A stretch of DNA of 64,000 nucleotides from Eledone cirrhosa (Eukaryota): positions 124,744,001-124,808,000 of the forward strand of contig OZ024741.1 in NCBI GenBank assembly GCA_964016885.1. Direction: 5' to 3'. The notes under the pieces are model-generated. The model worked only from the letters and a program-made list of their open reading frames with translations. It ran no database searches and had not been told where the DNA came from. Below, piece by piece: positions 1 through 64,000 of the stretch. The translations under genes were made by a program, and so were the position numbers. How positions within the stretch are numbered: the first letter of the stretch is position 1; every line of letters begins with the position of its first letter.

Positions 1-2827
1 CGTCGCTCTTCCCCTCCACTAATCCTCTATAGAACGCCGAGGTGGAGTTTCCACCGATCACATTGCCCGATTGGTCGAGGGCTGTGAGCGCCTGAAGACA
101 TTCCAGTCTCCAGGCGCTCCCTCTCGGTCTTCGCTTGACCCAGGACTGCAGCTCCGTCAAGGAAACGAGCTGGGGAAACACGCGTCTAGCAAACGGCGAC
201 CACACCTGATCACCGTCGAGGAAGAGGTGGAGATGTCGTAGCCTGAGCGCGTGCCTGCGCATCATCAGCCATGGCATGCCCAGCCCTCCACGTAGCGGGT
301 GTTGACAACAGATGGACCGCCTGACCATCGGAGCGCGTCCCTTCCACAAAAAGCGAAAGAGCAAACGCTCCAGCACAGTCAGGCGAGGCTTAGGACAAGG
401 TACGACGGTCAGGCGGTAGCAGATGACGGACGCGATGTACGCGTTAGCCACCTCCGCTCGACCTTTCAGGGATAGCTTCCTCTCGGCCCATTTCTGGGTG
501 AGAGAAGCCACCCTGCTCGTCACCTCGTCCCAGTTTTTGTCCGTCTGGAGGTCCGGACCGAACCAGACCCCTAGCAATTTAACCGGTCCGTCCGTCCAGC
601 GTCCGACGACGCTGTTGGACGGCATGGACCTGCCTCTCCAGGTGCCGAGCTGCAGGCCCACTGACTTTTCCTGGTTGATCATTGCTCCTGTCACCGCTTC
701 GTATTCTCTTAGTGTAGTGCCGATCGCCTCGATGTGTTTGGCGTTCGACACCACTACGGTGACATCGTCCGCATATGCTGATACGGATCTTCCGCATCCT
801 AGTTCGCGCGGGACCCCCCTCAACGTCTCCAGTTTGTGCAGTAATGGCTCGAGAGTCAATACGTACAAGAGGGACGAGAGGGGACATCCTTGGCGGACCG
901 AGCGCATGATGTTGAACGGTTCCGACAGGTGACCGTTCACTCTCACCACAGAGCAGATGTCGCTGTGCATGGCAGCGATCCAGCCTCTGAAGACGGGCCC
1001 AAAGCCAGCCGCCCTCAGGACTGCCGCTAGGTAACGATGGTCGACCCTATCGAAAGCTTTCGACTGATCTAAATTGATCAAGGACCCACCCGTGCCAGGT
1101 TCCCTAGCTACCCGCTCTACGATGTATCGCATGAGGTGGAGGTTGTCGTGGATGGATCTGTCGGGAATGGCGCATGTCTGCGCCTCTCCCACCAGACCAC
1201 CAACGACAAGCGCCAACCTCTTTGCTAGCACCTTGGCCAAAATCTTAAACTCTGTGTTTAGCAGAGTTATGGGCCGGAAATTTTCTATGTTATCCCCCTT
1301 GTTCGGATCCTTTCTCAGCAGTGCCACCGCTCCTCGGCTCACAGAACTGGGAATTCTCCCGTTCTGTTGCCAGTTGCAGTAGACGTCCGCCAAGAGGCCT
1401 CCGAACAAGTCTGGCATCTGTACGTAAAGTTCATAGGGCAGACCATCCAAACCAGGCGATTTACCCCTTGTGCAGCCAGTCATTGCCTCCCGTACTTCAG
1501 CGGCTGTTATCGGCTTTTCGCAACACTCCGCCTCAGTGGCCGAGAGCCGCGGCAGTCCGTCGAGGTAGACACTAAAGTCCATCCCTCTACCCGGCCCCCC
1601 TCTGCCCCCGAACAGCTGAGCGAAGTGTCGCTGAAAAGCTTCACACATTTGCCCAGGATCGAGTAGCATGCGCCCGTCGTGGTCCACCAAAGACCGGATC
1701 GTGGCTTTGTTGCCACGACGCGCCTCCGCCACTCGGGCCCATTGAACGGCTTTCGTCCCCTCGTGTCTGAGAGCACGCACCCTAGCTCTGACAACGCAGC
1801 CTTCGTGCTTTGCATTGAAGAATTGGTCAAGGGCCAATTTCGCCGCAAGCACGTCGGTCGCAATGCCTTTGCTAAGCGCCTCGTCTAATTTTCTAACTAG
1901 TTCTCCCTCTGCTCTATTTTTCTCTATTGCTAAAGCCTTACTAAACCTAATCGATTCTATTCTAATCGCTCTTTTCAGAGCAAACCACCACTTGTTGTTG
2001 ACGATGGCCCCCGTCAACGCCCGCTTAACTAGTTCGCTAATCCGGTCTCTGTAGGCCTTGCGCGCTGGTAAGGACGCGTTTAGCTTCCAGTAGCCGGGTC
2101 CTCGTCTATGAAGCCTATCTAAGTCAAGCACACAGGTCACGAATTTGTGGTCCGTGTAGCTGACTATCTTGAATTGTGGACAGCCTATGCTAGACCTATC
2201 TATTTCCCTACAAAATACTCTATCTAGATATGATCTGGATGACCCTATGCGGTTTGTCCAAGTCCACATTGGCACATTCGGGAAATCCAATCGGTACCTG
2301 TCAGACAGTTCAAAACGCCTGAGCAGGTTGGTGAGGCTCTTGCACCCTCCACCCCTATCCGCTAATCCCACACAGTCCCAGCGTGCATCTAAGATCCCGT
2401 TCCAGTCGCCCACTAACACTAAAGAGCGGGACGTTCCAAGAAAGGTCTCCAGACGCCGGAAGAAATCAGGCCGCCCTGCTCCTGTCGGGGCATAGACGGC
2501 CACTAGCCTGAAAGCTTGCCCGTCTCCGCTGGTCACGTCCAGCACCACCAGCTTACCCTCTGGGTCCAGGAAGATGGCCCGTATGGCGAGATCCAAACCT
2601 CTCCGAAAAAGCACAGCAACTCCTCCACCCGATCCAGGACGGCTGGGAGATGCGTACACATCGTAGCCGCCGAAGATCGGTGCGAAGGCCCGTGCTTCGG
2701 AGATTCTGGTCTCGCTGATGGCCACTACATCTATGTTTAGTGACCTGAGGTCGTTGAGCAGGTGACCCTGCTTCCATGACGACCCCAAGCCACGCGCATT
2801 TATGCTGCCTATTCTGAGTGAGGTCAT
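1..2827 (-). CDS. ORF2 (APE endonuclease + reverse transcriptase) of E1, C-terminus outside window
   Basis: CAT at 2825-2827 is the MTSLRIG start. Constant 6047 offset to the intact E2 ORF2 indicates no net indel. It is absent from the ORF track, presumably because the stop lies outside the window. Confidence 0.9.
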   Translation of the reverse strand, partial: MTSLRIGSINARGLGSSWKQGHLLNDLRSLNIDVVAISETRISEARAFAPIFGGYDVYASPSRPGSGGGVAVLFRRGLDLAIRAIFLDPEGKLVVLDVTSGDGQAFRLVAVYAPTGAGRPDFFRRLETFLGTSRSLVLVGDWNGILDARWDCVGLADRGGGCKSLTNLLRRFELSDRYRLDFPNVPMWTWTNRIGSSRSYLDRVFCREIDRSSIGCPQFKIVSYTDHKFVTCVLDLDRLHRRGPGYWKLNASLPARKAYRDRISELVKRALTGAIVNNKWWFALKRAIRIESIRFSKALAIEKNRAEGELVRKLDEALSKGIATDVLAAKLALDQFFNAKHEGCVVRARVRALRHEGTKAVQWARVAEARRGNKATIRSLVDHDGRMLLDPGQMCEAFQRHFAQLFGGRGGPGRGMDFSVYLDGLPRLSATEAECCEKPITAAEVREAMTGCTRGKSPGLDGLPYELYVQMPDLFGGLLADVYCNWQQNGRIPSSVSRGAVALLRKDPNKGDNIENFRPITLLNTEFKILAKVLAKRLALVVGGLVGEAQTCAIPDRSIHDNLHLMRYIVERVAREPGTGGSLINLDQSKAFDRVDHRYLAAVLRAAGFGPVFRGWIAAMHSDICSVVRVNGHLSEPFNIMRSVRQGCPLSSLLYVLTLEPLLHKLETLRGVPRELGCGRSVSAYADDVTVVVSNAKHIEAIGTTLREYEAVTGAMINQEKSVGLQLGTWRGRSMPSNSVVGRWTDGPVKLLGVWFGPDLQTDKNWDEVTSRVASLTQKWAERKLSLKGRAEVANAYIASVICYRLTVVPCPKPRLTVLERLLFRFLWKGRAPMVRRSICCQHPLRGGLGMPWLMMRRHALRLRHLHLFLDGDQVWSPFARRVFPQLVSLTELQSWVKRRPRGSAWRLECLQALTALDQSGNVIGGNSTSAFYRGLVEGKSD

Positions 2828-2861
2828 GTTTAAATAGAGTGGAAAAGATGGGAAAGACCAC

Positions 2862-4958
2862 TTACCGTACTTTTGGTAGAGGAGGGATGGTTTTTACATC
2901 CCTTTTCACTTGATCGTCTGGTGAAGGGACCGTTGAATCGTCCCTTCGGCTGGTCGTCGGCTCTTCTAAGAGAATGTCTGAATATACTCTTCGATTGATG
3001 GTTCCTCCTAGGTCCCTGAAATCACCAACTGAGTTGGGGAATTTCGTTTTAATGTTTGTGTATTGTTTCTGTGCTATTTTTAGCAGTCTTATGTTAGTTG
3101 GCGTTTTGATTGGTGCTGGTATTATGTAGTCCTGTTGTGAAATGTCTGTGTGTTCAATTATGTAAGTCATTAGTTTCTTGTTGTGTGTGTTTATTGCCGT
3201 GCATTTGTTTTTCTGGGGGTGGGGTGTGGTTCTGCTATTTTCTTGTCGTTGTTGCTGGGTGTGTGTGTTTTGTTGTTGTGTTTGCGATGTTGGTGCTTGT
3301 GGTGGTGGTGTTGAAGGTGTTGTTGGCGGTGGGGTTGTCGCCGGTGGTGATGGTGGTGCTGGTGTGGGTGGTGATGGTGTTGGTGGTGTTGCTGCTGTGG
3401 GTCTCTTTGCAGTAGACTTTACCCTTTTCTCATTTCTTTCCTCCCTTTTCAAAGGCGACGATGCGCTGCTTCTGCGTTTGTGCCTTCTTGCGACCTTTTG
3501 CCATCCCTCTCCCACGTCACACTCCATGTCTGATTCTGTAAGGTCGGGGAGGGGTACCAGCTCCACTCTTTCACTTGTTGTTGTTGGTGATGTTTGCACT
3601 GGAGTCTCTGTTGCAGCTGCATTTGGTATTGCTGTTGTTGTTGTTAATATTTCCACTGCTGCTGCTGTCTTTGATTTCCGTGGAGTGGGTATGGGTGCCA
3701 CGGACCTATCGTTCCTGGTTGCCGCTTGTCCTGTTGCTGGTAGCCGTGGAGCCGGATTCGGAAGGAGGGGGGTTTTCTCCTTTCTCAGGGTCTTCTCGTT
3801 GCAGAAGGCCCTGAGGTGAGTCTTCGATCCACAGCGAAAGCATTTCGGGCGTTTGCCCTCAACACTTATGGGCAGTTGAGTGCCGTTATCGAAGTCTATC
3901 ACATCCGGGATAGCTTCGATGCACTCCTGGTTGGTTTGGATTAGCATCTCAATGGAGGAGCCGACCCAATCTTCTCTTACTTTTTTCTGTACTTGCAGTA
4001 CAGTTGTTTTGTCCTCGATTCCGACGAGGACAGACGCGGCCAGCCAAGAAGGGGTCATTCCGGGGGGGACGTGGGTCAGTTTGACCCTCACAATTTTTTG
4101 CCCGCAGTAGGAGGGCACCAACACCATTTCCTCGCTCCTTAGGGTCACTACTGATTGGGCCTTTGCCTCCTGGGGTGTGGCAAAAAGTACGTCTACGGTG
4201 GCGTATTTTTTGCCTCGGGTGATGTGCGTTTTCCTCTGCCACACAGACCCCAAGGCTTTTTGTATTTGGGCCTCTGTGGCTCTTTCCACCCTACGGGATT
4301 TTGTACTTACTGTACGGTACGTGACCGTACAGTGCTCTTGGGTTTCGAAAAAATTTTTCGCTGCCTTGCAGATTGCTCGGTGTCCGTTCTTTGTCACCAT
4401 CTTCTTCGCTTCCTCTAATTCCTCATTTGTTATGAGGATTGTTTCCAAGTTTTTCGCAATACCTGCAAATGAGATTGGTTTTTCTCTGCTGTTGTTGTTG
4501 TCGTCAGAGCTGCTGGTACTTTTGTTGTTGCTGCAGGTACTACGACTACTGCCTCCGCCGCTGTTGCTGTGGTTGTTGTTGGTGTTGCTGCTGCTAATGC
4601 TGTTGTTGTTTATGCTGCTGGTGATGCTGTTGCGGCTGCTACTGTTGTTTTCATTGTCACTGTTGCTGTTGTTATTACGGCTGTTACTGTTATTATTCCT
4701 GACGTCAGACGAATGAACTGGGTTTTCGTATTTCCCGCACACCTGTTTCGTCGCTGTCGTCGTCGTCGTGGAGAAACCTTGCACGCTTTGCACGAGACTT
4801 TTCTTTTCTTTCGTCGCTTGCGAAAGAGAAGGGAGGGAAAGAGACACATTTAAAGAAGGGAGGGAGAGAGACAATCTTCTCTCTGCTGTAGTGATGATTG
4901 AGGAAGAAGAAGACGGAATGAGTGGGAGTGACGTATGAAATTTCTTTTTGGTAGCCAT
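2862..4958 (-). CDS. ORF1 Gag-like nucleic-acid-binding protein with CCHC zinc knuckle (E1)
   Basis: Starts MATKKK as in the other copies. CFRCGSKTHLRAFC = CX2CX4HX4C. N/S-rich and P/T-rich low-complexity tracts. Confidence 0.9.
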   Translation of the reverse strand: MATKKKFHTSLPLIPSSSSSIITTAERRLSLSLPSLNVSLSLPSLSQATKEKKSLVQSVQGFSTTTTTATKQVCGKYENPVHSSDVRNNNSNSRNNNSNSDNENNSSSRNSITSSINNNSISSSNTNNNHSNSGGGSSRSTCSNNKSTSSSDDNNNSREKPISFAGIAKNLETILITNEELEEAKKMVTKNGHRAICKAAKNFFETQEHCTVTYRTVSTKSRRVERATEAQIQKALGSVWQRKTHITRGKKYATVDVLFATPQEAKAQSVVTLRSEEMVLVPSYCGQKIVRVKLTHVPPGMTPSWLAASVLVGIEDKTTVLQVQKKVREDWVGSSIEMLIQTNQECIEAIPDVIDFDNGTQLPISVEGKRPKCFRCGSKTHLRAFCNEKTLRKEKTPLLPNPAPRLPATGQAATRNDRSVAPIPTPRKSKTAAAVEILTTTTAIPNAAATETPVQTSPTTTSERVELVPLPDLTESDMECDVGEGWQKVARRHKRRSSASSPLKREERNEKRVKSTAKRPTAATPPTPSPPTPAPPSPPATTPPPTTPSTPPPQAPTSQTQQQNTHTQQQRQENSRTTPHPQKNKCTAINTHNKKLMTYIIEHTDISQQDYIIPAPIKTPTNIRLLKIAQKQYTNIKTKFPNSVGDFRDLGGTINRRVYSDILLEEPTTSRRDDSTVPSPDDQVKRDVKTIPPLPKVR

Positions 4959-5171
4959 GTTTTTTTGTTTAAAATGAAATTTTGGGTACAAAACCCCAAT
5001 AACTGGTTATTTAACCCCGAAGGGCCAAATAACGGACAGAAAGACCCCTCTCACGAGGAGGAGGGTGTCTTTATCAACAATTTGGTTCAAGTTTTAAACA
5101 ATTTACAATTGTTTTAACGGTTAAAAATTACTATACCTTACAGAGCCGAGCCTCCGTCAACCATGGCATTC

Positions 5172-5192
5172 AATAATAATAATAATAATAAT
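5172..5192. repeat. Inter-element spacer 1: (AAT)7
   Basis: Directly between the E1 5' end and the E2 3' end. Confidence 0.9.
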
Positions 5193-5204
5193 GATTTCTT
5201 TATT
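5193..5204 (-). terminator. Putative polyadenylation signal AATAAA at element 3' end (present in E2-E6)
   Basis: Minus strand reads GGTTAATAAAGAAATC followed by (ATT)n. Confidence 0.55.
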
Positions 5205-5454
5205 AACCACAAGGGTTTACATAAAGTAGACATTAAGGACAGTGCAGGACAATGCAGGACGGTACAAATGGGCATTTCTGCGTGTAAAAAAACAAAAACA
5301 GAGGATGTAACAAAAATAACAATGAAAATAACAATGAAAAATTCCCCAATAGGGGGGAGACTTCGGAGGGACATTTGTGGAGAAAGCCCAGTAAAAAGCC
5401 ACAATGACCCTGACCACCAAGGCAAGTGCCCTCTCCCAGTTTTCCACCTTTAGT

Positions 5455-8400
5455 TTACAGATATATACTCAGAGTCGGCCTATTCACTCGGGCCATTCTA
5501 GCTTCTCTCACCCATCTTTCAACAAAATGCTGGGAAGAGAGCACTTCCTTCTCTACTCTGATTTTCCTTTTCAAATGAAATTTGAAAAAGTCAATCAGAG
5601 CATCACCGAAGAGGTAAGTGCTCGTCTTCAGCCCTTTCAAACGTGTCCACCATACTATCTCTTTCGCCATGGCCACCAGACAGATAAAAACTGCCTGCCC
5701 ATCCTGGCTAAAGGAGGAGGGCGGGGCAATCCTCACGATGGACTCAGATGATAGCTGGATCCGTCCTAAACGCGACAGCAGGTGTTTGACATAAACCCAC
5801 AAGTCAGCAATTTTCGGACACTGGACGAGTGCGTGCAGGACGGTTTCGTCGCCCTGCGCGCATCTCGGACATGCCCGGCTGACGACACCTCCATGCCTGT
5901 AGAGTTTATCCCGAACTGGCAAGGCTCCTCGGTAGCACTGCCAGGCCAGAGATTTCTGGAAGTTGTCCATAGGCCCTGGCCCGAAAGTTCTTCCGAAGAG
6001 ATTGGCTAGTTGATTTTCGTCGACGCCTAGAGTTTCCCCAAGTACGTCGTCGCTCTTCCCCTCCACTAATCCTCTATAGAACGCCGAGGTGGAGTTTCCA
6101 CCGATCACATTGCCCGATTGGTCGAGGGCTGTGAGCGCCTGAAGACATTCCAGTCTCCAGGCGCTCCCTCTCGGTCTTCGCTTGACCCAGGACTGCAGCT
6201 CCGTCAAGGAAACGAGCTGGGGAAAAACGCGTCTAGCAAACGGCGACCACACCTGATCACCGTCGAGGAAGAGGTGGAGATGTCGTAGCCTGAGCGCGTG
6301 CCTGCGCATTATCAGCCACGGCATGCCCAGCCCTCCACGTAGCGGGTGTTGACAACAGATGGACCGCCTGACCATCGGAGCACGTCCCTTCCACAAAAAG
6401 CGAAAGAGCAAACGCTCCAGCGCAGTCAGGCGAGGCTTAGGACAAGGTACTACGGTTAGGCGGTAGCAGATGACAGACGCGATGTACGCGTTAGCCACCT
6501 CCGCTCGACCTTTCAGGGATAGCTTCCTCTCCGCCCATTTCTGGGTGAGAGAAGCCACCCTGCTCGTCACCTCGTCCCAGTTTTTGTCCGTCTGGAGGTC
6601 CGGACCGAACCAGACCCCTAGCAATTTAACCGGTCCGTCCGTCCAGCGCCCGACGAGGCTGTTGGACGGCATGCACCTGCCTCTCCAGGTGCCGAGCTGC
6701 AGGCCCACTGACTTTTCCTGGTTGATCATTGCTCCTGTCACCGCTTCGTATTCTCTTAGTGTAGTGCCGATCGCCTCGATGTGTTTGGCGTTCGACACCA
6801 CTACGGTGACATCGTCCGCATATGCTGACACGGATCTTCCGCATCCTAGTTCGCGCGGGACTCCCCTCAACGTCTCCAGTTTGTGCAGTAATGGCTCGAG
6901 AGTCAATACGTACAAGAGGGACGAGAGGGGACATCCTTGGCGGACCGAGCGCATGATGTTGAACGGTTCCGACAGGTGACCGTTCACTCTCACTACAGAG
7001 CAGATGTCGCTGTGCATGGCAGCGATCCAGCCTCTGAAGACGGGCCCAAAGCCAGCCGCCCTCAGGACTGCCGCTAGGTAACGATGGTCGACCCTATCGA
7101 AAGCTTTCGACTGATCTAAATTGATCAAGGACCCACCCGTGCCAGGTTCCCTAGCTACCCTCTCTACGATGTATCGCATGAGGTGGAGGTTGTCGTGGAT
7201 GGATCTGTCGGGAATGGCGCATGTCTGCGCCTCTCCCACCAGACCACCAACGACAAGCGCCAACCTCTTTGCTAGCACCTTGGCCAAAATCTTAAACTCT
7301 GTGTTTAGCAGAGTTATGGGCCGGAAATTGTCTATGTTATCCCCCTTGTTCGGATCCTTTCTCAGCAGTGCCACCGCTCCTCGGCTCACAGAACTGGGAA
7401 TTCTCCCGTTCTGTTGCCAGTTGCAGTAGACGTCCGCCAAGAGGCCTCCGAACAAGTCTGGCATCTGTACGTAAAGTTCATAGGGCAGACCATCTAAACC
7501 AGGCGATTTACCCCTTGTGCAGCCAGTCATTGCCTCCCGTACTTCAGCGGCTGTTATCGGCTTTTCGCAACACTTCGCCTCAGTGGCCGAGAGCCGCGGC
7601 AGTCCGTCGAGGTAGACACGAAAGTCCATCCCTCTACCCGGCCCCCCGCTGCCCCCGAACAGCTGAGCGAAGTGTCGCTGAAAAGCTTCACACATTTGCT
7701 CGGGATCGAGTAGCATGCGCCCGTCGTGGTCCACCAAAGACCGGATCGTGGCTTTGTTGTCACGACGCGCCTCCGCCACTCGGGCCCATTGAACGGCTTT
7801 CGTCCCCTCGTGTCTGAGAGCACGCACCCTAGCTCTGACAACGCAGCCTTCGTGCTTTGCATTGAAGAATTGGTCAAGGGCCAATTTCGCCGCAAGCACG
7901 TCGGTCGCAATGCCTTTGCTAAGCGCCTCGTCTAATTTTCTAACTAGTTCTCCCTCTGCTCTATTTTTCTCTATTGCTAAAGCCTTACTAAACCTAATCG
8001 ATTCTATTCTAATCGCTCTTTTCAGAGCAAACCACCACTTGTTGTTGACGATGGCCCCCGTCAACGCCCGCTTAACTAGTTCGCTAATCCGGTCTCTGTA
8101 GGCCTTGCGCGCTGGTAAGGACGCGTTTAGCTTCCAGTAGCCGGATCCTCGTCTATGAAGCCTATCTAAGTCAAGCACACAGGTCACGAATTTGTGGTCC
8201 GTGTAGCTGACTATCTTGAATTGTGGACAGCCTATGCTAGACCTATCTATTTCCCTACAAAATACTCTATCTAGATATGATCTGGATGACCCTATGCGGT
8301 TTGTCCAAGTCCACATTGGCACATTCGGGAAATCCAATCGGTACCTGTCAGACAGTTCAAAACGCCTGAGCAGGTTGGTGAGGCTCTTGCACCCTCCACC

Positions 8401-8874
8401 CCTATCCGCTAATCCCACACAGTCCCAGCGTGCATCTAAGATCCCGTTCCAGTCGCCCACTAACACTAAAGAGCGGGACGTTCCAAGAAAGGTCTCCAGA
8501 CGCCGGAAGAAATCAGGCCGCCCTGCTCCTGTCGGGGCATAGACGGCCACTAGCCTGAAAGCTTGCCCGTCTCCGCTGGTCACGTCCAGCACCACCAGCT
8601 TACCCTCTGGGTCCAGGAAGATGGCCCGTATGGCGAGATCCAAACCTCTCCGAAAAAGCACAGCAACTCCTCCACCCGATCCAGGACGGCTGGGAGATGC
8701 GTACACATCGTAGCCGCCGAAGATCGGTGCGAAGGCCCGTGCTTCGGAGATTCTGGTCTCGCTGATGGCCACTACATCTATGTTTAGTGACCTGAGGTCG
8801 TTGAGCAGGTGACCCTGCTTCCATGACGACCCCAAGCCACGCGCATTTATGCTGCCTATTCTGAGTGAGGTCAT
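5455..8874 (-). CDS. ORF2 APE endonuclease-reverse transcriptase-Zn finger, 1139 aa (E2)
   Basis: APE motifs SINARGL, ISET, VGDWN, YLDRVF, TDH. RT motifs PGLDG, FRPITLLN, LDQSKAFDRV, QGCPLS, YADD. C-terminal CPRC-X8-H-X4-C. Confidence 0.97.
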   Translation of the reverse strand: MTSLRIGSINARGLGSSWKQGHLLNDLRSLNIDVVAISETRISEARAFAPIFGGYDVYASPSRPGSGGGVAVLFRRGLDLAIRAIFLDPEGKLVVLDVTSGDGQAFRLVAVYAPTGAGRPDFFRRLETFLGTSRSLVLVGDWNGILDARWDCVGLADRGGGCKSLTNLLRRFELSDRYRLDFPNVPMWTWTNRIGSSRSYLDRVFCREIDRSSIGCPQFKIVSYTDHKFVTCVLDLDRLHRRGSGYWKLNASLPARKAYRDRISELVKRALTGAIVNNKWWFALKRAIRIESIRFSKALAIEKNRAEGELVRKLDEALSKGIATDVLAAKLALDQFFNAKHEGCVVRARVRALRHEGTKAVQWARVAEARRDNKATIRSLVDHDGRMLLDPEQMCEAFQRHFAQLFGGSGGPGRGMDFRVYLDGLPRLSATEAKCCEKPITAAEVREAMTGCTRGKSPGLDGLPYELYVQMPDLFGGLLADVYCNWQQNGRIPSSVSRGAVALLRKDPNKGDNIDNFRPITLLNTEFKILAKVLAKRLALVVGGLVGEAQTCAIPDRSIHDNLHLMRYIVERVAREPGTGGSLINLDQSKAFDRVDHRYLAAVLRAAGFGPVFRGWIAAMHSDICSVVRVNGHLSEPFNIMRSVRQGCPLSSLLYVLTLEPLLHKLETLRGVPRELGCGRSVSAYADDVTVVVSNAKHIEAIGTTLREYEAVTGAMINQEKSVGLQLGTWRGRCMPSNSLVGRWTDGPVKLLGVWFGPDLQTDKNWDEVTSRVASLTQKWAERKLSLKGRAEVANAYIASVICYRLTVVPCPKPRLTALERLLFRFLWKGRAPMVRRSICCQHPLRGGLGMPWLIMRRHALRLRHLHLFLDGDQVWSPFARRVFPQLVSLTELQSWVKRRPRGSAWRLECLQALTALDQSGNVIGGNSTSAFYRGLVEGKSDDVLGETLGVDENQLANLFGRTFGPGPMDNFQKSLAWQCYRGALPVRDKLYRHGGVVSRACPRCAQGDETVLHALVQCPKIADLWVYVKHLLSRLGRIQLSSESIVRIAPPSSFSQDGQAVFICLVAMAKEIVWWTRLKGLKTSTYLFGDALIDFFKFHLKRKIRVEKEVLSSQHFVERWVREARMARVNRPTLSIYL

Positions 8875-8909
8875 GTTTAAAATAGAGTGGAAAAGATGGG
8901 AAAGACCAC

Positions 8910-10956
8910 TTACCGTACTTTTGGTAGAGGAGGGATGGTTTTTACATCCCTTTTCACTTGATCGTCTGGTGAAGGGACCGTTGAATCGTCCCTTCGGCTG
9001 GTCGTCGGCTCTTCTAAGAGAATGTCTGAATATACTCTTCGATTGATGGTTCCTCCTAGGTCCCTGAAATCACCAACTGAGTTGGGGAATTTCGTTTTAA
9101 TGTTTGTGTATTGTTTCTGTGCTATTTTTAGCAGTCTTATGTTAGTTGGCGTTTTGATTGGAGCTGGTATTATGTAGTCCTGTTGTGAAATGTCTGTGTG
9201 TTCAATTATGTAAGTCATTAGTTTCTTGTTGTGTGTGTTTATTGCCGTGCATTTGTTTTTCTGGGGGTGGGGTGTGGTTCTGCTATTTTCTAGTCGTTCT
9301 TGCTGGGTGTGTGTGTTTTGTTGTTGTGTTTGCGATGTTGGTGCTTGTGGTGGTGGTGTTAAAGGTGTTGTTGGCGGTGGTGATGATGGTGCTAGTGTGG
9401 GTGGTGATGGTGTTGGTGTTGTTGCTGCTGTGGGTCTCTTTGCAGTAGACTTTACCCTTTTCTCATTTCTTTCCTCCCTTTTCAAAGGCGACGATGCGCT
9501 GCTTCTGCGTTTGTGCCTTCTTACGACCTTTTGCCATCCCTCTCCCACCTCACACTCCATGTCTGATTCTGTGAGGTCGGGGAGGGGTACCAGCTCCACT
9601 CTTTCACTTGTTGTTGGTGATGTTTGCACTGGAGTCTCTGTTGCAGCTGCATTTGGTATTGCTGTTGTTGTTGTTAATATTTCCACTGCTGCTGCTGTTT
9701 TTGATTTCCGTGGAGTGGGTATGGGTGCCACGGACCTATCGTTCCTGGTTGCCGCTTGTCCTGTTGCTGGTAGCCGTGGAGCCGGATTCGGAAGGAGGGG
9801 GGTTTTCTCCTTTCTCAGGTCTTCTCGTTGCAGAAGGCCCTGAGGTGAGTATCGATCCACAGCGAAAGCATTTCGGGCGTTTGCCCTCAACACTTATGGG
9901 CAGTTGAGTGCCGTTATCAGAGTCTATCACATCCGGGATAGCTTCGATGCACTCCTGGTTGGTTTGGATTAGCATCTCAATGGAGGAGCCGACCCAATCT
10001 TCTCTTACTTTTTTCTGTACTTGCAGTACAGTTGTTTTGTCCTCGATTCCGACGAGGACAGACGCGGCCAGCCAAGAAGGGGTCATTCCGGGGAGGAAGT
10101 GGGTCAGTTTGACCCTCACAATTTTTTGCCCACAGTAGGAGGGCACCAACACCATTTCCTCGCTCCTTAGGGTCACTACTGATTGGGCTTTTGCCTCCTG
10201 GTGTGTGGCAAAAAGTACGTCTACGGTGACATATTTTTTGCCTCGGGTGATGTGCGTTTTCCGCTGCCACACAGACCCCAAGGCATTTTGTATTTGGGCC
10301 TCTGTGGCTCTTTCCACCCTACGGGATTTTGTACTTACTGTACGGTACGTGACCGTACAGTGCTCTTGGGTTTCGAAAAATTTTTCCGCTGCCTTGCAGA
10401 TTGCTCGGTGTCCGTTCTTTGTCACCATCTTCTTCGCTTCCTCTAATTCCTCATTTGTTATGAGGATTGTTTCCAAGTTTTTCGCAATACCTGCAAATGA
10501 GATTGGTTTTTCTCTGCTGTTGTTGTTGCCGTCAGAGCTGCTGGTACTTTTGTTGTTGCTGCAGGTACTACGACTACTGCCTCCGCCGCTGTTGCTGTGG
10601 TTGTTGTTGGTGTTGCTGGTGATGCTGTTGCGGCTGCTACTGTTGTTTTCATTGTCACTGTTGCTGTTGTTATTACGGCTGCTACTGCTATTATTCCTGA
10701 CGTCAGACGAATGAACTGGGTTTTCGTATTTCCCGCACACCTGTTTCGTCGCTGTCGTCGTCGTCGTGGAGAAACCTTGCACGCTTTGCACGAGACTTTT
10801 CTTTTCTTTCGTCACTTGCGAAAGAGAAGGGAGGGAGAGAGACACATTTAAAGAAGGGAGGGAGAGAGACAATCTTCTCTCTGCTGTAGTGATGATTGAG
10901 GAAGAAGAAGACGGAATGAGTGGGAGTGACGTATGAAATTTCTTTTTTGTAGCCAT
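8910..10956 (-). pseudogene. Frameshifted ORF1 of E2
   Basis: Split into 9736..10956 and 8910..9893. Two 1-bp deletions near 9818 and 9851 relative to other copies disrupt the CCHC knuckle. In-frame deletions in low-complexity tracts. Confidence 0.9.
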
Positions 10957-11171
10957 GTTGTTTTTTGTTTAAAATGAAATTTTGGGTACAAAACCCCAAT
11001 AACTGGTTATTTAACCCCGAAGGGCCAAATAACGGACAGAAAGACCCCTCTCACGAGGAGGAGGGTGTCTTTATCAACAATTTGGTTCAAGTTTTAAACA
11101 ATTTACAATTGTTTTAACGGTTAAAAATTACTATACCTTACAGAGCCGAGCCTCCGTCAACCATGGCATTC

Positions 11172-11207
<36 letters not shown>

Positions 11208-11238
11208 AAAAAAAAGAAATATATATATATATACATAT

Positions 11239-11286
<48 letters not shown>

Positions 11287-11311
11287 ACACACATACATTA
11301 ATAACAATAAT
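11172..11311. repeat. Inter-element spacer 2 (140 bp): copy of upstream flank, compound (AAT)n/A-run/(TA)n/(CA)n
   Basis: Matches the flank starting at 35837 except for slippage in the (CA)n tract. Confidence 0.9.
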
Positions 11312-11573
11312 GATTTCTTTATTAACCACAAGGGTTTACATAAAGTAGACATTAAGGACAGTGCAGGACAATGCAGGACGGTACAAATGGGCATTTCTGC
11401 GTGTAAAAAAACAAAAACAGAGGATGTAACAAAAATAACAATGAAAATAACAATGAAAAATTCCCCAATAGGGGGGAGACTTCGGAGGGACATTTGTGGA
11501 GAAAGCCCAGTAAAAAGCCACAATGACCCTGACCACCAAGGCAAGTGCCCTCTCCCAGTTTTCCACCTTTAGT

Positions 11574-14500
11574 TTACAGATATATACTCAGAGTCGGCCC
11601 ATTCACTCGGGCCATTCTTGCTTCTCTCACCCATCTTTCAACAAAATGCTGGGAAGAGAGCACTTCCTTCTCTACTCTGATTTTCCTTTTCAAATGAAAT
11701 TTGAAAAAGTCAATCAGAGCATCACCGAAGAGGTAAGTGCTCGTCTTCAGCCCTTTCAAACGTGTCCACCATACTATCTCTTTCGCCATGGCCACCAGAC
11801 AGATAAAAACTGCCTGCCCTTCCCGGCTAAAGGAGGAGGGCGGGGCAATCCTCACGATAGACTCAGATGATAGCTGGATCCGTCCTAAACGCGACAGCAG
11901 GTGTTCGACATAAACCCACAAGTCAGCAATTTTCGGACACTGGACGAGTGCGTGCAGGACGGTTTCGTCGCCCTGCGCGCATCTCGGACATGCCCGGCTG
12001 ACGGCACCTCCATGCCTGTAGAGTTTATCCCGAACTGGCAAGGCTCCTCGGTAGCACTGCCAGGCCAGAGATTTCTGGAAGTTGTCCATAGGCCCTGGCC
12101 CGAAAGTTCTTCCGAAGAGAATGGCTAGTTGATTTTCGTCGACGCCTAGAGTTTCCCCAAGTACGTCGTCGCTCTTCCCCTCCACTAATCCTCTATAGAA
12201 CGCCGAGGTGGAGTTTCCACCGATCACATTGCCCGATTGGTCGAGGGCTGTGAGCGCCTGAAGACATTCCAGTCTCCAGGCGCTCCCTCTCGGTCTTCGC
12301 TTGACCCAGGACTGCAGCTCCGTCAAGGAAACGAGCTGGGGAAAAACGCGTCTAGCAAACGGCGACCACACCTGATCACCGTCGAGGAAGAGGTGGAGAT
12401 GTCGTAGCCTGAGCGCGTGCCTGCGCATCATCAGCCACGGCATGCCCAGCCCTCCACGTAGCGGGTGTTGACAACAGATGGACCGCCTGACCATCGGAGC
12501 ACGTCCCTTCCACAAAAAGCGAAAGAGCAAACGCTCCAGCGCAGTCAGGCGAGGCTTAGGACAAGGTACGACGGTTAGGCGGTAGCAGATGACAGACGCG
12601 ATGTACGCGTTAGCCACCTCCGCTCGACCTTTCAGGGATAGCTTCCTCTCCGCCCATTTCTGGGTGAGAGAAGCCACCCTGCTCGTCACCTCGTCCCAGT
12701 TTTTGTCCGTCTGGAGGTCCGGACCGAACCAGACCCCTAGCAATTTAACCGGTCCGTCCGTCCAGCGCCCGACGAGGCTGTTGGACGGCATGCACCTGCC
12801 TCTCCAGGTGCCGAGCTGCAGGCCCACTGACTTTTCCTGGTTGATCATTGCTCCTGTCACCGCTTCGTATTCTCTTAGTGTAGTGCCGATCGCCTCGATG
12901 TGTTTGGCGTTCGACACCACTACGGTGACATCGTCCGCATATGCTGACACGGATCTTCCGCATCCTAGTTCGCGCGGGACTCCCCTCAACGTCTCCAGTT
13001 TGTGCAGTAATGGCTCGAGCGTCAATACGTACAAGAGGGACGAGAGGGGACATCCTTGGCGGACCGAGCGCATGATGTTGAACGGTTCCGACAGGTGACC
13101 GTTCACTCTCACCACAGAGCAGATGTCGCTGTGCATGGCAGCGATCCAGCCTCTGAAGACGGGCCCAAAGCCAGCCGCCCTCAGGACTGCCGCTAGGTAA
13201 CGATGGTCGACCCTATCGAAAGCTTTCGACTGATCTAAATTGATCAAGGACCCACCCGTGCCAGGTTCCCTAGCTACCCTCTCTACGATGTATCGCATGA
13301 GGTGGAGGTTGTCGTGGATGGATCTGTCGGGAATGGCGCATGTCTGCGCCTCTCCCACCAGACCACCAACGACAAGCGCCAACCTCTTTGCTAGCACCTT
13401 GGCCAAAATCTTAAACTCTGTGTTTAGCAGAGTTATGGGCCGGAAATTGTCTATGTTATCCCCCTTGTTCGGATCCTTTCTCAGCAGTGCCACCGCTCCT
13501 CGGCTCACAGAACTGGGAATTCTCCCGTTCTGTTGCCAGTTGCAGTAGACGTCCGCCAAGAGGCCTCCGAACAAGTCTGGCATCTGTACGTAAAGTTCAT
13601 AGGGCAGACCATCCAAACCAGGCGATTTACCCCTTGTGCAGCCAGTCATTGCCTCCCGTACTTCAGCGGCTGTTATCGGCTTTTCGCAACACTTCGCCTC
13701 AGTGGCCGAGAGCCGCGGCAGTCCGTCGAGGTAGACACTAAAGTCCATCCCTCTACCCGGCCCCCCGCTGCCCCCGAACAGCTGAGCGAAGTGTCGCTGA
13801 AAAGCTTCACACATTTGCCCGGGATCGAGTAGCATGCGCTCGTCGTGGTCCACCAAAGACCGGATCGTGGCTTTGTTGCCACGACGCGCCTCCGCCACTC
13901 GGGCCCATTGAACGGCTTTCGTCCCCTCGTGTCTGAGAGCACGCACCCTAGCTCTGACAACGCAGCCTTCGTGCTTTGCATTGAAGAATTGGTCAAGGGC
14001 CAATTTCGCCGCAAGCACGTCGGTCGCAATGCCTTTGCTAAGCGCCTCGTCTAATTTTCTAACTAGTTCTCCCTCTGCTCTATTTTTCTCTATTGCTAAA
14101 GCCTTACTAAACCTAATCGATTCTATTCTAATCGCTCTTTTCAGAGCAAACCACCACTTGTTGTTGACGATGGCCCCCGTCAACGCCCGCTTAACTAGTT
14201 CGCTAATCCGGTCTCTGTAGGCCTTGCGCGCTGGTAAGGACGCGTTTAGCTTCCAGTAGCCGGGTCCTCGTCTATGAAGCCTATCTAAGTCAAGCACACA
14301 GGTCACGAATTTGTGGTCCGTGTAGCCGACTATCTTGAATTGTGGACAGCCTATGCTAGACCTATCTATTTCCCTACAAAATACTCTATCTAGATATGAT
14401 CTGGATGACCCTATGCGGTTTGTCCAAGTCCACATTGGCACATTCGGGAAATCCAATCGGTACCTGTCAGACAGTTCAAAACGCCTGAGCAGGTTGGTGA

Positions 14501-14993
14501 GGCTCTTGCACCCTCCACCCCTATCCGCTAATCCCACACAGTCCCAGCGTGCATCTAAGATCCCGTTCCAGTCGCCCACTAACACTAAAGAGCGGGACGT
14601 TCCAAGAAAGGTCTCCAGACGCCGGAAGAAATCAGGCCGCCCTGCTCCTGTCGGGGCATAGACGGCCACTAGCCTGAAAGCTTGCCCGTCTCCGCTGGTC
14701 ACGTCCAGCACCACCAGCTTACCCTCTGGGTCCAGGAAGATGGCCCGTATGGCGAGATCCAAACCTCTCCGAAAAAGCACAGCAACTCCTCCACCCGATC
14801 CAGGACGGCTGGGAGATGCGTACACATCGTAGCCGCCGAAGATCGGTGCGAAGGCCCGTGCTTCGGAGATTCTGGTCTCGCTGATGGCCACTACATCTAT
14901 GTTTAGTGACCTGAGGTCGTTGAGCAGGTGACCCTGCTTCCATGACGACCCCAAGCCACGCGCATTTATGCTGCCTATTCTGAGTGAGGTCAT
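11574..14993 (-). CDS. ORF2 APE-RT-Zn finger, 1139 aa (E3)
   Basis: Same APE/RT/CCHC motifs; open frame. Confidence 0.97.
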   Translation of the reverse strand: MTSLRIGSINARGLGSSWKQGHLLNDLRSLNIDVVAISETRISEARAFAPIFGGYDVYASPSRPGSGGGVAVLFRRGLDLAIRAIFLDPEGKLVVLDVTSGDGQAFRLVAVYAPTGAGRPDFFRRLETFLGTSRSLVLVGDWNGILDARWDCVGLADRGGGCKSLTNLLRRFELSDRYRLDFPNVPMWTWTNRIGSSRSYLDRVFCREIDRSSIGCPQFKIVGYTDHKFVTCVLDLDRLHRRGPGYWKLNASLPARKAYRDRISELVKRALTGAIVNNKWWFALKRAIRIESIRFSKALAIEKNRAEGELVRKLDEALSKGIATDVLAAKLALDQFFNAKHEGCVVRARVRALRHEGTKAVQWARVAEARRGNKATIRSLVDHDERMLLDPGQMCEAFQRHFAQLFGGSGGPGRGMDFSVYLDGLPRLSATEAKCCEKPITAAEVREAMTGCTRGKSPGLDGLPYELYVQMPDLFGGLLADVYCNWQQNGRIPSSVSRGAVALLRKDPNKGDNIDNFRPITLLNTEFKILAKVLAKRLALVVGGLVGEAQTCAIPDRSIHDNLHLMRYIVERVAREPGTGGSLINLDQSKAFDRVDHRYLAAVLRAAGFGPVFRGWIAAMHSDICSVVRVNGHLSEPFNIMRSVRQGCPLSSLLYVLTLEPLLHKLETLRGVPRELGCGRSVSAYADDVTVVVSNAKHIEAIGTTLREYEAVTGAMINQEKSVGLQLGTWRGRCMPSNSLVGRWTDGPVKLLGVWFGPDLQTDKNWDEVTSRVASLTQKWAERKLSLKGRAEVANAYIASVICYRLTVVPCPKPRLTALERLLFRFLWKGRAPMVRRSICCQHPLRGGLGMPWLMMRRHALRLRHLHLFLDGDQVWSPFARRVFPQLVSLTELQSWVKRRPRGSAWRLECLQALTALDQSGNVIGGNSTSAFYRGLVEGKSDDVLGETLGVDENQLAILFGRTFGPGPMDNFQKSLAWQCYRGALPVRDKLYRHGGAVSRACPRCAQGDETVLHALVQCPKIADLWVYVEHLLSRLGRIQLSSESIVRIAPPSSFSREGQAVFICLVAMAKEIVWWTRLKGLKTSTYLFGDALIDFFKFHLKRKIRVEKEVLSSQHFVERWVREARMARVNGPTLSIYL

Positions 14994-15028
14994 GTTTAAA
15001 ATAGAGTGGAAAAGATGGGAAAGACCAC

Positions 15029-17122
15029 TTACCGTACTTTTGGTAGAGGAGGGATGGTTTTTACATCCCTTTTCACTTGATCGTCTGGTGAAGGGACCGT
15101 TGAATCGTCCCTTCTGCTGGTCGTCGGCTCTTCTAAGAGAATGTCTGAATATACTCTTCGATTAATGGTTCCTCCTAGGTCCCTGAAATCACCAACTGCG
15201 TTGGGGAATTTCGTTTTAATGTTTGTGTATTGTTTCTGTGCTATTTTTAGCAGTCTTATGTTAGTTGGCGTTTTGATTGGTGCTGGTATTATGTAGTCCT
15301 GTTGTGAAATGTCTGTGTGTTCAATTATGTAAGTCATTAGTTTCTTGTTGTGTGTGTTTATTGCCGTGCATTTGTTTTTCTGGGGGTGGGGTGTGGTTCT
15401 GCTATTTTCTTGTCGTTGTTGCTGGGTGTGTGTGTTTTGTTGTTGTGTTTGCGATGTTGGTGCTTGTGGTGGTGGTGTTGAAGGTGTTGTTGGCGGTGGG
15501 GTTGTCGCCGGTGGTGATGGTGGTGCTGGTGTGGGTGGTGATGGTGTTGGTGGTGTTGCTGCTGTGGGTCTCTTTGCAGTAGACTTTACCCTTTTCTCAT
15601 TTCTTTCCTCCCTTTTCAAAGGCGACGATGCGCTGCTTCTGCGTTTGTGCCTTCTTACGACCTTTTGCCATCCCTCTCCCACCTCACACTCCATGTCTGA
15701 TTCTGTGAGGTCGGGGAGGGGTACCAGCTCCACTCTTTCACTTGTTGTTGGTGATGTTTGCACTGGAGTCTCTGTTGCAGCTGCATTTGGTATTGCTGTT
15801 GTTGTTGTTAATATTTCCACTGCTGCTGCTGTTTTTGATTTCCGTGGAGTGGGTATGGGTGCCACGGACCTATCGTTCCTGGTTGCCGCTTGTCCTGTTG
15901 CTGGTAGCCGTGGAGCCGGATTCGGAAGGAGGGGGGTTTTCTCCTTTCTCAGGGTCTCCTCGTTGCAGAAGGCCCTGAGGTGAGTCTTCGATCCACAGCG
16001 AAAGCATTTCGGGCGTTTGCCCTCAACACTTATGGGCAGTTGAGTGCCGTTATCGAAGTCTATCACATCCGGGATAGCTTCGATGCACTCCTGGTTGGTT
16101 TGGATTAGCATCTCAATGGAGGAGCCGACCCAATCTTCTCTTACTTTTTTCTGTACTTGCAGTACAGTTGTTTTGTCCTCGATTCCGACGAGGACAGACG
16201 CGGCCAGCCAAGAAGGGGTCATTCCGGGGGGGACGTGGGTTAGTTTGACCCTCACAATTTTTTGCCCACAGTAGGAGGGCACCAACACCATTTCCTCGCT
16301 CCTTAGGGTCACTACTGATTGGGCCTTTGCCTCCTGGGGTGTGGCAAAAAGTACGTCTACGGTGGCATATTTTTTGCCTCGGGTGATGTGCGTTTTCCGC
16401 TGCCACACAGACCCCAAGGCTTTTTGTATTTGGGCCTCTGTGGCTCTTTCCACCCTACGGGATTTTGTACTTACTGTACGGTACGTGACCGTACAGTGCT
16501 CTTGGGTTTCGAAAAACTTTTCCGCTGCCTTGCAGATTGCTCGGTGTCCGTTCTTTGTAACCATCTTCTTCGCTTCCTCTAATTCCTCATTTGTTATGAG
16601 GATTGTTTCCAAGTTTTTCGCAATACCTGCAAATGAGATTGGTTTTTCTCTGCTGTTGTTGTTGTCGTCAGAGCTGCTGGTACTTTTGTTGTTGCTGCAG
16701 GTACTACGACTACTGCCTCCGCCGCTGTTGCTGTGGTTGTTGTTGGTGTTGCTGCTGCTAATGCTGTTGTTGTTTATGCTGCTGGTGATGCTGTTGCGGC
16801 TGCTACTGTTGTTTTCATTGTCACTGTTGCTGTTGTTATTACGGCTGCTACTGCTATTATTCCTGACGTCAGACGAATGAACTGGGTTTTCGTATTTCCC
16901 GCACACCTGTTTCGTCGCTGTCGTCGTCGTCGTGGAGAAACCTTGCACGCTTTGCACGAGACTTTTCTTTTCTTTCGTCACTTGCGAAAGAGAAGGGAGG
17001 GAGAGAGACACATTTAAAGAAGGGAGGGAGAGAGACAATCTTCTCTCTGCTGTAGTGATGATTGAGGAAGAAGAAGACGGAATGAGTGGGAGTGACGTAT
17101 GAAATTTCTTTTTCGTAGCCAT
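15029..17122 (-). CDS. ORF1 with CCHC zinc knuckle, 697 aa (E3)
   Basis: Open frame with CX2CX4HX4C. Confidence 0.92.
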   Translation of the reverse strand: MATKKKFHTSLPLIPSSSSSIITTAERRLSLSLPSLNVSLSLPSLSQVTKEKKSLVQSVQGFSTTTTTATKQVCGKYENPVHSSDVRNNSSSSRNNNSNSDNENNSSSRNSITSSINNNSISSSNTNNNHSNSGGGSSRSTCSNNKSTSSSDDNNNSREKPISFAGIAKNLETILITNEELEEAKKMVTKNGHRAICKAAEKFFETQEHCTVTYRTVSTKSRRVERATEAQIQKALGSVWQRKTHITRGKKYATVDVLFATPQEAKAQSVVTLRSEEMVLVPSYCGQKIVRVKLTHVPPGMTPSWLAASVLVGIEDKTTVLQVQKKVREDWVGSSIEMLIQTNQECIEAIPDVIDFDNGTQLPISVEGKRPKCFRCGSKTHLRAFCNEETLRKEKTPLLPNPAPRLPATGQAATRNDRSVAPIPTPRKSKTAAAVEILTTTTAIPNAAATETPVQTSPTTSERVELVPLPDLTESDMECEVGEGWQKVVRRHKRRSSASSPLKREERNEKRVKSTAKRPTAATPPTPSPPTPAPPSPPATTPPPTTPSTPPPQAPTSQTQQQNTHTQQQRQENSRTTPHPQKNKCTAINTHNKKLMTYIIEHTDISQQDYIIPAPIKTPTNIRLLKIAQKQYTNIKTKFPNAVGDFRDLGGTINRRVYSDILLEEPTTSRRDDSTVPSPDDQVKRDVKTIPPLPKVR

Positions 17123-17337
17123 GTTGTTTTTTGTTTAAAATGAAATTTTGGGTACAAAACCCCAATAACTGGTTATTTAACCCCGAAGGGCCAAATAACG
17201 GACAGAAAGACCCCTCTCACGAGGAGGAGGGTGTCTTTATCAACAATTTGGTTCAAGTTTTAAACAATTTACAATTGTTTTAACGGTTAAAAATTACTAT
17301 ACCTTACAGAGCCGAGCCTCCGTCAACCATGGCATTC

Positions 17338-17373
<36 letters not shown>

Positions 17374-17404
17374 AAAAAAAAGAAATATATATATATATAC
17401 ATAT

Positions 17405-17437
<33 letters not shown>

Positions 17438-17464
17438 TACACATACACACACACATACATTAAT
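17338..17464. repeat. Inter-element spacer 3 (127 bp): copy of upstream flank
   Basis: Matches 35837-35963. Confidence 0.9.
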
Positions 17465-17726
17465 GATTTCTTTATTAACCACAAGGGTTTACATAAAGTA
17501 GACATTAAGGACAGTGCAGGACAATGCAGGACGGTACAAATGGGCATTTCTGCGTGTAAAAAAACAAAAACAAAGGATGTAACAAAAATAACAATGAAAA
17601 TAACAATGAAAAATTCCCCAATAGGGGGGAGACTTCGGAGGGACATTTGTGGAGAAAGCCCAGTAAAAAGCCACAATGACCCTGACCACCAAGGCAAGTG
17701 CCCTCTCCCAGTTTTCCAACTTTAGT

Positions 17727-20700
17727 TTACAGATATATACTCAGAGTCGGCCCATTCACTCGGGCCATTCTTGCTTCTCTCACCCATCTTTCAACAAAAT
17801 GCTGGGAAGAGAGCACTTCCTTCTCTACTCTGATTTTCCTTTTCAAATGAAATTTGAAAAAGTCAATCAGAGCATCACCGAAGAGGTAAGTGCTCGTCTT
17901 CAGCCCTTTCAAACGTGTCCACCATACTATCTCTTTCGCCATGGCCACCAGACAGATAAAAACTGCCTGCCCTTCCCGGCTAAAGGAGGAGGGCGGGGCA
18001 ATCCTCACGATAGACTCAGATGATAGCTGGATCCGTCCTAAACGCGACAGCAGGTGTTCGACATAAACCCACAAGTCAGCAATTTTCGGACACTGGACGA
18101 GTGCGTGCAGGACGGTTTCGTTGCCCTGCGCGCATCTCGGACATGCCCGGCTGACGGCACCTCCATGCCTGTAGAGTTTATCCCGAACTGGCAAGGCTCC
18201 TCGGTAGCACTGCCAGGCCAGAGATTTCTGGAAGTTGTCCATAGGCCCTGGCCCGAAAGTTCTTCCGAAGAGATTGGCTAGTTGATTTTCGTCGACGCCT
18301 AGAGTTTCCCCAAGTACGTCGTCGCTCTTCCCCTCCACTAATCCTCTATAGAACGCCGAGGTGGAGTTTCCACCGATCACATTGCCCGATTGGTCGAGGG
18401 CTGTGAGCGCCTGAAGACATTCCAGTCTCCAGGCGCTCCCTCTCGGTCTTCGCTTGACCCAGGACTGCAGCTCCGTCAAGGAAACGAGCTGGGGAAAAAC
18501 GCGTCTAGCAAACGGCGACCACACCTGATCACCGTCGAGGAAGAGGTGGAGATGTCGTAGCCTGAGCGCGTGCCTGCGCATCATCAGCCACGGCATGCCC
18601 AGCCCTCCACGTAGCGGGTGTTGACAACAGATGGACCGCCTGACCATCGGAGCACGTCCCTTCCACAAAAAGCGAAAGAGCAAACGCTCCAGCGCAGTCA
18701 GGCGAGGCTTAGGACAAGGTACGACGGTTAGGCGGTAGCAGATGACAGACGCGATGTACGCGTTAGCCACCTCCGCTCGACCTTTCAGGGATAGCTTCCT
18801 CTCCGCCCATTTCTGGGTGAGAGAAGCCACCCTGCTCGTCACCTCGTCCCAGTTTTTGTCCGTCTGGAGGTCCGGACCGAACCAGACCCCTAGCAATTTA
18901 ACCGGTCCGTCCGTCCAGCGCCCGACGACGCTGTTGGACGGCATGGACCTGCCTCTCCAGGTGCCGAGCTGCAGGCCCACTGACTTTTCCTGGTTGATCA
19001 TTGCTCCTGTCACCGCTTCGTATTCTCTTAGTGTAGTGCCGATCGCCTCGATGTGTTTGGCGTTCGACACCACTACGGTGACATCGTCCGCATATGCTGA
19101 CACGGATCTTCCGCATCCTAGTTCGCGCGGGACTCCCCTCAACGTCTCCAGTTTGTGCAGTAATGGCTCGAGAGTCAATACGTACAAGAGGGACGAGAGG
19201 GGACATCCTTGGCGGACCGAGCGCATGATGTTGAACGGTTCCGACAGGTGACCGTTCACTCTCACCACAGAGCAGATGTCGCTGTGCATGGCAGCGATCC
19301 AGCCTCTGAAGACGGGCCCAAAGCCAGCCGCCCTCAGGACTGCCGCTAGGTAACGATGGTCGACCCTATCGAAAGCTTTCGACTGATCTAAATTGATCAA
19401 GGACCCACCCGTGCCAGGTTCCCTAGCTACCCTCTCTACGATGTATCGCATGAGGTGGAGGTTGTCGTGGATGGATCTGTCGGGAATGGCGCATGTCTGC
19501 GCCTCTCCCACCAGACCACCAACGACAAGCGCCAACCTCTTTGCTAGCACCTTGGCCAAAATCTTAAACTCTGTGTTTAGCAGAGTTATGGGCCGGAAAT
19601 TGTCTATGTTATCCCCCTTGTTCGGATCCTTTCTCAGCAGTGCCACCGCTCCTCGGCTCACAGAACTGGGAATTCTCCCGTTCTGTTGCCAGTTGCCGTA
19701 GACGTCCGCCAAGAGGCCTCCGAACAAGTCTGGCATCTGTACGTAAAGTTCATAGGGCAGACCATCCAAACCAGGCGATTTACCCCTTGTGCAGCCAGTC
19801 ATTGCCTCCCGTACTTCAGCGGCTGTTATCGGCTTTTCGCAACTCTTCGCCTCAGTGGCCGAGAGCCGCGGCAGTCCGTCGAGGTAGACACTAAAGTCCA
19901 TCCCTCTACCCGGCCCCCCGCTGCCCCCGAACAGCTGAGCGAAGTGTCGCTGAAAAGCTTCACACATTTGCCCGGGATCGAGTAGCATGCGCCCGTCGTG
20001 GTCCACCAAAGACCGGATCGTGGCTTTGTTGCCACGACGCGCCTCCGCCACTCGGGCCCATTGAACGGCTTTCGTCCCCTCGTGTCTGAGAGCACGCACC
20101 CTAGCTCTGACAACGCAGCCTTCGTGCTTTGCATTGAAGAATTGGTCAAGGGCCAATTTCGCCGCAAGCACGTCGGTCGCAATGCCTTTGCTAAGCGCCT
20201 CGTCTAATTTTCTAACTAGTTCTCCCTCTGCTCTATTTTTCTCTATTGCTAAAGCCTTACTAAACCTAATCGATTCTATTCTAATCGCTCTTTTCAGAGC
20301 AAACCACCACTTGTTGTTGACGATGGCCCCCGTCAACGCCCGCTTAACTAGTTCGCTAATCCGGTCTCTGTAGGCCTTGCGCGCTGGTAAGGACGCGTTT
20401 AGCTTCCAGTAGCCGGGTCCTCGTCTATGAAGCCTATCTAAGTCAAGCACACAGGTCACGAATTTGTGGTCCGTGTAGCCGACTATCTTGAATTGTGGAC
20501 AGCCTATGCTAGACCTATCTATTTCCCTACAAAATACTCTATCTAGATATGATCTGGATGACCCTATGCGGTTTGTCCAAGTCCACATTGGCACATTCGG
20601 GAAATCCAATCGGTACCTGTCAGACAGTTCAAAACGCCTGAGCAGGTTGGTGAGGCTCTTGCACCCTCCACCCCTATCCGCTAATCCCACACAGTCCCAG

Positions 20701-21146
20701 CGTGCATCTAAGATCCCGTTCCAGTCGCCCACTAACACTAAAGAGCGGGACGTTCCAAGAAAGGTCTCCAGACGCCGGAAGAAATCAGGCCGCCCTGCTC
20801 CTGTCGGGGCATAGACGGCCACTAGCCTGAAAGCTTGCCCGTCTCCGCTGGTCACGTCCAGCACCACCAGCTTACCCTCTGGGTCCAGGAAGATGGCCCG
20901 TATGGCGAGATCCAAACCTCTCCGAAAAAGCACAGCAACTCCTCCACCCGATCCAGGACGGCTGGGAGATGCGTACACATCGTAGCCGCCGAAGATCGGT
21001 GCGAAGGCCCGTGCTTCGGAGATTCTGGTCTCGCTGATGGCCACTACATCTATGTTTAGTGACCTGAGGTCGTTGAGCAGGTGACCCTGCTTCCATGACG
21101 ACCCCAAGCCACGCGCATTTATGCTGCCTATTCTGAGTGAGGTCAT
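17727..21146 (-). CDS. ORF2 APE-RT-Zn finger, 1139 aa (E4)
   Basis: Same motifs; open frame. Confidence 0.97.
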   Translation of the reverse strand: MTSLRIGSINARGLGSSWKQGHLLNDLRSLNIDVVAISETRISEARAFAPIFGGYDVYASPSRPGSGGGVAVLFRRGLDLAIRAIFLDPEGKLVVLDVTSGDGQAFRLVAVYAPTGAGRPDFFRRLETFLGTSRSLVLVGDWNGILDARWDCVGLADRGGGCKSLTNLLRRFELSDRYRLDFPNVPMWTWTNRIGSSRSYLDRVFCREIDRSSIGCPQFKIVGYTDHKFVTCVLDLDRLHRRGPGYWKLNASLPARKAYRDRISELVKRALTGAIVNNKWWFALKRAIRIESIRFSKALAIEKNRAEGELVRKLDEALSKGIATDVLAAKLALDQFFNAKHEGCVVRARVRALRHEGTKAVQWARVAEARRGNKATIRSLVDHDGRMLLDPGQMCEAFQRHFAQLFGGSGGPGRGMDFSVYLDGLPRLSATEAKSCEKPITAAEVREAMTGCTRGKSPGLDGLPYELYVQMPDLFGGLLADVYGNWQQNGRIPSSVSRGAVALLRKDPNKGDNIDNFRPITLLNTEFKILAKVLAKRLALVVGGLVGEAQTCAIPDRSIHDNLHLMRYIVERVAREPGTGGSLINLDQSKAFDRVDHRYLAAVLRAAGFGPVFRGWIAAMHSDICSVVRVNGHLSEPFNIMRSVRQGCPLSSLLYVLTLEPLLHKLETLRGVPRELGCGRSVSAYADDVTVVVSNAKHIEAIGTTLREYEAVTGAMINQEKSVGLQLGTWRGRSMPSNSVVGRWTDGPVKLLGVWFGPDLQTDKNWDEVTSRVASLTQKWAERKLSLKGRAEVANAYIASVICYRLTVVPCPKPRLTALERLLFRFLWKGRAPMVRRSICCQHPLRGGLGMPWLMMRRHALRLRHLHLFLDGDQVWSPFARRVFPQLVSLTELQSWVKRRPRGSAWRLECLQALTALDQSGNVIGGNSTSAFYRGLVEGKSDDVLGETLGVDENQLANLFGRTFGPGPMDNFQKSLAWQCYRGALPVRDKLYRHGGAVSRACPRCAQGNETVLHALVQCPKIADLWVYVEHLLSRLGRIQLSSESIVRIAPPSSFSREGQAVFICLVAMAKEIVWWTRLKGLKTSTYLFGDALIDFFKFHLKRKIRVEKEVLSSQHFVERWVREARMARVNGPTLSIYL

Positions 21147-21181
21147 GTTTAAAATAGAGTGGAAAAGATGGGAAAGACCAC

Positions 21182-23275
21182 TTACCGTACTTTTGGTAGA
21201 GGAGGGATGGTTTTTACATCCCTTTTCACTTGATCGTCTGGTGAAGGGACCGTTGAATCGTCCCTTCTGCTGGTCGTCGGCTCTTCTAAGAGAATGTCTG
21301 AATATACTCTTCGATTAATGGTTCCTCCTAGGTCCCTGAAATCACCAACTGCGTTGGGGAATTTCGTTTTAATGTTTGTGTATTGTTTCTGTGCTATTTT
21401 TAGCAGTCTTATGTTAGTTGGCGTTTTGATTGGTGCTGGTATTATGTAGTCCTGTTGTGAAATGTCTGTGTGTTCAATTATGTAAGTCATTAGTTTCTTG
21501 TTGTGTGTGTTTATTGCCGTGCATTTGTTTTTCTGGGGGTGGGGTGTGGTTCTGCTATTTTCTTGTCGTTGTTGCTGGGTGTGTGTGTTTTGTTGTTGTG
21601 TTTGCGATGTTGGTGCTTGTGGTGGTGGTGTTGAAGGTGTTGTTGGCGGTGGGGTTGTCGCCGGTGGTGATGGTGGTGCTGGTGTGGGTGGTGATGGTGT
21701 TGGTGGTGTTGCTGCTGTGGGTCTCTTTGCAGTAGACTTTACCCTTTTCTCATTTCTTTCCTCCCTTTTCAAAGGCGACGATGCGCTGCTTCTGCGTTTG
21801 TGCCTTCTTACGACCTTTTGCCATCCCTCTCCCACCTCACACTCCATGTCTGATTCTGTGAGGTCGGGGAGGGGTACCAGCTCCACTCTTTCACTTGTTG
21901 TTGGTGATGTTTGCACTGGAGTCTCTGTTGCAGCTGCATTTGGTATTGCTGTTGTTGTTGTTAATATTTCCACTGCTGCTGCTGTTTTTGATTTCCGTGG
22001 AGTGGGTATGGGTGCCACGGACCTATCGTTCCTGGTTGCCGCTTGTCCTGTTGCTGGTAGCCGTGGAGCCGGATTCGGAAGGAGGGGGGTTTTCTCCTTT
22101 CTCAGGGTCTCCTCGTTGCAGAAGGCCCTGAGGTGAGTCTTCGATCCACAGCGAAAGCATTTCGGGCGTTTGCCCTCAACACTTATGGGCAGTTGAGTGC
22201 CGTTATCGAAGTCTATCACATCCGGGATAGCTTCGATGCACTCCTGGTTGGTTTGGATTAGCATCTCAATGGAGGAGCCGACCCAATCTTCTCTTACTTT
22301 TTTCTGTACTTGCAGTACAGTTGTTTTGTCCTCGATTCCGACGAGGACAGACGCGGCCAGCCAAGAAGGGGTCATTCCGGGGGGGACGTGGGTTAGTTTG
22401 ACCCTCACAATTTTTTGCCCACAGTAGGAGGGCACCAACACCATTTCCTCGCTCCTTAGGGTCACTACTGATTGGGCCTTTGCCTCCTGGGGTGTGGCAA
22501 AAAGTACGTCTACGGTGGCATATTTTTTGCCTCGGGTGATGTGCGTTTTCCGCTGCCACACAGACCCCAAGGCTTTTTGTATTTGGGCCTCTGTGGCTCT
22601 TTCCACCCTACGGGATTTTGTACTTACTGTACGGTACGTGACCGTACAGTGCTCTTGGGTTTCGAAAAACTTTTCCGCTGCCTTGCAGATTGCTCGGTGT
22701 CCGTTCTTTGTAACCATCTTCTTCGCTTCCTCTAATTCCTCATTTGTTATGAGGATTGTTTCCAAGTTTTTCGCAATACCTGCAAATGAGATTGGTTTTT
22801 CTCTGCTGTTGTTGTTGTCGTCAGAGCTGCTGGTACTTTTGTTGTTGCTGCAGGTACTACGACTACTGCCTCCGCCGCTGTTGCTGTGGTTGTTGTTGGT
22901 GTTGCTGCTGCTAATGCTGTTGTTGTTTATGCTGCTGGTGATGCTGTTGCGGCTGCTACTGTTGTTTTCATTGTCACTGTTGCTGTTGTTATTACGGCTG
23001 CTACTGCTATTATTCCTGACGTCAGACGAATGAACTGGGTTTTCGTATTTCCCGCACACCTGTTTCGTCGCTGTCGTCGTCGTCGTGGAGAAACCTTGCA
23101 CGCTTTGCACGAGACTTTTCTTTTCTTTCGTCACTTGCGAAAGAGAAGGGAGGGAGAGAGACACATTTAAAGAAGGGAGGGAGAGAGACAATCTTCTCTC
23201 TGCTGTAGTGATGATTGAGGAAGAAGAAGACGGAATGAGTGGGAGTGACGTATGAAATTTCTTTTTCGTAGCCAT
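21182..23275 (-). CDS. ORF1 with CCHC zinc knuckle, 697 aa (E4)
   Basis: Open frame; protein appears identical to E3 ORF1. Confidence 0.92.
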   Translation of the reverse strand: MATKKKFHTSLPLIPSSSSSIITTAERRLSLSLPSLNVSLSLPSLSQVTKEKKSLVQSVQGFSTTTTTATKQVCGKYENPVHSSDVRNNSSSSRNNNSNSDNENNSSSRNSITSSINNNSISSSNTNNNHSNSGGGSSRSTCSNNKSTSSSDDNNNSREKPISFAGIAKNLETILITNEELEEAKKMVTKNGHRAICKAAEKFFETQEHCTVTYRTVSTKSRRVERATEAQIQKALGSVWQRKTHITRGKKYATVDVLFATPQEAKAQSVVTLRSEEMVLVPSYCGQKIVRVKLTHVPPGMTPSWLAASVLVGIEDKTTVLQVQKKVREDWVGSSIEMLIQTNQECIEAIPDVIDFDNGTQLPISVEGKRPKCFRCGSKTHLRAFCNEETLRKEKTPLLPNPAPRLPATGQAATRNDRSVAPIPTPRKSKTAAAVEILTTTTAIPNAAATETPVQTSPTTSERVELVPLPDLTESDMECEVGEGWQKVVRRHKRRSSASSPLKREERNEKRVKSTAKRPTAATPPTPSPPTPAPPSPPATTPPPTTPSTPPPQAPTSQTQQQNTHTQQQRQENSRTTPHPQKNKCTAINTHNKKLMTYIIEHTDISQQDYIIPAPIKTPTNIRLLKIAQKQYTNIKTKFPNAVGDFRDLGGTINRRVYSDILLEEPTTSRRDDSTVPSPDDQVKRDVKTIPPLPKVR

Positions 23276-23490
23276 GTTGTTTTTTGTTTAAAATGAAATT
23301 TTGGGTACAAAACCCCAATAACTGGTTATTTAACCCCGAAGGGCCAAATAACGGACAGAAAGACCCCTCTCACGAGGAGGAGGGTGTCTTTATCAACAAT
23401 TTGGTTCAAGTTTTAAACAATTTACAATTGTTTTAACGGTTAAAAATTACTATACCTTACAGAGCCGAGCCTCCGTCAACCATGGCATTC

Positions 23491-23526
<36 letters not shown>

Positions 23527-23557
23527 AAAAAAAAGAAATATATATATATATACATAT

Positions 23558-23590
<33 letters not shown>

Positions 23591-23617
23591 TACACATACA
23601 CACACACATACATTAAT
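23491..23617. repeat. Inter-element spacer 4 (127 bp): identical to spacer 3
   Basis: Matches 35837-35963. Confidence 0.9.
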
Positions 23618-23879
23618 GATTTCTTTATTAACCACAAGGGTTTACATAAAGTAGACATTAAGGACAGTGCAGGACAATGCAGGACGGTACAAATGGGCAT
23701 TTCTGCGTGTAAAAAAACAAAAACAAAGGATGTAACAAAAATAACAATGAAAATAACAATGAAAAATTCCCCAATAGGGGGGAGACTTCGGAGGGACATT
23801 TGTGGAGAAAGCCCAGTAAAAAGCCACAATGACCCTGACCACCAAGGCAAGTGCCCTCTCCCAGTTTTCCAACTTTAGT

Positions 23880-26800
23880 TTACAGATATATACTCAGAGT
23901 CGGCCCATTCACTCGGGCCATTCTTGCTTCTCTCACCCATCTTTCAACAAAATGCTGGGAAGAGAGCACTTCCTTCTCTACTCTGATTTTCCTTTTCAAA
24001 TGAAATTTGAAAAAGTCAATCAGAGCATCACCGAAGAGGTAAGTGCTCGTCTTCAGCCCTTTCAAACGTGTCCACCATACTATCTCTTTCGCCATGGCCA
24101 CCAGACAGATAAAAACTGCCTGCCCTTCCCGGCTAAAGGAGGAGGGCGGGGCAATCCTCACGATAGACTCAGATGATAGCTGGATCCGTCCTAAACGCGA
24201 CAGCAGGTGTTCGACATAAACCCACAAGTCAGCAATTTTCGGACACTGGACGAGTGCGTGCAGGACGGTTTCGTTGCCCTGCGCGCATCTCGGACATGCC
24301 CGGCTGACGGCACCTCCATGCCTGTAGAGTTTATCCCGAACTGGCAAGGCTCCTCGGTAGCACTGCCAGGCCAGAGATTTCTGGAAGTTGTCCATAGGCC
24401 CTGGCCCGAAAGTTCTTCCGAAGAGATTGGCTAGTTGATTTTCGTCGACGCCTAGAGTTTCCCCAAGTACGTCGTCGCTCTTCCCCTCCACTAATCCTCT
24501 ATAGAACGCCGAGGTGGAGTTTCCACCGATCACATTGCCCGATTGGTCGAGGGCTGTGAGCGCCTGAAGACATTCCAGTCTCCAGGCGCTCCCTCTCGGT
24601 CTTCGCTTGACCCAGGACTGCAGCTCCGTCAAGGAAACGAGCTGGGGAAAAACGCGTCTAGCAAACGGCGACCACACCTGATCACCGTCGAGGAAGAGGT
24701 GGAGATGTCGTAGCCTGAGCGCGTGCCTGCGCATCATCAGCCACGGCATGCCCAGCCCTCCACGTAGCGGGTGTTGACAACAGATGGACCGCCTGACCAT
24801 CGGAGCACGTCCCTTCCACAAAAAGCGAAAGAGCAAACGCTCCAGCGCAGTCAGGCGAGGCTTAGGACAAGGTACGACGGTTAGGCGGTAGCAGATGACA
24901 GACGCGATGTACGCGTTAGCCACCTCCGCTCGACCTTTCAGGGATAGCTTCCTCTCCGCCCATTTCTGGGTGAGAGAAGCCACCCTGCTCGTCACCTCGT
25001 CCCAGTTTTTGTCCGTCTGGAGGTCCGGACCGAACCAGACCCCTAGCAATTTAACCGGTCCGTCCGTCCAGCGCCCGACGACGCTGTTGGACGGCATGGA
25101 CCTGCCTCTCCAGGTGCCGAGCTGCAGGCCCACTGACTTTTCCTGGTTGATCATTGCTCCTGTCACCGCTTCGTATTCTCTTAGTGTAGTGCCGATCGCC
25201 TCGATGTGTTTGGCGTTCGACACCACTACGGTGACATCGTCCGCATATGCTGACACGGATCTTCCGCATCCTAGTTCGCGCGGGACTCCCCTCAACGTCT
25301 CCAGTTTGTGCAGTAATGGCTCGAGAGTCAATACGTACAAGAGGGACGAGAGGGGACATCCTTGGCGGACCGAGCGCATGATGTTGAACGGTTCCGACAG
25401 GTGACCGTTCACTCTCACCACAGAGCAGATGTCGCTGTGCATGGCAGCGATCCAGCCTCTGAAGACGGGCCCAAAGCCAGCCGCCCTCAGGACTGCCGCT
25501 AGGTAACGATGGTCGACCCTATCGAAAGCTTTCGACTGATCTAAATTGATCAAGGACCCACCCGTGCCAGGTTCCCTAGCTACCCTCTCTACGATGTATC
25601 GCATGAGGTGGAGGTTGTCGTGGATGGATCTGTCGGGAATGGCGCATGTCTGCGCCTCTCCCACCAGACCACCAACGACAAGCGCCAACCTCTTTGCTAG
25701 CACCTTGGCCAAAATCTTAAACTCTGTGTTTAGCAGAGTTATGGGCCGGAAATTGTCTATGTTATCCCCCTTGTTCGGATCCTTTCTCAGCAGTGCCACC
25801 GCTCCTCGGCTCACAGAACTGGGAATTCTCCCGTTCTGTTGCCAGTTGCAGTAGACGTCCGCCAAGAGGCCTCCGAACAAGTCTGGCATCTGTACGTAAA
25901 GTTCATAGGGCAGACCATCCAAACCAGGCGATTTACCCCTTGTGCAGCCAGTCATTGCCTCCCGTACTTCAGCGGCTGTTATCGGCTTTTCGCAACACTT
26001 CGCCTCAGTGGCCGAGAGCCGCGGCAGTCCGTCGAGGTAGACACTAAAGTCCATCCCTCTACCCGGCCCCCCGCTGCCCCCGAACAGCTGAGCGAAGTGT
26101 CGCTGAAAAGCTTCACACATTTGCCCGGGATCGAGTAGCATGCGCCCGTCGTGGTCCACCAAAGACCGGATCGTGGCTTTGTTGCCACGACGCGCCTCCG
26201 CCACTCGGGCCCATTGAACGGCTTTCGTCCCCTCGTGTCTGAGAGCACGCACCCTAGCTCTGACAACGCAGCCTTCGTGCTTTGCATTGAAGAATTGGTC
26301 AAGGGCCAATTTCGCCGCAAGCACGTCGGTCGCAATGCCTTTGCTAAGCGCCTCGTCTAATTTTCTAACTAGTTCTCCCTCTGCTCTATTTTTCTCTATT
26401 GCTAAAGCCTTACTAAACCTAATCGATTCTATTCTAATCGCTCTTTTCAGAGCAAACCACCACTTGTTGTTGACGATGGCCCCCGTCAACGCCCGCTTAA
26501 CTAGTTCGCTAATCCGGTCTCTGTAGGCCTTGCGCGCTGGTAAGGACGCGTTTAGCTTCCAGTAGCCGGGTCCTCGTCTATGAAGCCTATCTAAGTCAAG
26601 CACACAGGTCACGAATTTGTGGTCCGTGTAGCCGACTATCTTGAATTGTGGACAGCCTATGCTAGACCTATCTATTTCCCTACAAAATACTCTATCTAGA
26701 TATGATCTGGATGACCCTATGCGGTTTGTCCAAGTCCACATTGGCACATTCGGGAAATCCAATCGGTACCTGTCAGACAGTTCAAAACGCCTGAGCAGGT

Positions 26801-27299
26801 TGGTGAGGCTCTTGCACCCTCCACCCCTATCCGCTAATCCCACACAGTCCCAGCGTGCATCTAAGATCCCGTTCCAGTCGCCCACTAACACTAAAGAGCG
26901 GGACGTTCCAAGAAAGGTCTCCAGACGCCGGAAGAAATCAGGCCGCCCTGCTCCTGTCGGGGCATAGACGGCCACTAGCCTGAAAGCTTGCCCGTCTCCG
27001 CTGGTCACGTCCAGCACCACCAGCTTACCCTCTGGGTCCAGGAAGATGGCCCGTATGGCGAGATCCAAACCTCTCCGAAAAAGCACAGCAACTCCTCCAC
27101 CCGATCCAGGACGGCTGGGAGATGCGTACACATCGTAGCCGCCGAAGATCGGTGCGAAGGCCCGTGCTTCGGAGATTCTGGTCTCGCTGATGGCCACTAC
27201 ATCTATGTTTAGTGACCTGAGGTCGTTGAGCAGGTGACCCTGCTTCCATGACGACCCCAAGCCACGCGCATTTATGCTGCCTATTCTGAGTGAGGTCAT
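23880..27299 (-). CDS. ORF2 APE-RT-Zn finger, 1139 aa (E5)
   Basis: Same motifs; open frame. Confidence 0.97.
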   Translation of the reverse strand: MTSLRIGSINARGLGSSWKQGHLLNDLRSLNIDVVAISETRISEARAFAPIFGGYDVYASPSRPGSGGGVAVLFRRGLDLAIRAIFLDPEGKLVVLDVTSGDGQAFRLVAVYAPTGAGRPDFFRRLETFLGTSRSLVLVGDWNGILDARWDCVGLADRGGGCKSLTNLLRRFELSDRYRLDFPNVPMWTWTNRIGSSRSYLDRVFCREIDRSSIGCPQFKIVGYTDHKFVTCVLDLDRLHRRGPGYWKLNASLPARKAYRDRISELVKRALTGAIVNNKWWFALKRAIRIESIRFSKALAIEKNRAEGELVRKLDEALSKGIATDVLAAKLALDQFFNAKHEGCVVRARVRALRHEGTKAVQWARVAEARRGNKATIRSLVDHDGRMLLDPGQMCEAFQRHFAQLFGGSGGPGRGMDFSVYLDGLPRLSATEAKCCEKPITAAEVREAMTGCTRGKSPGLDGLPYELYVQMPDLFGGLLADVYCNWQQNGRIPSSVSRGAVALLRKDPNKGDNIDNFRPITLLNTEFKILAKVLAKRLALVVGGLVGEAQTCAIPDRSIHDNLHLMRYIVERVAREPGTGGSLINLDQSKAFDRVDHRYLAAVLRAAGFGPVFRGWIAAMHSDICSVVRVNGHLSEPFNIMRSVRQGCPLSSLLYVLTLEPLLHKLETLRGVPRELGCGRSVSAYADDVTVVVSNAKHIEAIGTTLREYEAVTGAMINQEKSVGLQLGTWRGRSMPSNSVVGRWTDGPVKLLGVWFGPDLQTDKNWDEVTSRVASLTQKWAERKLSLKGRAEVANAYIASVICYRLTVVPCPKPRLTALERLLFRFLWKGRAPMVRRSICCQHPLRGGLGMPWLMMRRHALRLRHLHLFLDGDQVWSPFARRVFPQLVSLTELQSWVKRRPRGSAWRLECLQALTALDQSGNVIGGNSTSAFYRGLVEGKSDDVLGETLGVDENQLANLFGRTFGPGPMDNFQKSLAWQCYRGALPVRDKLYRHGGAVSRACPRCAQGNETVLHALVQCPKIADLWVYVEHLLSRLGRIQLSSESIVRIAPPSSFSREGQAVFICLVAMAKEIVWWTRLKGLKTSTYLFGDALIDFFKFHLKRKIRVEKEVLSSQHFVERWVREARMARVNGPTLSIYL

Positions 27300-27334
27300 G
27301 TTTAAAATAGAGTGGAAAAGATGGGAAAGACCAC

Positions 27335-29431
27335 TTACCGTACTTTTGGTAGAGGAGGGATGGTTTTTACATCCCTTTTCACTTGATCGTCTGGTGAAGG
27401 GACCGTTGAATCGTCCCTTCGGCTGGTCGTCGGCTCTTCTAAGAGAATGTCTGAATATACTCTTCGATTAATGGTTCCTCCTAGGTCCCTGAAATCACCA
27501 ACTGCGTTGGGGAATTTCGTTTTAATGTTTGTGTATTGTTTCTGTGCTATTTTTAGCAGTCTTATGTTAGTTGGCGTTTTGATTGGTGCTGGTATTATGT
27601 AGTCCTGTTGTGAAATGTCTGTGTGTTCAATTATGTAAGTCATTAGTTTCTTGTTGTGTGTGTTTATTGCCGTGCATTTGTTTTTCTGGGGGTGAGGTGT
27701 GGTTCTGCTATTTTCTTGTCGTTGTTGCTGGGTGTGTGTGTTTTGTTGTTGTGTTTGCGATGTTGGTGCTTGTGGTGGTGGTGTTGAAGGTGTTGTTGGC
27801 GGTGGGGTTGTCGCCGGTGGTGATGGTGGTGCTGGTGTGGGTGGTGATGGTGTTGGTGGTGTTGCTGCTGTGGGTCTCTTTGCAGTAGACTTTACCCTTT
27901 TCTCATTTCTTTCCTCCCTTTTCAAAGGCGACGATGCGCTGCTTCTGCGTTTGTGCCTTCTTGAGACCTTTTGCCATCCCTCTCCCACCTCACACTCCAT
28001 GTCTGATTCTGTAAGGTCGGGGAGGGGTACCAGCTCCACTCTTTCACTTGTTGTTGTTGGTGATGTTTGCACTGGAGTCTCTGTTGCAGCTGCATTTGGT
28101 ATTGCTGTTGTTGTTGTTAATATTTCCACTGCTGCTGCTGTCTTTGATTTCCGTGGAGTGGGTATGGGTGCCACGGACCTATCGTTCCTGGTTGCCGCTT
28201 GTCCTGTTGCTGGTAGCCGTGGAACCGGATTCGGGAGGAGGGGGGTTTTCTCCTTTCTCATGGTCTTCTCGTTGCAGAAGGCCCTGAGGTGAGTCTTCGA
28301 TCCACAGCGAAAGCATTTCGGGCGTTTGCCCTCAACACTTATGGGCAGTTGAGTGCCGTTATCGAAGTCTATCACATCCGGGATAGCTTCGATGCACTCC
28401 TGGTTGGTTTGGATTAGCATCTCAATGGAGGAGCCGACCCAATCTTCTCTTACTTTTTTCTGTACTTGCAGTACAGTTGTTTTGTCCTCGATTCCGACGA
28501 GGACAGACGCGGCCAGCCAAGAAGGGGTCATTCCGGGGGGGACGTGGGTCAGTTTGACCCTCACAATTTTTTGCCCGCAGTAGGAGGGCACCAACACCAT
28601 TTCCTCGCTCCTTAGGGTCACTACTGATTGGGCCTTTGCCTCCTGGGGTGTGGCAAAAAGTACGTCTACGGTGGCGTATTTTTTGCCTCGGGTGATGTGC
28701 GTTTTCCTCTGCCACACAGACCCCAAGGCTTTTTGTATTTGGGCCTCTGTGGCTCTTTCCACCCTACGGGATTTTGTACTTACTGTACGGTACGTGACCG
28801 TACAGTGCTCTTGGGTTTCGAAAAAATTTTTCGCTGCCTTGCAGATTGCTCGGTGTCCGTTCTTTGTCACCATCTTCTTCGCTTCCTCTAATTCCTCATT
28901 TGTTATGAGGATTGTTTCCAGGTTTTTCGCAATACCTGCAAATGAGATTGGTTTTTCTCTGCTGTTGTTGTTGTCGTCAGAGCTGCTGGTACTTTTGTTG
29001 TTGCTGCAGGTACTACGACTACTGCCTCCGCCGCTGTTGCTGTGGTTGTTGTTGGTGTTGCTGCTGCTAATGCTGTTGTTGTTTATGCTGCTGGTGATGC
29101 TGTTGCGGCTGCTACTGTTGTTTTCATTGTCACTGTTGCTGTTGTTATTACGGCTGCTACTGCTATTATTCCTGACGTCAGACGAATGAACTGGGTTTTC
29201 GTATTTCCCGCACACCTGTTTCGTCGCTGTCGTCGTCGTCGTGGAGAAACCTTGCACGCTTTGCACGAGACTTTTCTTTTCTTTCGTCACTTGCGAAAGA
29301 GAAGGGAGGGAGAGAGACACATTTAAAGAAGGGAGGGAGAGAGACAATCTTCTCTCTGCTGTAGTGATGATTGAGGAAGAAGAAGACGGAATGAGTGGGA
29401 GTGACGTATGAAATTTCTTTTTCGTAGCCAT
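27335..29431 (-). CDS. ORF1 with CCHC zinc knuckle, 698 aa (E5)
   Basis: Open frame with CX2CX4HX4C. Confidence 0.92.
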   Translation of the reverse strand: MATKKKFHTSLPLIPSSSSSIITTAERRLSLSLPSLNVSLSLPSLSQVTKEKKSLVQSVQGFSTTTTTATKQVCGKYENPVHSSDVRNNSSSSRNNNSNSDNENNSSSRNSITSSINNNSISSSNTNNNHSNSGGGSSRSTCSNNKSTSSSDDNNNSREKPISFAGIAKNLETILITNEELEEAKKMVTKNGHRAICKAAKNFFETQEHCTVTYRTVSTKSRRVERATEAQIQKALGSVWQRKTHITRGKKYATVDVLFATPQEAKAQSVVTLRSEEMVLVPSYCGQKIVRVKLTHVPPGMTPSWLAASVLVGIEDKTTVLQVQKKVREDWVGSSIEMLIQTNQECIEAIPDVIDFDNGTQLPISVEGKRPKCFRCGSKTHLRAFCNEKTMRKEKTPLLPNPVPRLPATGQAATRNDRSVAPIPTPRKSKTAAAVEILTTTTAIPNAAATETPVQTSPTTTSERVELVPLPDLTESDMECEVGEGWQKVSRRHKRRSSASSPLKREERNEKRVKSTAKRPTAATPPTPSPPTPAPPSPPATTPPPTTPSTPPPQAPTSQTQQQNTHTQQQRQENSRTTPHPQKNKCTAINTHNKKLMTYIIEHTDISQQDYIIPAPIKTPTNIRLLKIAQKQYTNIKTKFPNAVGDFRDLGGTINRRVYSDILLEEPTTSRRDDSTVPSPDDQVKRDVKTIPPLPKVR

Positions 29432-29646
29432 GTTGTTTTTTGTTTAAAATGAAATTTTGGGTACAAAACCCCAATAACTGGTTATTTAACCCCGAAGGGC
29501 CAAATAACGGACAGAAAGACCCCTCTCACGAGGAGGAGGGTGTCTTTATCAACAATTTGGTTCAAGTTTTAAACAATTTACAATTGTTTTAACGGTTAAA
29601 AATTACTATACCTTACAGAGCCGAGCCTCCGTCAACCATGGCATTC

Positions 29647-29682
<36 letters not shown>

Positions 29683-29713
29683 AAAAAAAAGAAATATATA
29701 TATATATACATAT

Positions 29714-29746
<33 letters not shown>

Positions 29747-29806
29747 TACACATACACACACACATACATTAATAACAATAATAATAATAATAATAACAAC
29801 AATAAT
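29647..29806. repeat. Inter-element spacer 5 (160 bp): copy of upstream flank
   Basis: Matches 35837-35996. Confidence 0.9.
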
Positions 29807-30069
29807 GATTTCTTTATTAACCACAAGGGTTTACATAAAGTAGACATTAAGGACAGTGCAGGACAATGCAGGACGGTACAAATGGGCATTTCTGCGTGTA
29901 AAAAAAACAAAAATAGAGGATGTAACAAAAATAACAATGAAAATAACAATGAAAAATTCCCCAATAGGGGGGAGACTTCGGAGGGACATTTGTGGAGAAA
30001 GCCCAGTAAAAAGCCACAATGACCCTGACCACCAAGGCAAGTGCCCTCTCCCAGTTTTCCACCTTTAGT

Positions 30070-33000
30070 TTACAGATATATACTCAGAGTCGGCCCATTC
30101 ACTCGGGCCATTCTTGCTTCTCTCACCCATCTTTCAACAAAATGCTGGGAAGAGAGCACTTCCTTCTCTACTCTGATTTTCCTTTTCAAATGAAATTTGA
30201 AAAAGTCAATCAGAGCATCACCGAAGAGGTAAGTGCTCGTCTTCAGCCCTTTCAAACGTGTCCACCATACTATCTCTTTCGCCATGGCCACCAGACAGAT
30301 AAAAACTGCCTGCCCTTCCCGGCTAAAGGAGGAGGGCGGGGCAATCCTCACGATAGACTCAGATGATAGCTGGATCCGTCCTAAACGCGACAGCAGGTGT
30401 TCGACATAAACCCACAAGTCAGCAATTTTCGGACACTGGACGAGTGCGTGCAGGACGGTTTCGTCGCCCTGCGCGCATCTCGGACATGCCCGGCTGACGG
30501 CACCTCCATGCCTGTAGAGTTTATCCCGAACTGGCAAGGCTCCTCGGTAGCACTGCCAGGCCAGAGATTTCTGGAAGTTGTCCATAGGCCCTGGCCCGAA
30601 GGTTCTTCCGAAGAGATTGGCTAGTTGATTTTCGTCGACGCCTAGAGTTTCCCCAAGTACGTCGTCGCTCTTCCCCTCCACTAATCCTCTATAGAACGCC
30701 GAGGTGGAGTTTCCACCGATCACATTGCCCGATTGGTCGAGGGCTGTGAGCGCCTGAAGACATTCCAGTCTCCAGGCGCTCCCTCTCGGTCTTCGCTTGA
30801 CCCAGGACTGCAGCTCCGTCAAGGAAACGAGCTGGGGAAAAACGCGTCTAGCAAACGGCGACCACACCTGATCACCGTCGAGGAAGAGGTGGAGATGTCG
30901 TAGCCTGAGCGCGTGCCTGCGCATCATCAGCCACGGCATGCCCAGCCCTCCACGTAGCGGGTGTTGACAACAGATGGACCGCCTGACCATCGGAGCACGT
31001 CCCTTCCACAAAAAGCGAAAGAGCAAACGCTCCAGCGCAGTCAGGCGAGGCTTAGGACAAGGTACGACGGTTAGGCGGTAGCAGATGACAGACGCGATGT
31101 ACGCGTTAGCCACCTCCGCTCGACCTTTCAGGGATAGCTTCCTCTCCGCCCATTTCTGGGTGAGAGAAGCCACCCTGCTCGTCACCTCGTCCCAGTTTTT
31201 GTCCGTCTGGAGGTCCGGACCGAACCAGACCCCTAGCAATTTAACCGGTCCGTCCGTCCAGCGCCCGACGACGCTGTTGGACGGCATGGACCTGCCTCTC
31301 CAGGTGCCGAGCTGCAGGCCCACTGACTTTTCCTGGTTGATCATTGCTCCTGTCACCGCTTCGTATTCTCTTAGTGTAGTGCCGATCGCCTCGATGTGTT
31401 TGGCGTTCGACACCACTACGGTGACATCGTCCGCATATGCTGACACGGATCTTCCGCATCCTAGTTCGCGCGGGACTCCCCTCAACGTCTCCAGTTTGTG
31501 CAGTAATGGCTCGAGAGTCAATACGTACAAGAGGGACGAGAGGGGACATCCTTGGCGGACCGAGCGCATGATGTTGAACGGTTCCGACAGGTGACCGTTC
31601 ACTCTCACCACAGAGCAGATGTCGCTGTGCATGGCAGCGATCCAGCCTCTGAAGACGGGCCCAAAGCCAGCCGCCCTCAGGACTGCCGCTAGGTAACGAT
31701 GGTCGACCCTATCGAAAGCTTTCGACTGATCTAAATTGATCAAGGACCCACCCGTGCCAGGTTCCCTAGCTACCCTCTCTACGATGTATCGCATGAGGTG
31801 GAGGTTGTCGTGGATGGATCTGTCGGGAATGGCGCATGTCTGCGCCTCTCCCACCAGACCACCAACGACAAGCGCCAACCTCTTTGCTAGCACCTTGGCC
31901 AAAATCTTAAACTCTGTGTTTAGCAGAGTTATGGGCCGGAAATTGTCTATGTTATCCCCCTTGTTCGGATCCTTTCTCAGCAGTGCCACCGCTCCTCGGC
32001 TCACAGAACTGGGAATTCTCCCGTTCTGTTGCCAGTTGCAGTAGACGTCCGCCAAGAGGCCTCCGAACAAGTCTGGCATCTGTACGTAAAGTTCATAGGG
32101 CAGACCATCCAAACCAGGCGATTTACCCCTTGTGCAGCCAGTCATTGCCTCCCGTACTTCAGCGGCTGTTATCGGCTTTTCGCAACACCTCGCCTCAGTG
32201 GCCGAGAGCCGCGGCAGCCCGTCGAGGTAGACACTAAAGTCCATCCCTCTACCCGGCCCCCCGCTGCCCCCGAACAGCTGAGCGAAGTGTCGCTGAAAAG
32301 CTTCACACATTTGCCCGGGATCGAGTAGCATGCGCCCGTCGTGGTCCACCAAAGACCGGATCGTGGCTTTGTTGCCACGACGCGCCTCCGCCACTCGGGC
32401 CCATTGAACGGCTTTCGTCCCCTCGTGTCTGAGAGCACGCACCCTAGCTCTGACAACGCAGCCTTCGTGCTTTGCATTGAAGAATTGGTCAAGGGCCAAT
32501 TTCGCCGCAAGCACGTCGGTCGCAATGCCTTTGCTAAGCGCCTCGTCTAATTTTCTAACTAGTTCTCCCTCTGCTCTATTTTTCTCTATTGCTAAAGCCT
32601 TACTAAACCTAATCGATTCTATTCTAATCGCTCTTTTCAGAGCAAACCACCACTTGTTGTTGACGATGGCCCCCGTCAACGCCCGCTTAACTAGTTCGCT
32701 AATCCGGTCTCTGTAGGCTTTGCGCGCTGGTAAGGACGCGTTTAGCTTCCAGTAGTCGGGTCCTCGTCTATGAAGCCTATCTAAGTCAAGCACACAGATC
32801 ACGAATTTGTGGTCCGTGTAGCTGACTATCTTGAATTGTGGACAGCCTATGCTAGACCTATCTATTTCCCTACAAAATACTCTATCTAGATATGATCTGG
32901 ATGACCCTATGCGGTTTGTCCAAGTCCACATTGGCACATTCGGGAAATCCAATCGGTACCTGTCAGACAGTTCAAAACGCCTGAGCAGGTTGGTGAGGCT

Positions 33001-33489
33001 CTTGCACCCTCCACCCCTATCCGCTAATCCCACACAGTCCCAGCGTGCATCTAAGATCCCGTTCCAGTCGCCCACTAACACTAAAGAGCGCGACGTTCCA
33101 AGAAAGGTCTCCAGACGCCGGAAGAAATCAGGCCGCCCTGCTCCTGTCGGGGCATAGACGGCCACTAGCCTGAAAGCTTGCCCGTCTCCGCTGGTCACGT
33201 CCAGCACCACCAGCTTACCCTCTGGGTCCAGGAAGATGGCCCGTATGGCGAGATCCAAACCTCTCCGAAAAAGCACAGCAACTCCTCCACCCGATCCAGG
33301 ACGGCTGGGAGATGCGTACACATCGTAGCCGCCGAAGATCGGTGCGAAGGCCCGTGCTTCGGAGATTCTGGTCTCGCTGATGGCCACTACATCTATGTTT
33401 AGTGACCTGAGGTCGTTGAGCAGGTGACCCTGCTTCCATGACGACCCCAAGCCACGCGCATTTATGCTGCCTATTCTGAGTGAGGTCAT
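30070..33489 (-). CDS. ORF2 APE-RT-Zn finger, 1139 aa (E6)
   Basis: Same motifs; open frame. Confidence 0.97.
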   Translation of the reverse strand: MTSLRIGSINARGLGSSWKQGHLLNDLRSLNIDVVAISETRISEARAFAPIFGGYDVYASPSRPGSGGGVAVLFRRGLDLAIRAIFLDPEGKLVVLDVTSGDGQAFRLVAVYAPTGAGRPDFFRRLETFLGTSRSLVLVGDWNGILDARWDCVGLADRGGGCKSLTNLLRRFELSDRYRLDFPNVPMWTWTNRIGSSRSYLDRVFCREIDRSSIGCPQFKIVSYTDHKFVICVLDLDRLHRRGPDYWKLNASLPARKAYRDRISELVKRALTGAIVNNKWWFALKRAIRIESIRFSKALAIEKNRAEGELVRKLDEALSKGIATDVLAAKLALDQFFNAKHEGCVVRARVRALRHEGTKAVQWARVAEARRGNKATIRSLVDHDGRMLLDPGQMCEAFQRHFAQLFGGSGGPGRGMDFSVYLDGLPRLSATEARCCEKPITAAEVREAMTGCTRGKSPGLDGLPYELYVQMPDLFGGLLADVYCNWQQNGRIPSSVSRGAVALLRKDPNKGDNIDNFRPITLLNTEFKILAKVLAKRLALVVGGLVGEAQTCAIPDRSIHDNLHLMRYIVERVAREPGTGGSLINLDQSKAFDRVDHRYLAAVLRAAGFGPVFRGWIAAMHSDICSVVRVNGHLSEPFNIMRSVRQGCPLSSLLYVLTLEPLLHKLETLRGVPRELGCGRSVSAYADDVTVVVSNAKHIEAIGTTLREYEAVTGAMINQEKSVGLQLGTWRGRSMPSNSVVGRWTDGPVKLLGVWFGPDLQTDKNWDEVTSRVASLTQKWAERKLSLKGRAEVANAYIASVICYRLTVVPCPKPRLTALERLLFRFLWKGRAPMVRRSICCQHPLRGGLGMPWLMMRRHALRLRHLHLFLDGDQVWSPFARRVFPQLVSLTELQSWVKRRPRGSAWRLECLQALTALDQSGNVIGGNSTSAFYRGLVEGKSDDVLGETLGVDENQLANLFGRTFGPGPMDNFQKSLAWQCYRGALPVRDKLYRHGGAVSRACPRCAQGDETVLHALVQCPKIADLWVYVEHLLSRLGRIQLSSESIVRIAPPSSFSREGQAVFICLVAMAKEIVWWTRLKGLKTSTYLFGDALIDFFKFHLKRKIRVEKEVLSSQHFVERWVREARMARVNGPTLSIYL

Positions 33490-33524
33490 GTTTAAAATAG
33501 AGTGGAAAAGATGGGAAAGACCAC

Positions 33525-35621
33525 TTACCGTATTTTTGGTAGAGGAGGGATGGTTTTTACATCCCTTTTCACTTGATCGTCTGGTGAAGGGACCGTTGAA
33601 TCGTCCCTTCGGCTGGTCGTCGGCTCTTCTAAGAGAATGTCTGAATATACTCTTCGATTAATGGTTCCTCCTAGGTCCCTGAAATCACCAACTGCGTTGG
33701 GGAATTTCGTTTTAATGTTTGTGTATTGTTTCTGTGCTATTTTTAGCAGTCTTATGTTAGTTGGCGTTTTGATTGGTGCTGGTATTATGTAGTCCTGTTG
33801 TGAAATGTCTGTGTGTTCAATTATGTAAGTCATTAGTTTCTTGTTGTGTGTGTTTATTGCCGTGCATTTGTTTTTCTGGGGGTGGGGTGTGGTTCTGCTA
33901 TTTTCTTGTCGTTGTTGCTGGGTGTGTGTGTTTTGTTGTTGTGTTTGCGATGTTGGTGCTTGTGGTGGTGGTGTTGAAGGTGTTGTTGGCGGTGGGGTTG
34001 TCGCCGGTGGTGATGGTGGTGCTGGTGTGGGTGGTGATGGTGTTGGTGGTGTTGCTGCTGTGGGTCTCTTTGCAGTAGACTTTACCCTTTTCTCATTTCT
34101 TTCCTCCCTTTTCAAAGGCGACGATGCGCTGCTTCTGCGTTTGTGCCTTCTTGAGACCTTTTGCCATCCCTCTCCCACCTCACACTCCATGTCTGATTCT
34201 GTAAGGTCGGGGAGGGGTACCAGCTCCACTCTTTCACTTGTTGTTGTTGGTGATGTTTGCACTGGAGTCTCTGTTGCAGCTGCATTTGGTATTGCTGTTG
34301 TTGTTGTTAATATTTCCACTGCTGCTGCTGTCTTTGATTTCCGTGGAGTGGGTATGGGTGCCACGGACCTATCGTTCCTGGTTGCCGCTTGTCCTGTTGC
34401 TGGTAGCCGTGGAACCGGATTCGGGAGGAGGGGGGTTTTCTCCTTTCTCATGGTCTTCTCGTTGCAGAAGGCCCTGAGGTGAGTCTTCGATCCACAGCGA
34501 AAGCATTTCGGGCGTTTGCCCTCAACACTTATGGGCAGTTGAGTGCCGTTATCGAAGTCTATCACATCCGGGATAGCTTCGATGCACTCCTGGTTGGTTT
34601 GGATTAGCATCTCAATGGAGGAGCCGACCCAATCTTCTCTTACTTTTTTCTGTACTTGCAGTACAGTTGTTTTGTCCTCGATTCCGACGAGGACAGACGC
34701 GGCCAGCCAAGAAGGGGTCATTCCGGGGGGGACGTGGGTCAGTTTGACCCTCACAATTTTTTGCCCGCAGTAGGAGGGCACCAACACCATTTCCTCGCTC
34801 CTTAGGGTCACTACTGATTGGGCCTTTGCCTCCTGGGGTGTGGCAAAAAGTACGTCTACGGTGGCGTATTTTTTGCCTCGGGTGATGTGCGTTTTCCTCT
34901 GCCACACAGACCCCAAGGCTTTTTGTATTTGGGCCTCTGTGGCTCTTTCCACCCTACGGGATTTTGTACTTACTGTACGGTACGTGACCGTACAGTGCTC
35001 TTGGGTTTCGAAAAAATTTTTCGCTGCCTTGCAGATTGCTCGGTGTCCGTTCTTTGTCACCATCTTCTTCGCTTCCTCTAATTCCTCATTTGTTATGAGG
35101 ATTGTTTCCAGGTTTTTCGCAATACCTGCAAATGAGATTGGTTTTTCTCTGCTGTTGTTGTTGTCGTCAGAGCTGCTGGTACTTTTGTTGTTGCTGCAGG
35201 TACTACGACTACTGCCTCCGCCGCTGTTGCTGTGGTTGTTGTTGGTGTTGCTGCTGCTAATGCTGTTGTTGTTTATGCTGCTGGTGATGCTGTTGCGGCT
35301 GCTACTGTTGTTTTCATTGTCACTGTTGCTGTTGTTATTACGGCTGCTACTGCTATTATTCCTGACGTCAGACGAATGAACTGGGTTTTCGTATTTCCCG
35401 CACACCTGTTTCGTCGCTGTCGTCGTCGTCGTGGAGAAACCTTGCACGCTTTGCACGAGACTTTTCTTTTCTTTCGTCGCTTGCGAAAGAGAAGGTAGGG
35501 AGAGAGACACATTTAAAGAAGGGAGGGAGAGAGACAATCTTCTCTCTGCTGTAGTGATGATTGAGGAAGAAGAAGACGGAATGAGTGGGAGTGACGTATG
35601 AAATTTCTTTTTCGTAGCCAT
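33525..35621 (-). CDS. ORF1 with CCHC zinc knuckle, 698 aa (E6)
   Basis: Open frame with CX2CX4HX4C. Confidence 0.92.
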   Translation of the reverse strand: MATKKKFHTSLPLIPSSSSSIITTAERRLSLSLPSLNVSLSLPSLSQATKEKKSLVQSVQGFSTTTTTATKQVCGKYENPVHSSDVRNNSSSSRNNNSNSDNENNSSSRNSITSSINNNSISSSNTNNNHSNSGGGSSRSTCSNNKSTSSSDDNNNSREKPISFAGIAKNLETILITNEELEEAKKMVTKNGHRAICKAAKNFFETQEHCTVTYRTVSTKSRRVERATEAQIQKALGSVWQRKTHITRGKKYATVDVLFATPQEAKAQSVVTLRSEEMVLVPSYCGQKIVRVKLTHVPPGMTPSWLAASVLVGIEDKTTVLQVQKKVREDWVGSSIEMLIQTNQECIEAIPDVIDFDNGTQLPISVEGKRPKCFRCGSKTHLRAFCNEKTMRKEKTPLLPNPVPRLPATGQAATRNDRSVAPIPTPRKSKTAAAVEILTTTTAIPNAAATETPVQTSPTTTSERVELVPLPDLTESDMECEVGEGWQKVSRRHKRRSSASSPLKREERNEKRVKSTAKRPTAATPPTPSPPTPAPPSPPATTPPPTTPSTPPPQAPTSQTQQQNTHTQQQRQENSRTTPHPQKNKCTAINTHNKKLMTYIIEHTDISQQDYIIPAPIKTPTNIRLLKIAQKQYTNIKTKFPNAVGDFRDLGGTINRRVYSDILLEEPTTSRRDDSTVPSPDDQVKRDVKTIPPLPKIR

Positions 35622-35836
35622 GTTGTTTTTTGTTTAAAATGAAATTTTGGGTACAAAACCCCAATAACTGGTTATTTAACCCCGAAGGGCCAAATAACGG
35701 ACAGAAAGACCCCTCTCACGAGGAGGAGGGTGTCTTTATCAACAATTTGGTTCAAGTTTTAAACAATTTACAATTGTTTTAACGGTTAAAAATTACTATA
35801 CCTTACAGAGCCGAGCCTCCGTCAACCATGGCATTC

Positions 35837-35872
<36 letters not shown>

Positions 35873-35903
35873 AAAAAAAAGAAATATATATATATATACA
35901 TAT

Positions 35904-35936
<33 letters not shown>

Positions 35937-36090
35937 TACACATACACACACACATACATTAATAACAATAATAATAATAATAATAACAACAATAATGATA
36001 ACGAAAACAACAATAATAATATACATATACATATATATATACACACACACGCACACACATAAGCGTATCTACACACTCACACACACGATA
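35837..36090. repeat. Compound microsatellite flank, putative target site of the array
   Basis: (AAT)n, A-run, (TA)n, (CA)n, (AAT/AAC)n. Its first 21-160 bp recur in every spacer. Confidence 0.85.
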
Positions 36091-36094
36091 GCAA

Positions 36095-37200
36095 CTAGCA
36101 GCGCTGCGATCGAATGTGGCTTTTTAGCCCAGCCAATGGTCTAAAATCTCTTGCACAGAGTCGGCAACCAAAAGATTCACTGGGAATAGTCGGCTGTGGT
36201 TGGAGTTCGTGTACTTTTGCATGTCGCTTGAGCCCTCCTGCTGATTTACATTCTCTACCACATGTTTGGCAAGCATGATGAGTAGCAGCCTGGTAGTCAA
36301 CCACTGGTCTTACTTTATGAGTGCGAAGATGACTTTCGAGTCCAGCTTTGCTTAGGCAGAGTCTCGCACATACGCTGCATGTCAGCACCATAGGAGGACC
36401 CTCGCCGTCTGGAAGTGCAACAGCAGTGCCCTTCCTGACATCCCGCTTGACTTTCTCGTATGCGATTCGAGATGCCTCAAAGGCAACTTTTCCCTCATAT
36501 ACAGTCTTTCTCCATTTATTACGATCAGCAGCAATATTCTCCCATGTATCAGCAGAGATGTTAGCGTCTTTCAGAGAGGCTTTCAAGGAATCCTTATACC
36601 TCTTTTTTGGTTTATGTGGCGGTCGTTTTCCTTTAACCCACTCTCCATAAAAGAGTTGTTTTGGTATTCTAGAATCCTTCATCCTGGCAAGGTGACCACT
36701 CCAACGGAGTCGTTGCTTAAGCACAAGAGCTTCTATACTGTCACACATAGAGCTTTCCAAAATCTCGATATCACTGATGTGGTCCCTCCAGTGAACGCCA
36801 TGGATCCGTCTGAGACACATCTGATGGAAACGCTCCAATTGCTTAAGGTGGTGTCGATATGTGACCCAGGTCTCGCAGGCATAAAGAAGACAAGAGAGCA
36901 CACATGCCCTGTACACCTTTACCTTTGTCCTCCTGCATATGTCTCGCCGACCCCAGAGTCGCCTTTCTAGCTTTCCGAAAGCATCACTTGCTTTCCTAAT
37001 CCTAAGTGAGATTTCACTGTCAAGGTTGCTGTATCGATTGACAGTGCTTCCCACTAGACAAACTGATAACCACTCCAAGTCGTTTGCCATACACATAGAT
37101 GTTTGGTTCAGTGTACTGCTTACCAGGGGCAGGTTGGTACATGACGACGGTTTTCTTGAGACTGACAGTCAGACCTAGGGCAGTGCAAGCGTCAGAAAAT
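36095..37200 (-). mobile_element. 5'-truncated RTE-clade LINE fragment (late RT/thumb region plus C-terminal C2H2 fingers)
   Basis: GLTVSLKKT, RIRKASDAFGKL, LLYACETW, LRWSGHLARM and RIPKQLFYGE are typical of RTE/BovB-type ORFs. Frameshift near 37060. Three C-terminal C2H2-like fingers. Confidence 0.85.
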
Positions 37201-37201
37201 G

Positions 37202-37285
37202 CATACATACATACATACATACATACATACATACATACATACATACATACATACATACATACATACATACATACATACATACATA
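37202..37285. repeat. (CATA)n microsatellite
   Basis: Perfect tetranucleotide run. Confidence 0.95.
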
Positions 37286-39270
37286 CTAACTAACAAAATG
37301 ATTCTGGAAAAAACAACAAAGAATCGCAGAAACATGACTGTGGTGTGGCTGGACTATCAAAAAGCATTTGATAGTGTACCTCATGGGTGCATTATTAAGG
37401 CTTTACAGTTAGCTAAAGTCCCACAAGCATTGGTAGCTGCTGTTGAACGCCTGACCAAGAACTGGTACACCAATTTGATGCTTAGAGGTGAGAAGGAGCA
37501 AGTTAAGACTGATAAGATACATTACCAGAAAGGCATCTTTCAGGCTGATAGCTTGTCAGTGCTACTCTTCGTTCTCTCACTGAATCCATTATCTTACCTT
37601 ATCAAGAAACAAGGTGGACAAAGAAGTGGGCCCAGAAGTATCTCCCATCTTTTCTTTGTTGATGACCTGAAGTTGTATGGGCCAAATATCAATGACATTA
37701 AGAAACAATTGGACCTCATTACACAATTTCGAACCGACATCAAAATGAAATTTGGTGAGTCCAAGTGTGCATATTTGGCAGTAAAACGTGGAAGAGCTGT
37801 GCCCTCCTCTAAAAATCTAGAGATGAACGGCCTGACAATACAACCTCTACAGTCAGGTGACAACTACAGATATCTTGGACAGGATGAGAATGTCAGATAT
37901 GATGGACCCATAAATAAGGAGAGAACCAGAACTGAATACCTCAGAAGAGTGAAGAAAATATGGTCATCAGAACTGTCAGCGTACAACAAATACATTGCCC
38001 ACAATACTTATGCTGTGCCAATTCTAACGCCAACATTTGGCCTGCTGAACTGGTCATTGCAAGAACTAAGTGACATGGATGTTAGAACTCGAAAACTTCT
38101 CAGTGTTACTGGGAACCTTAACATCAATGGTGATGTGGATAGGCTATACTTCTCACGCAAGGAAGGTGGCCGGGGTCTAAAATCAATATTAACAACACAT
38201 GAGACCCGGATAGTAACACTGAAGCAACAACTTCAACAGAGGAAAAAGGTTGGCAACCATCTTGCCCAGGTTTATAAGCATGAAAAACAAATATCATTAG
38301 AATAGCGACTGATCTGGAGGAGAGATATGGAATAAAGCCTGATATAAATCTCTCACCCAGAGAAATCGGAAGATCCTATTCAATGTTCAAACAAGATAAC
38401 AAAATTGACCAATTTACAGAAAAAGTTGTGCATGGATAATTGAGGCGTAAAACACAGACCATAGAGGGGATAAACCACTCAAAAAGCCTGGCATAGAGTT
38501 CCGACAAGTTTATGACATCACACCTTGAGGGATATCTCTATGCAATACAGGAACAAGAACTCCCTACCAAATATATGCTGCACAAAAGAGGAGGGCCAGC
38601 AGCTGACAATAAATGTAGGCTATGCAAAACAAAGATCGAGGATGTAAGCCACATTGTTGCCAGCTGCGAAAGAATGTCATCTCGCTACTACCTCCCCATG
38701 AGACACGATGGGATACCTAGAACCATCTGGAACGCACTTCGGAAAACAAAATTAATAACAAACGAGGAAGAATATATTGAGACAGATGGCACTAAGGAAT
38801 ACTGGTGGAACCTGAAAATAAAAACTGCCACCAAATTAAAGCACAACCGGCCTGATATTGTTGTTTGGGACCACACATTGAAAATGTGTTCTGTTGTGGA
38901 GATCAGCTGCCCACTTGATGTAAACGTTGTCAGAAAAATACAGGAGAAGGAGGACATCTACGGACCATTGATGAGGAGTTTACAAATTCAGTATCCAAGA
39001 TACACATTTAGCTTCATACCCATCATTATTGGAGCTACGGGTTATATACCAACCCGCTTGGACCAAAGTATGACTGAACTTGGATTTGCGGACAAAAAGC
39101 GCAGCTCCCTAATTCATAGTCTACAAATGGCTGCGATAGCTGGCACCTTCAAAATTTGCAAAACATTCTTGCGATTCAAGGTATGACAATTTCTTTTCTT
39201 TTACAACCTTGCCACCAGGAAGGTGGCCGGTCAAAAAAATATACTCGAAATTAACAGAAAGAGATAACAT
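37286..39270 (+). mobile_element. 5'-truncated, decayed R4/Dong-like non-LTR element A (RT + restriction-like endonuclease)
   Basis: WLDYQKAFDSVPH, GIFQADSLS, FVDDLKL, GGRGL, then CRLC-X8-H-X4-C, RHD, NRPDIVV and EISCP (RLE). Frameshift/stops between 38305 and 38512. Confidence 0.88.
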
Positions 39271-39289
39271 ACATACATACATATACAAA

Positions 39290-42200
39290 CAAAGACGACA
39301 ACTATGCCTGTAAGAAACTTGGCACCACCTGTACCATCTAAGTCTACCTCGAATGCTGGGGCAAACACTATCGATAATAATAATAATCGAAGAAATAATA
39401 ATAATAATCGAAGAAATGTGACACCACGTGTACCATCCGAGTCTATCTCGACTGTTGTGGAAAATACTATCGATAATGATCATCAAAAGTATAAACAATT
39501 GAAAATTTCCCTCAACGAAATCTTCCAGAGAGAAATTAACTCATGTATAATATCTCTCTTGCTGAACGTGTTAAAATGACAATGGTGAATAAAAAACCAA
39601 ATAATGAAATACTACGTGTTATTGACGAAATAGGGGATGAATATTTACGACGGATAAAAACCCTAACATTTTGGCAAATCAACGCCTGTTTATATGCCTT
39701 AGCAATGACCATGAAGCATTATCTTGGTGATAGCAGAGACATTAACAAGAACAAAACACCACCAAAAATACCATCATATAAAACTAAAATAGAAAAACAG
39801 AGTGCTCACCTACGAAAAAACATAGGACATGTGACAATGCTCCTTACATGCAAACAAACACACAAAAACCTCACTCCTCACCAACAAAGAGTGGAAAATA
39901 AAATAGAGACGATGTTTGGTAACTGTAGAACCAGAACTCTCCCATATAAGTTGATCACCCTCAAACAAGAATTGAGAGGTGTTAGTGAAAAACGCCGATA
40001 CCTGAAGAAGGTAGATGAGATAAAAGTGCTTAATAAAAGATTCAGACGAAACCAAACATCAGTCTATAGAGATATGAAGGGCAAAATAATAAGTCACTGA
40101 GGCCCCATCCCAGAAAGACAGTTTCCTTTTGGAGAAAAATATGGGTTGAAAAGAAGAATTTCAACCAAGATGCAGTGTGGCTAAGAGAAATCCGAAAGAA
40201 CTATTGCTCCTACACTACAACAAAAACATACGAAATAAGTGAGGATACCGTTGAGACTGTGATAGGAAAACTCCAAGATAAGAAAACACCAGGAAGAGAC
40301 ATGATTGTCGGCTACTGGTACAAAAAACTAATATTCTATCGGGGGTATCTTACTGATCTTTACCAATAAGTTCTTAAGCGAGATACACTTATACCAGAAT
40401 GGTTGACATTAGCACAAACGTTACTGGTCCCCAAGAACAAAGACACCCACTTGGCAAAAAATTACCGACCCATTGCATGCCAGAACCTGATGTATAAGAT
40501 GTATACCTGAACCTATACTGCCTGAACCTATTCCTCCAAGATCACTGTGAAAATAATAACATCATCATAGATGAACAAGCAGCTGGAAAGAAAGGGGTTT
40601 GGGGATGAGCTGAACAACTCCTAATCAACAAAACTGCGATGTCGGAGGTGCGACAACTTAGGAGGGATATGACTACAGTCTGGCTGGACTACAGGAAAGC
40701 TTTCAATTCTGTTCCCCACTCTTGGATTATAGAGGCCCTCCAACTTGCTAAAGTCCCAGACATTATTGTCAGAGCCATAGAGAGGCTGTCTTCTTCTTGG
40801 GCTAATATCCTAAGGTTAAAGACAGAGAAGGAGGACTCTATTTTCACTGATAAAATAAAATATTTCAGGGAGACACTCTCTCTGTGATGTTGTTCATCTT
40901 GTCATTAAACCCCTTGTCATTTCTGCTCAAGAAATGTGAGGGATACATCATTGGCTCACGGGAGGACAGAAATACGAACCTAACCCATAATTTCTTTGTG
41001 GAAGATCTGAAACTCTATGCCAAGAACATGGATGGGATTAAGAAAAATCTTGACCTGGTTACAAGGTTCTAAAAGGATATAGCAATGGAGTTTGGCCAAG
41101 ATAAATGCTCATACATGAGTGTAAAGCGGAGAAAAACAACAACCCAATCTAGCAACATTGTCATCAATGGTCTAACTGTTTCACCAATATCTGATGAGGA
41201 CTGCTACAGATAACTGGGGATAGATGAGAACATATCCTATAATGGTAGCTGTAATAAAGAACGCGTAACCAGCGATTAAGAAAGATCTGGTCATCGGAAC
41301 TCTCTGCGCAAAACAAAACAGGGCTCACAATGTATTTGCTGTGCCTGTCCTAACACCAACGTTTGGAATACTCAATTGGACAATAGACGAAATACGAGCA
41401 GTTGATGTTGGAACTCGAAAAATACTGAACAACACCGGAAACTTCCACATCAACAGTGACATAGACCGCTTTTACTTGAAACGTAAGCAGGGAGGCTGAG
41501 GTCTAACATCAGTCCAGACAACATTTGAATGTCGCATCATATCTCTCCGATGACATCTACGAACCTCGAAGCGTAGGAGTCCGCTTCTCGAGCAAGTCTA
41601 TCTGCATGAAACAGATAAGATCATGAGAGTTGGGACGTAACCCCTTAAGAGATATTCCCTGTGTGATAATCAAAAACTCACACCCAGGGATGTCGCTCAG
41701 CAGTATCGCAGTGAATCCATGGATGAAAAACTGCATGCCTATCAGCAAAAAATCATGCATGGATATGTTGCCAGGGAGCTCCAGAGTGAGAGTAATATAG
41801 ATAAGGAAAGTAGTCTATATTGGACCAACAAGAGCTATATTGGCTCCCACTTTGAAGGATGCGCTTTTGCAATCCAGGAACAAGAGATTAGCACGAAATA
41901 CCTGATTCACAAAAGAGATAGGGATGCAGGCAAAGCACCTAGATGTGATAACAAGTGCAGACTCTGCAAAACTAACATCGAGGATATCACCCAAGTCATC
42001 AGCAGCTGTCCAAAGATGTCATCGCGGTACTATCTACCTATGAGGCATGATGTATTGGCCAAAACACTGTACAATGCAGTTCATAAAAAAGATAGCCCCG
42101 ATAATAAACACATTAAAAGCTACAACAATGTGGAAGACATCCATGTACATAATATGAAAGAGTACTGGTGGAATGTTTCAGTAAAAACCCCAATAAAATG

Positions 42201-42780
42201 CAGGCATAACAGACCAGATATTATGATATGGGGCAGGGAGAAGAAAACATGCACAGTAATGGAAATTAGTTGCCCAGCAGATGCTAATATAATATCAAAG
42301 ATTAGTGAAAAGGAGAATATTTATGCAGAACTGATGAGAAATCTGCAGATACTCCACCCTGATTACACCTTCAGATTTATGCCTATGATGGTTGGTGCAC
42401 TGGGATATGTTAGTAACTGCCTCAATACAAATCTTGAGAAGCTGGACTTCACTGGAACAGAAAGAACACAATTAGTTAGGAAATTACAAGTACAATACAT
42501 TAATGGAACGAACAGTAAAAATATGTTAAACATTCCAAAAGTTTGCATCTAATAACTGCATATACACATGTACACATGCACGCATACAACTCAAATCATC
42601 CACATCCACACATACAATAACATCCATATCTACACATGCATGCATACATACATAATCTACTTAGTTGATGTTGTGTAAATTCCAATGAGAGAGTCTTGTG
42701 TATATGTTAGAAACCGACTCTCTTTCTATTGGTAAAACTTTGTGAAATTATAAAACCAGAAGAACATACATAGATACATA
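39290..42780 (+). mobile_element. Near-full-length decayed R4/Dong-like RT-RLE element B
   Basis: Fragments KTPGRD, NYRPIAC, WLDYRKAFNSVPH, FVEDLKL, CRLC..., RHD, NRPDIMIW, EISCP, with many stops and frameshifts. Clearly homologous to, but diverged from, element A. Confidence 0.85.
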
Positions 42781-43103
42781 AATATATGGCTTAAGGATTA
42801 TGACGCTGGTTTCATGAGTTCAAATCCCATTTCGAATAGTGCGTTGTTTCCTAGAATAAGCCATTTATTTCACGCAGCATAGATATTTGCCATTCCATTC
42901 AACAGCATTATAGGTGTGGATAGCGGACACTGCTATGCAGGGTCCACTCCAGATCTTCCACAAAACACCTTGTCCAAATGAATGACATGGAAAGAAGAGT
43001 TCCTTGTGTAACCTCATTGCTCATAAAAATGGGAAAGTTTTCCCGCCTCCATCTACACCTATATTCCGTATTGATGGCGGGATATATATATATATATCCA
43101 GAG

Positions 43104-43213
43104 TGTAGAGCACTCAGTAAGTGGGTCGTGTTTATCATTAAATTGATTACTACAACGAAGATATAACACGAAAACCAAGGGTACAGGTTTTATTGGACAG
43201 CCTCAACCCTCTC
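43104..43213 (+). repeat. ~110-bp dispersed direct repeat, copy 1
   Basis: TGTAGAGCACTCAGTAA...TTGGACAGCCTCAAC recurs at 44062-44171. Confidence 0.85.
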
Positions 43214-43259
43214 TCTTTCTCCCCCTCTATACATATATATAGTGTGAGAGAGAGATACT

Positions 43260-43990
43260 ACTTTGACCCTAAACTCCGTCAGTTGCAGACTGCGCATCAA
43301 CATGAGATATTTTTCTCCACAAAGTTTGATCACCAACAGTAGAGTTTAAAGAGCAAAGTTCAAGTGCAGTCCATAAGTTGACATTATCAACCATCGTTTT
43401 GGCTGCCGGACTCTGCTTCTCCTACCAGTCATCCTTCCTTCCAGGCATAACCTATTCACACCATGAGTTGATCTTTTTATATGGCCGTATAGTTTGAGTA
43501 CACTTGACTTGACAATTGATGTAATTGGTCTAAGTTTGATAATATTGAGCAGCTCACTGATACAGATACGGTCGCTGTGCTCCTTGCCAGTCATAAGTCT
43601 CATGATGTGTTCTGGAATGTAGAGAGTTTCTGAACTTACCTTGTTGTCCAATTAACACAGTCAAGACCATATAACACAACTGGCATCGAAGTTCTTAGCC
43701 TTCAACTGATAGGAAACTCGTTTTGATGTTAGTACTTCCTTGTTCTTGATGAAAGCTGCCCAACCTAGAGCGATTCGATATTGCGCAGAAACCATTCCAT
43801 TGTTGTTTGATGATATTTGCTGGTTGTAGATTGTGAGTTGGAGATTGGCATTGTTTTTGTCAGTTGTCATACACTTTGTTTTGGAGATGTTGAAGCGCAA
43901 GCCATCCTCCTGCAAATGTTTGGCTAATACATTCAATAAGTCTTGCAGATCAGTTCTCGAGTAACTCATGATGGCCATTTCGTCTACTTA
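43260..43990 (-). mobile_element. Decayed RTE-like LINE 3' fragment
   Basis: DLQDLLNVL, GLRFNISKTKCM, RIALGWAAF, LKLYGHIKR, GRMTGRRSR...PKRW. Confidence 0.75.
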
Positions 43991-44061
43991 GTTAAGATTT
44001 AATAGGATCTTACCTCCTATGTGATAGCCAGTAGAGGCTATCATATATATATATATAATTT

Positions 44062-44171
44062 TGTAGAGCACTCAGTAAATGGGTCGTGTTTATCATTAAA
44101 TTCATTACTACAACGAAGACATAACACGGAAACCAAGGGTACAGGTTTTATTGGACAGCCTCAACTCTCTC
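44062..44171 (+). repeat. ~110-bp dispersed direct repeat, copy 2
   Basis: Homologous to 43104-43213. Confidence 0.85.
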
Positions 44172-44989
44172 ACTCCCTAGGTGTCTTTATACCAGTGTGT
44201 GTTTGTGTGTATGTATATTCAGGTGAGAGAATAATTGATTTATTAAGCATCTAATTTGTATACGTCTCGGCTGCTGTGTTATTATTGTGAACGTACTAAT
44301 GTGACGCCATATCACTTAGTTACATGTTTATCAAATTAAATCCATCACGAAACGTCAAACAAATGTTTGTGTCATCTTCATTAATAGATTTTATACTTAG
44401 TTTATTACATATAAACGATTCTAAAGAGTTCACGTTGTATATATAACACAGCAAACAATTAGAATTGTACGTTCTCTGTAATTTGCACTACTTTGAAATC
44501 TGTTTATTCTAATTTTATACGTCACGGATTGCTGTGACAAACACGATAGAACACGTTTGATTTAATGTCTAGTCACCATTATTATTGGTTTTCCTCTAAA
44601 GAACATGATTTCTGTAGGAAATGATATCGATTTTTCTCCTCTCTATATATGGTTAATGTGGTTAACGATAAAATACCAAATTCAGTGGTAATATTATTTA
44701 TAGCAATCTTAGCCGGGTCAGATTCTCCAAGAAGCATCTGTTCATCTGAACTTCTGCTAAAAATGTAACAGTGTGTTACTCAGTACGACTGAAACCATTC
44801 GTTATGGGTGCGGTTAATTTACCTAAATGCTGCTACCATAATCCTAGATGTGCATGTATGCATGGTCCGGCGTTTCTAAGGCATTTTTAAACTGATGGAG
44901 CCCATCTTATATCTTGATATAAATACAGCAGATTTCTTCCAGGGAAAGATATAGAGTGGGAAGTAAGAAAAAAGAGATAGAAGAAGAAT

Positions 44990-45135
44990 CGACTCTATTA
45001 CTTTTTAATCGACCTAGAATGGATGAAAGACAAATATGACCACGGCCGGATTTGAACTTATAGAACAGTGAACCGAAACGAATACTGTAAAGCATAGTAT
45101 CCGATGTTGTTACGATTCTGCCAATTCACTGCCTG
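44990..45135 (-). mobile_element. Diverged tRNA-type SINE fragment
   Basis: Reverse complement contains GAATTGGCAGAATCGT...GTTCAAATCC...CTTTCATCC...GTCGAT, as in the SINE at 46290. Confidence 0.65.
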
Positions 45136-45241
45136 ATACTGAATTTACTTAAACACTAAGAAAATTTTAATAGACTACTATGGATTGTTGAGAAATTAAT
45201 ATAATTGTTATTATCTTATTTTTTCAACATTTTAGTTAGAA

Positions 45242-46727
45242 CTAGCAGAATGGCCCGGCGTTGCTCGGCGTTTGCTCTAGGGTTCTTATATATTTGATAT
45301 ATATTTATCCTTATCGAGCCTTGTGAAATAAATACGTTTGTTTATATTTTGTTATTTTGTATGCAAATATATCTGTATACGAATATATATATACTAGAGG
45401 TGGTACCCGGCGTTGCACGGGATACGGTATTTTGGAATGCGGGCCGCCAACAGACCTAATCGTGGAAAAACTGCATGCCAGGACAATATGTAAAGAAAAT
45501 AAACCGAATACTCTGATGGCCGGATAATCTTTAAGATTTTCCTCGAGGAAACAGGAAAAATGCAGGTTTTCCCCTAATGGGGGTCCTAGGGGATCAAGAA
45601 AATGAATTTTTTTTATGCCTTGAAATTTCGGTAAAATCGGCTAGACGAAACGCCTGAAAAAAGCCCTAACAAGCTGAAAAAATGATGTTTTTCACCTAAT
45701 TCGGGCCCTAGACCATAAAATTATGTATATATATATATTAAATAATTATATATATATATTAAAATAACAGATTAAAGTTTAAGCAAAGAATCAATGTTTT
45801 CACACTTAACGGGATCTTCTGAAACTAAAAAAATTAATCTCTGAACGCAAGAAAATGAATCGCTGCTTTCACCCTTAACGGGATATTCTACCTAAAAGCA
45901 GTATGAAGTACACTAAGACTAACTGATGTAATCGTTGGCCTTGTTTGTTTATATTTTGTTTTTGTGTATGCAAAAATATCTGTCAGTGATGCATGCGATT
46001 ATGTAATCGCCAGCCTTGTTTGTTTATATTTTGTTTTTGTGTATGCAAAAATATCTGTACACGAATATCTATATTAAAATATCATATTAATGTTTAAGCA
46101 AAGAATCGCTGCTACAACCTTAACGGGATCTTCTTAAACTAAAAAAAATCAATCTGGACAACAGGAAGACGATACTTTGGTTCGTGAAGACGTTCCCTGG
46201 CATAAGAATATATATACACAGACACACTGATCGCGTCATAATGTCGTAATGCAGACAGTCAGGCATACAGACAGATATTATGAAGGCGCCGTGGATTGGC
46301 AGTATCGTTAGAGCGCCAGACACCATGCTTTGTAGCATAGTTATGGCCCTTCATGATCTGAGTTCAAATCCCGCCACGGTTAACTTTTCCTTTCATCCTT
46401 AAGGGGTCGATAAAATAAAGCACCAGTAATGCACTGGGGTCGATTTAATCGATTTCCCCTCCCCAAAATTGTTGGCCTTGTGCCTATACTAGAAATCATT
46501 ATGAAGGCGCGACGTCATATCTATGTATCTATCTAAAAAGAGAAAGACTAAGAGAAAGAGAAAGAGCTCGCTAAATCGCCTAATGCGGTCCCTAGAGCAT
46601 TGAAAATTTGAAATTTATTTTGCTCAAAACACTTCCGGGGCCATACGGGTTACATGTGTAAAGTTTGAAAAAAACGGTTGGGTACTTCTCGAGTTTTAGG
46701 GAAACAGACACACAGACAGACATCCTC

Positions 46728-46786
<59 letters not shown>

Positions 46787-47243
46787 TAACAGATTAAAGT
46801 TTAAGCAAAGAATCGCTGCTTTCACCCTTACTGGAATCTTCTGAAACTAAAAATATCAATCTGTGAACGCAGAAGTAAATATTTCGAAAAATGTTACATA
46901 CTATATATATATATACACCCACTGTATATACATATATATATATATACACACACACATAGCGTCATAATGTCGTAATGCAGACAGCCAGACATACAGACAG
47001 TTTGTATAAGGGCGCAACGTTATATCTATGAATCTATCTAAAAAGAAAGACTATGAACTATAGAGAGAGATCGCTAAAATCCTAATGCGGTCCCTAGGTC
47101 GTTGCAAATTTGAAATAGTTCTTGCTCAAAAGACTCACAGGGCCATAAGTATTACATGTGTAAAGTTTGAAAACAATAGGTTGGGTGGTTCTCGAGTTTT
47201 AGGTAGTCAGACAAACAGACATTCTCTGTTTTAGATATATAGA
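45242..47243 (-). mobile_element. Composite non-autonomous Helitron-like element
   Basis: Minus strand starts A|TC at 47243 and ends CTAG|T at 45242 with a GC-rich subterminal hairpin. A second hairpin+CTAG end lies at 45394-45425. Internal duplicated blocks. Confidence 0.75.
46290..46500 (+). mobile_element. tRNA-type SINE inserted in the Helitron with 13-bp TSD
   Basis: B-box-like GAGTTCAAATCC. TSD ATTATGAAGGCGC at 46277-46289 and 46498-46510. 3' end CCTTGTGCCTATACTAGAAATCATT. Confidence 0.85.
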
Positions 47244-47991
47244 TAAAAATGCACTCAAGATTAGTCAAATTATGTATAATTTTAAAGGTCATTTTATTAT
47301 AACTCTTTCTATATATTCATTTTTATAACTTTGAAATTAAGTTGTGAAACCAGGATTTTCGCCAAATGTATTTCTATGCGTTAAAGGTCGGCGATATTGC
47401 AACACAAACTACTAAAAACATTAATGAAGTTTGGAGCCAAAAAGTTTTAATATATACACAGTGCAACGTTCGTTTCAAATATTCCATTGTGGTAATTCCA
47501 CTCTTGATTATAATAAATATTGTGAACATCTTTCTGCCATGAATGACGGTGAATTGAAACATGTGGTGGAACAAATCCTCGCACAGCTGTTCGAGATCTT
47601 GCAGGTAAACTAGCAGGTGAAATTCGAATTCTTTTTAAACAATTGAATCGGTCGAAGAAACTTAGCGAAACGCGTCACCGACGAAGGAAATGCCGGCAAA
47701 ACCAGTAATCAGGATACCGCCGAATCTGACGAATACAATATCATCAAACTAGGCGTTGCATATTTCCTCAAGCAGCCCGACTTTAATGATATGGATCAAG
47801 ATATAATACCATAACTAGACTATTACAGATCTACTTTAAGAGATGCAAAAATACATATTATGTACCTCTGATTTCACTACCGTTTCAATAATTGGTAAAT
47901 AAATATATTGATACGAACGCAGTATATTCGAATTATAACAACGTCTATAATTATTATATTATTCTGTCCGTAACAAAAGACATGTTTGTAC

Positions 47992-48125
<134 letters not shown>

Positions 48126-48237
48126 TGTCTGTGCGTGTGTGTGTATTCACTTATGGCTCGGTAGTGAATCATGTTATGCTGGCTGGAATTTCACCTGCGC
48201 ACTTACTGGATCGTTAGACTCATAGCACAACACCATG

Positions 48238-48299
<62 letters not shown>

Positions 48300-49526
48300 T
48301 GTGTGTGTGGGCGCGTGTGTGTGAATATGTGTGTGTTTTGTGCGTATGTATGTGGAGGGGTGTTGGTGTGGAGCCTATCCTTTTTTCCAGTTACAGCAAG
48401 TAAGGTAAATGAAATAATCGCTTACAATTTATGAGAATTTGAAAAGTTTCATTCATATCTCCGCTATCTTTAGATATGTCAGATAGCGAAATCGAAACAA
48501 AACGTGCACGGAAATACTGCAGACATTTTAGAACGAAAAATAACTTTGAAGCCATCACATTTACTGGGTACTGCAGTCTATAATTGTTTTTATGTTTTTT
48601 ATTTGGGGTTGGAGGTTAGGATTGTGTTTTTCTGTTTGTGCGACAGTTAGTGAGTCGTTGAATCCTAGAATACGTAAGCGTGCACTCATGTATGTATATA
48701 TATATGTGTGTGCATATTGTGTGTATGTATGTATTTATGTGTGTATGTATTTATGTATGTATGTATGTAGGAATATTGTATTCATGTGCAATAGTGAATC
48801 TGTCGTTGTGTATGTATGTATGTATGCATACATGTATGTATGTGTGCGCAACTGTCTATTTATTAAATAGATTGACTTACTCTCATTGGTGCAGAATTTT
48901 TGAAAAATATCAATTAATTAATCTGATAGTATCTGATATATTGAACTGAGAAAAATCGATGTCTTATCATAGCAGATATTGTTTGTTTTGAATTTAATAC
49001 AAAGAAACATAACCCTATTGAGCATACATGTCATGAGTGCAAGAGCGGGGACAGTATAGAAATGGATAAAGAAAGAACGAAAGAAGAGAACAAACAAAGA
49101 GACAGATAAAAAATGTATAGAGGCGAATGTTATATAGTTAGACAAGCAAACAGTGAAAAATGGTAATATAAGTCAATAGAATAATAAAAGTAAGAGGTAT
49201 GGGTAAATATGCATAAAATTTGAACGAAGCATATACATATATTCGTACAGGCACACATTTAGGTACTTATACATTGCCTTTTTTATTTCCTTCTTCCAGT
49301 CACTTCTGTGTGCCAGTGCATTTCTCCTTGTCTTTCTTCTCTTTCAATATTTTCTATATGTCATCTGGCTGTCACCCACCTTGTGGATTGTCTCTCTATT
49401 GATCACTGGCTGCTGGTCTTTGTCTTCTGGGGCATTTTTGCCCATCGCTGTCTTTAACAGCATTTAGCTGTTTTAACGGCTGTTCGAGCGATGTTCGCAC
49501 TTTTATATGTATTCAATATATATACA

Positions 49527-49614
<88 letters not shown>

Positions 49615-49699
49615 AGAGAGAGAGACACACACTCAGACAGAAATAGAGAGAGAGAGAGATGTGTAGGTATGTCTGTGTGCATGTTCCTGTTGTTCAATG

Positions 49700-50015
49700 A
49701 ACGGAAAAGCCTGCACGTGTAATTAACGTGTAATTAAGTGAGACTTCCACAAACACAGAATAAGTTTAACATCAACCTCAGGAAATTGTGAGTGTGAAAA
49801 GGCAGAACGATTGAATTACAAGAACAGTCAGTGCGACGGGCTTACTGTGTTCATCTACTCGATGTCTCTCACACGGTTTATGTAGCCTAAGACTATTTTA
49901 AATGACACTTGGTCAAGTGTTATTTACAATAGCTTCGTATGCCACGCAGTGATATCGAACCTCGAAACTAATTATTATGAAGCGAACGTCTTAACCACTC
50001 GGCTAAGCTGCGTCT
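49700..50015 (-). mobile_element. Diverged tRNA-headed SINE-like element (second family)
   Basis: Reverse strand has A-box-like TAGCCGAGTGGTTAAG and B-box-like GGTTCGATATC. A related copy lies at about 62820-63082. Confidence 0.55.
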
Positions 50016-50104
50016 ACAAAGATTTGTAAAATGTATAAACAAAACAATATGTATATTATTATTTTTATTATTAATAGGTGGGTGATATAAGAAACCATTA
50101 TTAA

Positions 50105-50760
50105 TAGGTCGGTGGATTGGCAGTATCGGTAGAGGGTCGGACGCCATGCTTTGCAGCAAAGAGTTTCGTCCCTTTATGGTCTCAGTTCAAATCCCGCCGA
50201 GGTTAACTTTGCCTTTCATCCTTACGGGGTCGATAAAATAAAGTACCAGTAATCTACTGGTGGATTGCTGACCGTGTACCAAAAGTAGAAACAATTATTA
50301 ATAGGTCGGTGAATTGATAGTATCGATAGAGCATCAGAATGGCGGAATGTAGTTACCGCCCTTTACGTTCTGATTCCAAATTCCTAAATAAAGTACCAGT
50401 AACATATTGGAGGCGATTTTATCGTGGTCGATAAAATAAAGTACCAATAATGCATTTAATCGAATTTACTCCTCCCCCTAACTGTTGGCTTTGTGCCTAA
50501 ATCAGAAATCATTATTACTAAGGCGGCGAGGGGCGGTAGATTGGCCGTATCGGTATAGGGTCGGACGCTAGGCTTTGCAGCAAAGAGTTACGGCCCTTTA
50601 TGATCTGAGTTCAAATCCCGCCGAGGTTAACTCTGCCTTTCATACTTACTGGGTCGATAAAAGTAAGCATCAGTAATGCACTGGGTCGATTTAATCGACC
50701 CCCCCCCTCACTCAAATTGCTGGCCTTGTGCCTAAGGTAGAAACCATTATTATTATTATA
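50105..50760 (+). mobile_element. Three tandem head-to-tail tRNA-type SINEs
   Basis: Units at about 50105-50297, 50302-50517 and 50522-50757, each GGTGRATTGGCAGTATCG-like head...GTCGATAAAATAAAGTACCAGT...AGAAAYCATT-like tail. Confidence 0.85.
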
Positions 50761-51487
50761 AAATTATTAATACCATAAAATTATTATTATCATAAAATTA
50801 TTATTATCTTCAAATTATTATTATTATAAAATTATTATTATGTTTATAATTACATTTAAAGAGTTCTTTTGAAAATAATAAAATGACATTTTTAAATTGT
50901 TATCCTTTGTAAACCCAACCCAATTCACTTTATCTTGAATAAAATATAATAAATACAGAAAACGTATTAAATGTAAATTAATTATCTATAAATAAAAATA
51001 ACTTAGAAGATAATCTCCCGTAGTATCGAATGAAACAAGGAAAAAGAAACACTGCAAAAGCTTTTTTGAAATCAAAACATATCAAAAACAAACCCCCACA
51101 AAATGAATTCAGAATTATACAACAATAATTAGAAAATCATAATTGATATTTATGAGAGAAATAAAATATGAGAGATCGTGATCTGAACTCAGAGGAAGCT
51201 TTGAATACAATTATATTTTAAAGAAAAAAGTAATAGTTTATTAAATCAAGTCTCTATGATATTACGCGCATCTCGATGTTGTTTCAAGAAAACACGAATA
51301 CAGACAAGGAATTAAGCTAAAGTACAGATACACACACATATATATATATACATATATATATATAAACATACATATATCCACACGCATATGTATCCATATA
51401 TGTGGATACTCACATATACGTATATATATATATATATATGTATATATGTGAGTGTGCCTGTCTTTAAATATATATATATATATATAT

Positions 51488-51611
51488 ATTAATAGGTGGG
51501 GGATATAAGAAACCATTATTAATAGGTCAGTGGATTGGCAGTATCGGTAGAGTGTCGGACGCCATGCTTTGCAGCAAAGAGTTTCGGCCCTTTATGGTCT
51601 CAGTTCAAATC
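51488..51611 (+). repeat. Duplicate of 50069-50191 (flank + SINE 5' half), truncated by a Penelope-like remnant
   Basis: Near-identical TTAATAGGTGGG-GATATAAGAAACCATTATTAATAGGTC...CAGTTCAAATC. Confidence 0.85.
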
Positions 51612-52646
51612 AGACTCCAGTGCCACGGAACACCCGCCAAACGCCTTACGGTCGAACAACGAACTATCTTCATCTTACAGACCCACACTCCCCCCGCCTG
51701 AACTCCCCACCCTTATTCCTTTAGCCTTCGACCGCCCCCCTCACCCCACACTTATCCCCCACTAACAACACTAACACACCCCTCCTTTTCACCGCCCACC
51801 CCACAACTAACAATACTAACACCTCCACTCCACCCCCCATCTGACCACCCCACACGCAACTAACATCACTAACACCCCCCAACCCCACGCACACGTACCC
51901 ACACACCCTCGTACACCACCAACTCTACACACCCTACCACCACTAACCCCCACTCACACCTGCATTCAACCCCTCCCTACCTCCCGTATACTAACACCCA
52001 CTAACACCTCTTCATCAAACTACACACACACCAGTACACCACACTCCCTCCATAGAACCACACACACCCTTCTCTCACCGCTCCACCCACACCGTCGCTT
52101 CACACTCACTCATCCCACTAACACCCCTACTAATACACACACACACACCCTCCTCACTCCAACTTTCATACCTACCCATCCTCGCCCCTTTACCATTCCA
52201 CCGACTGCTGCCAGCACAAACTGACCACCTCCCAGCACAAACAGACCACAGCACTCCCACTGCTGACCACTTCCTGTTGCGCGCGCACCCCACATCTCTC
52301 CTCTTCTGACCATCGCTTCATGGAATACCCACACGCAGAAATTGACCAACAACCAATCCACTAAACATCTTCGGAATTTACCAACTTTTCAACCATCCTC
52401 TTACGTAATCACCTATATAACTCACCCACACACACACCCCAAACAAATTTTTTTCTCCACACGCCACCTACACCCACAACACGCTTAAACCCCACACACA
52501 CGTGCTTTCCACCACATATTTACACCCTCAGACTCCTGATTCCTCTCCCCCCACCCCTCTATCCACACACGCACAGACACTCCGACCCCCCCACACACAC
52601 ACCTCTTCTTGAACATGCAACCCCGTTCTTCCCCAACCCTTACTTT

Positions 52647-52677
<31 letters not shown>

Positions 52678-53095
52678 CTACACACACACACCACCTTCAG
52701 CCCTCCCCGCTCGGACACACCGTCTCCCTCTCCCCACTCCACCCGCCACCACCCCTACACACCCCTGTTTATCCCCCTTTTAATTTCAGTTTATTTTGAT
52801 CATGCTTTTATATTTAAATTTATCTCATTCCTTGTATTTTGATCATGCTTTATTTTTATTTTTATCTTTATTCTTTATTTTTTATTTTTTCATTCGCACC
52901 GTTTCCTTTCGCTATATGTCTCTCCACCACTCCCCTACACACCCTTTGAACTCTGTTCCCACACACTTCCCACCTGAGGAAGGGCTTATGCCCGAAACGT
53001 CGTCCCCCACCAACACCCCACTCTCCAGAGCGTGAAATTAATAAACATTCGTTGTACTGCCTCTCTGTTTTGTCCCTGTTCAAATTTTTCCATTA
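51611..53095 (+). mobile_element. Penelope-like element 3' remnant
   Basis: Starts with LQCHGTPAKRLTVEQRTIFILQTHTPP(x)LN, resembling a GIY-YIG C-terminus. C-rich 3' region, hammerhead core at 52974-53001, AATAAA, then (TA)n. Confidence 0.65.
52966..53005 (+). ncRNA. Minimal hammerhead ribozyme motif
   Basis: CTGAGGA-A-GGGC-TTAT-GCCC-GAAA-CGTC; stem I is weak. Confidence 0.6.
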
Positions 53096-53240
53096 TATAT
53101 ATATATATAAACAAATATATAAACATATATGTGTGAATGATATGCACACACCATCCACATTCCAAATATTATACTTTTTCAACACAACTCGAAATCAGAT
53201 TTGTATTAAGTAATTTTGCACGCTAAGACGCCCCCCCCCC

Positions 53241-53670
<430 letters not shown>

Positions 53671-53881
53671 ATCGATCAGAATACGCACATATGTCAGTGC
53701 TTGTGTATACGTGTGTATACGTGTGTATATGTGTGTAAATTTTGGAAGGCTGCAGTATCGATGAAACTTCGAATTAAACCACAATTAGGAATAAGAAATA
53801 TTATTTTGACTCTTCATTCTCAGTGCCTGTTTAGTGTATGTATTACACAATGCTAAAAAGAAGCAAATACATTAGTATGCG

Positions 53882-53913
<32 letters not shown>

Positions 53914-54682
53914 CTTTTAAATTAAAGTTGAGACACACGAGTTGTGATATATTAGTAAAAAGGAAAAAGAAATGCTGACACATTTTTCCCAATGAAAAAT
54001 AGTTTAATTAGGAATAAGTATAAATTAGTAATAAGTATTAGTTAGTATTCAGTTTTAGTTTTAAGTTTTTACCGGTTGCGCATTTCTTATGCTTTTCAAA
54101 AATAATTTTGAGATAGAGTGCTCGTGATTTTTGCTCTAATCTGATCAGTTTGGGAAATTCTTCCTGTTTTATGTAAAAAAAGTGGCTTGGGAGGTATTAA
54201 GATTTGGTTGGTTGTTGAATGTCACGTGAATAAGCTCTATAAATTTCGCGTATCTACATGGGATTATCTGTAATGGTATCTATTCTGAGGTGTGCAAACA
54301 TACAATTCTGGATGTATGAATCTATGGAAGCCTATATGAATGCGTACATGGTGGTTTGCTTATATATCGAGTAATGGGGACATATGTTTGTTTAAGTGGG
54401 TGAATATAGATCTGAGGCGACATCATCATAATGGCATGTATAAATATATATATATATATAGTTTTTGAAGCGGTCTGAATATATTTTATTTTACTTTATT
54501 TTATGTATATTCCGCTTGCTTCAGATTGAATTTCTAAAACAAATGTGGTATTTCAACCCTCGCAATTTTAGACACGATTTACTGTGTTTATTTCTACATA
54601 TATTATTGAAATGCTCAGTATTTATACTTTGAGCTTGTTAATTACAGGGTATCAGTATGAGTTATTAACTCTGCCATTTATT

Positions 54683-54895
<213 letters not shown>

Positions 54896-54908
54896 AGTTA
54901 AAGCTCTT

Positions 54909-55039
54909 GTCACATATTCTGTGACACCTCAGTGACTGGGTTTTTATTGTGTCTCTCTCCTTTGTGCTGTCCTAATCCATCTTGTTTTTGGGTGTTGTGT
55001 CATAAACCCATTCACCGAGGAGTTCACAGAATGTGTGAC
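54909..55039. mobile_element. Small MITE-like element with ~35-bp imperfect terminal inverted repeats
   Basis: GTCACATATTCTGTGACACCTCAGTGACTGGGTTT versus AAACCCATTCACCGAGGAGTTCACAGAATGTGTGAC. Confidence 0.65.
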
Positions 55040-55174
55040 GAAATACTTTTGACAATATATAAACAACCATCCGGTTATCGAACCAACCAGCCAACCGCAA
55101 ATTTATAGAAACAATTGAAGTGAAAATCAGCGGGTGCGTGTGTTTTCTACTGGCAGCATGAGCTTCCCAATGTA

Positions 55175-55251
<77 letters not shown>

Positions 55252-55257
55252 TTATTT

Positions 55258-55642
55258 ATTAAAATAACAGATTAATGTTTAAGCAAAGAATCGCTGCTTT
55301 CACCCTTAACGGTATCTTCTGAAACTAAAAAATCAATCAGTGCACGCAGAAGTAAATATTTCGAAAAACGTTGCAACCGGAGGAAGACAGGAAGACGATA
55401 CTTTCGTTCGTGGAGACGTTCCCTGGCAAAGAACGGAAAAAAACGAAGATAATACGTCATTATGTGGGATGAGGAGAACAATTACGCGCAAAGACAAAAC
55501 CACGATTTATACGCGGATAATTTACGTCTTGATGTGATAGCTAAGTATAGTTTATGTCTATACCATTACTTAATCTGTTATTTTAATAAATATTTGCTCT
55601 ACGGTTCTTATATATTTGATATATTGTTATCCTTATCGAGCC
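55258..55642. mobile_element. Internal fragment related to the Helitron at 45242-47243
   Basis: Shares TTAAAATAACAGATTAA...GAATCGCTGCTTTCACCCTTAACGG and GGTTCTTATATATTTGATAT...TATCGAGCC blocks. Confidence 0.7.
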
Positions 55643-55676
55643 CTCTTTGGATTTTAGTCTTCAAATATATTATTAT

Positions 55677-55765
<89 letters not shown>

Positions 55766-55850
55766 CATGTAAAAGGTAAAAAGAAATAACAACACAATCG
55801 GTACAGTATTTGGAAGGGATATACTAGGTTAACGCTTAGCAGGAAAAGGA

Positions 55851-55888
55851 TCTTAATGTTTCGGTCGCTAGTCCTTCATCAGAAGAAA
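55851..55888 (-). ncRNA. Minimal hammerhead motif in a Penelope-like remnant
   Basis: Minus strand TCTT-CTGATGA-AGGACTAGCGACC-GAAA-CATTA-AGA. Confidence 0.5.
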
Positions 55889-56440
55889 AAAATGAGAAAT
55901 AAGATAGATTGACGGGACGGGCGGGGCTGGAATTGAGAAAAATGTCTCTATATAACAGGTCCATTATATAACAGGTCCATTCATTTTGACATCCCTGATT
56001 TCTACATGCACTATGAGTATATTAATATATAGGAGGTGTCTATTAAGTGCACCTTTATGGGAGTGTGATTATACTTAACTGGATATTTGTGTACACATAG
56101 GTAGGGACACAAACAAGCATATACAAAGTTACAAAATATATGTATGTGTGTGTGTGTGTATATGATAATGTCCCCTATTGAAATGTTCTTATTTTGTGAT
56201 AATCGCAATTCTTTTTAAATTCATTTACTTAATACCCAGAATAAAAATAGGAGAATGACTTTCATGGATTACCTCCCTTTACTAGAAGTTATTGTATATT
56301 TCTTATTTATTTTTATCCCGTTAAATTAGTAAGATGTCGAAACAGGAACCACGTGGAAAACCTCTTAAATGTTTTTTAAAAGTTACTCTGTGAGTGAAAT
56401 TCGGTATATTGGAATCTGTATGGATAATACCAGTATATAT

Positions 56441-56582
56441 AATGCTTTCTTAGATAGGCACAAGGCCATCAATTTTGGGGGCGGGGGAGTCGATTCAATC
56501 GACCCAGTGCATGACTGATACTTTATTTTATCGACCCCGTAAGGATGAAAGGCAAAGTTAACCTCGGTGGGATTCGAACTCA
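56441..56582 (-). mobile_element. 5'-truncated tRNA-type SINE
   Basis: Reverse complement GAGTTCGAATCCC...GTCGATAAAATAAAGTA...CCTTGTGCCTATCTAAGAAAGCATT. CAGTATATATAATG flanks both sides (56431-56444 and 56587-56600), a likely TSD. Confidence 0.8.
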
Positions 56583-57091
56583 ATATCAGTATATATAATG
56601 TCTCCATATACGTATGCTGATTCAGCTTGGAAATACCCTTCAGAGTTTACGGGTCTGTAGAATACTAAACTAATTACACTTTCAGGAACTGGACGTTCCG
56701 TTGATGGAAAACGTTAATGCTCATACTTACGGAAGATCTACCACGACACTGTGTTTTGGTTGATAGCTAGTTGTTAATGTAATGTTACTGCTAATTAGAC
56801 AGGTTAAAATAGCTATCCGTGATCTAATATTTTAACGTTGATGCCGGGATAATTATCCTGTAGACTTAACAGTGTAGAGAAATGTCATGATACAACTGGA
56901 GTTGTGAAGGTTACCCTAAAACAGTGATGTGGTGACTTTAGAAATTAATTATTTCATTTAACTTAAAATAACAGCAGGAGACCCGGTGGTAGACCCCCAG
57001 CAAGATGGTTGGTTACGGTTGCTTCTGAGAGGACCCGCTGGTAGGAGTCTTTGAGTGAGGTTTCTGCCCACGACCCCGGGATAAATGGGCA

Positions 57092-57150
57092 AAGAAGAAG
57101 AAGAAGAAGAAGAAGAAGAAGAAGAAGAAGAAGAAGAAGAAGAAGAAGAA
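57092..57150. repeat. (GAA)n microsatellite, possibly the tail of a short LINE 3' remnant (~56965-57091)
   Basis: Perfect trinucleotide run following a GC-richer island. Confidence 0.8.
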
Positions 57151-58699
57151 TGGTTGTTGAAGGTATTTTTGCGGAAGTCCAACAGTTGCCCATGCATCCC
57201 TTCTCTCGCCGTCATGTCATCGATGCTGTCGAAAGGAAAGCCAAAGGGCAATATAGTTTGGCACTAAATCATTACAACTAAATGTTTGTGTTAGATTGCG
57301 CCAACAGCATAATTACAATTTATCCCCTTCCAATTTATCCCCTGTCGCAACGTTGCAACAATCGAACAAACAACCGGAAGTTTTGAAACCCAACACCGTA
57401 GCCGCTAGGCCACGCATTTGTGAATGTTTTTTTTTTTTAAGGAGTAGATCATTACAATATCCATAACAACATAATATCCCTATTAACCATTAACCAATGC
57501 AATATGTATTAATTATTCCTTTCTAACAAGACAAGTGCATTTATAGCAGGTCCAAAATAATTATAAAGACATGGTTATCGATCCATTCATCTCCCCCTGG
57601 TCCCTTAGTGATTCGATTACAGATAGCTAACTGTGGATTTAAACTATTTCTAGAAATTAATTAATTATAAAAATATATTGAGATGTTGACTCTAATTATT
57701 TCGCTGTAATGTCTGTATTTTTCAATTATTAAATTTTATAGCAAGCATTATGTGTCGTTTGGTGTGTCAATGAGGTTTGAAAAGCAATCAATTATTTTAA
57801 AGCAATTCTCCAAAGCCAGCGGGCAAACGTTCAAAACTAAAGTCAGATGGAAACACCTGTTAACCGCAGTAGTTTTTAGGTTTATATTACGAAGTGCTCG
57901 AATCATGGTAATAGTCTAATTATATTAATTAGTTAATCATCTTATTATTCGATAGTCGTTTGTTAATTACTAGCTTAATTAAGATATTTTTCTATATTAT
58001 ATCAACCAAAAATTAGTTAGTAATCATTATGCACTCCGGCAGTATAGGTTATATTTAATTCGTGGTTTATTCAATTCAATGCAATAGCCATACTTGCATT
58101 GCATTCAATACATTTTCATATGATAATAAGGTATGTGAAAGATCATTACACTTCTCGGAGAGAAAATTAATGGTTATTGTTGTTATTTACACTCACATCA
58201 TCCCTGAACAACTAAGCGTTCCATGTATGACTATCATATCTTTGAATGTAAACAGACTACAATATGTAGTGTGCCGTTTCGTTTTTATGAGTTTAGTGTG
58301 TGATACGAAGAATATTGAGCTTGTATTTCTATTAATCGAAACATTCATCACTTTTTTACGCATCCGACGGGATTTTAGCCCATTTCTTCAGTCGTTTGTG
58401 TCGGGACGACTACGCTTCAATGTTTTGCAATGATTCTTAAGAAAACCCGGTTGTTTACAAGTCTAGCTTCAAGCTTAAATCTGTTAAACGACGGCAATAA
58501 GTGGTCAGGAACTCTTCAGCGTATGGAATAAGGCAATGTCTATCATTCGAAAGATAAGTTCGGTTCATCGCAGCAGCCTCCGACAGAAATTTTCCGGCTC
58601 CAGGGGTACCATAATCGCTTTTCTCAAATATAATTCACAGTCATTGACTAGTATCATAACCATTTATGGACAATATTTTCAAATTTCAGACAGACATAG

Positions 58700-58822
<123 letters not shown>

Positions 58823-58934
58823 GGGTAATGGAATAATTATATTGTGTTGTGTATTACATAATTAAATAGCTCTGTACATATACATAGAGCACTCTTATTT
58901 TCTTTACCTTTTCCACGGAAATAATTAACACATA

Positions 58935-58972
<38 letters not shown>

Positions 58973-59048
58973 CGAAGGAAATGTGGTAAGGAACCAGGTG
59001 GACCATAACGCACCAAAGTACTCAATACTTGAGGTAGTAGAGTGGGTA

Positions 59049-59166
59049 ATAGGAACCAGTAAGACCCCGACAGCTGAGCTCAAGCCGTTTCGACGGCTAA
59101 TTCTGGACTGAGTCCAGAATTAGCCGTCGAAACGGCTTGAGCTCAGCTGTCGGGGTCTTACTGGTT

Positions 59167-59171
<5 letters not shown>
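59049..59171. repeat. Perfect 123-bp palindrome (61-bp arms, 1-nt centre)
   Basis: ATAGGAACC...TGGACT-G-AGTCCA...GGTTCCTAT. Confidence 0.95.
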
Positions 59172-59221
<50 letters not shown>

Positions 59222-60211
59222 AAATAAAATGACAGGATGTCAAATATGTTGAATTTGCTTAATTACTTATTCCTGCAAACACTATGCACATTTCAGTAGC
59301 CAGGTTTCGTAAAAAGCCAGTGACATCTTCAGGTGTAAATTGCGTAATAGAATTATACCAACGGTATGATGGAAAACACATTCCAAGAGGCTTTAAGGAA
59401 ATACGGAAGTAAAAAATAGAGAAGAAAAAAAGGGGTATTTATGCTTTTGACCCAGAGACGATCGAAGCAGCATGTTGTTATGATGTCCCGCCGTCTTTGA
59501 GTGAATTGTCTTTAACAGATCCTTCCTGGTAGTTTGCTAAGCGGATAGGGGGGTGTATACCTTATTGGGCGAATCACTACTACCTCTCAATTGTAACAAC
59601 ATTCGGACAGCAGGTCAGAAAAGGGGCAGAGTGAAGAATATCGTGTTACAGAGAATGGTCATCTGCCTGTTGGTCCACGGAATGTATAAAACTGAGAAGG
59701 AGAATCTAGAAACATATCAATTAGAGAAAATTCAGAGATCAAAGGAAATTACAGGTTAAAATTGTTTAGAAATTAAAGTTAGGGTTAATTTTAGGAATTT
59801 AAAATTAAAATTGATTGCTTAAAAATGTTTTTAATTTAATTAAATAAAAACAGTTGGCCGGTGAAGTACCGTATGCTAGGCAATTACCAATTAGAAAGAC
59901 CAGTTTCGTTAATGATTCTAACTATAGAATTGTGTAAATCGGCTACCTAATAAACAAATAACAATGTTAGTTAAGCTAAATTAAGTCACTATCCACTTTG
60001 GGTCCCAGTCGTAGTTCAATGTTACATTCCTATGGAGTGTGAGATAGTCTTGCACTATCCTACATAAGTAGTATGGTATGGTGGTTAGCAACAATCGAAA
60101 ATGGTGACCCCCAAAACACCCAGGACCCAAAGGCCCACCAAACGTTGCGAGTTTTATATATGAAAGAAGTGTACGTCAACAGGTTAAAATTAACTTCGTT
60201 TATTCATATTC

Positions 60212-60276
60212 GCTGTTATATATATATATATTTCGGAGATAACCATTATTCAACAGCTATAACCTCATCAGACAGC
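60212..60276 (-). ncRNA. Minimal hammerhead ribozyme motif
   Basis: GCTGT-CTGATGA-stemII-GAAA-(TA)n-ACAGC. Confidence 0.6.
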
Positions 60277-60448
60277 TAGAAAAACATAATGATGGAACAA
60301 AATTTACATCCGTTATTTCGGTCCTTTAACATGCCCTGTCCCGCAGTATGGTCTTGTTTTCTCAAAGAACTGGTGACATATGACCAAAATAACGGAGGTA
60401 AACTTTGTTTCATCATTATGTTTTTCTGTTTTTCTGATCAAGTTCTAG

Positions 60449-60505
60449 CTGTCTGATGAGGTCATAGCTGTTGAAAAATAGTTAACACCGAAATATATAT
60501 AACAG
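60449..60505 (+). ncRNA. Minimal hammerhead ribozyme motif
   Basis: CTGT-CTGATGA-GGT...ACC-GAAA-TATATATA-ACAG. Confidence 0.62.
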
Positions 60506-60645
60506 TAAATATGGGTAAACGAAGGTAATTTTAACCTGTGGACTTACACTTCTTTTTTTTTAATTACCCCGGAGTAAACATACTCACATGCGCACTTCGT
60601 TAAGTGCTCTACCATGCATACAGAAGTGTTGGCCAACACATACTC

Positions 60646-60681
<36 letters not shown>

Positions 60682-60684
<3 letters not shown>

Positions 60685-61068
60685 TATATATTACACAAAG
60701 AGAAGTGTGTTACACAGTGAGATGTGTGTAAAGAATTATTACGAGTGGCCAGCGTGTCTATTAGCAATCTCTCTATCCATGAGGTTAGATGTGTAGTGTT
60801 CAGTGCTCGCATTTGCTGACTGAGGATCCTGTGACCTGACACCTCACATATAGGTGGTGAAACGAACGAGATTCGTATCAGCAAAATATAGTTATAAAGT
60901 TTGTGATTTAAAACTCTAATCCAGAGATTCGATTCTGAATTGGTTTTTTTCTTTTTAATTGCTAACCTGTAGATGTTGTTCCCAATACAGTAACGGTAAA
61001 ACCACTCGTAATAATTCTTTACACACATCTCACTGTGTAACACACTTCTCTTTGTGTAAAATATACTT
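60682..61068. mobile_element. MITE-like element with 67-bp terminal inverted repeats
   Basis: 60682-60748 is the reverse complement of 61002-61068 with one mismatch; non-coding interior. Confidence 0.8.
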
Positions 61069-61160
61069 GCATTTGAGCTCAGAAGGAAATTCTCTATCCT
61101 TCCTTGAGCTAATTCTATTATTATTATTACAGTGAACTGCGGAATACTCTTAATTCCGAT

Positions 61161-61229
<69 letters not shown>

Positions 61230-61883
61230 CATACATATATATGTATATATATATATATATATTCAACATCCTTCGTAACTCATATTTGATATATAAACAA
61301 CTAATACATACGCAATTTATTAATATATATATTGATATTTATATACATATAACCTATCGTAATGTAATAAGATAAAAATACTTACAATCATAATTCTTCA
61401 TATAATCTAACTGATTATATATACAATATTATAATTCATAATATAGGTAAATAAATATTTTCCCCTTTCTTCTTTCCTACGCATAACTTATCATAATTAT
61501 TTAAATTTTCCATGGCGTCTAAAATAACGTTTTTGTCAGCCCTTTTACATAAACCTCATTTGCATACTCATCTTAATAATTTGAAATATCTGACTTTTCT
61601 TGTCGTTTCCCTTCACTGTCCTGGGATAACTTGAACCATTAAGGTATATTCTCCTTGGTTATGTCAACATTTATAAAACACACTTCGTATTTTATCTGAT
61701 GATAGCGTACCAAAATTTGGTAGCCTTGAAATATATATAATAGAATAAAGATGGTTTTATAAATATTGTTTCCATTTATTTAATATAATTGTATATTATA
61801 CTCCAGAAACACTGTTGAGTGCTCTGAATCAGTTATAAACATTTATATTTGTTGAATTACCAACAAATTGAATATCCCTTCTG

Positions 61884-61958
<75 letters not shown>

Positions 61959-62157
61959 GTGAGGGTTTTTTTACAAAATGAAAAATAACCGAGGTGTCCT
62001 ACACGAGTGAAAGTATAAAGAAAAAGAGATGAAATCGAAAATGCAACTGGAGTCTTATTTTTTTTTAAATATATATATTTATTTGGTTCCTTTACCGGTT
62101 TCGCAGTTCTTCTGCTTTTCAAAAGGTGAGTTGAGATGGAGGGTCTGTGGTTTTTCT

Positions 62158-62215
<58 letters not shown>

Positions 62216-62819
62216 TATATAAATATGAATGAACATACACTGAGTCACATATCATAGGAATTGATTTCTGCCTCTCCCTTATCGGTATTTTTTAACACAA
62301 CATATATGTGTATATTTAATGTGTATGTTTGTGCGTGTAAATATTAAAGAGACCAAGAAATATAGAAACACACGTTACGTATTATTACAGTAGATGTTTC
62401 AGTGAATAAGAATTAATTTGTTTGAATTTTGGAGAATTTTAGACAAGTCATAATTGTCATTTACTCGGGTCTACCTAAAATTTGTGAGTGAAACTGGAGA
62501 TACGGATATTGTCTGGAAGAATGTCAAAGAGCCAGACTTCTCTCACCCTGTCAAGCTGAATCTCCCTGAACATTTCGTTACGGTTCTGGCTGTTACTGGA
62601 ACCCTCAGCCACTTTCATGTTACTGGATGTTCCGTTGATCCTATCGTATGCATGTTCCTCTCTTATTTCTAAAATACATTCATGGTGTCAAAAGGTATTG
62701 AATATATTTAAGTTATATTCCAATATCTATTCAAACTGAATTAGATTGTAATGTATGTGTTCTGCAATAAATACAGTATTTTTCTTTAATCTCCGTCATT
62801 TGCTACGATGAGTGTTCCG

Positions 62820-63082
62820 TTTATTCTAACAACGGACAGCCTGCTCGTGAAATTAAGCACTGCGCACTTATGTGTACCCATTACTTTTTTCTCAGACAGA
62901 TTCAATGTGACACAGTGTATGTCGAGACCGGCAATTTGAATTACGCGTAGCGTTCATTTTCTCCAACTGAGTAGACTGGTACAACGTGAAATAAGGTGAT
63001 TTGCTCAAGGAGAAAATGCAATGCGTGTGTCACGAATCGAAATCCAGATTTACGAATGTGAACCGAATAACCTAACCACTAA
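62820..63082 (-). mobile_element. Diverged SINE-like element related to 49700-50015
   Basis: Reverse strand begins TAGTGGTTAGG...GATTTCGATTC and shares internal blocks with the 49.7-50.0 kb copy. Confidence 0.5.
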
Positions 63083-63956
63083 ATCAAAAAAATACTCGGT
63101 TTTATGCGGAAGCCGTATTGAGCTAATTAGACCCATTGTTACAACTAATTGATATTTACTGTAATATATTTAATCCCATTAGACATTATAAAGTTGTACA
63201 AACTGCAATATTAGTAAGTGAGTATATATTAAAATTTGAAATATCTCAATAAGATCACTTTCTTTTAAAACTACGAAAGCCAAAGTGATTAATGGAATAT
63301 AACTTAGCAGGGGATCAATTTACAATAATTTATATGAGAAGTATCCTAATCGATGTTATTTTGGACATTTAATATATCATGCGATATATCATTCTTTCTT
63401 TTACTGGTTTCAGTCAATATAATGCGGCCATTTAGTCTATCACATCAACAATAGTACTTATTTGTGCAAGTTAAGTACTTATTTTATCGATCCAGGAATA
63501 AACTTAGAAAGATACATGCAGATAATAATAAATATTGTTTAATATTTATTCTTATACAGACATTACGTAATATGACAGCTGCAGCTTGAAAAAGTCTGTC
63601 TTCACTTTACTCATATTTAGCGTGGGTTGGTGGTTGGGAAATATGAATGATGTCTGAGTTAGGGATTATGGAGGATGTCGTGGATCTAGTATAAACATTT
63701 AGTTTGCAATAGGCTTTGATTTATTGAGTGTATTAGGTATAATTTTGGCATTCGATGGTCTTATCCACTGGGTGTTTTGTTTATTGTTGCTTTTGTTTTC
63801 GTAATGTATTATTTATGTAGAGGGACATACAGTGGTTACTTCATATTTGTCCTAGGGGTATCTACATTCGAATTTATGTATCTGACGGTCATATTTGCTT
63901 AATTACAGACACACATATATATATGTGTGTGTGTATGTACGAGTGTGAATGTATGA

Positions 63957-63989
<33 letters not shown>

Positions 63990-64000
63990 CACACACACAC

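Follow-up and report, generated by a model that had tools for sequence, protein, structure and literature searches.

Tandem arrays of full-length L1-like retrotransposons in Eledone cirrhosa and their possible completion on resident neighboring copies

The 64,000-nucleotide stretch of Eledone cirrhosa contig OZ024741.1 analyzed here (the window) contains a tandem array of L1-like retrotransposons, and two observations on this family are new: a duplicate of the local 5′ flank is tied to the presence of another copy behind, and neighboring copies share their 5′ parts. We put the chance at somewhat above even (about 0.55) that the array grew mainly through cDNAs primed upstream of a resident copy, which then copied the 5′ part of the resident and its flank, with some later unequal exchange. 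The evidence base is one genome assembly, and the mechanism is read from sequence variants.

In this assembly the array has exactly six copies (c1 to c6, Table 1), all minus-strand, co-oriented, about 6.0 kb long, and starting at the same base, so that the initial annotation, which had counted at least six, is borne out. The copies differ pairwise by 10 to 65 substitutions, and the array stops after c6, with a seventh copy 4.4 kb beyond and out of tandem. ORF1 (697 to 698 aa) is intact in all but c5 and ORF2 is intact in all six, in agreement with the five intact ORF1s and open ORF2s reported earlier. Four of the five spacers are copies of the outer 5′ flank. In the window, no Rfam family reached its gathering score and neither tRNA nor doubled TTAGGG was detected, in line with the earlier statement that rDNA, snRNA, and telomere repeats are absent.

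Table 1. Features of the array and its surroundings (positions in the window)
Feature	Position	Strand	Description
3′ part of other LINE-like ORF	36095..37096	-	C2H2 fingers; its microsatellite-rich tail is the landing site of the array
Outer 5′ flank	35837..35996	-	160-bp microsatellite stretch, several ATT tracts, (ATT)9 at end; source of spacers
Copy c1	29807..35836	-	6,030 bp; outermost and youngest, 1 locus-private change
ORF1 of c1	33525..35621	-	698 aa; single CCHC knuckle, residue 373
ORF2 of c1	30070..33489	-	1,139 aa; APE endonuclease, reverse transcriptase (YADD at 685), C-terminal zinc motif
Spacer c1/c2	29647..29806	-	160 bp; exact duplicate of outer flank
Copy c2	23618..29646	-	6,029 bp; resembles c3, but 726-2226 c1-like
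Spacer c2/c3	23491..23617	-	127 bp; last 127 bases of flank
Copy c3	17465..23490	-	6,026 bp; 1-3500 as c4, most of 3′ part as c2
Spacer c3/c4	17338..17464	-	127 bp; same sequence as spacer c2/c3
Copy c4	11312..17337	-	6,026 bp; 45 differences from c5, identity limited to 1-223
Spacer c4/c5	11172..11311	-	140 bp; flank copy, differing within (TG) run
Copy c5	5193..11171	-	5,979 bp; broken ORF1, highest locus-private count; likely founder
Spacer c5/c6	5172..5192	-	21 bp; (ATT)7 only
Copy c6	1..5171	-	Runs to 854 bases beyond the left edge of the window; haplotype not related to that of c5

The element belongs to the L1 superfamily (APE-type non-LTR), with a separate ORF1 followed by an ORF2 with APE, reverse transcriptase (RT), and zinc motif, a fixed 3′ end with a simple tail, and many 5′-truncated copies. 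The tail is (ATT)n after AATAAA rather than poly(A). ORF2 matches PF03372 (E = 3e-14), PF00078 (E = 1e-28), and PF13966 (E = 7e-08), and among solved structures its top match is human L1 ORF2p (E = 2.6e-52), with R2 proteins at 1e-21. A Pfam search with ORF1 of c1 gave no family above cut-off. A CCHC zinc knuckle in ORF1 is a feature of the Tx1 clade, and the knuckle of c1 fits it, although the feature is not unique to Tx1. The 35 homologues found carry no element names.

Exact 26-mer counts give 7,591 3′ ends and 1,604 5′ ends genome-wide. In-phase (ATT)n directly precedes the 5′ end in all 141 copies fetched (2 to 27 units, with at least 5 units in 138), and (ATT)3 joined to the 5′ end has 1,679 exact matches in the genome. 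The (ATT)-rich flank, to which the initial annotation had reduced the insertion site, is the ordinary target of the family, above the value of 20% of flanks given for microsatellite-specific elements in the accessible text of PMC4494074; repeat-specific cutting by the endonuclease is predicted. Upstream flanks often end inside another LINE, and this candidate sign of an RNA-derived 5′ (ATT)n was dropped because the other LINE may itself have been truncated at those points, inside the same (ATT)n. Mapping across the genome, as had been proposed, found at least 361 tail-to-head junctions, with the largest arrays having ten copies.

Spacers that copy the flank recur at other loci, each with its own local flank, so the earlier view that spacers copy the local 5′ flank holds both here and elsewhere. 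The flank mark is repeated after the copy in 25/47 cases where another 5′ end follows and in 0/35 single or last copies. At newly fetched loci the counts are 14/24 and 1/22, respectively, and pooled they are 39/71 and 1/57 for loci partly picked for this feature. Long duplications are thus not the rule around single insertions. The tandem fraction is inflated because some tandem loci were selected for having marked or long spacers; at tandem loci chosen by position alone, a flank duplicate is present in 8/15 by our own tally. In the ten-copy array B01 the mark is in 9/9 spacers, and at B04 the duplicate begins at a non-ATT place, after a short tail. The script that scores duplications misses a 286-bp exact copy at D01 and excludes copies that have a family tail plus pure ATT upstream of them. 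By eye, duplications of 70 to 100 bp without a resident behind are seen at B09 and V189, and a resident copy is therefore not required.

Sharing between neighbors is concentrated at the 5′ end. Among pairs separated by a flank copy, the identical run falls in the top 5% relative to outside copies in 17/27 at the 5′ end versus 3/27 at the 3′ end (8/12 versus 1/12 with one pair per locus), and at later-fetched test loci long runs are present in 8/13 versus 1/13 pairs and 5/10 versus 0/10 loci. Locus-private variants common to neighbors lie in the 5′ half in 34/36 cases, compared with 49% of all 2,070 such variants, and the 3′ parts of these copies are usually nearer to copies elsewhere than to the neighbor. 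Two loci are overt chimeras. At A07 (G000:C1:76.07 Mb) the first 1,503 bases are those of an old, deleted resident and differ from every other copy in the sample by 54 changes or more, while the remaining 4.5 kb is 15 changes from a young outside copy, and the spacer is an 868-bp flank copy with 1 mismatch. At B05, bases 1 to 3037 are those of the resident, and the sequence beyond has 62 differences from the resident and 2 from an outside copy. Alignments took copies of 5.6 to 6.25 kb, with A02, A07, B05, B11, and V207 compared separately and L067 and L068 excluded as segmental duplicates of L066; the 5′ run at B03 is 2,298 or 815 depending on alignment.

The pattern is not uniform. Many flank-copy pairs have only 20 to 360 common 5′ bases, against a background median of 164 and 95th percentile of 445, and the runs of c1/c2 (340) and c4/c5 (223) are within this background, so that a template switch is assumed there rather than seen. 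The longest identical tract is internal in 14/22 pairs. Long 5′ runs are also present in 15/35 pure-ATT pairs, which makes the border between junction classes soft. Short target duplications between independent neighbors, as in double insertions of the R1 type, are found at some pure-ATT junctions such as c5/c6, where c6 is likely a plain insertion into the ATT tail of c5, and flank-copy junctions depart from this type, having spacers of up to 868 bp and neighbors with shared 5′ parts.

Each copy could instead have inserted independently and at full length at the outermost 5′ end, with a long target site duplication arising from a distant second nick or annealing at (ATT)n. The departure of c1 and c4 from their neighbors at bases 341 and 224, several pairs with fewer than 60 common bases (V203, V205, and V218), and the B09 and V189 duplications are all compatible with this, as are the long target duplications of Dualen (median, 900 bp) and R9 (126 bp) (accessible text of PMC9977147) and the R1 tandems that arise in a duplication at the resident's 5′ end (likewise PMC2718515). 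However, it leaves unexplained the 5′ bias of locus-private variants, the A07 and B05 chimeras, and the rarity of duplications at single or last copies. Because neighbors often have a common 5′ part, independent insertion, which was implied by the initial annotation, is refuted as a general rule and is improbable as the main account, and some junctions may still fit it.

Completion on a resident copy, our preferred reading, would begin with an endonuclease nick in an ATT tract 20 to 900 bp upstream of the resident's 5′ end, where reverse transcription would start on RNA from another locus. The cDNA end, at whatever point it stopped, would anneal to the matching position of a resident on the same or sister chromatid, and synthesis would proceed along the resident's 5′ part and then the flank until it reached the nick again. 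This would yield, in order, flank, new copy, flank, and resident, with the new copy full-length every time. In the window, c5 would be the founder and c6 the plain insertion. This route would have placed c4 and c1 at the outer end after an early switch in each case and would have given c3 or c2 after a late one; unequal exchange would have produced one of the pair c2 and c3.

An identical product, including the 5′ sharing, is predicted by a two-step origin, in which a plain insertion at an upstream ATT tract is followed by crossover or conversion with the resident on the other allele or sister chromatid. Joining the left part of an insertion-free allele to the right part of the insertion allele gives flank, a copy with resident 5′ and new 3′ parts, flank, and resident. 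There are possible intermediates, namely young copies, truncated or full, that border a long unduplicated spacer on its left (A04 copy 1, V177, V193, and the outer copy of V214), and neighbors do recombine, since plain unequal crossover fits 5/45 internal copies and c2 has a c1-like tract. Shifted crossovers in long arrays should, however, mostly hit internal copies and leave common 3′ parts, yet long identical runs between neighbors are found at the 5′ end in 26/40 and at the 3′ end in 6/40, and unequal crossover between neighbors fits 0/7 internal copies tested in B01. The break points are skewed toward the 5′ end (median about 900 of 6,030) rather than even. Mismatch repair disfavors crossover between partners as diverged as those at A07, which are only 93 to 95% alike. 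We therefore regard the two-step origin, the main rival, as unlikely, while giving it some weight.

Duplication at the DNA level alone, with one insertion followed by slippage or unequal exchange between ATT tracts, or an assembly artifact, is very improbable as an explanation of the arrays. It would suit c2 and c3, which have identical spacers and common locus-private 3′ variants, and copies 2 and 3 of C02x, which are identical. But c1, c4, c5, and c6 are distinct family haplotypes (16 to 65 differences, many with both states elsewhere), the spacers begin at different ATT tracts of the flank, and the pattern repeats at many loci with other flanks; an artifact would not prefer the 5′ half. From base 341 onward the nearest relatives of c1 are outside the array. 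Copy c1 has 7 differences from a copy on another chromosome and 16 from c2, and a young outside haplotype of this kind did not arise by duplication of array DNA. The initial annotation had named slippage from a single ancestral junction as fatal to its interpretation, but slippage cannot yield this haplotype together with a whole 160-bp spacer. Copy c3 is fully accounted for by the 5′ part of c4 and the 3′ part of c2; both states are found elsewhere for only 1/10 of its differences from c4, suggesting that an outside donor of c3 is absent from the sample.

The initial annotation had proposed growth from one end by addition at the outermost copy. This stands for c1, which was added at the outer end, the sole place with the complete 160 bases, but not as strict one-end growth. 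Locus-private changes in c1 to c6 number 1, 5, 8, 7, 23, and 7, making c5 the oldest, and c6 was thus most likely added on its 3′ side; c3 is composite; and across 30 multi-copy loci, private changes are higher in the 3′-most copy at 14 and in the 5′-most at 11, with no general age gradient along the arrays. In B01, copies 1 and 5 have bases 1 to 1729 in common, which points to additions between them. Strict polarity as in HeT-A/TART or CRISPR arrays is thus absent from the window, the 30 loci, and B01, and CRISPR-like growth is nothing beyond a loose analogy. Overall, the earlier interpretation is partly supported.

cDNA recombination with residents is already known for Zorro3 and L1. In the accessible text of PMC1965478, 6/30 new insertions of Zorro3 (Candida albicans, L1 clade) acquired their 5′ end from an endogenous copy of the chromosome they had entered, and single-stranded cDNA was proposed as the substrate of this recombination. 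As here, full-length copies have the simple-repeat target (poly-A for Zorro3) at both ends, and a resident 5′ end is taken. That work, however, was an induced assay with presumed deletion of the DNA between, and the present family offers the mirror case, a nick upstream of the resident giving a duplication that gains a copy, fixed at many loci of a natural genome. For human L1, available portions of PMC7058536 and bioRxiv 2024.12.14.628481 and 2024.08.27.596794 describe duplications that arise when cDNA detaches from its RNA and pairs with DNA nearby or on the sister; these events are rare, somatic or from cell culture, and mostly truncated, and those portions describe no recurrent germline route to full-length arrays.

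Gilbert et al. (2005) reportedly described human cells with chimeric L1 insertions and with duplications mediated by L1. Drosophila R1 forms head-to-tail copies with a target duplication between them, which preserves the target; further copies insert on the 5′ side of the resident, and later growth is by unequal exchange (PMC2718515 and bioRxiv 158386, accessible parts). Drosophila tandems have a fixed short spacer (14 or 33 bp), and non-LTR dimers there are mostly tail-to-truncated; here, spacers are 20 to 890 bp of any local flank and neighbors are 5′ chimeras. The Dualen-4b and R9 duplications resemble ours in spanning hundreds of bases beside a LINE, but they surround single insertions (PMC9977147, as available). 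Microsatellite-targeting Tx1-clade elements, Kibi (TC)n, Koshi (TTC)n, and crocodilian (TTCC)n/(TTTC)n, are like this family in having two ORFs, APE and RT, and a single-microsatellite target, compared by features alone, and SINEU-3 forms tandem insertions sandwiching a target duplication (PMC4494074 and PMC3812793, accessible text). The same text of these two sources reports neither unique-flank copying nor neighbor 5′ chimeras for Tx1 microsatellite elements, and PMC3812793 there lists (ATT)n for Dong alone. The openly accessible papers searched contained no report of arrays built by recombination between cDNA and residents.

It is an open question how LINE cDNA is joined at its 5′ end and how its second strand is made (PMC6895275, accessible text), and one genome here offers hundreds of natural junctions whose variants reveal which template served the last step. 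If half-made copies finish on a neighbor, as is likely, elements could stack into arrays and remain full-length. Completion on residents would then join double insertion and unequal exchange as a third way in which dispersed LINEs become tandem arrays; it would account for full-length runs in a family in which most 3′ ends lack a 5′ end, and it would contribute to the strong mosaicism of the copies. More tentatively, it may be a routine germline pathway that builds arrays of up to ten intact elements by itself and has marked about half of tandem loci, rescuing truncated cDNAs, taking 5′ ends from dead residents, remaking the landing site each time, and reshuffling promoters and ORF1 against ORF2. 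If the preferred reading holds, L1-type insertions might also become full-length when homology is placed beside the target, a point of interest for gene insertion with retrotransposons.

The window holds six 6.0-kb copies of an L1-like element (c1, outermost on the 5' side, to c6) in one orientation on the minus strand, with ORF1 intact in five and ORF2 in all six, just as the initial annotation described; c6 runs on for 854 bases past the left edge of the window, where it meets unrelated DNA, so the array comprises exactly six copies. ORF2 encodes endonuclease (APE), RT, and zinc domains, with human L1 ORF2p its nearest relative among solved structures, and neither an RNA gene nor a telomere repeat was found in the window, bearing out the reported absence of rDNA, snRNA, and telomere repeats. 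The spacers from c1/c2 through c5/c6 are 160, 127, 127, 140, and 21 bp long, and the first four of the five duplicate DNA 5' of c1 from start points at different ATT tracts, in line with the earlier suggestion that spacers copy the local flank. A seventh full-length copy, c7, lies outside the tandem, 4.4 kb past c6, and similar 3' ends of the opposite-strand LINE, in reverse orientation, come after c6, c7, and many other copies. The LINE-like ORF beside the array has a microsatellite-rich tail, and a comparable tail, with several ATT tracts within 50 to 300 bp, also flanks arrays B01, C02, V199, V211, and V214; such tails seem to be a favored site of long-spacer arrays.

Locations of features in the window and at other loci of the family
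Feature	Location	Strand	Description
Window	G000:C2:124.744-124.808 Mb		
LINE-like ORF, 3' part	window 36095-37096, tail 36000-35837	-	C2H2 fingers
Fragments of another LINE	window 37199-39186, 39543-40100, 41719-42552	+	opposite strand; RT and zinc-motif matches
AT-rich region	window 43000-64000		many (AT)n, (CA)n, and (AG)n microsatellites, short dispersed repeats; convincing gene not seen
c7 (L031-L032)	G000:C2:124,732,726-124,738,754	-	full-length copy
B01 (L111-L116, L151)	G000:C1:441.086-441.143 Mb		ten-copy array; outermost copy is the first 2119 bases only, passing directly into spacer without a 3' end
L066, L067, L068	G000:C1:217.37-217.58 Mb		three copies ~100 kb apart, sharing their flanks on both sides; a segmental duplication including the element
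B09 (L139-L142)	G000:C2:166.146-166.183 Mb		
V189 (L189-L190)	G000:C3:328.93-328.94 Mb		

The array is real in the assembly and not unique, and the family pattern is more telling than this one array. Exact 26-mer matches in the 3.0-Gb genome number 1604 for the 5' end and 7591 for the 3' end, the latter possibly including older subfamilies, and both ORFs are intact in 82 of 129 full-length copies. Stacking is a habit of the family, because 321 tail-to-head junctions have spacers of 3 to 70 bp and 40 have spacers of 71 to 300 bp (361 in all; control patterns, 0), and further arrays of five, six, and ten copies are present at other loci. The target is (ATT)n, since it precedes, in phase, 141/141 fetched 5' ends; ATT also comes after 3' ends. 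Earlier reports describe microsatellite targets for Tx1-clade elements (PMC4494074, PMC3812793) and tandems arising from a preserved target (bioRxiv 158386, PMC2718515).

The usual model leaves two features unexplained, the first being 5' chimerism of neighbors. Ranked against outside copies, the stretch of identity counted from base 1 reaches the top 5% in 17 of 27 flank-copy pairs (neighbors whose spacer duplicates the upstream flank), and the stretch counted from the 3' end does so in 3; taking one pair per locus, the figures are 8/12 and 1/12, and unseen long-spacer junctions fetched as a test gave 8/13 versus 1/13 pairs and 5/10 versus 0/10 loci. Of the 36 locus-private variants (those confined to one locus) shared by a pair, 34 fall in the 5' half, versus 49% of all 2070 locus-private variants, and past the break some copy at another locus usually resembles the upstream copy more closely than the neighbor does. 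The clearest chimera is A07. Its first 1503 bases are identical to those of an old resident with deletions, every other sampled copy being 54 or more changes away; the remaining 4.5 kb differ by at most 15 changes from an outside copy that is young, and the spacer is an 868-bp flank duplicate. B05 resembles A07, with a break at 3038. Counting against this reading, in 14/22 pairs the longest tract of identity lies internally, the shared run of many pairs is not above background, and long 5' runs occur in 15/35 pairs parted by (ATT)n only, probably including instances of the flank-copy event whose mark cannot be seen.

The second feature is the link between flank duplicate and resident, scored as recurrence, after a copy, of the last non-ATT bases of its upstream flank. 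This mark recurs in 25/47 copies with another 5' end behind versus 0/35 single or last copies, and in 14/24 versus 1/22 at later-fetched loci, the tandem fractions being inflated because many loci were picked for marked or long spacers; tandem loci selected on position alone have it in 8/15. As exceptions, flank duplications of 70 to 100 bp with no resident behind were seen by eye at B09 and V189.

We propose, with a probability of roughly 0.55, that flank-copy junctions are built by upstream priming and a cDNA switch to the resident. Reverse transcription would start from an ATT tract on the resident's 5' side, the cDNA end would anneal to the resident, and copying along it would run leftwards, back to the nick, giving flank-[resident 5'/donor 3']-flank-resident. 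Such a switch would account for the uniform exact start of all copies, arrays without truncation, spacers with a variable left and a fixed right edge, and the 5'/3' asymmetry. There is precedent in a study of Zorro3, where 6 of 30 tagged insertions acquired the 5' end of a same-chromosome endogenous copy, there with a presumed deletion (PMC1965478); work in human cells proposes that pairing of L1 cDNA with nearby or sister DNA causes duplications (PMC7058536, bioRxiv 2024.12.14.628481, 2024.08.27.596794). An identical product can arise in two steps, a plain insertion and then crossover or conversion between it and the resident of an insertion-free allele. We consider this the less likely of the two routes, evidence from the one assembly leaning against it: only 5/45 internal copies fit a neighbor crossover (0/7 in ten-copy B01), long runs occur in 6/40 pairs at the 3' end versus 26/40 at the 5' end, break points are skewed towards the 5' end, and the A07 partners are 93 to 95% alike.

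Within the window, c5 is likely the founder, because it has 23 locus-private changes (other copies, 1 to 8) and a broken ORF1, and c6, given its unrelated haplotype behind a pure (ATT)7, is probably a plain insertion at the 3' side. c4, differing from c5 at 45 sites, was added while adjoining the outer flank, since the 140-bp spacer behind it exceeds the 127 bp ahead. c3 equals c4 across bases 1 to 3500, three locus-private variants included; identical spacers lie behind c2 and c3, the c4 5' part and c2 3' part account fully for c3, and c2 has a c1-like tract (726-2226), so one of c2 and c3 is likely an unequal-exchange product. c1 belongs, from base 341 onward, to the young haplotype of outside copies (7 differences to one on another chromosome, versus 16 to c2) and required the whole 160-bp flank, and so came last, at the outer end. 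The shared 5' runs of c1 (340) and c4 (223) lie within background, so for these two the switch is an assumption. The initial annotation had the array growing from one end; growth here is mostly 5'-ward, with c1 last, but not from one end alone, as c6 probably joined at the 3' side. Across 30 loci there is no general age gradient, private changes being more numerous in the 3'-most copy at 14 and in the 5'-most at 11.

Single copies, across all those aligned, are also mosaics of common haplotype blocks, which is what replacement of a resident's 3' part by cDNAs primed in its tail would produce. Taken singly, microsatellite targeting, the formation of tandems, and recombination of cDNA with residents have all been described before; searches of open-access literature found no report of their combination as a frequent natural route, which would add full-length chimeric copies while duplicating up to 0.9 kb of flank.

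Follow-up and report, generated by a model that had tools for sequence, protein, structure and literature searches.

The window analyzed here is a 64,000-nt stretch of Eledone cirrhosa DNA showing one locus, and all coordinates are positions in it. Six near-identical head-to-tail copies (E1–E6) of a 6.03-kb L1/Tx1-like LINE lie on the minus strand, E1 being incomplete at the window edge. They are separated by five spacers and preceded, on the upstream side, by a flank of simple repeats (flank F) and a fragment of another retroelement. Flank positions are counted back from the element 5′ end.

1..5171, minus strand: E1, LINE copy running off the window; intact ORF1, and an ORF2 that stays open up to the edge
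5172..5192, minus strand: E1/E2 spacer, 21 bp, pure (ATT)7
5193..11171, minus strand: E2, most decayed copy; ORF2 open
11172..11311, minus strand: E2/E3 spacer, 140 bp, flank −136 to −1 with 4 additional bp and one substitution in the CA tract
11312..17337, minus strand: E3, ORF1 and ORF2 intact
17338..17464, minus strand: E3/E4 spacer, 127 bp, exact match to flank −127 to −1
17465..23490, minus strand: E4, E3/E5 chimera
23491..23617, minus strand: E4/E5 spacer, 127 bp, identical to the spacer at 17338..17464
23618..29646, minus strand: E5, ORF1 and ORF2 intact
29647..29806, minus strand: E5/E6 spacer, 160 bp, exact match to flank −160 to −1
29807..35836, minus strand: E6, full-length, 6030 bp, flank-proximal
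29813..29818, minus strand: AATAAA of E6, 6 bases before the element 3′ end, with no poly(A) after it
30070..33489, minus strand: ORF2 of E6, 1139 aa, with APE endonuclease, reverse transcriptase (YADD) and C-terminal zinc-binding domain
33525..35621, minus strand: ORF1 of E6, 698 aa, with a single CCHC knuckle (aa 373)
35837..36094, minus strand: flank F upstream of the array, 258 bp made up of simple repeats, with (ATT)9 at its end
36095..37096, minus strand: C-terminal ORF fragment of another retroelement, on the same strand as the array

ORF2 matches Pfam PF03372, PF00078 and PF13966, all above cut-off, and its best solved relative is human L1 ORF2p (E 3e-52). The catalytic motifs are present. 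ORF1 gave no Pfam match and no real match to P0051; its feature matches (0.90–0.93) were to CCHC/RRM (ZCCHC3-like) clusters. An ORF2 with APE, RT and zinc-binding domains, and two ORFs of which ORF1 has a nucleic-acid-binding feature, are the traits of the L1 group. Canonical mammalian L1 has a poly(A) tail and, at TT/AAAA, a short TSD, a combination not found here: AATAAA runs into GAAATC and then into flank, with poly(A) at none of the five junctions. We take the element to be Tx1-like from its features, and cluster look-ups for relatives returned no named Tx1 reference among the matches. In a metagenome scan with a 12-sequence alignment, the best 80 of 91 loci were all distant; in two of these 80, a short stretch of 65 bp matched E6 plus flank at the DNA level. 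The fragment at 36095..37096, which we take to be RTE-like, gave only sub-threshold C2H2 matches in Pfam and has high depth in run X1. Flank F sits where the 3′ tail of this retroelement would be. Neither a second copy of the LINE nor a second copy of the RTE-like piece was found in the rest of the window.

Four of 24 sequencing runs were mapped, with the junction repeats at 29777–29814 and 35831–36067 left out; three (X1, X5 and X6) cover the element, and X22 amounts to 3 reads. Depth summed over the 5′ third in X1 is 0.20 of the ORF2 depth, a ratio that is not a copy number, and the gradient is much weaker in X5 (~6 versus 9–10) and X6 (~44 versus 82–116). Alleles at element positions 1985 and 5746, common to all units examined, make up ~9% and 5% of X1 depth and do not occur in the contigs of X5 and X6; this is as compatible with a local source as with a minor subfamily. 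One X5 contig ends at 35827, close to the element 5′ end.

Spacers and junctions

Each of the five spacers lies between the 5′ end of one unit and the next unit's 3′ end, as the earlier note had described. That note also read all of them as nested copies of the flank starting at 35837, which holds exactly for four of the five (21, 127, 127 and 160 bp); the 140-bp spacer is a modified 136-bp copy, the sole diverged one, and stands upstream of the most decayed unit. The nesting of the 21-bp spacer is trivial and reads as uninformative, because this spacer is pure (ATT)7. Judged by these sequence matches, flank F is the source of all spacers, and it is likely the insertion target. Exactly (ATT)9 stands just before the element 5′ end in all five long copies (the flank and the 160-, 127-, 127- and 140-bp spacers). 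Four different spacer lengths occur at the five junctions, in place of the one fixed TSD of a double-insertion tandem, a pattern that only the (ATT)7 junction fits. The flank as a piece of the element 5′ UTR was considered and, at this locus, rejected: the 21-bp junction is without it, yet E1 is intact.

The variable ends, assigned by the earlier note to four occurrences of one triplet, are indeed four distinct junctions (−21, −127, −136 and −160), all starting with ATTA in the element sense. ATTA is found at 13 of 150 possible starts in the last 160 bp, giving P ~6e-5 for four of four by chance with a motif that was picked post hoc. At the level of sequence, the precise element end is joined to ATTA at all four sites. 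The claimed lack of a tail holds at the two junctions where it is testable (−127 and −160), whereas at −21 and −136 the flank is itself ATT repeat and would mask any extra tail. Ahead of the join at the 160-bp junction, 3 bp (ATC) are common to element end and flank. All six units are full-length at the 5′ end.

Decay, lineages and exchange among the units

E2 carries an early stop and private deletions in ORF1 (two of 1 bp, one of 15 bp and one of 30 bp), and coding frameshifts are confined to this unit. Its private coding changes, 24 non-synonymous and 8 synonymous, are neutral-like (8/32). Lineage-specific substitutions number 25 in E2 versus 7 in E3 (P 0.002), 5 in E5 (P 0.0003) and 12 in E6 (P 0.047); with non-synonymous changes only, E2 and E6 have 19 versus 6 (P 0.015). 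The molecular clock is broken between E2 and E3. E2 is likely the founder. This most decayed unit stands four units from the flank. E6 has more changes of its own than E5 (8 versus 1, P 0.04; 11 versus 4, P 0.12), although it is the supposed youngest unit, and its synonymous excess is weak (5/9, P 0.05–0.09).

Three stretches bear on lineage and exchange, the coordinates of the first two being hand-converted from element positions.

179..815, minus strand: E1 tract of private synonymous changes (element positions 4360–4996), 9/10 synonymous
19994..21267, minus strand: E3-to-E5 switch interval in E4 (element positions 2227–3500)
34154..35111, minus strand: E6 stretch with five alleles shared with E5 only (element positions 726–1683)

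Private ORF2 changes of E1 are synonymous in 11 of 15 cases, compared to an expected 0.24–0.29 (P ≤0.0005), and the tract at 179..815 likely came from another source lineage. The ORF1 split of E2, E3 and E4 versus E1, E5 and E6 is synonymous at 5/7 sites (P 0.013–0.025), with three-allele site 821 and one 3-bp indel excluded from the count. At 939 and 1505, the E1/E5/E6 type is found in run X5 and the E2/E3/E4 type in X1 and X6. The synonymous excess points to several source lineages behind the array. Because of this excess, and of the decay of a unit four places off the flank, the array likely grew upstream through separate insertions at ATTA sites. The earlier note had proposed independent insertions at different ATT sites, which the same two observations support; its five events reduce to three informative ones (136, 127 and 160 bp).

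Pairwise, the units differ by 10–60 substitutions with a structured synonymous bias. E4 is identical to E3 over element positions 1–3500 and to E5 over 3798–6030 (tract-length P 0.0016 and 0.0008), with two private changes; site 3014, within the switch interval, has an allele common to E3, E4 and E5. Since E4 is an E3/E5 chimera bracketed by the two 127-bp spacers, these probably represent one event plus an unequal crossover, the second spacer having been duplicated along with E4. Two-unit allele classes join adjacent units in five of six cases (P 0.017), or in 17 of 18 columns (P 0.003). Adjacent units thus share allele classes, and DNA-level exchange has therefore blurred the history and can mimic chimeric insertion. 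The chimeric E4, the duplicated 127-bp spacer and the neighbour-shared alleles correspond to the later expansion by unequal exchange known from double-insertion tandems.

E5 is the same as E3/E4 over element positions 1–725 and of E6 type over 726–1684, its neighbour-derived 5′ end being marked by one informative site (358) within a CpG. Four of the five alleles exclusive to E5 and E6 were checked and are rare or absent in the three runs covering the element. The E5/E6 tract of identity at 359–1951 does not reach significance (P 0.09), and since the two units differ at 341 and 358, a neighbour-copied part of E6, if present, is <358 bp. E3 differs from E2 at 48 positions and from E1 at 43. A 5′ part of the resident-neighbour type with a 3′ part from another source would fit E4, where a crossover also fits, and E5, at the one CpG site; E3 and E6 offer no informative support.

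Possible routes to the array

We lean, with moderate confidence, toward a route in which a new copy is target-primed upstream of a resident one and completed through homologous recombination with the resident 5′ part, which would recopy the flank in between. In a one-step version, to which we give slightly less than even credence, the cDNA recombines with the resident copy during insertion; in an unlikely two-step version, an ordinary insertion soon exchanges unequally with the homologue's resident copy, and the product is the same. The series would have begun with E2, inserted where flank F ends, after which E1 would have entered the (ATT)n run behind E2 by ordinary double insertion. ORF2p would nick the bottom strand at ATTA, k bases upstream of the resident copy (127–160 bp), and RNA of another family member would be reverse-transcribed, starting at or a few bases from its 3′ end. 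The cDNA end, complementary to the element, would pair with the resident copy, be it on its own chromatid or on the sister; synthesis would then run back past the resident 5′ end, across the old junction and into the flank, and rejoining upstream would yield F(full)–new copy–F(−k to −1)–old copy. The 5′ boundary would be fixed because the old junction is recopied, and the 3′ boundary variable because the nick site varies; a cDNA that stopped short would still end up as a full-length copy. E4 and the second 127-bp spacer would be later products of an unequal crossover between E5 and E3.

The full-length 5′ ends of all six units, set against the low 5′-third depth in X1, count for this mechanism, as does the identity of the E5 5′ end to its downstream neighbour with a lineage switch after it. 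The constant (ATT)9 register argues for pairing through element homology, as ATT-repeat pairing alone would be expected to vary. The earlier proposal that homology sets the fixed 5′ boundary gains support from the excess decay of E2, the synonymous excess (E1 and the ORF1 split) and the poor fit of a deletion-derivative model. The term TSD, used for the spacers in the earlier note, is probably a misnomer for what are rather pseudo-TSDs, because the duplication would stem from recombination and not from two staggered nicks. The mechanism is read from end products at one locus, no intermediate having been seen, and each single step has a precedent in L1 or R2. Gilbert (in 2005) reportedly described the duplication counterpart of L1 recombination at the insertion site. 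In the cited passages, elongating L1 cDNA recombines with a resident L1 at the insertion site, with deletions as the outcome (PMC5223499), and L1 cDNA recombines with endogenous full-length L1 in dependence on homology length (PMC13526784).

A history played out in DNA only, which we hold to be rather unlikely, would start from a single 160-bp junction, expand the array by unequal crossover, shorten some spacers by slippage or microhomology deletion and obtain the mosaic from gene conversion by other family copies. In its favour, E4 is a chimera of crossover type, neighbours share alleles, direct repeats of 9, 4 and 6 bp could give the 136-, 127- and 21-bp lengths by deletion from 160 bp, and E5 fits a crossover product of a downstream 5′ part and an E6 3′ part, uniform divergence not being rejected (P 0.09). 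However, an exact suffix results from 14 of 182 end-preserving deletions with at least 4 bp of microhomology (13 of 77 with at least 6 bp), two such deletions having P ~0.006–0.03 under equal weighting, and the more slip-prone tracts (ATT)9, T9 and (AT)n are unchanged. The E2/E3 clock break and the E1 synonymous excess also speak against it, and the shorter spacers fit poorly as deletion derivatives of one 160-bp junction, the outcome that the earlier note had set against its own reading. A smaller array falsely expanded by the assembly is scarcely credible: E4 and the repeated 127-bp spacer do resemble a false duplication, and an array-spanning read was not seen in the mapped runs, but the substitutions between units carry a structured synonymous bias, E4 has private changes of its own and the four junctions differ.

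The earlier note's homology donor was read-through RNA, running from the flank into an array copy and primed at an ATT site, with the flank part of the cDNA annealing to the target as in R2. This quite unlikely route predicts the same structure and fixed boundary, R2 templates form seamless 5′ joins via cDNA annealing to the upstream target (cited part of PMC11371274), the units share the two alleles (1985 and 5746) that are rare elsewhere, and the upstream same-strand retroelement could supply transcription. Yet a new unit should equal a whole array-member copy, whereas E3 is no copy of any visible downstream unit and the clock is broken with E2; several selected lineages are present, sources of other lineages are not expected to carry the flank, and full-length cDNA plus flank would be required each time. 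Under the recombination mechanism that we favour, read-through RNA is not needed because homology is already provided by the 5′ sequence of the resident copy. With 5′ transduction, flank on the 5′ ends of read-through RNAs would be cut back to varying extents and attached behind an existing copy through ATT microhomology, growth proceeding downstream from E6. One fixed and one variable boundary then come naturally, a variable 5′ end being a LINE hallmark (cited parts of PMC2861651 and PMC5932611), and E6's own changes exceed those of E3 or E5. We nevertheless judge it very unlikely, as E6 should be oldest whereas E2 has more non-synonymous changes and all frameshifts, truncation inside the element is seen at none of five junctions, and leftover ATT at neither of the two testable ones. 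True long TSDs, from nicks in the bottom strand at ATTA and in the top strand at the old join of flank and element, would have parallels in L1 TSDs of up to kilobases in repair-deficient cells (cited part of PMC5223499) and in the R9 TSD, exceptionally long according to a paper title; this is highly improbable here, where the second nick must hit the same base three times, at 127, 136 and 160 bp, and every cDNA must be full-length.

If the recombination mechanism holds, the locus is a natural germline record of three successive homology-resolved insertions, each with a dated spacer, and bears on LINE 5′ joining. Long apparent TSDs beside a resident copy would be recombination products, tandem LINE arrays could expand while avoiding 5′ truncation, and insertion would reshuffle the 5′ and 3′ halves of family members. 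The predicted asymmetry is duplication where the resident copy is downstream of the nick and deletion where it is upstream. It is a more doubtful proposition that the family targets (ATT)n with a downstream resident copy as routine repair template, completing truncated cDNAs to ORF-intact chimeras and regenerating the target, and that this recurs at many loci in the genome and in relatives; if true, arrays of active LINEs could feed their own growth, and recombination of lineages would be built in. The scope at present is one locus with each step precedented. Searches of the accessible literature, with subscription papers and Repbase mostly outside it, found neither an iterated germline array nor LINE arrays whose spacers are variable and nested.

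Double-insertion tandems such as the Drosophila R1 array and crocodilian SINEU-3 sandwiching a TSD are, in the cited passages, likewise head-to-tail with target-derived spacers and expansion by unequal exchange (PMC5932611, PMC4494074), and the E2/E1 junction and E4 fit this likeness. The R1 spacers are identical 33-nt duplications, whereas those of this array are long, variable and nested; in most non-LTR tandem junctions, one partner is 5′-truncated, whereas the array partners are all full-length. Recombination of L1 cDNA with a resident L1 shares the target-primed 3′ junction and a 5′ end made via homology with a genomic copy; the cited parts describe isolated events in human cell culture, for the most part deletions or translocations, with poly(A) tails (PMC5223499, PMC13526784), whereas the array would be iterated in the germline, duplicate flank and build up intact copies. 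Microsatellite-targeting Tx1-clade families (Kibi, Koshi and crocodilian Tx1) have a similar L1-group APE and RT ORF2 and junctions at one microsatellite motif, the targets described in the cited part being (TC)n, (TTC)n, (TTCC)n and (TTTC)n versus (ATT)n here, at one locus and for an element of putative Tx1 kinship (PMC4494074). A target-specific Tx1 family is recognized there by the same target in >20% of flanks genome-wide (PMC4494074), compared to ATTA at four of four junctions of one locus. R2 5′ junctions are also seamless and set by homology (cited parts of PMC11371274 and PMC12203849); R2 uses a restriction-like endonuclease, one fixed nick and homology from flank on the RNA, whereas in the array the nick varies and the homology is likely the element itself. 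In repair-deficient cells, large L1 TSDs likewise duplicate 100 bp to kilobases around an APE-type insertion, with a far boundary proposed in the cited part to be an unrelated distal nick (PMC5223499), whereas in the array this boundary is always the same base.

The array, its element and its surroundings

Self-comparison showed that a ~6.15 kb repeat occupies window 1-35999, made up of six head-to-tail LINE copies (E1–E6) on the minus strand. In minus-strand order, the upstream flank F (from 35837) is followed by E6, 160 bp, E5, 127 bp, E4, 127 bp, E3, 140 bp, E2, 21 bp and E1, the last truncated by the window edge. The 6,030-bp unit encodes an ORF1 of 698 aa with a CCHC knuckle and an ORF2 of 1,139 aa with APE, RT and zinc-binding domains, to which the nearest solved structure is human L1 ORF2p. 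By its general features the element is putatively Tx1-like. Its host is likely an octopus: recently active L1-Tx1 families have been tabulated for O. vulgaris (PMC13282606). In the Octopus sinensis 'tectonic-3-like' gene model P0051, 61 residues (41-101) are 64% identical to the element's endonuclease domain, probably as a misannotated or exonised fragment.

The 5' end is full-length in 6/6 units, and element positions 1-210 are invariant across the array. The 5' UTR is polymorphic in sequencing run X1, with 25-48% other letters at four sites (window 35596-35669) at which all six units agree; it also carries a short G+C-rich hairpin (35710-35730). F is a 258-bp stretch of simple repeats that follows a retroelement ORF fragment on the same strand, beyond which lie two copies of an RT element:

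36095-37096, (-): C-terminal retroelement ORF fragment with C2H2-like fingers, bordering F
37199-39186, (+), opposite strand: degenerate copy of the RT element
39543-42552, (+), opposite strand: degenerate copy of the RT element

The ORF fragment is presumably RTE-like. As F sits where its 3' tail would be, the tail of this other element may have been the insertion site of the LINE array. The two RT copies, with RVT_1 and zf-RVT matches, are ~70% alike in part by self-comparison, and we assume their restriction-like endonuclease motif to be HERO/R4-like; the one from 37199 starts at a (CATA)21 run closing the RTE-like piece. Window 43000-64000 is A+T-rich with dense AT, AC, AG and AAG microsatellites, and the two ORFs listed for it (53311-53856 and 60609-61232) are largely repeat read-outs.

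Spacers, junctions and number of events

The nested-spacer feature is real and constitutes a new arrangement of known steps. Four of the five spacers reproduce the end of F exactly; the 140-bp spacer, which precedes E2 and is the sole diverged one, is the last 136 bp of F plus 4 bp and with one base substituted, both changes lying in a CA tract. At all four distinct junctions the precise element end is joined to ATTA, a motif available at 13 of 150 start positions (P ~6e-5 for all four, motif picked post hoc), and extra tail is absent at both junctions permitting the test. (ATT)9 terminates all five long flank copies. The 21-bp spacer consists of (ATT)7, for which no special mechanism is needed. 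A deletion series, with shorter spacers cut from longer ones, fits poorly, as only 14 of 182 end-preserving microhomology deletions (equally weighted) leave an exact suffix, and the tracts most prone to slippage show no change.

Over positions 1-3500 E4 matches E3 exactly (P 0.0016), and over 3798-6030 it matches E5 exactly (P 0.0008); it is flanked by the two identical 127-bp spacers; the single allele common to E3, E4 and E5 (site 3014) falls inside the E4 switch interval. Such a chimera between identical spacers matches an unequal crossover of E5 with E3. The earlier note had read the spacers as flank copies from separate TPRT insertions at ATT sites; the nested copying stands, but not as five events, since with (ATT)7 and the E4 crossover set aside only three duplications are informative (136, 127 and 160 bp).

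A candidate mechanism and its rivals

If the target is nicked k bases upstream of a resident copy, the cDNA primed there would end in sequence complementary to that copy, just downstream; this end could pair with it, copy back across the old junction into the flank and then rejoin. The product would be the full flank, the new copy, flank -k..-1 (the last k bases before the element 5' end) and the old copy. Such pairing would explain why one boundary is fixed and the nick variable, why (ATT)9 is constant, and why the 5' ends are uniformly complete. Read-through RNA carrying flank sequence, which had been proposed for the 5' junction, would not be required, because the resident copy could pair with the cDNA end.

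An ordinary insertion could also give this product if unequal exchange with the resident copy on the homologue came after it. The predicted neighbour-derived 5' end is marked in E5 by one CpG site only, and in E4 it is equally explained by crossover. E6 departs from E5 at 341 and 358, the tract over which the two are identical does not reach significance (P 0.09), and own changes number eight in E6 versus one in E5 (P 0.04). Neighbours are linked by common alleles in 5/6 classes (P 0.017), so exchange inside the array has blurred its history. Two alleles that the units have in common are absent or scarce in the three runs with coverage of the element, so the RNA may still have come from a local source. 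On balance, we lean slightly towards an L1-type recombination of cDNA with resident copies, occurring repeatedly at one site rich in microsatellites, plus a single ordinary double insertion and a single unequal crossover.

Gilbert (2005) reportedly described duplication-type L1 chimeras. L1 TSDs are normally <20 bp (PMC10760644; PMC2912911) but attain kilobase lengths in cells deficient in repair, and where elongating L1 cDNA recombines with an L1 already resident, deletions result (both PMC5223499); in two events L1 cDNA recombined with an endogenous full-length L1, and homology length mattered (PMC13526784). R2 templates are joined by annealing to the upstream target (PMC11371274; PMC12203849). 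Completeness of copies can by itself be characteristic of a family, since one LINE is described that has no 5'-truncated copies (PMC2861651). In SINEU-3 tandems a TSD lies sandwiched between the copies, and Tx1-clade families have microsatellites and transposons as their targets (both PMC4494074). Known tandems formed by double insertion and then unequal exchange have fixed spacers, 33 nt in R1, and their partners are mostly truncated (PMC5932611), whereas the array here has variable nested spacers and full-length 5' ends. The literature searched, in which PMC6007223 and PMC4640811 served as general background only, yielded no LINE array whose spacers are nested, variable copies of the upstream flank.

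Lineages and order of the units

Units differ pairwise by 10-60 substitutions. Private ORF2 changes in E1 are synonymous in 11 of 15 cases, against an expected fraction of 0.24-0.29 (P at most 0.0005). With site 821 and one indel omitted, the differences that separate {E2,E3,E4} from {E1,E5,E6} in ORF1 are 5/7 synonymous. Both ORF1 haplotype types occur outside the window: run X5 has the alleles of E1/E5/E6 at sites 939 and 1505, and runs X1 and X6 have the others, as compared over 25 of the 33 element rows among those listed (eight clustered 5' UTR rows omitted; 246 further rows lie beyond the listing). The synonymous excess, combined with both haplotypes outside the window, suggests that the copies came from several lineages under selection. 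One E1 tract (window 179-815, minus strand) has ten private ORF2 substitutions in ~640 bp, nine of them synonymous, and likely stems from a more distant subfamily.

E2, by contrast, resembles a copy that has been decaying at its site: 8/32 of its private changes are synonymous, and it has four deletions private to its ORF1, an early stop and 25 substitutions of its own, versus 7 in E3, 5 in E5 and 12 in E6. Since the only diverged spacer also precedes it, E2 is likely the founder, with E3, E5 and E6 joined upstream, each remaking the same 5' junction.

Against the six complete 5' ends of the array, the family's summed depth in X1 drops fivefold over the element's 5' third, a gradient that is weaker in X5 and X6 and is not a measure of copy number. 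The LINE family is young, and either common to close species or recently transferred. Nine runs, filed under six organism codes, each contain at least half of the sampled words of 29807-37100, and the match of X5 contigs to ORF2 exceeds 99%.
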